From: Tricharina praecox
Taxonomy: Eukaryota
Direction of reading: 5' to 3'
Assembly: GCF_024521635.1 (NCBI RefSeq)
Contig: NW_026250432.1
Location: 372,001-436,000 of the forward strand
DNA: 64,000 bases
In this document: one piece after another, positions 1-64,000 of the stretch
Numbering within the stretch: the first letter of the stretch is position 1
Layout of the letters: each line of letters opens with the position of its first letter
Translations under genes and position numbers: made by a program
The notes under the pieces: model-generated
What the model was told of the DNA's origin: nothing
The model's database searches: none
Seen by the model: the letters and a program-made list of their open reading frames with translations, nothing else

Positions 1-648
1 CTTACGGAATGAGCCCGACGCTTCCCCTTGGAAGATTGGACGGCTGGCAAAGGTTTCGTCCACAGACGATGTCTTGGTGCCGAAAGCCTGGAGCAAGTCC
101 ATAAACTCGCTGAAGACACCGAGGCCACTCAACAGAGTCCGACACCCGTCCTCGGTTATCTGGAGCTTGCCCCACGAGTAGCCTTGAACGATGAGACTGT
201 TTTTCAAATCATCAGTTATGGGGGATCACCAGAGCTACTGTCTAAAAGAAAGAAAAACATACATTATACGAGTTCCTGTGAATGTTGGAAACTTCTAAAA
301 ACCGCCAGAGCATAAACCGTAAGTCCTCGGGCCACATCTAGTCGTGCTGACAAATTTGCACGGAGCACGATAAGAACTAACCGTGAGGTATTCCTGGATC
401 TTCAGTTCAGACGTCAGAGTTTCCGCTGCAAGATGTAAGCTGAGCACATGGAAGAAGAGAAGTACTGCATATGTATATAGTAGGGAATAGTGCCGCTCAC
501 AGTATCCTTTGTCGCAATGTCTAACCCGCACAGCGTTGGTTTTGGAGAACAGACGGGCAGCGTGCGAGCTGAAACGGGAGTCGTACTCGCCGGAATTGAG
601 GCGGTAGGGGTTGTCGATGTGAGAACTGGCCGGAAATGATGCTACCAT
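1..648 (-). CDS. CorA-like membrane protein, copy A (5' exons only; gene continues past the left edge)
   Basis: ATG at 648. Spliced peptides NPYRLNSGEYDSR, LTSELKIQEYL and SWGKLQITEDGCRTLLSGLGVFSEFMDLLQAFGTKTSSVDETFASRPIFQGEASGSF align exon by exon with the genes at 12387 and 28362. A GTAAG donor lies at the window edge. Confidence 0.88.
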
Positions 649-903
649 GATTCCTAGTACATAGGCAAGCTGAGGAACTAGAGCAAGTAAGGTAATATGT
701 ACCTATGTAGTTCACGGGGTGGGGAATGGGGGAAGCCAGAGAGGAATAAATTCACGGCAAAGCGAAGCTGTAGAAGATATAGCATAGGTAACCGGCGCCT
801 TGTTCATTTTGTTCCGCTTGTCATTCTGCCACTGTCACTGTCACTGCGCTTCACTCCGCCTCTTTCCTACACCCCCGCAGTATCAACCACCCACCGCTTG
901 TGT

Positions 904-1306
904 TCACATGAGCACAGCAACCGTAGGGAAACTCATGTCCTGGATGTACCTGATTTCCTCCTGCATTCCACAGCCCCATACGTTAGCGAACCACTCTACT
1001 TAGCGGTATCATGGGTGCTGTTGCGGGCGCCCCGCCGACAGTTACTTACGTCGGTCAGCAGCTGGGGAATATCGAGTTCGAAAATTCCGTTTACGGCCTA
1101 AGACGGTACGGTCAGCCGAACCAGGCACATTTCAGGATCCCCCGTAGTATCCACCCCCAGACGGAGCCCATCATCAACCGCTTAACTCGTGATCACTGGT
1201 CACTCACCCTGGGCCGTGTGTAACAGTTTACCCCAAATAGCTCGTTCAGGCGTTTCTCCAACACGCTGAGCTTGAGATATTTCGCTGTTATAATCTGCCT
1301 CGGCAT
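904..1306 (-). CDS. 67-aa three-exon microprotein, copy A
   Basis: Exons 1306-1208, 1097-1050, 960-904 with GTGAGT..CTGAC..TAG and GTAAGT..CTAAC..CAG introns. Product MPRQIITAKYLKLSVLEKRLNELFGVNCYTRPR/AVNGIFELDIPQLLTD/EEIRYIQDMSFPTVAVLM*. Same intron phases and exon 2/3 lengths as the paralog at 27698. Confidence 0.85.
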
Positions 1307-2795
1307 TGTTTTCCGTGTTGATAGGGGGTATGTACGTTCGGTTCGGAGGTGGGTTGTGGTTAACCGGTAATTTGAGATCACAGGTGGAGAAAGAGTAAAA
1401 GAAACACCTTTCTCCTCAGGCTATATACTATCTACCATATCAGTGAAGCACAACTTTTTTTAAGGCAGCATCACCATCCCCACCACCATGCGCAGGCAGT
1501 TCCGCCAATCAGCGGAGCGAGATCACAGCCGGGGCCCAGACAAACGGACAGACGGACGCAATCTCCATGGTCCCCTACGGTGCCAGGATTCACATTTCGC
1601 GTGCGCACGCACTACTCTGCATTCTGCACTCTGGAAGGTGCGCACCCCGACACCGCTCCAGCGCAGCAGGGTGGCATCCCCCGTATCTACATACAATATA
1701 TTTTTATATAGGTAGTCCGATAATCGGAGAAAAAAAGGGAATATCATATGTACAAACAGACCTACGTACGAAAGGACTGGCTGCGGCCTGGATACCCCGG
1801 CACTGAGGCTGATTGATTGGTTGGTTGGGAAATCACCTTCGGTGCCTACCTTATAGTGGTATCTACATGCTAACTGACTATACCTACCACACCTACTCTT
1901 TGGCCAGGCCAGGCAGCCGCTCAAAGTTCACAACATCGTCCTCCCCACGCAACGTGCGCGAGCCCAGCTTCCCCTGCCCGATCAAGATGGCCAGTGATGG
2001 CTGCCGCAAGGCTTGTTGCTCGGGAAATATGGGCTACCTAGGTAGTTAGATGTGGAACGATCCTGGAGTAGGCGGCTAGGGCGGGTTGGAGTTGAAGGCA
2101 CAAAAGATGGACACGCCACACAACTAGATTATTTTAATAGTAGGGGGCATGTGCTCTACATCATAGTTACCACCAGCTCAGGTTCCTCCAAAGACGTACA
2201 TACAGAAACTTTGAAATCCTCGGATGCTGAGACTTACGCTGGTCTCTGAAGTACATACAAAAAATTCCAGATGTCTCATCCGACTCGAGTAATCTATATG
2301 TGCTTGTCTGCATACATGTACTGAGCCCGTGTGTCTCTCACGTGATATATCTAATAATTAGAGTATTTGTCTCGCAGCTTCCAATGAGAGGAGCGATATG
2401 TAGGATACCTAGATAGGGGATGAGATTATAAGCGACGGACGAGATAAGATAAGGAGGAGTGGCTAGCCGGATCGGGTGGCGCTGAACGTTGTAGGCAACG
2501 GTGGAGAGCCATACAACATGGTTCTTCGAAGTTGAATAGAACCTCGACTTCTCCATCATTCATTTTCGCCGTTCGCTCTACCGGGCTCCCTAATTTGGGT
2601 AACTACATCTTATTCGTACATTGTACGGTGAATTCTTCGTAGCTGATAACTACTCGAGAGAGTAGACCACAGACAGACGATCACGAAGAACTTCCGATCC
2701 ATCTTGTAACTACTGAGTTCATATCTGAATCGGTTGTGGTATCTACTATATCTATTAACTATTACAACAGAGCTCTCCGGCCGGTACGGTTTCCA

Positions 2796-5313
2796 TTACG
2801 CTCCTTGTACCGGTATTGCCACCATCTCCACTTCCAATGCCGTTTGCGTTGGTGGCTCCTCGAACCCCCACAGGGTTTTTTGTACCTTTGGGCGAACCTG
2901 CAGTCTTTCGAGGATGCCCAATATACCACCGTCGCCGATCTGCACGGGCGGAGGTGAGCGATTTTTCGGTAGGATGCAACGGGAGGGATGTAATTATGGT
3001 TACGCTGATCATGTGCTTACCTTTTGGTACGTCACCATTCTGGTCTGGCCACGGTATTTCTCTGGGAAGGGATCGTTCGGATCCTCGGGCTTGATCTGGA
3101 AGGCTACTCCGACTATTCTCTGCAGCCAGTTGGGCAGCGGATCCGAGACCTGTGCTGCGTGGTCCGTCGTTCTCGCCGTGCTCGGTGTGGTGCCGGCGTT
3201 GTCGACGATGACGATGCCGCTCGGATCGGGCGCGGAAGTTTGGATCTCTCGGCGCGCTTCTAGGTCCCCTATAGTTTCGGCTAATGGTCTTTGGAAGGGG
3301 TTTTCCAATGGCCACAGAGCAAGTGCCCATATCATCCCCAGCGCCATTGTCCCGAACGCGATCGTCGGCTGCAGCCACATGCCCGAAGGCGTACCCTCAG
3401 ATTGTTGGCTCGGTATCATGGTGAGGACTATGATTCCCACGTTTACGATCACGATGGAGGCCGTTACGGACACCACTACGAACCGATTCATCAGCGGGAA
3501 GGATCGTTGCTTGACGGTCCAGTATAGCGATCCGCAGATTATGGCTATGGGTGATGGCTGTCAGTGGATGCACTTTGGATCGATGTCGATGAACGCGGTC
3601 ACTCACCAACGACTAAAGTACGGCCGTATGTATACAACCGCAGAGCGATGGTCGACCTGCCCTCCGTGTACGGCGTCGCGACGACGATTATCCCTATGGT
3701 ACATACGACCCAGTGCACCAGGTACGCACCGGATCTGGTCGGAGAGCTGAACGTCGACTCGTGACAGAGGATCTTCCAGATGGGAATCAGCTTCTGCATT
3801 CCGATTTCTCTGCCGACTATACCATCGACGCCGTCAGCTTTTAGTTCTGAGGTATGCAGATATAAGGATGTAAGATGACGTGGGAACGAACCTTGGGAGT
3901 ATGCATATGTACTCGCGAGTATGTTTCCAACCGGTGAAAGCGAGAAGAAAGCCGCAGCTATAGCCTTGCCCCGTGGGCTATTCATCATCTACAAGGCATC
4001 ATCAGCACGATCGACTGCAGCCGCGCGTCGAACATTCTTGCTATACCTACCGCGGTTAATCCTTCGTCGCCTACGACCTTATCGAACGGTAGGGCCACCA
4101 TCTGCAGGGAGCAGTGGTAGTCAGCATCAACTACGCTCAAAGATCTCGCCATTCGCGGGGCCGTCTACATACCACTGCTATGTTGACCATCATGTATAGG
4201 ATCGTAACGAGTAGTATCGCCATCAAACCCCCAAACTTGAGGGCCCTTCCGGAAGATTCGACCTCCCCCACCACCTATGGTTCGCTTAGTCGGCGTTCCC
4301 GTCCACTCATCGTCCTCCTCCTCCTGCTCTGCCCAAAGGATGCGTACATACGTAAAATGGGATCTCCCATCCCTGGTAGCTGAACAACACCACGAAGAGC
4401 GCGGATATAGGCTTTGATCCCTTAGTGTGTAGCGTCCACTCATTCTCCGCGAGCCGCCAGCGATACCCTATGATGGAGATCGCCAACAGCAGTATGACCT
4501 TGTAGATGGCAAACAGTCTGTTGAAGCGGAGACCCATCCATTTATGTCGGTAGAGGACGAGAGTCACCGCGGTGACGACGGTCACCGCAACCCCCTTCAC
4601 TGCGTGCGGGTTCAGGTCGTGCGGATCCGTCGTGTGCGGATTGCACGCCTGCAGGACGTACTTGGCGAAGCCGAAGGAGTTCGGGTACGCCGTGCCGAGA
4701 GTCAGCTGGTACACCGAGTACGCCAGCCCAGGCAGGTATTGCAGCCGTGGAAGGCGTCTAAATATTCGATCGATCTTTCGAGCGAGGGCGTCAGTAAATA
4801 AATACATACATACGTACGTACATACGGTGAATCTCCCCGCCACCGAGAGTAAAAGGTGGGGGAATTTACATATAGCAGCTCCCCTCCATTGAAAGGCCAC
4901 GCGTTCCCATACTCAACATAAATCGAGAAACTTGCCCGCGCATCAATCAGCAAATGCGAACGCCCGCCCGTCGGATGAGACTCCTCGAGCGGAGGTGGGG
5001 AGCGGGTGAGAACCAACCACAAACATGAAAATAACCCGCCAATGAACCACATGCCCAGAGCCAGCCACTGGCTTCCGCAGAACCACAGCACGAGCGAGGG
5101 GTTGGTGAAGATGCCCACGCCCACCATGCGGTTGATCATGAGGGCGGCGACATCGTAGCGTGTCAGGACTCGGGGGAGCTCTGTCCTCGGCGCGGGATTG
5201 TCGACAGTGACGTGCGCTCGGTCCTTGGTCCGTTGGGTAATGCCGGTCGGGATTTCGCCGTTCAGGTTTCCGTCTTCGGTAGACCGTTCCACAGGTGGGC
5301 TCGGGCCCGACAT
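2796..5313 (-). CDS. APC-superfamily amino-acid permease (Mup1/LAT-like), copy A, ~9 exons, apparently intact
   Basis: ATG 5313, TAA 2796-2798. TM1-type motif MINRMVGVGIFTNP, YVEYG..WPFNGGE, TM6-type SYQGWE, LSPVGNI and many hydrophobic segments. Splices in frame with canonical introns. Confidence 0.85.
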
Positions 5314-7681
5314 CGCACGCCAATCGGAGTAGAGGCTCCAGCCGAGAACAGGAGCGCGAGCGGTGAGGATGCAACTACTGCAGGAATGGGGTCGGTGGGC
5401 GAGGAGGCAGTGGAGAGACGAATGGGATGGGGAGAAAATAGATGGGGAGAAAATAGATGGGGGAGCAAGATATACTAGGTACGAGGTATATACAGAAGAG
5501 CCAAACATCGATACGTGGAGATAGTAGAACTACCTATAGTACTATGGAGTCAGCACATTGATTCTCGACTGCCGACCTACCTTGTACCTGGCAGGCTGCC
5601 ATGCACTCTATTCACAATCATTGCAAGAAGACAACGCTAGAGATTATCCAGCTTTCCCGCATTGCACCTCAGTCCACTGCCCATTCCTCCTGTTTCATTT
5701 TTGTCTGTGATCGCATGCCGCGCTCCTCGTTGTGGGCCATACTATCCGCCCCTCTACGTCCAGCCATTCGCGGCTACGGTCTCGCTTCGTCAAGAGACCA
5801 ACTAACCAATCAAGCCCATGCAGCGCGTGGTCAAACATCGCCTTGGTTTACTACTGTATAGTACTCAAGTAGTGCCGCCACCTCAGCTGTGCCTAGCCGG
5901 TGTGGATGGACGGTATCCGGCGGTGATCGATAGTTACCCACGAGTCTGTATGAAGTACGGTATGTACAGATGAAACTTTATGGGAATTGCTGCACCGTGT
6001 TGCCGAGAGCAATACGGTAACGGTGTAGCGGAGAGGATGACTGACTCGCCAGGCGCGAGTCGAGATGAGTCGAAGCTTTGGGGGGGAACCCGTTCCAGCG
6101 CATTTCGTGGCGAGACCACTGTGCTCAGCCTGGCCATGTATGTAGTGCGCGCAATGCGTGATGGTAGGTGCGCACTCGAAACGTGCGCGCTGCGCACGAA
6201 TAACTACTGCAGTTCGTCCGGACATTAATTAAGGGTCAAGACATGAAGAAAGTGAATAAATGCGGAAGGTGCGATAATCCTGGACAACTTAGTATGCACA
6301 AGAGGGGCGTTTATTCGTTAATTTTTGATTGTTGAGCTAACTGGATTGGGGATTGTTGACTTCCCACGCAGTTCCACTCTGGGACTGGTCACCGGTCCAC
6401 CGGTATAGCCCCAGCAGCTATTTCTGGATACATAGGAGGTTTTTTTTCCCTTTTTTTCCCCTTAATCGTTGGTTGTATGCAGCTCCTAGATAGGAGGCAG
6501 AAGGCAGGCTCCCTCACCCCTAACATGGACCGCACGTTTCAGAGCGAGTGAGATCTTGTCATTACGGTAATGCTCTGCCGCTTCGGCTGCAGACGTGATG
6601 GAGGAGCAAACGGAGCAGACAGAGCTGACCGATGCGAGAGTTGTGCCCCCTACAGCGGTGAGGCTGATGCCCCTCTATCTAACGATTTATCTTCCGCAGC
6701 AACCTCTTCGCACTGCGCAGAGTGACTGGTAGACGTGCGGTGAAAGCACGCTAGGTATGACTTATCTCATACGAGGATACTGCTAGTGGTTCACCAACGA
6801 TGGATACACCGCCCTCAGCCTTGTCGGCAGTTTATCCGGAGAGACGATGGTGTGCTACACGTGGATATGTATGCGGGTTAGCCACTTAGTTACCACGCCC
6901 AACGAGTCCAGCCCGCGCTGGCTGCGAATCTCAAGAAATGCCCGGCACAGCCCCTCTCCTATCGCCGGGAAGTACCAGGATCTGACATCTAGATTCAGGC
7001 GATGGAACGAAGCGAAGTACATACCAACCTAAAGCACAAAGGCGATAGGTGGGAGGCCCCCCGGGTGTTTAGTGTTCGGTCTTCGGAGGGCTGCTTACAA
7101 ATTTCAATGTGCGAGATCTCCGGATTTTAGTCTTCAGAGATAGGTTCTGGGTGTAGTTGAGTCTCGAGAGTCGGCCCTGGGTACTTACTAGGCACCTAGG
7201 TATCTATGTGAAGTAGCAGTGAGGAGGTGAACATTCGCGCCACTTTCGTCGAAGCCGGGGTTGTGCGCCACTACTACCTAGTAGCCTGTGAGAGGCTGGA
7301 TCACATGGGTCACTATGAGTCACTCGTCTCACTTCAGCATGCTACAAAGAATCGGTAGGTACTCTAGTAAATGTCTGCACCAAATGGAACTACTAGTAAC
7401 TACAGTAACCAAGTACTCCCAGAAGTCCTATGCGAAAGAACAGCCCCATACCTATCCATGCCCAAACATCAAATGTTCAACTCAGAGAACACATAAGCAA
7501 CGAAGTGGGCATACATAGCAATATTCCTCGTATCTAGTCCGCTGCGGCACGACCAGTTCTTCACTGGAGCCTTCTATTCATCTTGCCCAATGCGCCGTGT
7601 ATGCCAACTATATATTATATTTCCAGTTCCGGGCCCGCAGGCGCAATAATCCTACACTCGTCCTCGCCCGCTATCTTCCCC

Positions 7682-10001
7682 TTAGCTGGTGCTTATCATG
7701 GGCTGGCTGGTGCCAGGCCTTGGGGGAGTGGCTCCATCGGTATCTGCGCATTCTCCGCGGCGGAGGGGCGGCGGCGGCTGCGCTCCCCTTGGCCCTCCCA
7801 GCAGACCCGACAGCCACTGCAGAAAGTTGAGCTCCCGGAGGTATCTCAACAGACCACCTTCGCCGACCTGCCACGATGTGAGTGAAAAATCTTGGGTGGG
7901 ATGCCAGATACAATGATACAAATGGGTAGTATCATACCTGTATGTACGTTGCCATTCTCGTCTGTCCACAGTGCTCGCCCGAATTGTTGCAGCCCCTGAT
8001 CTGTAGTGCTACGCCGAGAGTTTTCTGCACGAAATTGCAATCATCTCCGGTCAAAGGAATGGCAGCGTGCTCCGCAGCCCTCGGCGCGGCTGCGTCCGCG
8101 GCACCAACAACGTCGGCGTCATTCTCCGATTGCGCTTCGCTGTCCGAGGGCTTTTGCGACTTCTCCGACGGCCATAGACATAGTCCCCACAGGGTTCCGA
8201 GGCCCATCAGGCCGAATGCGACTGCCGGGCGAGCCCATGTCTTGCCTGACGGGTTGTCGTCGCGCGGAATCGGGTACGAGTTGATGATCAGTACGCCGAT
8301 GTTCACCGAGGATATAAGGATTGCCGCAAGCCACCACAGCCATCGCGAACGACCCCACTCCTTCTCGAACACGCCCCACGGCAGCGCCACGGCGAGAATC
8401 ACTGCGATTATGCATGCATGTCAGCGTAGTGCACTGCAGTGCGAGTCGCGGCACTGGGTGGTCCCACCGATGATGAAAGTACGCCCATAGTTGTAGATCG
8501 TCAACCCGATCGAGAACGTGAATTGTTTGTAGTGCGGAGTGGCAACGGCGACGATCGAGGTGATGCATGCGATCCAGTGCACCAGGTAGGCACCGGAGTT
8601 GGTGCGATCGCTGAACTTCGACTGGTGCGCGAGGATCTGCCAGAACGGAAACAGTTTCTGGTCACCAATCATTTTGCCAACTTCCATACTACCAGTCAGT
8701 CGTGTGGTACTACCAGTCAGTCGTGTGGAGCTCCGGTTGGATGATGGGACAATGTCAAAGCATAAGGGAAACACACTAACCACAGCCGTACGCATATATG
8801 CTCGCGAGCATGTTCCCAACCGGTGAGAGCGAGATGAGAAACGTTACCGCTGCCGCCGCTTGGAGGTTGGTGATCATCTGTCCGGATCAGCGGACTGACC
8901 GTTTCTGCCTTGGATCGACGTACATACCGCGCCTACTCCTTCACCATCAACCAGGGCCTGATAGGGTAGAACTACCATCTGGAAGCAACGCGTGGTGAGC
9001 ATAGGATTAGTGATCCGTTGGAGGCACGTAAATACCAGTGCTATGTTGGCCATCATGTATAACGCCGTGACGGTCGCGATCGCAACGAATCCGCCCTCTC
9101 TGACGATGTTCTTGGATGAATGACCTCTGAGCTCGCCCAGGACCTATGAGTAGTAGTTAGTACATGGTACGATTAGACTCCGAGATCGCCTCCCTCCTCC
9201 TCCTCCCTCGGGACTCCCTCGGGAGAGCGTACATACATAAAAGGGAATCTCCCAACCCTGGTACGCGTACACAACCGAGAAGAATCCGGAGGCGACTCTC
9301 CAGCCGTTGTGATGATGGTTCCACGTGATTCCACTATCGCTGTAGCCATAACCCACGATAGACCCAAAAAACACCAGCACGACTTTGTACACGGCAAATA
9401 AGCGATTAAGGCGGAGCGCGAGCCACTTGCATCGGTAGAGGATGAATGTCAACCCGGTGACGACGATCGCCGCGCTCACTTTGATACTTGATCGATCTGC
9501 GAGCGCAGTTATAGCGACGTCAGTACGGTCTTCCACCGGTCGGAACGGAATGGAATAGGTAGGTAGATGTCGGCAGAGTCACCGTACATATAGTATATCT
9601 CCTCCATTATATGGCCACGTCGTTCCGTACTCAACGTAAACACAGAAACTAAACCAGCACGGTCGTCAGAAATGCCGAGTGAGGAGTAATGATTATGTAC
9701 AGGGGTGACGGGAGGGGGGCGGGCGAACCAACCACAAAAGGGAAAAGAGTCCGCCAGCAAACCACACCCACAGAGCCAAATGCTGGTTCCCGCAGAACCA
9801 AAGTACGGCTGGAGGGTTGGTGAAGATCCCGACGCCTATCATGCGGTTGATCATGAGGCTCGCCACGTCGAACCGTGTGAGATATCAGGTTGGAATGTTC
9901 GGTTCGGACCCACGCTCGCTCGCAGTGGTGGGTGCCACCGAAGCTTGCTGACTGGGCTGTGCTCCGGAGTAAACTGGTTGTGGCGGGGTTTCCGCCGATA
10001 T
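7682..10001 (-). pseudogene. Amino-acid permease pseudogene, copy B
   Basis: Same motifs (MINRMIGVGIFTNP, AYQGWEIPFY, LSPVGNMLAS). Lesions: ATA at the probable start position (10001), in-frame TGA at 9885-9887, and a frameshifting deletion of roughly 50 codons near 9485 removing the GTAYPN segment seen in the paralogs. Confidence 0.82.
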
Positions 10002-11650
10002 ATTGTCAGGAGACAAAAGTAAAGACATGCCGGGCCAATAGGGCGGGCAAAGTAGAAAAGATCGGTGAAGGCAGCAGTCACGGGAGTAATAAACAATACG
10101 GTTGGACGAAAAGCGGCGGAGGAGAAGGATTGAACTTATAAGTTATAACAAGTGAATATTTACGCATAGCTAGCCATTTCGCATGCATGTCGAAACGTGA
10201 GGATAGACACTTCAGTGTATGCTTAGCGAGAAGTGGGGCTGACCGTGTCAATTGACTAATTCTCTGCCTACAGCCTGATTCAGGGGTTTTTGTATATCCT
10301 CGTTGTCTACAATTCAAGATACATAGGTGTAGAGAGCAAAGTCCTCACTCGGTCCAGACTCCAGACGGGCTGCAGAGTGCAGTATGGAATAATACCAACC
10401 TGATGAAATCCTTAACCTGATGAAATCCTGAACCTGAGGAATCCGGACTGACAGCCTGACATCCCATCCCGTCCCATACTCAGCCGTAATTGCTTTTTGT
10501 GACTGACGTGGACACCGAGCGGTCCCTCCGTGAAAAGTGCATGACCGTGCTTCTGGCAGGCTCATGGAGTGCGTACCGGAAGGCCAGCAAGACCATTGGT
10601 TCGCTCCCACTATGTATCGCTCCTCCTCGGTGGTAGGTGTGTGGCTGAAGCCCCAAGAGCTACACAAATTGGCCTGCTGAAACCTGAAGGCGCGGCCATG
10701 CAGATGGGCGGCTAGCTGGATCCGACCTTTCCCCTCCCGAAAACAAAGTCAGTGGTCACCAACACTCACTAGCGTTTCAGTTTCGGGACCTACGAGGGTA
10801 CTGTGAATTATCCTTGCGTTCAGGCGCTCGTTGGCCGCAGTGCGCAGCGCTCTGTCCAGAACAATGTCTCTTGCATGTGTGGTACCTATTAAGCGCATCT
10901 TCCAACTTGGAAGCGAACGGACATCAGACAGTTCCAGTGGAGGCTAACTCAGCCTCTTCTGAGATCTCGCTGGCAGACATCTGGTCAATAGGCAGTGGCT
11001 GGTAAAGGTACGGTACTCTACTCGAGAGTTTGATCAGCTACATTCACCCTGGCCCCACATACTGCCAGCTATGTGTAAAAGAAAAGCCAAGAAGAATAAA
11101 GGCATGGATTGACGTCAGTCAGTCAGGCTGTGCTGTGCGCAGTGCGCATGCCGCACGGCACCAGTAAGGTATTTCAAAATTCCTACCCACATGTTAGTGA
11201 GGGCCAAGCTCCGTCTCGTCTCATATTCGCGATCGCCGAGCTGACGGTACGATAGGGTGCCGAATCTTGCAATATTCGTGCACAGGGGGGTATTTGTCTG
11301 CACGGGTCGACTGCGCACGCCTGATCGCCGTCCAAAGCGCCCCTGTGCAAACAAAATACAAGTTGATGAGCCACGGAGAACGTGTCGATGGGACACGGCG
11401 CGCGAGGCATAACCTGCTCCCTCGAGGATGACATAATTGGTGGATGCACATTCTTTCGTGTGCGCACTCCCAACTTCGCATGGGGATACCCCAAAACCGG
11501 TGATTCCGAGGATTATATAGAGTAGTGGGTATACCGTAGCCGGGGATTAGGCTTGGATATCATTCTTCCCTTCTTCTCCATCAGCACCTATCATACCGAA
11601 AGAACACATAACTCACAGAACACGCCCCCGCCCCCCGGGACGTAATCGCG

Positions 11651-12075
11651 ATGACCAAGCAAACCTTGAAGGCGAAATATGTCCAGATCAGTGTGCTAGG
11701 TAGTTACTCTAGAGGAGCATCTGCAGATCGATGCTGTTTGCGCCAGGAACCTGCTCGCGGCCGAGGGTGAGCGGTCACTGTGAGCGTGTAATTTCAGCCC
11801 CGGCTGTGGAGTTACATACTCTACCGCAGCACGCGGTAGAGTACGGCATGCGCCTGGCATGCCTGACCGTTTCCAGGCTATAAATAGAAGTGTTGCGTTG
11901 AACGTTCCTGGGTGGCTGACCGACGGGAGTGGAGTGCTACTCTGGAGTCTAAAGGCCGACTCGCGGGCGTAAAGTACTTGGTAATTAGGTGATTAACACG
12001 CAATGCCTTGGAAAGCAGGACCAGTCAAACTGTCAAAGAGATCCACAGTCGCAATTATGTAAGGCAAAGTGGGCA
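11651..12075 (+). pseudogene. Microprotein pseudogene, copy B
   Basis: MTKQTLKAKYVQISVL..EEHLQ..MLFAPGTCSRPR|GTGAGC; exon 2 AINRSVALNVPGWLTD (11877-11924). Lesions: 13-nt and 4-nt insertions in exon 1, second donor mutated to GGGAGT, degenerate exon 3 from 12019 (end coordinate inferred from paralog length). Confidence 0.75.
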
Positions 12076-12261
12076 GGGGCGGTGGCGTAAGGATGTACAT
12101 ACGGGGCGCAATGGTGCTATGGGGGCACTGGCGGAATGGAAAGGGGAGGAAAGCCTGTTCTCTACTCTCATATTATCGGCCATGCCCGGAGGTGAATATG
12201 CCATATCAGCAGCTTCCGTCCTGATGGATGGTTAACTGATAGATTCTTTTGAATCTCCACA

Positions 12262-12384
12262 GAATAGCCTCAGCACCTTCTCGAGCCATTCATCCATCCC
12301 TATATCCATACACACCAATCGAATAGCCTCAGAACCTTCTCGAGTCATTCATCCATCGCCATTTCCATACATACTAATCGAATA
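12262..12384 (+). repeat. 59-bp tandem duplication just upstream of the copy B CorA-like ATG
   Basis: GAATAGCCTCAG(C/A)ACCTTCTCGAG(C/T)CATTCATCCATC... at 12262 and again at 12321. Confidence 0.9.
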
Positions 12385-12386
12385 CC

Positions 12387-14306
12387 ATGTCATCATTTAC
12401 AGCCAACCCCTACCGCCACAATGCCGTCGAGTCCGACTCCCGGCTTGCCGATAGTGCTGCTCGGCTCTTCTCATATACCGATTCAGTGCGCGCAATACAC
12501 TGCGACGGCGGGTATAGTGAGTGACAATCATCCACGCGTATTCTCTAGCCTTTCTACGTGCTTACACACATTTTCAGAGGAGACACTACAATCGCTACCC
12601 GCGATCGAGGAATACGTGCAGGTATGTTTGCATCAGTCCCGGGCCTGACCGGCTGCGATTAGCTGACAAGTTCTGCTGCGTTAGAAATTCTCCGCCTTCG
12701 CAGGAACCCGCATCATGTACGTCCACCCGGCTGCCAAGTTGGCAACCACCAAGCTGCTGTGAACAATGACCTAACAGCCGCGACAGCATCATCCCGCAGC
12801 GGTTCTCGTGGGGCGAGCTAATGGTCTCGGAAGCCAGTCTCCGCACGCTGCTGCAGGGACTGGGAGTTTTCGGCGAGTTCTCGGACCTGATCCGGGCATT
12901 CGGCGCGAAGACATCGCCCGTCGACGAGACGTACGCTGTGCGTCCGATCTTCCAGAAGGAGGCGTCGGGTTCTTTCCGTAAGTAAAAAGCGCACCTTCCC
13001 TGCGATTGCTAGAGACGAGGCTGACGCGGTGTTGCTGCAGGTCTCTGCTACCTCGCAAAACACGTCGAGCAGAATAATAAGCTGCCCAAGCAGCAAGTGG
13101 ACATCTACTCCGTACGGCAGATGGCCGTCTACCACGGCTACGACGCACAGAACGACGCACACACGTTCGTGCTGGTGAATCCGTCCACCACGTTCCAGAT
13201 GCACTGGCTACAGGCGCAAAAGAGCGATCCGCAAGGGATGGGCTGGATGGATTTCCACGTGGCGGTGGCGTATGCCATGTCCTGTCGCTGGCGGGAATAT
13301 GTCAACCACCTCGAAGACAAGTTCGACAAGACTGTAACCACCCCTGGTCGGCCTCATACCCCGTATACAAGCTCTAACCATTACAACAGCACGACAAATC
13401 ACTCACCGGTCCGAGCGACGACGACCACGTCGCCTTCGCGGACATCCAGAACCTGCAAATTCTCAAAGACAAAGTCCTGCACCTCGAGCACGTGCTCCGG
13501 CTGAACCTCGGCGTATTCCAAGAGCTGCAGAGCCTTCTGCAGACAATATCCGCGCCGGAGCGCGCACTCACCGCGTGTCCCTCTCCCGCCGGCGCAAACC
13601 TCAAGATCGCAAATCTCTTCTCCCGATACCTGTCGGAAACCGCAGTCGCCGGGCAGCGCGCTGAGCACCTCATGAAACGCATCGATGGTGCGTCCACGAT
13701 GGTATGCCATCATCCATGCCCACTGCTTAATTCTCACTCCCACTCCGCTCAAGAAACTGATCTGTCATCCAGTTTCGTACAATCCTAGACTTCACGGCCA
13801 TGCAGAGCGCCCGCCACGAGAGCGAATCAATGCTGGTCCTGTCGCAGAAAGGACAACGCGACAGCAGGACGATGAAGAATATAACGCTCCTGGCGCTTGT
13901 GTTCCTTCCAGCTACATTCGTCGCAGTACGCAACCCCCTCCCCGCCCTCCTTTTAAGTACACACAGCTCATGCGACATACAGACGATCCTTTCGATGAAG
14001 TACATAAGCAGCACCCCCGGCGGCGGTCTCCACCTCGCAAACGAGATGTGGATATTCCTGATACTGACACTGCTGTTGTTGGGAGTGACGCTGGGGTACT
14101 GGAAGTGCTGGGAGCATCGGCAGGTAGTTTCGACGGATACAGAACAGCAGCGGGAGAGCGGGGGGGATAAGGGAGAAGGGGAAGTGGAAATGGGAGGGCG
14201 ACTATATGGTACAGTCGGCGGTATCGGAGGGAAGTGGTATGATAGGTATAGAAGTGCGAGGGCGAAGGTATCGTGTAGTCAGCGATGCCGGAGGGAGATG
14301 GTATGA
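12387..14306 (+). CDS. CorA-like membrane protein, copy B, 8 exons, apparently intact
   Basis: ATG 12387; splices in frame to TGA 14304-14306. Contains YSVRQMAVYHGYD, WMDFHVAV..WREYVNHLE, a helical stalk, then DSRTMKNITLLALVFLPATFVA/TILSM..MWIFLILTLLLLGVTLGYW, the two C-terminal TM helices typical of fungal CorA-like proteins. Confidence 0.85.
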
Positions 14307-14878
14307 TGTGTATAGAAGTGGGAGGGAGACTATAATGTGTACAATAGTCAATCGGAGGGTGAGGGAGATGGCAAGTACGGTTCTTCGATGGCGGGACAAC
14401 GGCGCATAAAAAATAGAATAAAAATAAAAACTTGAAAATCGCCGCTCGTCTAATTAGAATACTTGGTAGAACAAGTGCCCAGAATGGAAGAGACAGCGTA
14501 CTTACGCATTCGCAGGCGAGAGAGACTTGTTCAGAGGTAGAACAGTCAACGTCGGGAACGCGAATATAAGCTGGAGGAGGATACCCAGAACGGGCACTAG
14601 CCCTCTGCGCCCTGCTGCACCCCATAGGGAGTGAATACCTGCACTCTATTTCCAAGAAACGTGTCCATCTACCTACCTAGGTAGTCTTATGCTGCTTCCA
14701 TCTATTCTACATATCCACATCATCTTGCTACTGAGAGCACGATGCTGTACATTCTACCCCCCTCTTTGTATATATACCGTCTCCAAACGAATCCAACAGA
14801 AACATTTGACGCCTTTATATACTCCATTCAGTACATCACCACCCAACCGGTCACCAGCCATTCCTAGTAAATACTTTC

Positions 14879-17800
14879 CTATATACTTTCCACCCCCCTC
14901 GCTTTCTTCCTAACCTTGTAGCATTCTTTAAACCTCCTAAAATCGTCTCTCGCCGATTTCCTGCCGAACCTCAAATGGATAGCCACGTACTTCTGCAGTT
15001 TATCTTGCGATTCGCACTCCAGGAACGTTTCCTTCTTCAACGGAATACCAGGAAACCTCTTTTCCGCGGTGCTCGTGAACGTGTAGCAGTTGATGTTGGC
15101 GTTTCCCGTGCGGGTAATCGTGATGCAGCGGGTGGGCACGTCCTCTTTCGTCAGGAGTTGGTTGTCCCAGTGTACCACTTCGGCGGGGTGTTCGGGTTAG
15201 CAAGCTCCATCGTACTACTGGTTTCGCGGAGGGGGTTAAACTGAGTAAACACTCACAAGGAATAGAAATAAACGATGAATGGTCGCCTTTGGCATCGAAC
15301 AGGACCAGCCAGCTAACGAACTTGGGCGGAGCATTGCCCTGGCCCTGCCACTTTTCGCGACTGGGAATTGGTGTGCCAAGTTCAGTCCATAGCTGGACCA
15401 GATATTGCTTCCACACAAGCTTGGGTTCTTTGCCCGTCACTTTTCGTCCCAAGCTTCGCTTCTTTTCGAGCGCAACTTCGGCTCGCAAGCTGTTCCCATC
15501 AGCGATGTGGGCTCCGAGACGTTGGCGTGCACCTCCGCATTAGTTACTAACCTGAGGTGTATTTTTTGTTCTGTCAAGAACTGCTGGAGCTCGTGTGCAT
15601 CTGGGTCGGTCAGCATGTTCTGGGGGAGACCGCGAGGCGTAGGCTGGACTAACCGTCTCTAGTTGGAAGGCGAAGAGAAATCATGGGGATTTGTATACTG
15701 TATTCCGGATTTTCCTCGCCTCTGCCGGGCATGAATGCATAAGCTGGAATCATAACCGAGTTTGTTAAAACAGCTAAGGAGTAGTTATTAGAAAATTCGA
15801 ACTTGTATCGACCACCGAAAACTTACAGGGTGTTTCGCTGTATTGTCTCTCGTTATCATGCGCTTGTACCTTCAGCGAAACTCCATCTCCATCCGGCACA
15901 ATAAACACATTGCCCCCGTGTTGAAAGTCGCTCGAATCTAGAGACCAATAGATCTCACCAGGACTCAGATATGTCCCCCTTGGATCGGCGGGCGGCTCAT
16001 TTAATGGTGCTAGGACTTCCGGAATGCCGCTACTCAGGGATTGAGGAAGCGAAGATCCACTTGCACGTGAGCCGATATCGTTACGGATATCTGCGATAGA
16101 ATGGGTATCCGAGTGCACAGCGGACCCGGTTGCGGCGAGGTGAGACGCCAAGGGGCGTGAATCCCTTTCACGCAGTGATGCAGCATAACCGTCGATGGAC
16201 AGTCGCTTGGAGTGCTCGGAGGGGGTAGGTTCGGGACATGGTAAAAAGGATTCGTCTATCTCGGAGTAATATGCCCTAGCCGGAGTTGAACGATACAGAG
16301 ACGTGTCCTGGCGCGATGCGGCACACCTACTGGTGGATGGTTGGGCTGGATACTCGGCGGATACAAATTGGGTTGATCGGATGGCAGTGGCTATTGTACT
16401 CGAAGGCGGGCCGACTGACGTGTCCGGTGTGACGTCCCTCTTGCCGCGGAAGATGTCGCTGGCTGCAGTTGAAGGAGTTGAGGATCTGTCGCGGTAGTCA
16501 TCTGGTGGGGAGCTCTTTGGAGAATCTCTAAACGACGCTGCGATCGATACGGCCTCGTCTTCATCGAAAGTATGGCGACGAAAATGTGGGCTTTCCTTAG
16601 TCCCCACGCCCAAGGCACCATTTTGCAGTCCGGAGATCGATAGACTTTTACCGGTGTCAATGTGGAGTCTGCGGTCGGATGTGACGATGATATCGCTGCT
16701 CATGACAATTCGCGAGCCTACTATGTCGTAGCGAGAGTTTCTGGAATTTTCAATCAGAAATATCTTGTGCCGTAAACAGCTGGATGACATACGATTCGTG
16801 GGTTGGCATTAAACTGGCATTGGAGCTGGCACTTGTCTGAAGACCTTCACGGGCTCGATCTCTCTAATAGATAAGATCTTTCTCTAGTCTCTCCGATGCT
16901 CTGGCGGAATCCATACGTGAGTGGCGTTCGATCCTCAGCATGGATCTCAAAGTTTCCAGAACAGCCTCAGCGAACCCATTATTCCACAGTCGGGCTGACC
17001 GTAGTATTTTACGCAATAGTCGCACAACTTCAGGATGAAAGATGGGCTCACCATCGCGGTTAACCTGATAGTAGTAATCGGTTTGGTACTGTGGCTATTT
17101 TCGTGATTCGTAAAGCTGCTGAATCCCTTCCGGACCGAAAGCGGTGAACACAAGGATCTCAAGCAAAACACAGGCCATGGCCCAGTCGTCGTACTCCGGG
17201 CCCATATGGCTCTCGTTGGAGTTTCCAACGGGGCGGTACGCTTGTTCTCCAGGTCTTTGAGGAATCCTTCGTGTCTTTTCGGAACTTCTCTCCTGCGCGA
17301 TCAACGCCTGGCCGAAATCGGCTATCACGAGGGTCCCGTCAGAAAACACCAGGATATTCGTAGCTGTGGATATCAAGAAGACACATATCAGCCAGGGCTC
17401 TGGAATGGAAATGTATGGGTTGTGAAATACGTTTTATGTCTGCGTGATACCCTCTCCAACTGGTCATGCTCGGTGGTCGATGAAATTTGGCCAAAGCCTT
17501 CGGCATGCCAACGGCCTTGTCCCATATAGTGTTCTGGCATATCGAGTCAGAGGTATTGGGCTGATGCTTCCATGGCTTTTGCGCATGAAATCGAGCAGAT
17601 TTCCAGGCGCCAATGGAAATATGAAGTGTATTTTGTCCCCGCGGCGGAATATCTTCAACACCTTGATGATATGTTTCTCGTTTCCAAGTTCATCCCGGAT
17701 CTTGGTTATATTAGTCGCCTCTTCATTCAAGGATACTATAGGTCCGGTAGGCAAGTTGACTTCCTTCATCGCATATTTTTTCTTTATTTTCACTTCTGTT

Positions 17801-18571
17801 AGAACTACAGTGGAGTACTATATATATTCGGGTGCATGATTTGCTTACCGAATCCCCGAACTGGGGGTGCTCATATCCTCGATAGATCTGGAAGGAATAA
17901 ACTGTGCCGTAGCCGCCTTCTCCGATAAATTGAGTGTTGATGAACGGGAGAGCCCTCTTCGAATCCCAATGGTTAAACCACCGACCTTTGAAGATGGGTG
18001 GCGCGAACTGATGTCGACGCCCCAAGAATACTTCGAGAAGATTATCGACTGCTGCGGGAGGTAATCCGAATCCAGCCTCGATCTCCTTGAGATAGGTATC
18101 CTTCAGGCGCTCCATATCCAGTCTTTCGTCCAGGAGCGCGTCGCCGCGACCTACAAAGGCTCCGATGAGGGCTGGCAAACCGACATAGACGAGTAGAGCA
18201 AACAATCTCAAGGCATCGGACATTATAAACTCGAGGTAAGTGGCCCGTCTCTCGTATCTCCTTTGGAGGATGTACCTTTCATGCTTATCGCACCAGGCAC
18301 AAGGACATCCCAGAGTGGATTCAACCTGCTTTCTGCTCAAGACGCCCTGGATTGCGTCGAGTGGAAAGAACACTGGCTCATATTCGGACGCCGAATCGAC
18401 ATGCCCTACCTTCTTCAACTTTGCTAATCTAGTGAAATCAAGCTCCTCTTTGAGTGGTGTCGAACGACAGTGGGTCGCGCTATTGGAGGGATTCGCTGGT
18501 ATTCGGGTAGACTAAGATGGTAGCGCTAGTAGCATGTCCGAATGTCTAGTATCTGCCTTGGTGTCGGACAT
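14879..18571 (-). pseudogene. Multidomain Ser/Thr protein kinase pseudogene, copy B
   Basis: GEGGYG, AMKEV, YHADIK/PTNILV, DFG and DDWAMAC; colinear with the kinase at 30411-34135. In-frame TAGs at 18512-18514, 17095-17097 and 16864-16866, plus a +2 frameshift near 17580. Confidence 0.85.
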
Positions 18572-21500
18572 GGTAGGTACGGCTCATTCGGAACTTGACA
18601 AGACTGCGGTGGTGATTGTGTCAATGACGATTGTGGTGTAGGTAGTATTCGAAGATTTCACTTGAGCGCCGTATCGATACGTATCGTGGAGGAGGCGGGG
18701 GTCGCGGGATCCGGAGCCTGAGCTGAAAGCAGCAGAGTGTTTTCGAGGTCAGAAAGCGCGTTTCTCGTGGATCTCATCCGGCTGTAGCTCCGAAGACGGT
18801 TGTTGATCATGGGGGGTAAAGGTATATCGTCGAGGAGTCGTTTGGTCGCGGTGGGCAAACGTGATAGTAGCGAGGTGATGGTCCATCTGTACGCTGGGCC
18901 TTTGGGCGTATGACATAAGGTAGGTGCGCTAGGTTTCACCGACTTTCCGATGGACCATTCAGCCTCGAGTCCGAGTAGGTATGTAGCACTCGAATGGCCG
19001 GTGGTGGAAGCCCACGCATCGATCGGTTCTAGTGGTATCGGTCGTTCGCAGTCCCCTGGTGGGGGGGGGGGGGGGGGGGCTTGCCGGCCAACCGTAGAGT
19101 AGATAGCTCACCAGGGCAGACAGTTGCACCAATCTCAGCTTAGACTTCCATGCGCTGCGCACGAACACACGGTACTCCGCAGTGACCACATGCATCGTTA
19201 CGTTTGTGTGTAGTCAGTGGCGTCAGGCTACACTTCTCGGTACATCCCGTGTAGAGTCATAAGTGAGTACGGAGGCTGCGACAAGGTTATGGAGATCCCC
19301 TCTTACCCTCTTCACTCACAACTACGGTATTCAGGTCTACGCAAAGACAGCTATCAGCACGTGTCTGCCCAGGAATCCGGCACGTGACGTGTAGCCACAG
19401 TGGCGCTATGTGGTGGCTACAACCCATATCTACAGGTGATCAAAGCTTATCTGTGTTGCTTGACGGTGCGGCGGCTTGGCTTTCCAGGTTTGCACCTCTG
19501 CTTAGTCGACATCGCCTTTGAAGAATCACACATCGCTGCGTGCGCTCAGAGAGTGTCACGCGGCTGTAATGCCGACCATCTCAATCTGCCCCCGCCTCAC
19601 CCGCACCCCATTCACCGCCCACCGGATTTTGGCGGTCACATAGTGGGCGGCGACGGGAGCCTGGGCAACCTTGGAGAGGAATTTGATCTTGGGGTAGACC
19701 GGTCACCGATAGCCCAGTCCTGACTCCTTGAGATTTGTGTTCTCGTCGGAGTCCATTCCATACATCAATCAGGATATTGTTCAGTGCGCCACGACGAACC
19801 ACAGCGTACGATGGTTGATTGCCACGATGTGACGAGGCTCGCAGTTGTTTACGGCTGCGTGGCTTTGCGAAAATTAGGTAACCAAGTGGCTCATAATTTG
19901 CCGCCCCTCTGCTCAGTACATACGGAAAACACAGCTACACAAGCGTTCCCCTCATACATGCCCGAGATCGCACACTGGAGACCTGTTTACCGGTAAGCCG
20001 GAGTGACAATCTGAGACCGAAGATAGGGTACTCACCCCTGCATTAGTGCTAATACATACTCGAAGTACCCTAGTAGCGAAGCTCGTAGGCCTGTGATCAG
20101 CGCAGGAATTAATAGAGTACCTAGTAATTCATCACGATTCATAGTAGTCAGCGTATGCGCAGATGTGACACCATTTTCTTCCACGGATACGTCCGTCACC
20201 GACCGGCTTGGTTGCGCACACCTAGTGCATCCACTTCTCATATCTACCCGACGAGAAGGAATGCAATCCAAGCTAATTTAACTGCATTTACTCTTAGCAA
20301 CTACATCTAACTCGTATCTACGTGTCATGAAAATATCGAAGCATTTCCTCGACTCGAAAACATGCTGTTTTTTTGGTGTTCGCTGTCTCGCTCTGATGAT
20401 CTGAGATTCTGAGCGTTCCAAGCAGCCACGGATATATCATATCACTCGTCGGATCATTGAGATTTCCGAATCACAGCTCACGCAGTGTGACTGACTAAGT
20501 AGGTACCGGTAACTGGGATCGATCCAATCCCGTCAACAGCCCCAGGGCCAGAGCTACCGTACGTTTCACCATAACTGCTCCGACCGTTGTTTCCGTGCTT
20601 ACACATGTCTTCCCCTAGGTGGGGAGGTTTTAGAAGGAGCATGATGGAGGTTTCTGAAATCAAGAAAGTGGCGTCCGGCCAAGAAGCAGTGCAAAAATAC
20701 GGAAAGTGAAACCCCAAGGTGTGTGGGAGCGGACCTATGATAAGCACACTGCACGCAGCGGTCTGTCCACACTAACTCTTTTGAAGTAGATACCGGTAGT
20801 AGTACATTCCTAAATCTCATTGTTCAATGACGACGAACAACTTGTAGGTATCCATCATGATATCCAGGCGGGGTTGTTAGATGTACGTGCGTGCTAGTTA
20901 CTCTAGAGTACCTACGGTAACTCGTAGACTGCCGGGCCCCTCAGACGTCTCTAGAGATAAAGTTCCAGGTATTTTATAGTTCTTCCCGCCCGTGCTGTAC
21001 ATACCGGCAACTACTCCACCAACCTATCTACTATTACTTACTTCGGTACCTATCAGCGACCCGAAACCGGGGACGGGATCCAATCGGGCGGCGCTACCGA
21101 AAGGGTTGCGTACTAGGACATGGTGTCCCGCGTCTGCGGGCTGGAAGCGATTACAGGACGATTATTGTTTGCACCTATTGCAGCGTTTATAGGCTCGGTA
21201 TTCCCTTGCTTGGGAATGGAGGGTGTGGGAGCACAGTCGGCCCCGCCCCGCTGTCAACCAACTTTCAAATCGCGGTGGTTCAGTTTAGTTATCTATCACC
21301 CAGAACCCTGTTCTGATCCCGAAGGGCCCAGTCCGTATGTAGCGAACATGAATATCTGCGTTCGTCTTGCTATGCATGGTGGCAGGTGCGCATGGAGACA
21401 TGTCTCACTTCAGCATCTTGGCGCCTATCATTGGGTAAGCAAGTCTCGAGTACTCTTCATTCTCTACATGTCTGCGCTATTCTCAGGTGTCACCGTAGTC

Positions 21501-21827
21501 AGTGTCTGCGGCCCGCGAACTCGATGTTCAAGGAGGGAAGGAGTGAGTACCTTCAGGCCCAGGGCCAATGGGCGCATCGTTTCTCGCCACACAGGTCTTG
21601 GAGCGGAGGGGGAGAAGTGGGAGGCGGGAGAGGGTCTTAAAATGCGGAAAACAGTATGTTAAGAGGGGGCTCCGTGTTATTGTTTCTCATATCCTTCGAG
21701 CCTTCTATCCCATCTCTGTGCTCTGGATCCGATTTTTCCTTCATACCGATCCTATTTTATTTTTCATCGACTACCTCCGACTCCTCGCCCGTGTTCCTGG
21801 CCCGCAACTCTTCACAGTTTGACCAAG

Positions 21828-24290
21828 ATGTCCGACGAAGCCGCTCAGCAGCCTAGGAGAGGAGACCTTGAAACTGGGCCGCTGCCTCCAGGACCGCGGT
21901 GGCAAGACCCAATCGAATCAGGGATAAACAAACACGGCACGAACGATTCTCTTGAGGACATCGAGGACCCGAAATTAACACCATTCGACGTTGGGAGCTT
22001 CATGATCAATCGCATGATCGGTGTCGGAATTTTCACCAACCCTCCGCTCGTACTATGGTTCTGTGGAAATCAGCACCTGGCCCTCTGGGTGTGGTTCGCT
22101 GGAGGGCTGTTTTCTCTCATGTGGTTGGTTTGCCTGCTCGGCCCTCACCCCCGCCTCTGGGCCTCTCCCGTATATATCACTCGGCTTTCTGACGATCGTT
22201 AAGCTTCTGCGTGTACGTTGAGTACGGCGCCGCGTGGCATTACAACGGCGGGGAGCTACTATACGTATGCTTGTTGCATCATGACTGCTAGTGGACGTGT
22301 GTACCATATTGACTTCCGAGTTCATAGCTCGACCGGATATTCCGTTCGAAACGGATCAAGCGGCTTCGATACCTGCCCCCTCTGGCATTCTCGTTCTCCA
22401 TGATCCTTATCGGGACTGCATACCCAAACGCGTTCGGATTCGCGAAGCATATCCTCATATCCTTCAATCCGCACATCAAGGACCCGTACCAGCTCGACCA
22501 GCACGCGGTCAAGGGAGTCGCCGTGGCTGTCGTTACGGCGGTGACGCTCATCCTCTACCGAAACAAATGGCTAGCCATCCGCATGAATAGACTGTTTGCT
22601 GTGTATAAAGTTGGATTGCTCTTTGGGTTGTCCATAGTGGGATACGCTCACCGCCACGAGGGGGTCACATGGTCGCAACCATTCAACGGATCAAAATTCA
22701 TTTCCGGCTTCTTCGTGGTCATGTTCAGTTACCAGGGATGGGAGATCCCCTTCTATGTACGCAAACCTTCTTTGAAGAGATGGGGGGGATGAAACATCGT
22801 CTAACCCAGCCACAGGTCTTGGGCGAGCTCGCCGAAGACCGCTCGTGCAAGAAGATGCTCAGGATCGGCGGCATCTCTGCGATCGTGGCCGTCACGATGT
22901 TGTACATGATGGTCAACGTAGCAGTGGTATGTACCAGTACACAGAGCAAACTCGCGCGAGGAAGATGGACGCCGCTGACCACAGCCCTGCTACTCCCAGA
23001 TGGTGGTTTTACCGTTCGAGACGCTCGTGGGTGGTGAAGGATTGGCCGCAGTGGGTATATCGAGCACAGTAGTGGCGGGGCCAGCCAGCTAAACACGGGA
23101 CAGATAACCGAAAAGCCATGGGCCACATCCACGGCGGCGTTCCTCGTCTCGCTCTCACCGGTCGGAAACATAATCGCGAGCACCTATGTGTACGCCCGTG
23201 GTAGGTGCATTCGAGCGTCCCAGCCACCGGCTGCAAAAACTCCCCCGAATGAGACTGATTGATTCGGAACGAAAGTCTGCCAGATAATCGGGGAACAGAA
23301 GCTGGTTCCCTTCTGGAAGATCCTCCAGCGCAGGTCGAAATTCGAGCCCAAGACCAGCTCCGGTGGTTACCTGGTGCACTGGATCACATGCACTGCCGCG
23401 ATCGTCGCAGTCGCTACGCCGCACTATAAGGCCTCCAGCTCCTCCATCGGCATGCCGGTTTACGTCTATGCGCGTGCTCTGATCGTCGGTGAGTTGCACA
23501 TACATATATACCGTGACCTCAACGCTCACTGAAACCCGGCGCCCTAGCCATCATTGCCGGAGCTCTGTTGTACACAGTCAAGATAGACACGCGCATCTGG
23601 ATGTGGAGATTTTTGACGGGCGTGGTAGTGCTCGTGAACATCGCCGTGATGGTTATCACCATGATCCCGAGCCAGCAAGACAAGGACGCGCCGCTGCGGA
23701 TGTGGTTGCAGCCCGTAGTCGGGCTCGGCACGATGGGCCTCGGAATCCTGTGGGGCGTGCTTCTCTGGCCGCTGGAAAAGCCGCCACCCCCCGTTTCGGG
23801 AGACAATGGGGTGCGCGCCAACACTGCCAGTCCCGACGACACAATGCGCACCGCCAACGTCACGCCACGGAGCGAGGTCACCCAGATCACCGAGGTCAAA
23901 GTCCAGGACTTCGTGGTCCCGGAACCGTTGTTGAAGAGCGAAGAATACAACATGCTGCAGAAGCTACTCGGCTTCGCACTCGTGATCGAGCACGAGCCCC
24001 CGGAAGGCTGGCCGAGTGAAGAAAACAATCAGGGTAGAGGTAATCGTCCTCTCGCGGAACAAAAAGACGACCAGGCGAAAACAAAGGACAAGCACATGGG
24101 ACAGCCGAGGGTGGTGACTTACGTAAAGGTATACCTACCTCGACCTATCCCAAATCTCTCCAGAGTTCTCCGTTGGCTCACTCAGTGATAGGTTAGAAAC
24201 GGCGGGCTGTTGGGATTCCTCAGAGGCCTCACACCTCCGGAGTGGGTACGAAAATACCTGTGGCCCAATAAGGAGCGGCTGGCGGCCTAA
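21828..24290 (+). CDS. APC-superfamily amino-acid permease (Mup1/LAT-like), copy C, ~9 exons, apparently intact
   Basis: ATG 21828, TAA 24288-24290. MINRMIGVGIFTNP, GTAYPNAFGFAK, SYQGWEIPFY, LSPVGNIIAS. Same intron positions as copy A. Confidence 0.87.
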
Positions 24291-24415
24291 GTAGAATGGC
24301 CTCGCTCGCTCACGGGCTCGATTCAATCTAGGTTGAGATAATCGGTATATAGGCACTATGGCGGGAATGCCAGATGATGGCTCTCCTTAGCTAGTAAAGA
24401 TGAAGTATGTACCTA

Positions 24416-25037
24416 CAGTAGCAAAAAGTGGGGTGCGATTACTACCTAAAAAATACCGCGGTCATTTTAATACCGAAGAACTACCAGGTTTTTACTAAGG
24501 GCCCGTTTGGATGGCCTCAGTTTTAGCGAAAACTGTCAGTTTTTCGAGAAAATGAGCAAACAAAACTGAGACCCCGTTTGCATGGCACAAAAACTTTTTT
24601 TAAAAAAAAACTGAAACTGTGCGGCTCCAGCGACGAAACTGGTGCTAACCTCGAGAGGTCATTTCTTTGCCGCCACTCAGTATCGAATTTTAACTTCAAC
24701 CATGGACTCCCTTTACGGGAAGAGAAAAAAGCGGGACTACAATGTGTCCACTACATATTAAAGTTCTGGCGAAACCTATTATTCAGACTCATGGCTGAGT
24801 ATACTGAAAATTGCCAAACACTCTGTTCATCTCACAGTTCTCCGGAAACTGAAACTGTACAGTATTCGGTGTCCCGGCGGGGAACTGAATTTCGCTCTAA
24901 AACTGGAACTGAAAACTGAGGCCATCCAAACGGGCCTTGACCCGTAGTTTTGGTTAAGTAAAAACCTGGTAGTTCTTCGGTATTCAAATGACCGCGGTAT
25001 TCACCCCGTATCAATCGCACCCTACTTTTTGCTACTG
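24416..25037. mobile_element. Tc1/mariner/pogo-like MITE with ~80-bp TIRs, interrupted by a second MITE
   Basis: TA|CAGTAGCAAAAAGT...ACTTTTTGCTACTG|TA. Long imperfect inverted repeats; a second copy lies at 42185-42343. Confidence 0.85.
24499..24937. mobile_element. PIF/Harbinger (Tourist)-like MITE, copy 1, nested
   Basis: TIRs GGGCCCGTTTGGATGGCCTCAGTTTT / AAAACTGAGGCCATCCAAACGGGCCT, flanked by TAA and TGA (imperfect TSD). No transposase ORF. Confidence 0.85.
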
Positions 25038-25703
25038 TATGTAGATAGAGAATACAATACCCACACTCCCAGCTGCCGCACAATTGTCGACTACGTTCGA
25101 GCGTGAGTATTCACCATGTTCGGTGGATGAACTTTGTGTCAACCGTCGACTCGCTAGCTCGTACGCAACAGCGAACCACCTCCTTGGAGAGCTGCAAGCT
25201 GCAAGTCTGCAAGCTGCGAAACATGCATCGTAGTGTATAGTATACCGTACACGTCAACCGAAGATAATGGGGAACCCCGACAATGGTCGGGGGGGCATTC
25301 TACTAGTACCGTATTGTGCGGCATTGATTCGAAGTATGTACACGGGTGTTCTCTCCACGCAAGGTCTGTATCTAAGTACTACTCTACCTAGGCCAAACGT
25401 TTTTGCCCAGAGGCCATTTTACACCAAAATACCCATTTTCACGTAACCAAAACCCACCCTTCACTTGGCGGGAAAAAATCAGGTGTTTCATAGAAGCTTT
25501 GAAACTGCAAGAACTATCACCTACCTATAAGAAGTCTGATGGCTTTTGCTTCGGAATGGTGGCGCACTGTATGGTGTTGTGGACGGGTTGGAAAGTGATT
25601 TCAGATTTTGTATGGGGCCCTCATACAAAATTATTGCGTGACAACCAGTGTCAACGCCTACCTACTTTTCTCCCATATGGTATTACTCAACCACAACGAG
25701 TTA

Positions 25704-26033
25704 GGTCCCGTTTGGATGGCCTCAGTTTTAGCGAAAACTGAAACTGTGCCGCTTCGGCGATTTTTCTTCGCCACCGCCCAGTACCGCATTTTAACTTCAA
25801 CCATGGACTCCCTTTAGGGGGAAGACAAAAAGTGGGGCTACAATGTGTCTACTATTAAAGTTCTGGTGAAGCCTATTATTCAGACCTATGGCAGAGCATA
25901 CTGAGAACTACCAAATACCCTGTTCACCTCAAGGTTTTCCGGAAACTGAAACTGAACGTATTCGGTGTCCCGGCGGGGAACTTAATTTGGCTCTAAAACT
26001 GGAACTAAAAAGTGAGTGCATCCAAACGGACCC
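25704..26033. mobile_element. PIF/Harbinger (Tourist)-like MITE, copy 2
   Basis: TTA|GGTCCCGTTTGGATG...CATCCAAACGGACCC|TTA with a perfect TTA target duplication. Internally homologous to 24499-24937 but shorter. Confidence 0.88.
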
Positions 26034-27697
26034 TTAGAGTTATTTGCCGATTTCAATTAAAGTTCTCGACCTAGTCTGGGAGACCTTTTAATGGCCCAAA
26101 TATTTTTATACTATCATACGGTTGCTGTATCCATGGCTGGAAATGACCTGTCTTGGTGAAAGAGAAATCCGCTCAGCCACCCTGCTTCGCATAAAATAAT
26201 CAGCCTAGCGGGCTGGAAATCTCATTAAAGCTTTATTAATATATACCTACATACCTAGATAGGTACCTACCTATGTATTCATGATGTATGCCAATTATTA
26301 GCACTTTCTAAAGTGTGGTTGTTGAGATTTGTGGGTGTAATTGTCTAGTTGTACATACCCGGGTGAGCAAAAACTTTTGACCTGGTACTTACCATACGCG
26401 ATCCCACACAATGTTCGCGCGAGCCCAGTTCCCCGCCCACCGCACGATCACCGCCACCGACCGTCAGGAAAGCGGGCCTGCTGGGTGCCGGGTAGATTGG
26501 CAGAGCACTGTCGCAACGAGTGATTGATTCCGTTGTGGCGCTTTGACGTTGAAGTTGAAGACCTGAGGCGTGGGACACGAACTCCCCCCCACAAGTGAAT
26601 CATTATCCTCATCATCGCTCACTCACTCACTCACTCGTATTCTTCAATCGATCGGGCTAAGAGACTGGATTGCCGCATTGTGCTCAGCGCTCGAGGGCCA
26701 AGGTCTGCAGCGGATGGAACATCAGTAGAGTGCTTTCTGAAACATAACCACTGGTCAGCGACACTGCTTCAACCATTTACCTATTAATTTTCCTCTACCG
26801 CGGTTTCCTACCTAGTTTCCGATCCGTACAGGAGCCAGAAGACAGCTCAGTCTTGTGCACATGTTCGCGATGCGATGCTCGAGAATTGTTTCGTTTGGGC
26901 TCCGTTTGGTTGGTTGGTTGGAAGTCCGAAGTCACCCCATCGGTTGGCTGCGAAGCCCTAGAGCCCTCGTATTGCCACTCACATTTCACGAGAGCTCCAC
27001 TTGAGACGTGTATGTAGTCTCATTCGTGCCCCGTCGGATGGTACCTAGGTAAGTATGTATGTGTGTACGGCGTGATTCTTGATCTGCGGCACTGCCTGCC
27101 TGCCCGCCTTGGTGCACTAGCTATTAGTTCCCGTCGCGATTGCAGTCCGTTCATACATAGAGTATGTGTCGCCTGTTCGTTGTTTTGTTTTTTTATTATT
27201 TGCTTTGTTGTCTTTAAGGACCGTTGAATGGCCGGCTTGGTGATAACTACCCTTGACGCACGAAAGCGGGGTCCAATAGGCAGTTACCTAGATACTGCAG
27301 TTCGCATTGTGCTTGTGCTTGTGCATGTGCTTGTGCTTGTGCCTTTAGAAGCATCGATAATTCTTCTGAGCCATCCACTCAGCTTCGCCGACTTTGGAAG
27401 CACACTCCGTTTTCTAATTGTCCAGCCCGGAGTCCAACTCATGATTCTGCGCACGCACATTCAGAGCTGCGAGTCCGTGGGAGGCCTTCGCCCTGATCGT
27501 AGAGAAACCCAGCAGCTCACAGTGTATCACGGAATATATAGCCCACGGGAAGAGAAATTGGGGGGCAGCACTTCGAATTCCTTCTGTTCTAATTCTCACC
27601 ATCACCACCACTGCGACTCGCTCGTACTTTGTGGAATACGAACACACCCACACCCACACATACACACCCGTCGACACTGCCCGGCCACACGGAAACC

Positions 27698-28108
27698 ATG
27701 ATCCAGCAGACGTTGAAAGCTACGTACATCAAGGTCAGCGTGTTGAAAGCGCAGTTGGAGGTGATATTTGGGCCAGGCATTACGGTTCCGCGGGTGAGTA
27801 CATACTAAGTGTTTTCATAACCAGTTTATGTTTCAGCTCCGCCTACTACGTACTGGGCGCGCAGGCGGGCAGGTGGGCGGGCGAAGTTGTTTGTTAGCTG
27901 ACAATCTTTAGGCCATCAACGGAATGTTCGAGCTGAATATCCCATCCCCATTGTCGAAGGTAAGAACAGTGCCAAAGGACGGGCGAGTGCGAGTGAGAGT
28001 GTGCGCACAGAGTATTGACAGATGCTAACGCACAAGGTATTGGCGATTTAGGATCAAGTCCAGAAGATTCAAGATATCAGCTATCCTCCGGAACCTTCGT
28101 ACATGTGA
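27698..28108 (+). CDS. 66-aa three-exon microprotein, copy C
   Basis: Exons 27698-27793, 27912-27959, 28052-28108: MIQQTLKATYIKVSVLKAQLEVIFGPGITVPR/AINGMFELNIPSPLSK/DQVQKIQDISYPPEPSYM*. Canonical splice sites; TATATAG about 160 bp upstream. Confidence 0.87.
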
Positions 28109-28361
28109 GGTGTGGTGGATTGTGGCGATGGGGAGAGGGGGAGGCGGGATTGAAGGGAGCGCAATGGCCGGCTATGCCGTGGTGTTCCACCTTGCAACGG
28201 TGGCATTGGCAGTGTGTCCGTAGTCAATGAACTTGTACTTGGTTATATTATATATTCCGCAGTTTCTGTCAATTCCCAACTCCTCAACGAGCTCTCCTCT
28301 GTGAATATCCAAATAGATATCGCTCAAGCGCCCTTCTCTTGACTATACCCGTCAATTAATC

Positions 28362-30310
28362 ATGGCATCATCGTTCTTAGCCTGTTCCCCAACAGAAAAC
28401 CCTTACCGCCTCAACGCGGGGGAGTACGAGTCACGGCTCCACAACAACGCCAATCTATTGTTTTCCGCTACGGATTCAACTACGAAGGTCATACACTGTC
28501 ACGAAGATCACAGTGAGTGACAATCGAATGCTACTCGATTCTTTTTCCTCGTGCACGTGCTTATATTAGAATGTTATCAAGCGAGGGATTTGACATCACT
28601 ATCGAAGATTGAGGAATACTTCCAGGTTAGTTTAGATTTCGCATAGGTATCATTGTTGGGTATGGCACTTGCTTACGCGGTTTATGATACGCTGATTAGA
28701 CCTACCCAAATTTCTCTGGAACACGAATCATGTAAGCCCTACCTAACCATACATTAACCAGTTGCCCTGGAGCGTATGATTAAACATATCTCAATAGAAT
28801 GATCTACCAAAGAAATTCATGGGGCAGGCTCATGATATCCGAAGATGAGTTTTCCAGGCTCCTGGGCGGGCTGGGCGTCTTCGGCGAGTTTGCGGAGCTA
28901 GTTCAAGCGTTCGGCACCAAAACCTCAGCCGTCGATGAAACATTCGCCAGCCGTCCGATCTTTCAAGGAGACACATCGGGATCATTTCGTGAGCACATCC
29001 CAGTCCTAGAATGTTGAGAGGGAAATAAATACTCACAGCGGGTTATACCTATGTCAGGCCTCAGCTACCTGATCAAACACGTGGAAGCGAACAAAAAGGA
29101 GCAGACAGTCGACCCATACTCTGTACGGCAGATGGCCGTATACCATGGCTACGATGCACCAAACGAGGGGCACACATTTGTCCTCGTGAATCCGTCCATC
29201 ACGTTCCAGAAGCACTGGAAACAAGCAAAAGAGAAGTCGGATCCCCGGCGGGGGATGGGCTGGATGGATCTCCATGTTGCTGTGGCGTACGCGATGACCT
29301 GTGGATGGCGGAAATATGTCAACTACCTTGAGTCCGAGTTCGATAGGACTGTAAGCTCACTGGCCGCCGCGGCCCTCCTCATCATTGCATTCTGACGTTT
29401 TTACGGCGGCACAGCAAACAAAGTCGTTCGGCGACGCGAACTTCCATTTCTCACAGGCGCGGATGATAACGGGTCTCAGTCAAAAAAGGTCGCCACAGAA
29501 ACCCGTTGCTGCTCTAGACCGGGTGGCAGTGTCCACCACCGAACTCACGAATATCCGCGAATACGTTACCTTCGAAGACATCCAAAGCTTGCAGATCTTG
29601 AAGGATCGGGTCCTGCTGCTCGAACACGTTCTCCTCCTGAACCTGGGAGTGTTCGAGGCGCTGAAGGAGCGGCTGGTCACGCTGGAAGCGGCGGGGTTGG
29701 CACTTACGGGGTGCGCCGGGAAACCGCAGGATGAGGTGGCGAATATCTTCTCACGATACCTATCGGACACGGTGGTGGCGGGCCACCGCGTCGACCATTT
29801 ACTCAAACGCATCGAGGGTGCATCTAACTTGGTGTGCTCGAAATTCGCACTAGACCGTGTACCCAGACGGCTGACGGATCGATTTTCCAGTTGCGCACTA
29901 TACTCGACTTCAGAGCTCTGGAGACTGCACGCTACGACAATGAAATCATGCTAGACCTCTCCAAGAAAGCACACCAAGACGGTAGGACGCTGAAGACCAT
30001 CACGCTCTTGACACTTGTGTACCTACCGGCGACATTCGTCGCGGTGAGCAATCCCCCGCCAAAAAAAACCCCTTCGTAGGCACAGCCAGCTTATATAAGG
30101 TTTCAGACACTACTTTCCATGGGCTACATAAGGTTCACGTCTAAAAACGGACACATTGTTCTCGAACTTTCAAGCGAGCTGTGGATTTTCACGCTCTTGA
30201 CAGCAGTGTTGTTGGCGATTACCATGGGGTATCGGAAGTACTGGGAGTGTCGGCAGCGATCCAAGGCACGGAAGCAAGAGGAGGAAAGAGGGATGTGTGA
30301 TCTTGCATAG
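28362..30310 (+). CDS. CorA-like membrane protein, copy C, 8 exons, apparently intact
   Basis: ATG 28362, TAG 30308-30310. YSVRQMAVYHGYD, DGRTLKTITLLTLVYLPATFVA/TLLSMGYI..LWIFTLLTAVLLAITMGY. Same intron positions as copy B. Confidence 0.87.
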
Positions 30311-30410
30311 GGCCGAAGGAGGCAGCAGATATTTTGATTCATAGTTCTATATCCACTACTGTGCACATACATTTCCAATATCAGTCCAATTGGTACCCCT
30401 TAATGCCGGC

Positions 30411-33400
30411 TTAGCCTCGTCCTTTCTTCAGACCGTTGTAGCAATCTCTGAACTCCTTAAAATCGATTAAAGCTGGTCACAGGTGTCACAAAGTCAGTCA
30501 CTACTCAGGTACATAAAAACCAAACATCAGGGCAGAACTCACTCTGTGCTTTATCACCGACGAATTCCAAGTGAACTGTTGAGTATTTCTCACAATTTCT
30601 GTTGGATTCGTGTGCTTCAAACTTTTCCTTCTTCATATGTATCCCAGGAAGGCCGCTTGCCGTCTTCGCGAACTTATAGCCCTTGATTTTTGCCTTTAAC
30701 GAGCGGCTTATCGTGATGCAGCGCTGGCCTAAATCTTTGCTCCACTGAAGGTGATTATCCCCATCTATCACTTCGGGGGGTTTAGCAAGCTCATGGCTTC
30801 ACAACGGCGCATAGGTAGATAAACACTCACAGGGAATGGAAACGAAGAACATGTCATCCTCTTCGGTATTGAAGACGACCAGACGGCTAACGAACTGCGG
30901 TGGTGCATTGCTCTGTGAGGCCCACACTTCTCTACTGTGGATTGGTTTTCCGACCTCGGTCCATAATTGTACTAGAGATTCCTTCAGAATAAGGTTGGGT
31001 CCCGCGGATTTTAGTGCTAGAGCGTGTTTCTTCCTCCTTTCTAGCTTGACGGTGGCTCGTACACTTTTCTGATCAGCGATGCGGATTCTAAATCGCCGTC
31101 GTTTTTTTTTCTTTTGGCAAAACTAACCTGATGTGGATATGTTGCTTCGTCAAAACTTCATGGAGCTCATGGGCATCTTTTCGATTAGCCGTTGGTGAGG
31201 AAACTTATAAGGCAATGGTTGGACTGACCTTTTCTAGTCGGAAGAAACAGAGAGAACGGACCGACTTGTATCTTATAATCCTTCATTTCCACGCCCGGGT
31301 CGGGTAGTATGAAAGCGAAAGCCGGAATCATCGGAGCGTCGGCGAGGACAGCTACAGAATATGTTAGCATTTCGAAGATCCACAGAGTTTTCCGTAACTT
31401 ACAAACCACTTCAAGAAGGCCATTCGAGTTGTCGTGCGGTCGTATGCTCAGTGGCCCTCCAGTCTTGCTAGCCACAAATAATACCTTGCCCTCGTTGTTC
31501 TTGCCATCCCCGTTCGAAAACCCGCATTTAGGACTCAGATATATCTCTTTTTCGTCGCCATTAATCCTGGTTTGGCACTGAGAAATGGCGCCCATGGAGA
31601 GTGCACTTATTGAAAGATCACTCGCCCGCGGTTGGGAATAATAAGAAGCTTCATTCAAGGATTGGGTTTCTGCCGGTGATCGAACGGTCTTACCGAAGGA
31701 AATTTTGGGCGAAGAGCTGGATTGAAATGGCCGGTTGTGTGGTGTCGCATAACTATCGGTTGATTTCTGTCTGTGATGCTCGGTGGAAATCGTGCTCGGG
31801 CAGTAGGTGCCAGGTGGAATGGCGTCGACTCCCCTGCGGCGAGATACGCTGGTCGCAGATGAGGAATGGGAGGACCTATTGCGACTTTGTGCGGTATATC
31901 TGCTGGCGGATGATCTCGTAGAGTGCTCAGAGGAAATGGAACGTGAGTCTGATAAACTGCTGTCGTCTATCTCGTGAGGGATCGTCGAAGCCACGGCAAG
32001 CGGATATATGTTGGGTCGTGATGTTCTATGACCACTTGTGGTGGAAATGCTTTGCAAACGACGGGGGTCCGAAAGGGCGAAACCCCCACCGTGAGGCACG
32101 CCGGTCGCAGTCGAGGGGCGGGAAGGTATGTTTCGGTTCTCCCATGAGTGGAGACTTTTGGGAGACATACTAACGGGGGAATGTCGGATAACCCCTTCCT
32201 GGTCGAAATATACGTTTTTGAAATCCATAAATCCTGGTGTGCCCGGTTGGTTGTTCGCTGGGATTGATGGAATTCCCCCAGTGTCAATCATGGGTCCGGA
32301 GTCGGAGATGCCCTTTCCCGCGCCAGCTTGGGGGGATGCTTGGCAGGAAGAACCCCTACTACGCTGTGATCAGCAATGTCTCGATGTCTAATATATCTGG
32401 TTGTCTTACAATTGTTTTGATAGCCTCTGGTCGGCATTGGGAGGCCAAGAAGTTTCGGGGCAAGCAGGACCACTCCTGTTGGAGCTGGTCCGTCTACCTC
32501 TATTTGCTTGGTTTCTCCAGTAATTGAGTTTCTCTCGTAGCTGGGATGCTGCTTCGCCGGAGTCCATACGCGTTTTGTGATTGATTCTCAACATGGATTT
32601 CACAATCTCCAATGCGGCTACCGTAAACTTAACATCCACCGACCAGCTCGCCACCTCGCTCGCTAATCCTCCCAGCAGTTCTTCAACTTCTGGATGGATA
32701 AAGCGCTGATCATCCCTGACTTGGTAATAGTAATCGGTTGGGTACTGAGTCTTCTGTCTTGCATTCTTGAGTTCCCAGACACCTCTAGGACCTTTGATGG
32801 CGAAGACAAGAATCTCGAGGAGGACACAGCCCATCGCCCAGTCATCGTATTCAGGACCCATGAAACTTTCCTTGGAGTTCTCGGGAGGGCGGTAAGCTTG
32901 TTCTCCAGGCCGTTGAAGAATCCTTCGTGTCTTTTCGGAACTTCGCTTCTGCGCGATCAATGCCTGGCCGAAATCAGTTATAACCATCGTGCCGTCATCA
33001 AAAACCAGGATATTCGTAGCTGCAAGTGTGAACCTATATCAGACAGAGGTCAAGCCTAAAGGGCGTCCGAGTAACCAAGTATGCACATACGTTTTATGTC
33101 TGCGTGATACCCTCTCCAACTGGTCATGCCCGGTGGTCGATGAAACTTGGCCAAAGCCTTCAGCATGCCAACGGCCTCGTCCCATATAGTGTTCTGGCAT
33201 ATCGAGTCGCAGGTATTGGGCTGATGTTTCCATGGCTCTTCCATGAACTTTTCCAGATTCCCACGCGCTAATGGGAATATGAAGTGTAGCTTGTCACCGC
33301 GGCGGAATATCTTCAGCACCTTGATGATGTGCTTCTCGTCTCCGAGCTCCTCCCGAATCTTCGTGAGAGTCTCTGCCTCGGCATTCATGGACCCCGACTG

Positions 33401-34135
33401 TGCAGGCAAGCCCACTTCCTTCATGGCAAACCCTGTCTTTGTAATGGTTGTCAGTATCCATGAAAATCCAGATGCTTGAGTGCTTACCGAAACTTCGAAC
33501 TTGAACTTCTCATAGCCGGGATAGATCTGGAAGGAATAAACCGTGCCATAGCCGCCTTTTCCAACAAACCGAGTGTTGATGAACGGAAGAGCCTTCTTCG
33601 GATCCCACTGCTCAGACCATCCCCCTTCAAGGACAGGCGGGGAAAATTCATGCCGATGGATTAAAAACAGGTCAAGCAGACCGGTAAACGCCGTGAGTGG
33701 TACGCTATTTATGCGCTCGAAGCCCTTCAAGTGCGTCTTCTTGAGCCGTTCCATATCCAGATCTTCGTCCAGGATTGCGTCAGCTGTTCTCAAAAAGCCC
33801 ACAATGAGAGCTGGAAGCCCAACATAGACCAGGAGCGCAAATAATCTCAAGGCTCTGTTCGTAACGAAATCGATGTAATCGATCCGTTTTCCGCAATTAA
33901 AGTGTCGAAATATGCTCCCCTCATCCTTCTCGCACCAGTTGCAAGGACAACTCAGAACAAATTCGACTTTGTCTCTGCTCAAGACTTCCTCGATCACATC
34001 GCGCGGAAAGAAAACGGGGTCATATCCAGGCGCTGACTTGACATGCCCTACCTGCTTCAATTTCGCTTTTCTGGTATCATCGAGTTGCTTCTTGAGTGGT
34101 GGGGCTCGGCATTCGTCCGGATATGTGGCGGACAT
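30411..34135 (-). CDS. Multidomain Ser/Thr protein kinase, copy C, ~9 exons, apparently intact
   Basis: ATG 34135, TAA 30411-30413. N-terminal helical domain (CPCxWC, LRLFALLVYVG, HEFSPP..ALPF), GKGGYG, AMKE, HADIKPTN, DFG, YRPPE, DDWAMGC, then a Ser-rich linker and a C-terminal domain conserved with copy B. Confidence 0.87.
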
Positions 34136-36276
34136 CGTAGGTTCGTCTCGTGCGGACTTTCGCAAGGTGATCGAGCGGATAGTGGATGGATACCGAGAGC
34201 TGCCGATTGAATTCGTATCGTGACGGAGCGAGATTCTCGAGGCTCGGGATTTATGAAGTAGCAGAGTGTCGCAAGATCAGGAAGCGCGTTGTTTCTCGTG
34301 AATCCCGTGCGTTTACTGTCCCGTCCGTTTATTATTCCCGAAGGAAACGTTGACTATGGGCGTGAGTATGTGGTCAAGGCAGCAAATTGCTCGTTGGAGT
34401 GGGTGGGCATGTTGGGTTGCGACGATGCGATGATCCCTCGTATGCCCCGCCTTTTTGGTGTGACATCGCATCGACAACCCAGTTGGACGATTCAGCAGCC
34501 GCTCGTTGGGATCGATCAGCATCAAGAGTGTGTGGCACTCGAGCGATCGCAAATTGGAGAGAGCTGCTACATATCTAGAAAAGCACACATCATGGTCTGC
34601 TCTACCAATGGTACCAATTCATCAGCCCCCTAGCGTTTGCAGAAATTCTCACATGTACCTATGTAGAGTGAGTGCACCAGTACCGGCGATCATTTCAGCC
34701 TCAACATTGCGGCCACCCTACTTACATACTAAAAGCCCATTCTCCAAGCAAGTCAAATCATGCATGAAGAAATTTGGTGATGATCATGAGCTTAGAGCTC
34801 TTGGTTGGTCAGAGCTAGCCAGTAGCCGGCAGAGCTCAGGAGACGGGCGGCGCCCAGGGATTCGCAGTAGCGGCCTAGGTACCAGGCCATAGCGATAGCT
34901 AAACCACACAGAGCCTTGACAGGTGCAGTTTACTGGTACGCTCCGGATGGAGAATCAAAGGAGGTACATCGGCATATTTGCACGGCGATTGAATAAGCTA
35001 GCATAGGTTCTCACCTGGCGATCGACATCTCAAATAATAGGACCGTATACATTAGTTGCCGGTCTGATGAAGAAGCTTTTGTCTCCTTGGTGCGCTCTAC
35101 GTGTATCACTAGGACAGACCATGGCGGAGGGCAGGATGTTGCCATGATTTATGAAGGTCGCCTGCAATCAATGAACAATCATCACCATCACCACCACCAT
35201 CATCGTCATCATTATATTGGCTGCCGGCTTACATACAGACTGAATACAGTGTGATAAAACATAAAACTCCCCATTAGCCATAGACAGCGACTCCCGCGGT
35301 GAACCGGAGGGTCGATAGGTATTTGTCGTACTCGCAAGGCTGCTATCACAAAACTGCTCGTATACAGACTTCTTTATTTTCATTGCAGTCGCTGAACCCC
35401 AGGTTTCCATGCTATATGTATGAATTATCAATCTCCATTGCATTCAGCCAGCACTCATCCTATATAAACAGCCGAGAAGCTGACAAAAACAGTCAGTACC
35501 CTTTCTAACCCAGTTTTGTCTGATCTCTACCAGAGATTAGCAATTGCCAGCTATCTGTCCTGCTCTTTGACCTTTGACCTTTGACCTTTGGCCCTGGATT
35601 CCATATAGCCTCTTGCAGTAGGCATCTGCTCCTGAGTCTTCAGTAAATCCTTTCCGCCACTATTCTGCGTCCCCAGAACCACATAGGTAGGTAGGTACCT
35701 AGCTGGCCAGGCATATCTCAAACAAAAGCGACCAGACACTCCGAAAACAAAACTGAGACGACGGTACCCGAGACTCACCGATGGTCAACCACCGCCCGTC
35801 CTAAACACGCCGCACCATCTGAGAAGGGAGTGGGAGGGAGACGCTGAGGTTCTATGACTGTAGTTGTCACTCTTGTTTGCTAGGTGGCCACGACTACATA
35901 AAAGGCTGAGAGCAATTTGGTCTGTAGGCTGGGTGATGGATGGTGTCCGGCCTTTTGCTTTGCCCCCGGCCTCTTCCTCAATCTGCTGTGTAGCTTCCTC
36001 TGCTCGTTCTTTGCACGAGCTCGCGAGAAATCGCGGGCAAGTATTGTATAAGCCACGACATTCCTCCGTGGTCGTGACTCGCATGTTCGAATTCGATTGT
36101 TTTGACCGCACGCATCCAACCAACGATTCCCAAGTTCTCCATTCTATTACACGGGACAATCAACTAGATATGTAGGTGCTGTACATCCACCATTACCACT
36201 CTCGTTCGTAATACAAGCTAACGCCGTCCGAGCCCACAATCATCACATCATTAATCATAGCCCATCCAAGGGATCT

Positions 36277-37779
36277 TCAGATACCATCACCAATAACCCC
36301 CACACCGCCCCCCAGCCCCGCCCAAACACCCCTCGGCCCCTCCTCCTCCGACTGCTGAAACTTCCCACCACTGCCCCTAACCGGAATGCCCCGCCGCTTC
36401 GCCTTCTTCCTCGATCCGCCAGCACAGAGTGTATCCAGTTCCTCGGCGATGATCTTAGCATCGCGCAGCTGTTCAATCGCATGCTGGTTGTATCCGTGAG
36501 CTGTCGCTTCCGCAGCGGCCATGGCAGTATTGACTTCTTCCACTTTTTTGTTGGCGGCTAAGATCACGTCGTCGTCCGGGGACGGGAGGAGCTCCGTGAG
36601 CTCTATGCGCCGGCGAGCGAAGGAGCTGGCGGCCCAGTTCTGGGCAACTAGGAGGGACTTTTGTGTGCGTACCAGCGGGAGAAGGTGTTCACAGCGAGCG
36701 AGGACGCGGAGGACCTGCGGGGCTGGGAGCGGTGGGGAAACGTCGAGGCGCGAAGCAAGGAGTTCTTTTATTTCCTCGCTCTGCTCGGCATCTTCGCTGG
36801 ATAGTGGTTCAGCAGTAGTATGTAGTGTGTCGGTCATGTGTTCTAGCAGTTCAGTGCGCGCGGAGAGGTAGCCGGCGTAGGCGGCGTCGATATCTTGGAG
36901 GACTTCGGCGATCGTTTTGGTGGAGGTTGTGGTAGCGGCGGCAGTAGATGATTTCTCCATGTCTATATCCTCCGCTGTCGGTGCAGTGGTCTCCTCCACC
37001 TCCTCGTGCGTCAACGCCTTCTCCAACCACGCCAAAAGCTCCGTCTGCACAGCCCTCAACCCATCCATCCTCCTCCCAAACCCACCATTACCCAACTTCC
37101 CCACCTTGGCCGTCTCCTCCGCCAGCGCCTCACTAGCCTCCACAATCCTTCTCTGCACCGCCAACACAACCGCTTCACACCCAGCCTCAACCCCACCCTT
37201 GCCCGCCTCTTCCGCCGCCTTCCCAGCCGGCATCAACGCCTCCGGCATCTCCGGCGGCTTCTCCGCGTACGCACCACCTAGCCCACCCGGTGGCCGCTCA
37301 ATACTCGCATCAGCCAGCGCGGCCACGCCCTCCCGCAGCACCGTCAACCGTCCCACCTGCCTCCTCAACCGTAAAACATCGACATACGCCTGTTTCCACC
37401 CATCTGCCTCGCGTCCCGCCTCCTCTTCATCATCATCATCCTCCCCATCCCCGCCACTATCCCCCTCCTCCGAAGCCGCCAGCGCAGCAACAGCGGCCGC
37501 ATACTCCCTCTTCGCCTCGACATTCTCCCTTAGCGCAGCAAGATAGTTCTTCCGGACGCCATCGTGGCGGCCCAGCTCCAATTCCAGGAACCTTCGGAAC
37601 TCGTCGGCGCTACCCGAAGCGGAGGTGATGCGCGGCTGCGCGGCGAGGTGGTGGAGGTGCGTGGTCAGCAGGGAGCGGGTTCTGTGCGTCTCGGCGGGAG
37701 GGTGGACATATGCGGCCAATTCGCGGTGGACCGCCGGCAAGGGGAAGGATGGTGGCAGCGGCGGGTTGGATGGCTCCAT
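36277..37779 (-). CDS. Hypothetical ~500-aa helical/coiled-coil protein
   Basis: Long single-exon ORF with protein-like composition and an acidic patch. Start placed at MEPSNPP (ACCACAATGG context); no family recognised. Confidence 0.7.
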   Translation of the reverse strand: MEPSNPPLPPSFPLPAVHRELAAYVHPPAETHRTRSLLTTHLHHLAAQPRITSASGSADEFRRFLELELGRHDGVRKNYLAALRENVEAKREYAAAVAALAASEEGDSGGDGEDDDDEEEAGREADGWKQAYVDVLRLRRQVGRLTVLREGVAALADASIERPPGGLGGAYAEKPPEMPEALMPAGKAAEEAGKGGVEAGCEAVVLAVQRRIVEASEALAEETAKVGKLGNGGFGRRMDGLRAVQTELLAWLEKALTHEEVEETTAPTAEDIDMEKSSTAAATTTSTKTIAEVLQDIDAAYAGYLSARTELLEHMTDTLHTTAEPLSSEDAEQSEEIKELLASRLDVSPPLPAPQVLRVLARCEHLLPLVRTQKSLLVAQNWAASSFARRRIELTELLPSPDDDVILAANKKVEEVNTAMAAAEATAHGYNQHAIEQLRDAKIIAEELDTLCAGGSRKKAKRRGIPVRGSGGKFQQSEEEGPRGVWAGLGGGVGVIGDGI

Positions 37780-38629
37780 TGTGGTCTGTTGTTGTTGTCG
37801 TTGTTGGGGGGATTCCGGGGAAGACGCGATGTGGCGATCGATGCAGGGTTGGTGGCGGCCTTGGCGTGTATGGGTACCTTGGTAGTCATCACGTGTATCT
37901 ATGGCTTCGCTGGCGCTTTGCACAAGAGAGCGTTCCGCCCATGTCCGTGTACATACATTGCCATGATCCGATGTAATTAGATTATCTACTGTAGCTGGTG
38001 AATTGACACAGCCGAATGGGCCTCGCCCGGAAGACATCTTGTAGTAGCAAGAGCGGTGGAGGTGGGAATGTACCGGTAGTGTGATATGAAAAAACGAGAG
38101 GAATCATAGACCAAAGGCGTTGAGTAATGATCCCATAATTTGGGACAACAAAACACTCCAAGAAAGCCCTCATTCCCGCCTTTCGCCATGTATTTAAGTG
38201 CATACATATCATCATTATCCACAGCCCATCATGCTTGAACAACAATCGCTCGGCCACTCAATGTCATCATTGAAACGCCGCCAGTAATAATGCCTCTATT
38301 CTGTATTCACACAACTACCGTGCAGCAAACCAATCCTGCTGCACATGCCCCAGTAGTTATCCAAGATGATAATCCCATACATCGAAACAAAAAATTTATC
38401 ATAGGAAACGAACTCCGAAAACCCGCCACAGAAATCCACCACCCATCCACCCATCAATCAAAAAAGAAAACAAAAGAAAAGAAAAGAAAAAGTATAGTAT
38501 GCAAACAGTAATTCCATTGAACGCCGTCCCCCTCCCCTCTGCACCCAGCATCTTGAACCAACAAATGGAAAGGGAAAAAAAAAAAGAAAACCCCCCGGAA
38601 AAAAATGCTTTCTTGCCCGTCGGTCGAGC

Positions 38630-41119
38630 CTAAGCAGTGGTAAAGGCCTCTGGCCCAAGCTTGCCGTTCTCCTGTTTCAACTGTTAGAATATATCCTGTG
38701 AAATCAAAGACGGTGTGTAAGGTACCTTCGCCCACATGTAAGCGTTCCACCCGTTGGCCAAGTCCCAGTTGGTGTCGGCAAGACACATCTCGGCGTACTC
38801 GAGGGTTAGCCCTGTCTTCTCGGCCAGCATCTGGCATTTCTGCCGTTTCTCATCCTCGGTCGGGGCGCTGGGGACGGGCTGGGCGGTGGAGACGGGCTGG
38901 GCGGTGGAGACGGGCTGGGCGATGGGGACGGCCTGGACAGGTGGCTGGATGGCCGCCGCCGCTGCCACGGGAACAACAGCAGGCGGAGCATCCGGGACCA
39001 CCTTCCAAGCCTCGGCGCCTCCATACGCTCTGACCGTCATCATGTCGTTGACGACCTTAACAGCGCCGGATCCGTCGATCCAGAGTAAAAACGTTCTGTC
39101 GAAGCTGCGCTTGACGGGTTCTCCAGCTCCCGGATTCAACTCGTCAAATTCGCCGTGGGCCGTCACGAGCATTCCAAGGACACCGGGGGATATTTCCGTG
39201 GGAAATGCGTCAAAGCACCATGCAGCCACGTTATTGAGCACGTGCTGGGTGGCTGGGAGGCCAGTCCAACACTCCCGAATCTGGTCAGGACCTTTGTAGA
39301 TACGGTCCTCGACGGCCGAGGCCTTAGTGATCCGCCTCAAGTTGCGCGACTTGGGAAGGTAGGCAGGCCAATGCTGGGCGACGTCCGCAATCTCCTGGAC
39401 CCGAGGAGCCGAGGTGTTGACCGAAATCGAAAACTGCGAATCTGCGGTGTAAAACTTCGCAAGGATTCCATCCTTGTTGTTGTCGATCTGCGTGTAAAAA
39501 CTATCACTAAGATCAGCATGCGATACTGAGGGGTCCAGGTACGGGGGCAACCAACTCGGACAGGAAAGGCATCACAATCCCATGCTCATCGAACATGAGG
39601 TTTTCCTTTACTGGCATCGGTAAGGACTCGTCCGAACCGTCGGCAGGTCGTTCGACGGCGATGTTGTCAAGCATGACAAGCTTTGGATAACGACGGATCA
39701 TTTCCTCTCTGTAGTTTGGCAGGCTGGCAACAGGATTTCCGGTAAATATCAACTGTTGCAAGTGTCTGAATCGGGTCCTCCACCCATCCAAGGACTTCAG
39801 GTCCTCAATGTCGTTGCCTTCCATGCTCAAGTTCTTCAGATCCGGGAACGTGATGCTGAGAGTGGTGACGGGACTGATGAGCTTGAGCGCGTTGTGCGCC
39901 AAAGAAACCGAGTGGACGAGGTCGCGTTTTTGCTGCGGGGAGTCGAACTTCTTCTCGGCCACGGCCATGAGAGCTGGGAACATCTTGCTCGTCGTACTGT
40001 TGAGCTGAAAGAACCCGTTCTGCTGGAGGAGAGGATCTTCGGCGAGCTTCGAAAGATCCAGCAACTTCATCTCCGGGTTGTACCTATTGCGAAGAACCTC
40101 CTCAAGAATCTTGATGGTTTCGACCGTGCTACTGCTCTGTGGCGTGGCATCCTCCATGGCAGTGTTGAACATGTCGTTCATCACATCAGCCGTGATCTTA
40201 ATGTTCACTCCAGCAAACTTGGCCTTGTCCCAGTCGAGTACGGACTGCAAGTCCGATGCGGGTACATAGATGATCAGGAACTCTCCCTGCTTCTGGGTCT
40301 ATCACAAAAAACGAGTCACCTTAGCATTGCCCGAAATCCTCCACCTCACCATCGCCCCTAGACACCCCTCCGCCCACCCCTTCCCTCGAGTACCAGAGGG
40401 CCCTGTGCCCACCGACTCCGACGACGGAAGATGTCGAATTGCAGCGCGAGAGATGTGACTGTCTGATATGCCCCATGCATCAAAAGGATCGCAGGGATTA
40501 ATCGTAATCTCGTGGTGGAGCATATCGTGGGCGCCTCTCTTCCGTCTCTCGATCGTAGCCCTCACTCCGACATACAGCTGTACACGCGGGGTACGTGGAT
40601 GAAGGAGGGGGGATCCACAACCTATCAAGTAAAGCAAAAGGCAATGATCGAGCGGGGTCTCACCTTTCTGAACCTCATGTTCGTCTTTCTCTCAAGAAAT
40701 CGAACGCATTCTTCAGCGCTTCCCTTGCTTTGCTTCCATCCTTCCACCCGCACACCCATCAGGGGTCCAGTACGAGACTGCTGACCGCCCCTCCTCGAAC
40801 CGCTCGCACCAGGACCGCCTCTGTTTCTCGTTCCGACAGGATTCCTCGAGCCCCGACCTCCTCTGCCCGCACCACTCCCGCTTCCGCTTCCCGCGCGATC
40901 TCGATCGGCAGCTGGGCCTCTAGGAGCGTCGTTGATGTTAACCGAACGACCTCCGCGTCTCGAGCCACGACCACCCCTGCCACCTCCAGCTCCTCCTCGA
41001 GCGCCTCCGGCGGCGTCCATGTCAAGATCGCCGTCCCGGTCAACACGAGCACGGCCACCACCGCTGCTCCGTTTCTGAATGCCACCGCTGCTGACCCGCG
41101 AGGAAAGAGAAGTAGACAT
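38630..41119 (-). CDS. MEX67: mRNA export factor Mex67/NXF1 homolog, 4 exons
   Basis: RGG-rich N-terminus with DRDGDLDM; LRR region (RYNPEMKLLDLSKL, SVSLAHNAL, FPDLKNLSMEGN, GNPV); NTF2-like domain (HGEFDE..KRSFDRTFLL..VVNDMMTVRAY); TAP-C/UBA-like end (TGLTLEYAEMCLADTNWD..PEAF). Confidence 0.95.
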
Positions 41120-42184
41120 TTCGAGTGTGATAGTATCGTTATCGCCCGGTGATGCGTGTGTATGGTTTTTTTGTGTTATTTGATATTGTTTATGCTGTGC
41201 ACGAACCAAATCAGTTACGTTCTGCCGTCGTGATTGAGTAGTCACTGGTGGGGGTGGTGGTGGGGCTGTGGTGACTCTCGGAGTGGTGATTCATCATCGC
41301 GGCAATTTCCGAACCGGACTAGCACATCACCACCACCGCCAACAACCACGCGCGATCGCGAGGCGCGACACGGCTAGAGAGACGAGAAGAAACAGTAGAA
41401 GAAGGTGCGCAACATACCAATAGTGATGAGCGCGTCGCTCTGGAAGTATCAACCTCGGTAAGGGATGTGTGACGTCGCTCACCCCGGGGTGATGTGTGAT
41501 ATGCGTGAGAAGAGCAAAGAGCTGTGATCTCGGTTGGGGGGTTCTTATTTTTGGTGGAGAAGGTAGCTTGATAGGAGGAGAGAGAATAGCAGGCGCGGGA
41601 GGAGGTGTGGACAGTGGATGCGGTTGTGGTGAGAAGTAGCAGTTGTCGCGTGTTCTCTCAGGGAGTTTGGTGATGGTTGGTGGGTTGAAGAGAAGAAGAA
41701 GGAGGCGATGCAGTAGAAGGGTTGCTCACATGAGGCTCAACTGCAGCACTAACCGTAACAATACACTAGTGCTGCGGCTCAGCCTTGCCAAGCAATAGAC
41801 AACCACAAGGCCAGCTTGACACTTGAATGACAGTTTCAGAACAGAAGAGAAGAGCTGATTGACTCTCAACGCACTGGTTCCAACTTTGTGTCGCTCAACT
41901 TGACCGGGCTCGATTAGGCCGTCTGGCGAGTGACACTCTATGACTCCGCCTTGCTGTTGCCCTGCTACCTTTTCGATAGTAGCGACACGGAGGTATATAA
42001 CATATCTTTCCACTGAAAATTGTCTCGTTACCATCCCGAGCTCATTATAATATTTTTGTAGTGCTGAAAGCCGTGGCCTTGCGGATACACATTCCGCTTG
42101 ACGAAAGTGAGCTCGAGATTACCGGTATATGCCTGATGAGCTCTTAGGAATGGAATAGGACTTCTCGTAACAGACCGTTCAGTA

Positions 42185-42343
42185 CAGTAGCAAAAAGTAG
42201 GGTACGATTGATACGGGGTGAATACCGCAGTCATTTGAATACCGCAGAACTACCAGCTTTTACTTAGAAACCTGGTAGTTCTTCGGTATTCAAATGACTA
42301 CGGTATTCACCCCGTATCAATCGCACCCTACTTTTTGCTACTG
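42185..42343. mobile_element. Tc1/mariner/pogo-like MITE, 159-bp near-palindrome
   Basis: TA|CAGTAGCAAAAAGTAGGG...CCCTACTTTTTGCTACTG|TA. Right arm nearly identical to ~24962-25037. Confidence 0.88.
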
Positions 42344-45300
42344 TAAGTAAATACTTCCTACTGATCGGCAACCCGAGACACAACGAGCTATAGTAGATTA
42401 GTTGAGTCACTTTCGTTATATATATGAAAAGAACAAGCGGCTCATACGGCCAGATGTGATATTTGAAAGCGGGTATAGCCACGTCGTATTTCTCGCCATT
42501 CACACAGAATGCTCGACTACATACAAGCAGAGAAACAACTCTACAAGATACAAGAAAGCCAGGTCCGATAATTGCTAGCGCTCACCGCTGATCACTCATA
42601 CTACCTGTCTCTACACGTGTTGATATTATGCGTCTTATTGCATGTTCCGGTGTCACTACTCCTTTTCTCTGTCCTCTATCCTTTTGCATCGTCACATACA
42701 GCCTTCATGGTCTTCGTGGCTTCTTAGCATTGCCCCTAACTCTTTGAGCCCCCAGCCCGGATCCGGCGACTGCTATCGTCGCATCCTCTGTCTGAGGCCC
42801 GGCTTCATCTCGTTGTTTACACGAGCTCGTTTCCCTTTATAAGCAGTCTCCTTTCTACTATAATCTTTCTCGTATCATTACTTCAATCAAGTCAAGTTTT
42901 TCTCTCAGTTTCAACAACACGCCATCTTATACGAGCTGTTCGACATACTGCGCGGCACCACTCGTCTCGGGAAATTTAAATTGAACGAGCTGCATGAACG
43001 CGGTGAAGTGCGGCACCCGGAAGCGAGCGGGCAACGCCGGGGTTGTCATTTCTGAAAGAAATCTCTCCAGGAGTTCCGGATGGAATGGGCCATGGTAACT
43101 CCGTTGTAGGGACGATCAATGAGGGCCCCGTTGACGGGGGAATGAACACCCGCACTGAGCATGTCCATCAGTCGCCAGAAACAGCATTTTTTTCTCGGGG
43201 TGGAAGAAGGAAGAAACACAAAAGATTGACTTCAGATACTAACAAACGAATAAACTGCGCATGATGGCCCACCAGCTTATCAGCAGATGTTTCCGCGGTT
43301 CCATGAGGGTCAATATGCATGTGCAGCTTACACTTTCCGAACCGGCAGGCCGAAATCCGGGAACGAACCAACGATTCCCTCGTTCACCAAGTCGGAAGGA
43401 AATAGCCTGCCAATATATCACGGAAGTCGTAGAACACCATCACGGAAACATCGCGAGCTGCCGGCTGCAACTGTTGTGACGTTTGTTCACTTCGCTAGGA
43501 TGTGACAAGCGAAGCCGTGACTCAGCACGCGGATCCAAGCAAGCAGCAAGCTCCTTCGTTCGGTTAGCTACCTGGTACCGATCAGTGATCACCACACCAT
43601 GGAGCGAAATCTCTGGAACGTCAACTGAGAATAATCACGGTACGTTACAGCCCCGAACCCTTCCGAATCCCAAGTCAAGAGAATTTCAGGGTGTGGCTAA
43701 CCGGTGGTTCATCCCACCGCGAATAGATACTGCCCTTTCCCGGCGCAAAGAGTGCTGCCCCCCCCCCCCCCCCCCCCCCCCTCACCCAACATCACAGGCA
43801 ACAGCTGTATGCTGTCCTCAGCCCTCAGCCTGCCGGTACGATCGCATCAAGCCCAATAAGACCCTGCCTGCGACTGCCTTCTGACTGCTTTCCGATTGGT
43901 ATTGATTTGTTGGACGTATTGAAGGCGCATTAAGGTATCCACCCTTCCAGCCGGCTGCCCAAACCCCGAGAACGAGCTACTGATCTCTTCTTGTTCCGGT
44001 GCGTTTTCGACTCTATGAACACCGCCCATGTATCGTATGGTGCACGATACCTGGGAGATACGTGATTACTGTGGCGGAGTAAGGATGGGACTGCGTGGAG
44101 GGATATGATCTATACCGCAGCCGTTCCACGGACCAGGATTGTGACTCGTACATATCGGAGATGATACGGTACAACAGCAGGTTAGTAGTACCGTAATCCA
44201 CCACACACCCGGGAGAGCCAGCAGTTGCAGCAACAGCGCTGTTAGAAATTGGCCTGGTAAGTAGCGTAAGGCATTGGTAGCCGCGCAGCCTGTGCGAGCA
44301 AACCCAGCTTCCTCTCCAATATCCATCACCATGGAATGAACACCTGATCGGAGCATGGATCAGCGAGGGTGTTTCTACCGTGGAAACAACACGGACGCCG
44401 GGCCCAGCTGGTTTCACGACTGCGGGAGTGCTGGCGACAGAACCATCATCCACCGAAGAAGAAGCGGGCGTGCCCGCGAAAAACGATCGTTCTAATCATC
44501 TATGTAGCAGCAACACAACACCAACTTCGTGCAGCACATCCGGCCATTCCCGTGGGTACCGTAATCCGCAAACGTCGAGCAGACCAAACTTTGAAAACGT
44601 CGAGCAGCTCATGAGTCATAACCACCTTGGTAGGTACATACATCGAATCATGCAGCCTCCGCGCTCTATACCGGCCCGTTTTGATCCAAAGACAACGACG
44701 AAACTGTCCCTGATTCTAGGGCCCACAGCCAGAGTAGGTATAGTACTGCGCAGCTCCAAGCACGCTCGCTCGCTGAGCGTGCGTGCTTCTGCCCATTGGC
44801 TGCAGGTAGGATGAGAGATCCTCGCCGGTGCGGTGGACATGAGGAGCACTGCACGCCGGTGTCGTGGTGGAGTTGGCGTAGCAGGTGGATGCGGAGGATG
44901 AGGAGGAGAAGAAGAAGAAGGAAACAGAAAGTATCTATCGGCAGTCAAAGTATCCGACACCCCAACTAAGATTTCAGCATTCAGCGGCAACCCGCGACTA
45001 TACTATAGTAGTGATCGGTGACGACCAAGACGCACAGCCCATCACTCATCAAATGACAACTACCTACGAAAGGTGCAGGAGGGGTTCACCTGCCCGTAAT
45101 AATTTTCCCTCGCGATCCCACTACGGATAACAGGCCTGTCCGGATCGGAGCGAGCGAGCGGTACGCGTAGGCACGCGTTCTTGGGAAACGCACATCCGAA
45201 TATGACCAGCGGACGCGAGCGGGGAGCCATCTAGGTATAGGTACCACTCTGTTGTGTGTATATTACCGTGGATTATGCCTACTTTGTAGCATTTCCGATG

Positions 45301-47699
45301 CGGCTGACCGCGTTATCATACCTACACAAGTACCAACTTCTCTCTGCCCCTCCAGTAACTATCCGTAGTAATCCTCCTCGGCCGAAATCCGAGCCGAAAG
45401 CGCGCGCAGTAGATTACCGTACCTGTAACCTATCGCGCGCGAAATCCCTCTTGAGATCCCCAATCCATCGGTGATCCATCCATCCACGGTACCTAGTCTG
45501 TTCATGTAGCCTGTACATAGGTAGAGTATGATGCTGTAGGCCGCCAGCAAGTGAGACGGGCCTAAACTTCATGCCGCTTTCTGGGCCGGTTGGTAGGCTT
45601 CGTGGCGGCGGAATATTATTTCTTCAGCTTTTTCTTTTTTTTTTCTTTTCGTTTTTTTCTTTTTTTTTTCTTTTCGTTTTTTTCTTTGCAGATTTGCGGA
45701 TTTGCGGATTTGCTGAATTTTCCGAGATCTCGCTGTAATTACCCAGATTTGAGACAGATTTTCTTTCTTTCAGCTGGTTGTTTGAATACTGTGCAGTAGA
45801 TAAGTACCAGGTAGGTAGACACAGCCTGCTGATAACGTCCGGCCCGCCTATGGGAGATAGATGCGTGTATCTCGCGGCACAGAGCTTGGGTATGCTACGA
45901 TGGCAGTGGTTGAGTACTGTAGAGAAATGGATAGCGGAACACCTATCCTCCACCGGTGAACAATCCACCTGTATCGGTTCGTCGCTAGAACCGCAATAGC
46001 GAGCTTGAGCTGGCTAGTTCACTTCCATCGTTTTGACTTCACTTTACCTGACTTCACTTTCCTACATACCCTATAGTACCTACAGTCTACTACGAAGCGT
46101 CGGCACCCACAGCATCGAGTAAGATCAAAGGTAAGATGCGCCCCTGCATTCATGCAAGCATGCATGATGTCTCACTCGCGAGTCTCCAATATCTACTACC
46201 TGTGAGACACCAGTACTGCGTGGAAGATTCTCCGACGTCCAGTGATCTGATCTAGATTGCTCTGGCTTGCTTTAATGGCATTTGATTTCGAATTTTCACG
46301 GGGGTTTCAGTAGGCTGTAGCGTAGGCGGGCTGGTGGGCTGGTGGGCTGGTGGGCTGCCAGCAGTCGGAAGTCGGAACTACACTGTACATACGGTGTATT
46401 GTACATTGTATTGTGTAAACGCGTTTCGTTACTACCGCTGACTACCTATAGCAGAGTAACTACAGTATTGCGTCCTGCTATTCCACTACGGTAGGCCATC
46501 CATCCATCCACATCGAAAGCGGCCACGCAAGATGGTGGAGGAAGGAAAGGAAACATCCACAGCCCATCCGCCCCCACTGCCTCCCTCGTTCACTCACCAA
46601 AAACCAAAAACCAAGCACCAAACAACCGACCTCAACACCCGAACGCCTCGCCTCGCAAATTCGCAATCGCAACAGCGCATAATCCCCGGAATAGAACCCC
46701 CGCCACCCCGGCTTGACGTACTCTATTCCGCCGCCCGCATGCGCATACATACGGTGCGGCAACACGAATCGGCAACACGAATCGGCACCGTACCTACCGC
46801 ACCATACCGTACGGTGCCGTGCGGTACGGTGCCAATCACGGCATCGAGCTGGCGCAACCATGGGAATCATGGGAATCACTCGTGCACCTGCTCGTGCTCG
46901 TGCGCGTGCTCGTGCGGGACGGCATTCGCTTACTGGAACGAGTGCGACCCTCCGTCTTTCTGCTCGAGCCAGGATGCTGGGTATGATGAGTAAACAAACT
47001 CCCGTCTTTCCACTCCGCGCCCGCGGACTGCAATAGGTAGATGCTACCGGTAGTAATGCCGTCCTGCAAGTGATGCCGCCACGCCGCCACCGCCATCCGG
47101 CCATTGCGCCATCGTTCGTTCGGCCTGAAGGTCCGAAGGACTGCATCCGTCCTATGTGCCGTACCTGTTCCCAGCTTGCTAGACGATCAGAACCGGGGCA
47201 ACGGCGGCGATCCTCCACGATCTTCCACCACTGAGTCTTTGACAGCTGTCTACTCCACTTACTCTACGGTATATACCCAGCCACAGATCAGCACCTTTTC
47301 TTCACTTCTCTCCGTCGTTTCGGCGGGCGGCGCCGGCGGCGGTGGTGGCGGGTGCTTCAATCGGCGCTCGCTACCCAGATCCCGGCAAGCGCCTACCTTC
47401 TCTAGGCTCTAGACTAACTTGCATCGCACTCCCCGAAACGAAGAGGGGTGGCGCCGTGGCGGTACTGGCGACTGGCGGCGGGGTGGAAACACACCACGTT
47501 CCGAGCAAGCATGCGACAAGTTAGTGCAGTGAACGGCATTGACATCGGCACTGTGGCGTTGTGGTGTTGGATGGCGCTGAGCGCTGCATGATGATGTTGA
47601 TGATGATGCGAAGCAGCAGTGGGGAGGAGTGGGGCAAGTCTCGTGCGATTGGGTCACGACTCTATACACTGCAGATCCAATTGCCAGATACACTTGCCA

Positions 47700-47790
47700 T
47701 GGCAATGGCAGTGGCAGTGGCAGTTGCAGTGGCAGTTGCAGTGGCAGTTGCAGTGGCAGTTACAGTTGCACACTCAGTTGCGGTTGCAGT
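47700..47790. repeat. (GCAGTG/GCAGTT)n hexamer microsatellite
   Basis: Directly visible. Confidence 0.9.
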
Positions 47791-49224
47791 TCAATGCAGT
47801 CGCAAAAATAGCAGTCATCTCTCCTCCTCCTCCTCCCCCAGTCCCGAATCCCGACTCCCCATTCGCTCTCGCTTCCGTGGGGGGGAAAACGCGGGGTGGG
47901 GGGAGCGCTCAGCAGGGCAATCACCGCGATCTCGGTGGCCATTTCCCCTTCCCCTCTCGAAGCGAAATTCATGCTGGCGACGTGTTTTTCGGTGGCGTCG
48001 AAACGTCAAGGGCGAATCACTGCGCGCTGTACGCACGATGCTCCGTATCACGACGAGACGAGAGTTGAGACGCGACGCGGTTCATGGTTCATGGTGGGCT
48101 ATTCTTGGGCTTGGAGTGTGGCGGGTGCGTGGACTTGGATGTGGGACGGTGAAACGGTGAGGTGAAACGGTGAGGCGAATCGGCGAGTGCTTGTGTATGG
48201 TGGACACTGGAGTCTCGACAGGACAGGACAGGACAGGACAGAACGGGAGAGAACGGGAGAGAACGGAGACGATCGGTTGCGCGTCCCGAGTGGAAGTTAG
48301 TGCATCTCCATACTGCGTCAAGTAACCAACCAAGAAGTATCCACAGGAAGTACCTTCTCTACTTACTCCAGCCCGCCATTGGTATGTCCCGCCCGCCGCA
48401 TCGAGAGGGTGGACAGTGGACACAGACATCGTCAGTTTGGCGACAACTAATTGGCGGCGGCGGCGGCGGCGGCGGACGTAACTACATCCTACATATGCGT
48501 GCCCACTGCCCACTGCCCACCAAGTGGTTGGGGAATCGTGTGTATGTGTGTGTGAATGTACTCACATATGTAGAGTATGTAGAGTATGCAGTCAGCGCTG
48601 CGGCCGTGGCAACCTCCTCATGTATATACTGCTACTCTAGCCAGTAGTACCTATGGAAGTGCTTGCTTCCCATGCAGAGTATGCAGAGGTACCTGTGTGA
48701 GAACCATACATACACCGCGACGTCGGGTGCATACATAACACACATCGTGAATTTTCTTTTTCCATTTCCATCACCATCACCGCCCCTCCATTCTCCATCC
48801 CATCCAGCGCACCCATACCACTCTACATATATCCGCGATCGGTTAGAGCAGGGGTAGTTCGTATGATGGGGGGGATTGCCGACCGATCCTTCCCCTTCCC
48901 TTCTTCGCGTTGGGGGAGGGAACGGAAGTACAATCCGCGATTGAGAGCCGGTGTCCGCGCTATCCATCATACCTAGCAGTAGAGTACGGGTGGAGATGCT
49001 TCTCTCTCCCCATCCCTCGAAAACGTGGGTGCGCGCGCGAAAGAAGTCTCTGCTCGTCTCGTCAATCTCAATCTCCTTTCGCGCGTGCCTGGACCGGGAC
49101 CTGGACCGGGACTGAACCGGGACTGAACCGAAGCGACTCGATTCCGTGTAGGTGGAGGAGCTCTACCCCTGATTCGGGTGTGCACTGCCGGATACTCTAC
49201 CCTCACACGTGGGGTGAAGAGAGG

Positions 49225-49340
49225 GATACATAGAGAAGAAGAGGGGGATAGAGAGAGGGGGGGGATAGAGAGAGGGGGGGGATAGAGAGAGGAGGGGGGG
49301 GATAGAGAGAGGGGGGGGATAGAGAGGGAGAGGGAGAGGG
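49225..49340. repeat. Polypurine (GGGGGGGATAGAGAGA)-type tandem repeat
   Basis: Directly visible; followed by a CT-rich tract at about 49375-49425. Confidence 0.85.
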
Positions 49341-50133
49341 ACACACAGAGAGTGAGAGAGCGCGCACTCTGATTCTTCCTTCTCGCCTTCTCTTCTCTCT
49401 TCTCTCTTCTCTTCCCTCTCCTCGTCTCGTCCCTGCCGCGATGTGTGCGGTGTGTGAGTGGGTCCAGCTGTGTGCGCCGATCTGTGACATCCGAGAAGCG
49501 GTGCAGATTACATACATTCTCTATATAGTCATATTGGTCCCGTTGTATTGAGGGGCCGCGGATGGATGATTGGGTACTGGGAGCTGCGGATTGGGAACTG
49601 GGAGCTGGGGACTGGGGATTGGGAGATGAACGAGGGTGATGGTGATGGCGAGGGTGATGGGGGTGATCCCGGTGGCTGATCCCTCGCACCCTCGCACCGC
49701 CGTCGCACCCTCGCTCGCACGCACGCACTTGCCGTCATCGCGCGAGCGCGCGAGCTGTGATTCGGTGGCATCCGAGAGTGCGAGTCCGGCCAGCGACGAA
49801 AGGCGAGAGAGCAGGACGAAAGACGGAAGGAGAAAGGGGGCGGGGAGAGTTAGGTAGAGTAAGTTTCCGCAAAACAAACAAAAGTTGCGAAGTGGACTGC
49901 GGGGGATCCCAGAGTGGAGGAAAAAGAAAGAACAAAAGAAGGAAAGAAAAACGCTGTGCAATACGAGGGAGTGAGTATAGGTACGCCGGACAACCGAGTA
50001 GAGTTCTCCACATACCGGTACCGGTAAGTCCCAGAGCTGGGCACGGTAGAGTAGTCGTCGGAACGGAGTATGATTCCAGGTGAGAAGTACCTATGTACTC
50101 TACCTCTGGCAGCACCTTGGTCCTTCGTGATCG

Positions 50134-50210
50134 TCGACTCTCCACACCCCGTATCGATTCTCCACACCCTGTATCGACTCTCCACACCCTGTATCGACTC
50201 TCCACACCCT
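50134..50210. repeat. 20-bp minisatellite x4 (TCGACTCTCCACACCCTGTA)
   Basis: Directly visible. Confidence 0.9.
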
Positions 50211-50964
50211 ACATACCCACCCCCCGCCACAGTGCAGTGCACCGCCTCACCCGATCGCCACCGCGGCAACTTCCATCCATCAGCCATCGTCGCGTCGGAG
50301 CAGAGCAGGCACCAGCAGTCGAATCGAGCACTAACCTCGTAGTGTGCAGCCAGCCAGGCGGACGATTGGCGAAGAGGTTAGCTGGCTCCGTTTCCGTTGC
50401 TTCCTTCTGCGCGGAGTCGCGCTGAGCTCCGGACTTTTTCGTGCGTGCGTGCCTGCCTGTCGGCGTGGGACTGGGCCGTCTACGGTAGGTATGATGTGCT
50501 TGGAGCGACCTATAGGCTACGATAGGTACTCGGAGTACCTATGATGATGTACTTGCCCCGTCTACTAGTACACCTATAGCACTGTATCCACTATCCTCTA
50601 GCTACCGACATGCCTGGCGGTGGGTCCGTCGAGATCTTGGTATGATACTCTAGTTAGGCATGTACTCTAGTTACTTACGTCCGGAGATGCCACATCAATC
50701 GACCAACGCACGCTGTCGTCGTCGTCGTCGGCGCTGGCCAGCCCACGGGGGGGACTATGCTACGGAGGGCAGAAGTGCGATGAGATGTATCCTCGCTTTT
50801 CCCCGACCGCGACCGTGGCGGCGATGAAGACGGCGATGGTGTTTGTCGTTGTCGCAGTTGTTGCTGTTGTTGTCGCATGCAACTGCAATGCTGCGCCGCC
50901 GCGTTTACCGGTGTTTCGAACGGATGACGAGCTGGGGTATAAGGGCGGGAGAGTACGGGGAGTA

Positions 50965-51050
50965 CACGGAGAACGAGGAAAGTCCGGCGACACGGAGAAC
51001 GAGGAAAGTCCGGCGGCACGGAGAACGAGGAAAGTCCGGCGACACGGAGA
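50965..51050. repeat. 26-bp minisatellite x3.3 (CACGGAGAACGAGGAAAGTCCGGCGA)
   Basis: Units start at 50965, 50991, 51017 and 51043 (partial). Confidence 0.9.
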
Positions 51051-53084
51051 GTACGAGAGCACGGGGAGCACGAATATGTGGATGCTTCACCGACGTGCCC
51101 GTACCACTGCCTGGAGTATATCATGCACTCATTCGCCTAGGCATCCCCCAAGCACCCATTGCCTCCCGTCTACCCAGGTACTCGGTGTTTGCATGGTACA
51201 CGAGTACTCTACCTACTCGCCGTCCGTGTGCAGAGTACTCGTGTTGTGGGCCGCCTTCGATCTCATCATCGTCCTCCCCGAGACCGTGTTTCTCTCCAAC
51301 CCCATCTACGTCGTCCCCCCAGGTTCCAACAGCAGGGGCGACATCGTGGTTCGCGTCATTGCAGCACCATGTAAGAATCTAGATAGTTACTCGGGCTAGA
51401 GTGGCCCCCAGCACGATGCTCACTTACCTGGTTAGCCGGCCTTGGCCGTGGGCTGAGACAGCATTGTCTAGCACGCTGTTCAGTTGGAATCGGAAAGAGG
51501 AAAGCAAAGGAGCGAAAGACAAGACAGGACAAAGACAAATGCAAAGACAAAGAAAAGAGAAAGGAAGGAAAAGGAAAAAGAAAACAAAAGCAAAAGGAAC
51601 GAACGCGCCCACGAAATCCGAACGAGCGAGCTGGCTGGCGAACGCGCGCGGGATGCACTTTGCCCTTCACTTTGGGCCGGTGGCTTGCTGGGGATGAGGC
51701 CGAAAGGGACGGCTCTCCCCCCAACCAGCGCGGGATTGGCTGCAAGTGGTTGGCGGAGAGGGGGGAGGACGTGGAGGACCGCATTGCTTGCGCTGTCTTT
51801 GGTGATGGGTTGCATCTGCATGGACCGACTCGACTGATCCTGCGGGCCTGGCACCGTGGCTGGCCTCTGGCATTGGCTGTGTCGCCGGAGGAGTTGGTGA
51901 AGAAGGTGCGTATAACCACTATAGGACTGCTGAGGGCGCGGCATCCGAATCCCTTCGTCGTGTCTGCCCGCCTGCCGCCTGAACTGCCCTCACCGCCTCC
52001 GTATCGAGTACATACCGTATCGTACATACCGTATCGTACATACCGTATCATACATACCGTTCATACCGACACACTCGAGATCTGTGCCGTGTCTCTCTGT
52101 CTCTGATTGATATCGAGCCAAGCCCGCCCGCCTCAACTGAACCCGTCGAGACTGCCCTCCTCCCTCCCTCCATCCATCCCTCCCTCCCTGTCTATCGCAA
52201 AAATATCGTCCAGTGCTCACCTCGACACTGATAATCTCCACCCGCTCCGCCCCCCCCCCCGCCCCCGCCTAGTTAGATCAGAGTAACCGCTTCTTACCTC
52301 CTGTTGTTATTGTTGTTGGTGTTGTTGGCTGCTAGCGGCTCTCGTCTGTCTTGCCTTTATCTCTCGCACGTCCCTCTTGCCAACTCGATTCCGTGGCGCT
52401 GTCTGTCGGCTCGGTAGTAGAAGAAGACCCTCGCCCGCCTTCAAGAAGTCCTGCTTCTTCCGCTTCGTCGAGTCTTCCTCAGGTTCGCGCAAGTACGGTC
52501 TTCTTTCTTTGTAGCTCGACTGCACCGACCATCACTACTCGCACCGTTACACAGCACCACTATCCCTCCCTCGCTCAACGACAACCCAGCCCGCAGCTAC
52601 CATCCCACCTCCACCACTGCAACCACTACAACCACTACAACCACTGCAACCACTGCCACTACTCACTACCACTATCAATTCCCATTGCATCCATCGCCAA
52701 CCCTCGTTTTCGCCATCTCAATCGCCGCCTGCTGATCATCGCCTCGCTATCAATTCTCCTCACACACACCGGACATTCGCTACACTGCTCCAGCTTACCT
52801 CGCCCCACTACCCCCCGTCTCACTCGACCGAAATAACCCGCAATTTCGCTCCCAGCAATCAATACAAAACACCCTCTTGAAAGTATAAAATCTCCCGTCC
52901 CCGTCCCCGTCCCCGTCCCCGACCGCATCAGCCGATTCTAGGGAAGGAAGAGACGACGACCGGTTCGACACCCCCAACTCTATCAACAATTCAGTTTCTC
53001 AAGAAGATTAAGCTCCGTTGCAGTCAGGCTATCCGGCTTCATTGGGCCGAGAAAGCTGCCGCAAAAGGAGCCGTATCCACCACA

Positions 53085-55253
53085 ATGCCTTCCTTCTTCG
53101 CCGCCGGAGACGGGGGAAACACCACCATGACCGCTACCACCCCCGCCATCGAGACCGCCAACCCCAGCAAGGGCCGCTTCAGCCTCTTCAAGAAGAAGAG
53201 CAAGACCGCCGAGCCCGCCCCGCTGCAGCTCCCCCCCTCGCTGCCCCCTCTGCAGCAAGTGGCTCCCCTGACACCTCCGCCGGCCGAGGAAGCACCGGTA
53301 CCGGCCCCGACCCCGAAGCCGAAAAATGTCACCAAGAAATCATCCACCGACATCGACGACGAGCTTAGAAGGCACTTGCAGCGTGAAGGGTATGCGTTTC
53401 TGGCCTTTTCCGATCCGGCCAAGGCCGCCGCGCACTCCAACGAGTCGCCGGCCGAGCCCGCCGCCGGCGGAGTGAAGGACGTGGTGGACCCGGCCGAGAG
53501 CAGTCGGAGCCATGGAACCCTGTTGAAGGATGCGGTGGATCTGATGGAGAAGAAGAAGAGTCTGGAAACAACACGCCCGACGCTCAGGAGCTTGACTCCC
53601 CCCGCGAACACCGTTGTTCCTCAGTCGGCACCGCCGCAGGTGGCGAAGGCTCCGGTCGTTTTGGCTGCACCGCAGCCGAATGTGTTGAAGGCTCCTGCTG
53701 CTGCTGCTGCTCGGGTGGAGAATGTCTTTCCGAAACGGGTGGAAAGTGTTGCGGGTGCTGCAGGTGCTGCATTCACTCAGGTTCCTGCGGCTCCCGGTCC
53801 AAGTATATCCGGCGTTGGTGGTGGACTGCGAACGACTGCGTCGAGGATGGCGGAGAAGAGGCCATCGTCATCACGACCACCGATGCCGCAGCAACAGCAA
53901 CCTTCGGAAGGGAGCATCATGGACAGGAAGATTGTCAGGAAGTCCTCGGATCAGAGCAACAAGGATAGCGGAAAGGACGTGGATAGCCATAGGAGTGCGG
54001 GTCCCAGTCAGAGGCCGTCTCCGGTATACCCAGTGGAGCCTCCGATTGGTGCTACAGCCCAAAGGAGTGCGGGTCCGAGCCGAAGATCATCGCCGGTATA
54101 CCCGGAGGAGCCATCGGTCAGTGCTACAGCACGAAAGATGGTGACCGAGTCGCCGGCAATGGCACGATTCGCCCAGGAGGCGTCGATGCAGGATGTGGAC
54201 CCACGGATACACAAGAACCGGAGGTCCGGCAGCCATGCCGATCAGCGACAGTCGAGACACGGCCCGACACCGGAGCAGATGCGATATTCGACTTCGGGTC
54301 CGAGCCGCGAGTACAACCAGGATCAGCAGTATGCGCCACGGCCTTCGCGCAACAGCAGGCAGGGATATCAGCTGTCGATGAACCCCGAGACCCGGACCCA
54401 GACCCCCGCCATGAGCGACGAGGAGAGACGGCAATCGGACACCAGCGCCGACGAGAGCCCGCGGCGGAACCTTCCGATCCCCGTGATGCTGTCGCCGGGT
54501 GACTACACGAGCACCCTGAACCGGCTCCAGCTGAACTGTGAGATTGCGCACCGCCAAACCGTCATATCGTCGAACCTGCATCATCGCATCATCTGCATGG
54601 TCTGTCGGACCGACGCGTCCAGCGAACGATGGTCCTGCTCGTACTGCGCGCTGCGATTCTGTTCGAGGTGCAAATCGGAATTCTCGGCCGGAACAGCCTT
54701 CGACGAAGTCCTGAAGAAGGCAGCGAGTGAGGATTGGCGGTCACAGCCGGCTCCCCCAATCACGCCGGCTCGTGGCCCGGGAAAGAACATCGCCTGGGAG
54801 CTGGCGTGCGTGCTGGAAGCCGGAGGCCGATTGGCCGGATACGGATACGGAATGCGGCAACCCCCAGACGGCCGACGACCACCGCCTCCGATGCGAAGGC
54901 GTTCGCCGGTTCACAACAGCGGCGGAGAGCGCTCGCCAGTCCATCGCAGCGGCAAGTCTTCGCCGGAACAGCGGGTCCGGTCGAGCAGCAACCAGCCGCC
55001 GAGCCCGACCTACTCCGTGGACCGCGTCAAGACGTCGTCGAGAAGCAGCAGCAGCCACCGCTACGCCGAAGGCGCTGTCTCCCCCGACTCGTCGTTCGAG
55101 GATGCGGCGGCGGGTTACAATAGGGACAGGAAGAGACGCTCGGCGAGTAGGGCCGTCAAGGATGGGAGGAACTCGGGCCGCTGCTCGCCCGGTCTTACTA
55201 ATGGCACCGCGGCGGAGCAGAGGAGGGCGTTGTTGGGGGTGGGACTATATTGA
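53085..55253 (+). CDS. 722-aa Pro/Ser/Arg-rich, mostly disordered protein with a Cys/His putative zinc-binding module
   Basis: Long ORF with CCACAATG start context. Module CEIAH..ICMVC..RWSCSYCALRFCSRC. Confidence 0.8.
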   Translation: MPSFFAAGDGGNTTMTATTPAIETANPSKGRFSLFKKKSKTAEPAPLQLPPSLPPLQQVAPLTPPPAEEAPVPAPTPKPKNVTKKSSTDIDDELRRHLQREGYAFLAFSDPAKAAAHSNESPAEPAAGGVKDVVDPAESSRSHGTLLKDAVDLMEKKKSLETTRPTLRSLTPPANTVVPQSAPPQVAKAPVVLAAPQPNVLKAPAAAAARVENVFPKRVESVAGAAGAAFTQVPAAPGPSISGVGGGLRTTASRMAEKRPSSSRPPMPQQQQPSEGSIMDRKIVRKSSDQSNKDSGKDVDSHRSAGPSQRPSPVYPVEPPIGATAQRSAGPSRRSSPVYPEEPSVSATARKMVTESPAMARFAQEASMQDVDPRIHKNRRSGSHADQRQSRHGPTPEQMRYSTSGPSREYNQDQQYAPRPSRNSRQGYQLSMNPETRTQTPAMSDEERRQSDTSADESPRRNLPIPVMLSPGDYTSTLNRLQLNCEIAHRQTVISSNLHHRIICMVCRTDASSERWSCSYCALRFCSRCKSEFSAGTAFDEVLKKAASEDWRSQPAPPITPARGPGKNIAWELACVLEAGGRLAGYGYGMRQPPDGRRPPPPMRRRSPVHNSGGERSPVHRSGKSSPEQRVRSSSNQPPSPTYSVDRVKTSSRSSSSHRYAEGAVSPDSSFEDAAAGYNRDRKRRSASRAVKDGRNSGRCSPGLTNGTAAEQRRALLGVGLY

Positions 55254-56391
55254 GCGGGGAATTCTTATGGACGCTAAGATGGGAGGGCGGGAGGGGAGGG
55301 CGGGCTGTCGGCGTATGTCTCGAGTGTCAATATCTTTAACTCGATAGGCGTGGATTCACCGCCTGGATGACCGATCGTGAGGAAGGAAGGGATGGAGGAG
55401 GAGGAGGAATGGGGACCATCATTTCGAGCTTTTTCTTTTGTCTTTTGTCGATTTCTGCTTTCAGCGCGGACTGGAAATGGGTTTTACGAAGTTGGATGGA
55501 CGACCGAACTGACCTGACCTGACCTGGCCTGGTTATTACACCTTTTTTCTTTTTTCTCTTTTTCTTTTTCGTTTGTCGTTTCGGTTTTTTCCTTTGTTCA
55601 CTGAGAAGTTTTACGACCTGGAAGCACACGCGAGGATTTTTCTTTTCTTTCTGTTGGGTTGAGTTGGGTTGGAGTTTTCTTTTCTTTCGATTCTTCTGCA
55701 GTTAGGAGGAAGGCAGTTGTGAGGAAGGTACTTACCTACGTGTTGTAATGGTGTGGGATGGGAGGATGGGAGGATACTGTGGGATGGGTGGATACTGTGG
55801 GATGGGGGGATACTGTGAGTACATAGAGTGGGCGCGTGAGCGGGATGCGATTAGAAGTGGGGTGAAGTGAAGGGTACCTATGAAAGCTGCTGGGGTGGCG
55901 ACGGCTGAGAAATGTCGCTATGGCGATGGACTAGCAACGGACGGAAGGAATTGAAGTGAATTGAATTGAGATTCAGTGATTCAGTGATTGAATTTGATTC
56001 ATACGTGCGAGAATATGTGACTGAAGAATTGGTGGACGGATGGACGGAGATTGAGTTTGGAGAGGGTTGACTATTCCGTACCTATCCGACAGTCGACTCT
56101 TTCCAATTGAGACAGCACTGTATAGGCAGTAGGAACATGAATGTCTCGTCTCCTCCGACTCCCGACTCCCGAGTCATCCTTTGAGTCATCCTCCGAGTCA
56201 TCTGGGATTCTGGGATTCTGGGATTCTGGGATTCTGGGAGATGATGGTGTCTTTCTTTGTTTTTTGTTTTTTTGTTTGTTTTCATTTTCTGTTTCATCAT
56301 ACCGTAATGCATGTCACCTACCTATCCAGATCATGGCATAGGTACATGGCATACATTGCATACAACACATGGAATAGTACAGTCCGTGTCT

Positions 56392-56460
56392 TGACTCGCG
56401 TCCACCAACGATGACTCGCGTCCACCAACGATGACTCGCGTCCACCAACGATGACTCGCG
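56392..56460. repeat. 20-bp minisatellite x3.4 (TGACTCGCGTCCACCAACGA)
   Basis: Directly visible. Confidence 0.9.
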
Positions 56461-57640
56461 CGCGTCACGGCCTGGTGCTGCTTTTCCTGCTGCTGCTGCT
56501 TTTACTCGCCCCAAGTTCATTAATTGCGTGCAGCCCATCTACGTAGAGTAGACTATGTACGGCTATAAGTAGACATTTGAGATGGTGCGCACACACCGGA
56601 CACATCGGACACTGGACGTTGTTGGTAGATGCGAGTGATACGGCGTGATACAACGTGAGTACTTCACAAGCGATCACTAGCACTGGGCACTGTCCACCGT
56701 GCTTGGAAAGTATTTATCGAAGCGGTATCAAACAGGAGTACATCAATATTCATTGTTTCTCCACGGACTGCACTGGGGAAGCTCAATTGCGTTTCACATT
56801 CCCTCGATTACTCAATCCCCCTCCCCCCCCCCCCCCCCCCCCCCCCCCTTCTCCCCCCTTACCCCGTCCCCTGCCCCGGTGCGGATAGCCTTAGATCACC
56901 CAGTAAAATCACCCAGCCTTAGATCACCCAGTAAACTATACCCAGATCACCTCCCCGCAAGCTTGCGGTCGAGAGAGAGAGGGAGAGATACATCTTCTTT
57001 TTATTTCCCATGCAGCCTAAGTATCTAGACTATGGCGAACCGTCGCACTCCTTTTCCTGCCCGCCCTGACCAGTCGAGGTGAAAGCCCCGGTACCGACCA
57101 GTCCGATGCGCGATGCGGCGCCCCCCATCCGCCTCGGGCCGATACAAGCAAACCGTAGATTGACCGGTATGGGCCTATATGCACGCTCCTCCTGCTGCCC
57201 CCTCGCCTCGCTCCCCCGTCTCGTCTTCCGCTCCAAGAAACCATCAGGTTATCACCGTGTATCCTCATCTCCTGGGTATTTCCTCGCCCCAGCCCCAGCT
57301 GCAGACACAGTACCCTGCTAGGTAGGGTAGGCACTCTTGCTCTGCCCCGGATGCGCTGCTTGCCTCCTCGTCCAGGTCTAGTGGAGCTTTCCTGAATCCT
57401 CGCCACATCCGTCGTTCCTAGAAAGTAGAAACTCCAGGATTACCTCGCTGCACCGCCCGTCGGCGAACAACTCCGCTATCGACCCGACCACCTCTCTTTC
57501 TTTCTCTCCGTCTCCTTCCCGAGTCCCGACCTTTTCCCATGCCCACAAGGCTTTCTGTTGCCTTCTCCACCGTGAGCAGGTTTTGAATAGGTGCTATAAT
57601 GTGCGGTCGAAAGTGTTCGTGCGTTGTCCTGGCCGATCGA

Positions 57641-57727
57641 GTGATGTGATGTGATGTGATGTGATGCGATGCGATGTGATGTGATGTGATGTGATGTGAT
57701 GCGATGCGATGCGATGTGATGTGATGC
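57641..57727. repeat. (GTGAT/GCGAT)n pentamer microsatellite
   Basis: Directly visible. Confidence 0.92.
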
Positions 57728-58320
57728 GTACCTAGTGCTAACTGGATGGGATGGGTTAGGCTAATTTTCAGTTCTCCAGTGATGAAGCGCTGGAAAGGAG
57801 TCGGCGGCGGAGAGGGTCCAGACTCTGGAGCACGTTCGGTCGCAGCTGGGGGGGGGGGGGGGGGTGTTTAAATTCTAGTGAATGGGTACGTTACAATAAG
57901 ACGAATGGAAACCAGCTGGATGTTCTCCCTGATGCTGTAGAGTATCTTGCGGTCAGATGCGAATTGCACTTTCTACATCACTTGGAAGTTAGACGTTGGT
58001 CCCACGTGGGTAGCTTCAAGGGGTGCGTATGTATGTGCACTTCAAAGAAATGCAATTCTGCACATTCTTCAACCTCCAATTCCCCAGTTACGAGTCTATG
58101 ACCAATGGAATCTCCTAGGTACCTCACACAAAAACAAAAAATGCCAACTAACCAAGCAAGTACTTGGGTGGGTATACGCAACAGAGAGCATGAACGCAAG
58201 AAACTCCCCCCGCCCAAACTCCAAACTCCCATGCACCCCCGCCCAACATAGCTCTATGTATCCCCGAGTTCCCGACACCCAGCCACGCAGTGGCAACCTG
58301 CAAGTGCACATCACATCCCC

Positions 58321-59833
58321 TCACCTCCCGGAGATATCCACGGAGACGGTAATCGTCTTCGCAATGACGCCCATATGCAATTCCTCGGCACTGCTCTTCC
58401 CGCCGCCGCCGCCGCCAACCAGCTGATCCTCGGAAACATACACATTCTCGCTATACGCGATGGCAAAGCAGCCCATGTTCTGCCGATCCGGGTCGTAGGC
58501 GAAGCTGAGGAAGTCGTAGGGGTCGACGCTGCGCATGCCTGCGGCCGTGGGCTGCGCGTTCGCATCGCTGGTCACCCGGTGCGGACGCGAGATCCACGCC
58601 GTGAGAGCTGGGATCGAGGCGGTGATGATGCCTAGGCATTGCTCGGTTTGGTCCAGGAGCGCGATGGGGAGGATGTTCCCTGGCTGGATGTTAGTGCGGA
58701 TCCAGAGGGGGGGGGGGGGGGGGGGGGGGGGACGGGGCAGGTCCTCAGTGCTGGGTGTGCTCACAGGAGACGTCCATGGTTAGCAGCAGCTTCGGTAAGA
58801 GCCCCACTCTGACAACGGCGACTATACACGCTCTACACAGCATCCCGTTAGTCAACCAGTTGGACATCATCTATCCACACGATCAAGACCGTTGGCCCGG
58901 CACTCACAGCAGCCCCAACGCAAACAGCACGGCGAGCCCAGCCCGCTGCTTCGTCGGAATCCTAAGATCCCACACCATCTTCATGGGCAGACAGAGCACG
59001 CCGATGTCGCAGGCCACGGTGACCATTCTGAGCGCCGTGTACAGCGTCATGGTCTGTCTGAACGTTGGACATCCGTGCGCGCGCAGCTCGAACGTCCACC
59101 ATGCCTTCACCGGCGAGCACACGAATGCGAAGGCGAATATGCTCGCGAGCGCGAATAGGATCTGGAATACTAGGAAGTACATGACGATCTTCTGCAGCTG
59201 GGTGCGGTTGCCGAAGAGGCGCCGGTAGAAGAGGAGGATCGAGACCTGGGGGAGGGGGGTGTCAGTTGGAATGGTATGATATATATGTACATACATACAT
59301 CACAACCGGCGATAGTGGTATGTATGTACGAAGACAAGACAAGACAATGTGGAGATGACCTTGATCCAGACCACCCCGAAGGAATAGATCATGGGTAAGA
59401 TGTACGTGAACTGTCGGCGATCTCGTCAGTTCAGCAAAACGACGAAGAAGACTTAAAATGGGTGCACCCTCACTTTCAGCAGCGCGATGGCCTGGTCCAC
59501 ATTCAAGTCGTAAAAGTGCTTCCCGATGCCCGCATGCCTCACACCGTAGCAGTTCAAGGCCGTGCCGCCCACGACCACGAGCATGGCCGCCCCGACCATC
59601 ACATCATCGCCGCCAATGCCGCCAGCCACGAAGCACCTCGTCCAGAATCTCGTCAACACCACGAGCAGCGTTATGCTAGCCAACAGCAGGTTCACCACGA
59701 ACAGGACTTGTCCGTTGTCCGGATGTACGTAGTCGGCGGCTTCAGCCTGCGGTGGGACCACCCCGTCGAGGGAGATATGGTTGACGTCCGCTATCGCCCT
59801 GAGGGCCTGTAGGATCTCTACACGAGTCGACAT
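58321..59833 (-). CDS. PTH11-like (fungal rhodopsin-domain) integral membrane protein, no CFEM domain, ~5 exons
   Basis: ATG 59833. Motifs VLTRFWTR..GIGGDD, GIGKHFYD, IK/VSILLFYRRLF, FVCSPVKAWW..C, CDIGVLCLPMKMVWDLRIPTKQR, EQCLGIITASIPAL. One donor (GTCATC) is weak. Confidence 0.88.
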
Positions 59834-62800
59834 CGGATCCTTTGCGGGTGGTTGTTTTATTTTGATTCCGTCGCTGCGAAGTCGGGACTGCACCGGGAGT
59901 AGGTGGTGTGTGCGGTATCAGATTCGGATTTCAATCAAGATGATCATGAAAGACAGGCGGCCGGGAGAATGATATGTAAACCACTGTTGTTCCCTCCCCC
60001 ACACCCCATGGTACTTTGTATCTGTGCCGTATGCATGGGAGGCGAAGAGGGCGGAGAAGTGAAAAGGTCCTGAGCGCGGTATATACGGTTCCAACGATGG
60101 GGCGTCAGTCATACCCCCTGCATGGAGGTCATATAGAGTAGTACATACGTCCTGAATCCTTCTCGTCCTACCTTCGTTTGGACGAGCAGCAAGGCTTTCC
60201 CATCCCATCCCATCCGCACGGACGACGGGCGAGTGATGCGTGTCTTGGTGCCGGGAAAGCGAAGCCATGGATCTTGTTGGCTTTTGGCTGACCGTCGCCG
60301 GCGGACTGTATGTATGGCATGTACCTGGGTACTTGTGTATGCGAAACTACGGAACCAGACAGCCAGGCAAACCATACATCCGCCTACGCGCACGACGACC
60401 GGTGAAGACCACGAGTTTGGACGGGGGGGGGGGGCTAAATCGGATAGGCCTGTGCAAGGTCTGTACCTAGGTGGTTGTGGGTCTGGTTCTTGCTTGCAGA
60501 GACGGACGTGTATTACATATACAGAAGTAAATACCATCCCATCTTTATCTTTGGTCTTCGCGATGGTGTCTGCGGACTGTGGGGCAGTATTTTTGCGCCC
60601 ATCGGGGCCGGATGCCGTAGTCTACTCTAGACTTGGACCGACTCACACACCCAAGTAAGCACTGCGTTCTTCAGGTTCGGTGTGCGGTAGATTTATCGCT
60701 CTCGCCAACTATGGTAACTAAGCGGCTGCACGGCGCACTGCTGCCTGCTGCCGTACATACAGGTACCCATCTTTCGCTAACCAATTGCCGCCGAAAAAAA
60801 GGCGCAGCCGGCAACGACGAAGAAACCTCCCTCGCTGAGCGGCGCGAACATGATACCTACCTCGCCGACTTCTGCGAGCGCAAGTCAGATGTGCAGATTT
60901 GATATATCTTGTTGTGCCCGGGACCCGGGTGAGCGATTATGTCGCCCGGTAAGTAAGTGCGTTTGCGTGTCTCAAAGTGTGGGTTCGAAGGGCTGAAACA
61001 TGCACTATGAACTGTCCCCACTGGGGTAACCACAACTGGCTGCTCAGCACTTGGAGAACATCCCGTCCGTCTGCAGTATCTATGTATGTACGGATCCGGG
61101 TCCCAGGATGCCTGAAAATCAGGCGATACCTACTCTGAACATATCTACTAGGTAGTAAAGTACCATGGGCTACGGTACCTGCCTCGAGGCCCACAGCCAC
61201 CGCCAGGAGCGCTTATAAGATGCTGACACTCGGGAGTCGGACAGTATTTTGAAGCGTCGAGTAAGCGGAAACATGTTACATACATACATAGGTACATACG
61301 TACGTGTTATTGTTGGGCTGGAAAGATCAATACCTCCTGGTAGCGGTCTCGGCTGTCTGGAATCTGGATCGGAGCGCAGTCACCCAGCTGCCAGACTTCG
61401 CCGGCGTCCCGTGCCATGAACACAGACAGGAACGCCATATCTTCGAAGGCTTCGATTCTACACTTCCTGCCATACATACCTACCCCTCCAGGCGCCCGAA
61501 ACACTTCGTCGCATTATACGTGGCTTCGTGTCCCGCCGTTCGATCGACTGCTATGTGGCCTCCCTCTTCAAACACTCACGAAGAGCCACAACAATTCGCG
61601 AGGGAAAACGTCACAAGACCTGCACCAGAGGGATCATGATAATCACTTCATTCTCGCTCTTCTCACCGGCAAATCACCGCCCGTATCGAGGAGGTCGGAA
61701 TGGGTAATCAAGACTCAATCGACGACCGCGTGTCGCGCATCCGAAAGCAGTCTGATCCTCCAGGCTCCCATCACTCCTTCTGCTTCGCATTCTGACCGCT
61801 CTACATATGTACACAGTTACATCGCAGGTCCCGTGCCCCCCATCACACAGACAGACACACCAGATCCGCACGTCTCGGATAAAGTGGGCACATCGATCAC
61901 CAAATTGTTCGGTTCTCAACCTTAAAATCGGCTGTTATACCTACATACCTCGCCAAATCCCCAGATCATCCCCGCGGGCGGCGGCGGAACGATGCCATCC
62001 AGCCGGCGCCACAGTTATTCCGGGGTGCATAACCCCAGTGGCCAGTGCCCATTAGCCTGTTCATAGGGCTGTTTGCCTGTATTTATCGAGTTCTCTTCCC
62101 TGTTCTGGAGCCGCCATGTACACACATATCATACCGGTACTCTACGTCTACGCGAGTTCGAGAAATCGAAAGAACATATCTACCGACGGCAACTCTGCGC
62201 TCTGTGCTCTGTGCTCTTCGCTTTGTGTCCACTGTCGGGCGGATTCTTCGCCGGAAGAGGCCCCCGCGCGCGCTGGGCTGACCGGCGCGCGGGGGCGCCA
62301 ACTGGGCTATATTGTACGGATGCTATGTATGGATGGATTGGGACATGTCGACTCGCGTGTATGTATGTAGCGGTGGCGCCTAATAATGCGGAGAACGAAC
62401 CCCGTTCCTTTCCCGATCGAGCCGGTGCAAGCTGCAAATGATAGCAATTGTCGAGATTTGACGAGTGAGACGCCGTGTCACCAGGCCGGATCGTCGGTAG
62501 TCTATCTATATACCTCATTCACGCAGATCTTTAGATAGATGCACTTCAAAAACTCCCAGTCTCGGCTACGGTACTTGGCCATCTACTATAATAGGTACCG
62601 TACTAGATATAAGTTACACTCCCACTGGTCGGGATGCCGGTTCATTGCCGAACCCGACTCCGCACCCTACGGCGAGAGCATCCGGAAGAAATCTTCAAAC
62701 GCGGCAGTAAATACGTACCGTAGCCTAGTTTGGATGCTCAGCTAAAGTGACAAGATCCATGGATACACCGAGAGAGCGACGTTCACATATGACATCCGCA

Positions 62801-64000
62801 CCCAACATCCAGCGTTTAAATAATCGATGGCCCACCGTGAGCTCAAGGCGTTGAAAGTTCCGACGATACTACTACCTAGTTAGCGGCACGCAGGCTGTCC
62901 GGGCTCCGGACGTCGACGGTGTTCCGATGCAGCCCTTTGCTCTGAAGTTCCGATCCCCCCAGCCCTCCGAAAGTGCATCGGATCCCGGTGGTTTTGAAAG
63001 GGAGCGTGTCGCCTGGTCGTTGATGGGGATCGTGCATGTTCCAACATCCCCATTTCTCGAAAGGCGCCCCTCCGCCCGCTCCGGTTCGGTACATACGAGC
63101 GAGACCCCAATGCTCCGTCGTCACCGAGCTCGTTCCCGCTATCTGATTCGGTCAGGACAGGACAATTACACAACCTCTCACTCGCAGCCCGTCGTCGGCA
63201 GAAGGTGTCCCGTGGGGCAACAAGAAAAAAACCTCCAAGCAAGCCGGAAAAACCCCCTTCCGCCACCTCGAGCCCAATCGCAATCGCAATCGGCAAAGGA
63301 GGTCTAGACAGGGAAAACCCCAAGGTATAGGTAGTGCCCCACGGTGCGAACAATCTAGACTGGAAACTAAGTTGTCCGTAGTTAAGGGATCCCCGGTGAA
63401 AGCGCAAGCTTCGTTTTTCGTTTCGAGCCCGTCAAATGTTTTGTTCCCCCCCAAGATCCAGCGCCCAGGGCTTCGCGTGGACTCGCCACTGCGGTTGCAG
63501 CCAGATATACAAGAAGTACAGAAAGGGAGTGAGACGAAATACCATCAAATGTTTTCCAAGGCTTTCGTGAACTCGCCACTGCGGATCTGGCCAGATGTAC
63601 CAGATGTACTGGTACAAACAAGAAGTGAGGCGTGAGGTGAAACCCAGCTCAGCTGTTGAGGAACTGAGGGGTAGCTACCTAGTAGCTAAACTTGAACTCG
63701 AACCCCTCTATGAAGCTATGTACGCCTAGATGTAGAGCACATACTTGCCCGAACTTCGAAGGCTACTATGGTGCTATGATAGTCGGACTTGTCTATCTAT
63801 CAGCTGAGGTACCTAGGTAGGGCCCTGCGCGATGTTTGTTGAACTTGCGCTGCAGCTTGCAGCTTGCAGCTCCCGGAAACAAGTATGTATGTAAACAAGT
63901 TTCGCCGCCTGCTGATCTTCAAACTCCCAGCAGATTGTCAAGCGCATCAGCACTCCCAATACGGTGATACGTTGAATAGTAGAGCGACGTCGCCACTTCT

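Follow-up and report, generated by a model that had tools for sequence, protein, structure and literature searches.

Analysis of a 64,000-nucleotide stretch of Tricharina praecox DNA (the window) led to a family of small three-exon genes that encode proteins of 66-67 amino acids, here called the microprotein. The two intact genes, copies A and C, are confirmed as real: the product of copy A is a public protein and the RNA of copy C is spliced. In all likelihood the family represents a taxonomically restricted spliced gene under selection which was duplicated as part of a larger block and whose product is predicted to fold as a beta-alpha-beta-beta-alpha sandwich.

Gene structure and transcripts

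Copy A consists of exons 1208-1306, 1050-1097 and 904-960 (99, 48 and 57 nt, stop codon included), separated by introns 1098-1207 (110 nt) and 961-1049 (89 nt). In copy C the corresponding exons are 27698-27793, 27912-27959 and 28052-28108 (96, 48 and 57 nt, stop codon included) and the introns 27794-27911 (118 nt) and 27960-28051 (92 nt). Both introns are in phase 0 in both copies and possess GTGAGT, GTAAGT or GTAAGA donors, CTGAC/CTAAC branch-like sites and YAG acceptors. The frames are open and the signals canonical. The original prediction of three-exon splicing with shared phase-0 introns and second and third exons of 48 and 57 nt holds. The two products align by BLASTP with 28 of 61 positions identical (57.8 bits).

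RNA contigs from two runs (X1 and X2, from two studies) represent spliced RNA, since both GT..AG and CT..AC joints are present. In both runs the two introns of copy C are removed, with joints at 27792/27911 (cut +1, skipping 118 nt) and 27957/28050 (cut +2, skipping 92 nt), both of the GT..AG type; these match the predicted junctions 27794/27911 and 27960/28051 exactly, so that the expected spliced transcripts do exist for this copy. Judging by the RNA contigs, copy C seems to be transcribed separately: its joints and those of the adjacent CorA-like gene lie on different contigs.

The third copy, B, had been described as decayed and starting at 11651, and both statements hold. Remnants of exon 1 (from 11651), exon 2 (11874-11921) and exon 3 (ca. 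12019-12062) are recognizable; exon 1 holds insertions of 13 and 4 nt, GG stands where the second donor should have GT, and exon 3 carries deletions. The region (bin 11334-12000) has no contig cover in X1 or X2, which was not counted as silence. Further copies were not found in the window by tblastn, and a profile HMM built from the four known members matched only copies A, B and C among 2314 six-frame ORFs of the window, with E-values from 5e-16 to 1e-6 for the exons of A and C and of 0.0017 for the exon-1 remnant of B.

The motif TATATAG precedes each copy at the predicted distance of about 120-160 bp (Table 1). The site at 1421-1427 is probably a TATA box. Both intact copies are short genes of three exons, each with a probable TATA box of its own. 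TATATAG followed by CC is found before copy C and before one of the metagenomic homologs (L005, see below), and the same motif occurs at copy A. The window contains 13 TATATAG sites against 3.87 expected, a number reached in 1 of 100 shuffles.

Table 1. Positions of the microprotein copies, upstream motifs and neighbouring genes in the window
Feature	Positions	Strand	Description	Basis
CorA-like paralog A	4-648	minus	5' part only, cut by window start; matched with spliced CorA-like C protein	tblastn
Microprotein copy A	904-1306	minus	67 aa	product identical to public protein P0001
TATATAG	1421-1427	minus	121 nt before copy A ATG	
Permease paralog	~3668-5529	minus		self-blastn block
Permease paralog	~8119-9881	minus		self-blastn block
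TATATAG	11514-11520	plus	137 nt before copy B ATG	
Microprotein copy B, pseudogene	11651-12062	plus	insertions, lost donor, deletions	
CorA-like paralog B	12399-14130	plus	looks intact, RNA-covered	tblastn
Amino-acid permease, unit C	21117-24188	plus		Pfam AA_permease_2
TATATAG	27535-27541	plus	163 nt before copy C ATG	
Microprotein copy C	27698-28108	plus	66 aa	spliced translation, RNA contigs
CorA-like paralog C	28362-30310	plus	six introns	confirmed by RNA joints
Protein kinase, unit C	31185-34276	minus	convergent with CorA-like C	Pfam Pkinase

Relatives outside the window and selection

The family had been proposed as hidden. This is only partly so, because the spliced product of copy A is letter-for-letter identical to P0001, a 67-aa "hypothetical protein BZA05DRAFT_448412 [Tricharina praecox]"; the claim stands for copy C, absent from both protein collections searched, and for the metagenomic members, which are likewise unannotated in the collections searched. 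As protein query for copy A a 42-aa stop-to-stop frame around exon 1 was used. Word-index searches with the full-length P0001 (proteins of 36-118 aa) recovered only P0001 itself, one protein of two candidates. For the exon-1 frame of copy C the search covered proteins of 22-72 aa and gave no candidate. When 1.84 billion representatives were searched with a HMMER profile, six matches at E<=0.001 resulted, one of which was P0001; the other five are tandem-repeat proteins, each with 4-10 matched stretches, and were judged spurious. Pfam-A hmmscan of P0001 returned no family at E up to 10, and a profile search of the PDB gave a single match (E=0.47). In the Atlas, the feature search listed unnamed clusters from ascomycetes, 75, 66 and 78 aa long (scores 0.88, 0.87 and 0.81, respectively, all below the bar of 0.9), which serve as leads only; the named-cluster search gave no usable match. 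Literature searches on expansion of the fungal CorA-like gene family turned up nothing bearing on the microprotein family.

A scan of metagenome contigs with peptides of P0001 yielded 439 pattern stretches, none of which was confirmed. With a degenerate exon-2 motif, five loci were found, of which L002, L004 and L005 are real; L001 and L003 lack gene structure and are chance matches of the motif. L004 and L005 are further 67-aa members on fungal-like contigs, with introns at the same positions, and the exon-intron structure is kept in these two further fungal-like genomes. None of the 21 ORFs of these two contigs scored above threshold in Pfam.

Comparison of the four intact members (A, C, L004 and L005, from three genomes) revealed that 22 of 67 columns are invariant. 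Exon lengths are 99 (96 in copy C), 48 and 57 nt throughout, with introns of 52-118 and 64-92 nt. Alignment of the introns stays at the level of shuffled sequence (0.55-0.60), whereas the exons align at 0.61-0.92, and pN is below pS in all six pairs. For the five pairs with a computable dS, dN/dS is 0.18-0.35, values which are rough because dS is near saturation. Copies A and C, for which a ratio near 1 would have refuted the original proposal, give 0.35 (pS 0.62, pN 0.34; two-proportion test, z about 3.3). These substitution patterns show purifying selection on the coding sequence, in agreement with the original argument from conserved protein and diverged introns.

The duplicated block and the CorA-like neighbours

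The block repeated in the window holds an amino-acid permease, a microprotein, a CorA-like membrane protein and a protein kinase. Self-blastn of the window showed paralogous permease, CorA-like and kinase blocks at 64-76% identity; the microprotein copies were not paired at the nucleotide level. The window has exactly three CorA-like copies, each of which begins some 250-340 nt downstream of a microprotein copy and on the same strand. The three microprotein/CorA-like pairs arose together in this pezizomycete fungus's lineage by one old segmental triplication of the block; two of the microprotein copies are intact and one is a pseudogene.

The microprotein had been predicted to lie always upstream of the CorA-like gene. 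This is correct for the three window units, but these adjacencies are not independent, because they were inherited from one duplication, and independent observations number two at most. The other one comes from L004, the sole independent contig that shows neighbours. Here a homolog indeed adjoins a CorA-like gene (its protein about 44-63% identical per aligned block), but it lies downstream, on the opposite strand and convergent. The differing relative orientation in L004 speaks against obligate pairing with the CorA-like gene, as does the state of unit B, in which the microprotein is dead while the CorA-like gene looks intact and is transcribed: paralog B aligns to the spliced paralog C by tblastn in four blocks of 58-63% identity, the only stop codons fall within a presumed intron, and RNA contigs cover 12001-14668 at a depth of 27-106.

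The description of the neighbour as CorA-like reflects a resemblance and not a full Pfam match. Single exons of paralogs B and C match Pfam CorA (PF01544) with 16.2 bits (E=0.0069) and 15.0 bits (E=0.016), below the cut-off of 27, and the whole protein might score higher; the weak matches cover the same part of the profile in both paralogs. Similar to CorA, Mrs2 and Alr1, the neighbour has two C-terminal hydrophobic helices after a long helical region. In paralog C two hydrophobic stretches are seen by eye in the last ca. 90 residues of the spliced translation, and the sequence YLPATFVA, which precedes the loop, is similar to the end of TM1 of CorA. In CorA proteins the first transmembrane helix ends with a Gly-Met-Asn motif. 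At this position paralog C instead has SMG and paralog B SMK, following a confirmed and a presumed intron, respectively; in paralog C a second hydrophobic helix comes after SMG. The neighbour is probably not a magnesium channel, because the GMN magnesium filter is lost.

Predicted fold, possible roles and comparison with known systems

AlphaFold2, with an input alignment that holds two sequences' worth of information, predicted strands at residues 4-8, 33-35 and 38-43 and helices at 13-24 and 49-57, followed by a disordered tail. The pLDDT of 68.8 is moderate, and the predicted fold agrees with the alpha/beta character originally proposed; the Atlas's own model has a pTM of 0.56. With moderate confidence, the microprotein may be assigned to the small beta-alpha-beta-beta-alpha sandwiches of the ferredoxin-like or ACT-like class. 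When the alignment is read on the model, the invariant residues would mostly be core or helix-capping positions, with variation elsewhere. Every member ends in a short hydrophobic C-terminal tail with a terminal Met, and read by eye the sequences show no signal peptide or membrane segment. Foldseek returned no match at E<=0.001, and the best VIA hit (Z = 5.2) is within the stated background of the tool. A homodimer prediction of P0001 (score 0.02, mark 0.32) carries no weight either way.

From the absence of a catalytic or metal-binding signature, the microprotein would most likely act by binding another protein. The adaptor, inhibitor or kinase-substrate roles that were suggested originally have the gene neighbourhood as their whole basis, and the observations bear on them neither way beyond it. 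The role that comes closest to an even chance is one unrelated to the CorA-like protein, the kinase and the permease, for example that of a small protein in the cytosol or mitochondria that serves under stress or at a certain stage, with the adjacency reflecting a copied block in which the gene order has not yet been scrambled. This fits with the origin of the three window adjacencies in one triplication, with the loss of copy B next to an intact and expressed CorA-like gene, and with the orientation in L004, which is not conserved. Contig depth is a poor measure of expression, but the values suggest separate control: the word depth of the contig with the copy C joints is 1960 in X1 and 647 in X2, whereas that of the contig with the CorA-like C joints is 10.7 and 343, differences of about 180-fold and 2-fold. 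Moreover, all four members have a basic N-terminus, with no acidic residue among the first 16, as would also fit a targeting peptide. Against this explanation, the adjacency survives the inversion in L004 at the above CorA-like identity, and the distance from the microprotein stop to the CorA-like start is only 256 nt in unit A and 254 nt in unit C.

The single likeliest partner would be the cytosolic part of the adjacent two-helix CorA-like membrane protein, a tentative assignment that we consider possible rather than probable. A more specific and rather unlikely proposal is that the microprotein and the GMN-less CorA-like protein form a dedicated pezizomycete two-gene module, in which the microprotein docks on the cytosolic domain and gates or neutralises the pore, while the kinase controls the pair. 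Docking would occur via the open edge of the beta-sheet or via the hydrophobic tail ending in Met; the abundant soluble microprotein would serve as channel regulator or antidote and the convergent kinase as controller. Such a module would explain the co-duplication, the very short spacer and the adjacency after inversion.

A role of the microprotein as substrate, adaptor or decoy of the large kinase two genes away is improbable. The kinase of unit C is recognized by Pfam Pkinase in 32406-33038 (E=6.2e-10), with a weak match in 33056-34276, and a paralog is located in unit B (17025-18459, 71.7% nucleotide identity), so that units B and C both harbor one; the Atlas also lists an 852-aa ascomycete kinase cluster as a structural neighbour (TM 0.67 by query, under the bar), but TM > 0.5 means little for a sandwich of 60 residues. 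The microprotein has no sequence similarity to the kinase ORFs, which the family HMM left unmatched, and no kinase homolog was detected by tblastx in the 6 kb of L004. The conserved Ser residues are at predicted helix N-caps, which also speaks against a substrate role.

A still smaller probability is given to the exons being leader exons or a regulatory uORF of the CorA-like transcript, with the peptide itself being irrelevant. The common strand in all three window units and, in units A and C, the short gap before the CorA-like start codon would suit such an arrangement, and contigs cannot show transcript ends; against it, the conservation is at the amino acid level (pN < pS in every pair), the joints of the two genes are on different contigs with different depths in both runs, the L004 microprotein lies on the opposite strand, past the CorA-like 3' end, and the public annotation gives copy A as a stand-alone protein. 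Chance frames and splice sites in duplicated intergenic DNA, or an annotation artefact, might be suspected since the genes are very short and self-blastn paired no copies, but this explanation is refuted by the spliced RNA, by the exon lengths and intron phases shared by four intact members from three genomes, by conserved exons next to introns at shuffle level, and by the HMM matches.

As the evidence stands, the family is an ordinary lineage-restricted gene. It illustrates that a conserved and transcribed three-exon microprotein family can be nearly invisible: collections of billions of proteins yielded a single member, and it took RNA joints and a degenerate exon motif to reach copy C and the intact members in two further genomes. 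The family is a concrete one to add to fungal genome annotation. The link to the CorA-like protein, if true, would offer a first handle on the role of the expanded GMN-less CorA-like membrane proteins of fungi.

Among known proteins, the HMA/Atx1 domains (PF00403) are similar to the microprotein in size and order of secondary structure elements, and they recur as weak structural neighbours (Foldseek E 0.5-2, TM 0.34-0.50; Atlas TM 0.54-0.62). The HMA fold is beta-alpha-beta-beta-alpha-beta, and its first loop carries a conserved Cys-x-x-Cys that binds metal. In the model of the microprotein the last strand is absent. A metallochaperone was rejected, as Pfam HMA gave no match at E up to 10 and a Cys pair is lacking: Cys is absent from copy C, occurs once in copy A and forms no conserved column in the four members. 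Enzymes resembling 4-oxalocrotonate tautomerase have their catalytic Pro next to the initiator Met; in the microprotein family this second residue is Pro in copy A alone, Ile in copy C and Ala in L004 and L005, and a Pfam match is lacking, which led us to reject this class too. Secreted effectors and killer-toxin-like proteins possess a signal peptide and conserved disulfide Cys residues. A secreted effector was discarded, given N-termini that by eye are basic and polar without a hydrophobic h-region, and the lack of conserved Cys.

The bacterial peptides MgtS and MgtR, membrane peptides of about 30 residues, regulate magnesium transporters. What they have in common with the microprotein is the idea that a tiny protein acts on a cation-transport protein encoded nearby or regulated together with it, but the microprotein is a soluble eukaryotic protein of 66-67 aa, its neighbour is without GMN and the interaction is putative. 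In kind, the family resembles the orphan small-protein genes of filamentous fungi, which are annotated as hypothetical proteins: the microprotein is short and Pfam-less, one member is deposited as hypothetical, and the family is fast-evolving, with paralogs and a pseudogene in a duplicated block. Unlike many such orphan models, the microprotein family shows splicing, purifying selection and a gene structure kept across three genomes.

Gene structure and expression of the microprotein copies

The microproteins constitute a real, transcribed, selected and lineage-restricted family, represented in the window by two live paralogs (copies A and C) and one pseudogene (copy B) in a triplicated block. 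Splicing as originally predicted gave open frames for A and C, and spliced translation confirmed that both share two phase-0 introns and the sizes of exons 2 and 3. All four introns are in phase 0, start with GTGAGT, GTAAGT or GTAAGA, contain a CTGAC/CTAAC branch-like site and end with YAG; they are typical of filamentous ascomycetes. BLASTP aligned the two proteins with 28 identities over 61 positions (57.8 bits). The TATATAG element expected some 120-160 bp upstream of each copy was located 121, 137 and 163 nt before the ATG of A, B and C, respectively; there are 13 such sites in the window against 3.87 expected, a number reached in 1 of 100 shuffles.

Coordinates and properties of features in the window
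Feature	Position	Strand	Remarks
Microprotein copy A	904-1306	minus	exons 1208-1306, 1050-1097, 904-960 (99/48/57 nt); introns 110 and 89 nt; 67 aa
Microprotein copy C	27698-28108	plus	exons 27698-27793, 27912-27959, 28052-28108 (96/48/57 nt); introns 118 and 92 nt; 66 aa
CorA-like homolog, unit A	4-648	minus	
CorA-like homolog, unit B	12399-13943	plus	
CorA-like homolog, unit C	28362-30076	plus	
Protein kinase	32406-34276		Pfam
Protein kinase paralog	17025-18459		
Mex67/NXF-type mRNA export factor gene	38684-41290	minus	NXF_NTF2 (E=3.9e-36), TAP_C, leucine-rich repeat, weak RRM_9
790-aa open frame	52881-55253	plus	no Pfam family; internal 72-nt direct repeat (53987-54138)

The description of the family as hidden did not hold for copy A. 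The 42-aa frame around its first exon has a single public match, P0001, a 67-aa protein titled "hypothetical protein BZA05DRAFT_448412 [Tricharina praecox]". Spliced copy A is identical to this record letter for letter, and was thus already annotated; the match also makes this pezizomycete the very probable source of the window. Copy C does appear hidden: it was not found among proteins of 22-72 aa in a word-indexed collection and, like the metagenomic members, appears unannotated in the collections searched.

Assembled contigs of two runs (X1 and X2) were mapped over positions 10000-29999, which include the copy C region. The runs were labelled RNA by guess only; their many GT..AG and CT..AC joints show them to be spliced RNA. 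In both, one contig lacks the two copy C introns predicted at 27794/27911 and 27960/28051, with joints at 27792/27911 (cut +1, skipping 118 nt, GT..AG) and 27957/28050 (cut +2, skipping 92 nt, GT..AG). The word depth of this contig is 1960 in X1 and 647 in X2. Joints of the downstream CorA-like gene (28512/28582 onward) lie on another contig, whose depth is 10.7 in X1 and 343 in X2; contigs are blind to read-through transcripts. Two further joints, 15130/17231, which skips 2100 nt without GT..AG ends, and 29999/15073, which goes back 14927 and connects units B and C, most likely reflect one paralog's contig mapped over both copies rather than real trans-joined RNA.

Copy B starts with an ATG at 11651, in agreement with the predicted decayed third copy, after which the frame is broken. 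Exon 1 is disrupted by a 13-nt and a 4-nt insertion, the second donor is GG instead of GT, and exon 3 carries deletions; judged from these lesions copy B is a pseudogene. Its exon-1 remnant is still recognised by the family HMM (E=0.0017). The 13-nt insertion (11699-11711) starts with GT and finishes with AG; its length is far below fungal intron size, and the resemblance is probably coincidental. Neither tblastn nor the family HMM, run against 2314 six-frame ORFs, detected a fourth copy in the window.

Relatives, selection and predicted fold

A HMMER profile built from the exons of A and C matched, among 1.84 billion representatives, only P0001 and five tandem-repeat proteins, the latter judged spurious. 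Scanning metagenome contigs with P0001 peptides gave 439 pattern matches, none of which was confirmed. Degenerate back-translation of the best-conserved exon-2 peptide yielded five loci, of which L001 and L003 are chance matches. L002 and L004 are one sequence in two samples, and this sequence and L005 hold clear homologs. Both encode 67 aa in exons of 99/48/57 nt, and their two phase-0 introns, placed as in the window copies, measure 52 and 64 nt for L004 and 75 and 73 nt for L005. A TATA motif lies upstream of each at a distance of about 100-120 nt, and each protein ends in Met. The four intact proteins (A, C, L004 and L005) share 22 of 67 columns invariantly, with pairwise identities of 44% to 69%.

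Selection on the protein with diverged introns, as originally proposed, is borne out by Nei-Gojobori counting, with pN below pS in all six pairs of intact members. The five pairs with finite dS gave dN/dS of 0.18-0.35, ratios that are rough because dS (0.8-1.8) is near saturation; A versus C gave 0.35, rather than a value near 1. Introns align at 0.37-0.60, no better than shuffled sequence (0.55-0.59), and exons at 0.61-0.92.

The microprotein matched no Pfam family at E up to 10, and a PDB profile search gave one match (E=0.47). AlphaFold2, run on a shallow alignment (pLDDT 68.8, pTM 0.48), places strands at residues 4-8, 33-35 and 38-43 and helices at 13-24 and 49-57, and leaves residues 60-67 as a disordered tail, an arrangement consistent with the small alpha/beta protein first proposed. 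Foldseek found no PDB match at E<=0.001 and offered as weak neighbours HMA domains together with the P2 domain of CheA. With VIA-align the top Z over 48,161 chains was 5.2 (ferredoxin-like, ACT and RRM domains), inside the tool's stated background. P0001 is present in the Atlas (model pTM 0.56), which lists ascomycete clusters without names, of 75 aa (0.88) and 66 aa (0.87); the structural neighbours given there, all under the bar, comprise 852-aa kinases, a cluster of 75 aa and one labelled 'RfeG'. The four intact members have no conserved Cys, conserved Pro2 or hydrophobic signal sequence. The microprotein is predicted to be a single small ferredoxin-like alpha/beta domain, in a family without described relatives.

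The duplicated neighbourhood and the CorA-like gene

Self-blastn showed three old paralogous blocks of 64-76% identity, all with amino-acid permease fragments (Pfam). The window contains exactly three CorA-like homologs, each beginning about 250-340 nt past a microprotein copy; given the paralogy of the blocks, the three adjacencies share one origin. The proposed position always upstream of the CorA-like gene therefore holds for all three units as one event, and fails in L004, where the microprotein (3183-2864, minus) and a CorA-like homolog (468-2384, plus; 44-63% identity per aligned block) are convergent. The pairing itself is retained in L004, so that a homolog does occur beside a CorA-like gene elsewhere; the 468 nt preceding the latter hold no second microprotein copy. 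The L005 contig stops at the microprotein stop codon and so covers no downstream neighbour.

Pfam CorA scores of the downstream gene are 16.2 (paralog B) and 15.0 bits (paralog C) against a cut-off of 27, and the GMN position reads SMK and SMG, respectively. Two C-terminal hydrophobic helices are present, the first with a YLPATFVA-type end. On these sequence features the gene is only CorA-like.

Permease B (8119-9881, minus) is oriented like permease A (3668-5529), permease C lies at 21117-24188, and microprotein B and CorA-like B share the direction of unit C. This mismatch implies either an inversion in unit B relative to units A and C or that permeases A and B are a tandem pair. A 64-nt direct repeat (12262-12384, 89% identity) lies just upstream of CorA-like B. 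Short, partly inverted repeated segments of 77-97% identity (24402-26032 and 42183-42357) lie in the stretch separating permease C from microprotein C and recur near 42.2 kb; they look like dispersed-repeat fragments or a transposable-element remnant, and RNA contigs with many differences accumulate over them.

Possible roles of the microprotein

We infer that the microprotein works as a binding protein. Tentatively, the strongest single candidate for a partner is the adjacent GMN-less CorA-like protein, since the two genes were duplicated together, their adjacency survives inversion in L004, and they are closely spaced in units A and C. There the microprotein stop codon and the CorA-like ATG are only 254-256 nt apart (649-903 and 28109-28361), so that the promoter or 5' leader of the CorA-like gene must abut or overlap the microprotein 3' end. 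Against this partner, the adjacencies are not independent observations, gene orientation varies, and CorA-like B, apparently intact and with RNA contigs across it, survives despite its dead microprotein. That the microprotein is a passenger gene has close to an even chance, no lower than that of any specific partner. The remaining readings are poorly supported: a link to the kinase is improbable, a leader or uORF role of the exons still more so, and a chance origin of the frames can practically be dismissed.

The possible tie to CorA-like membrane proteins is of modest interest and can be put to the test. The family itself belongs to the familiar type of fungal orphan small-protein genes, and is better evidenced than most.
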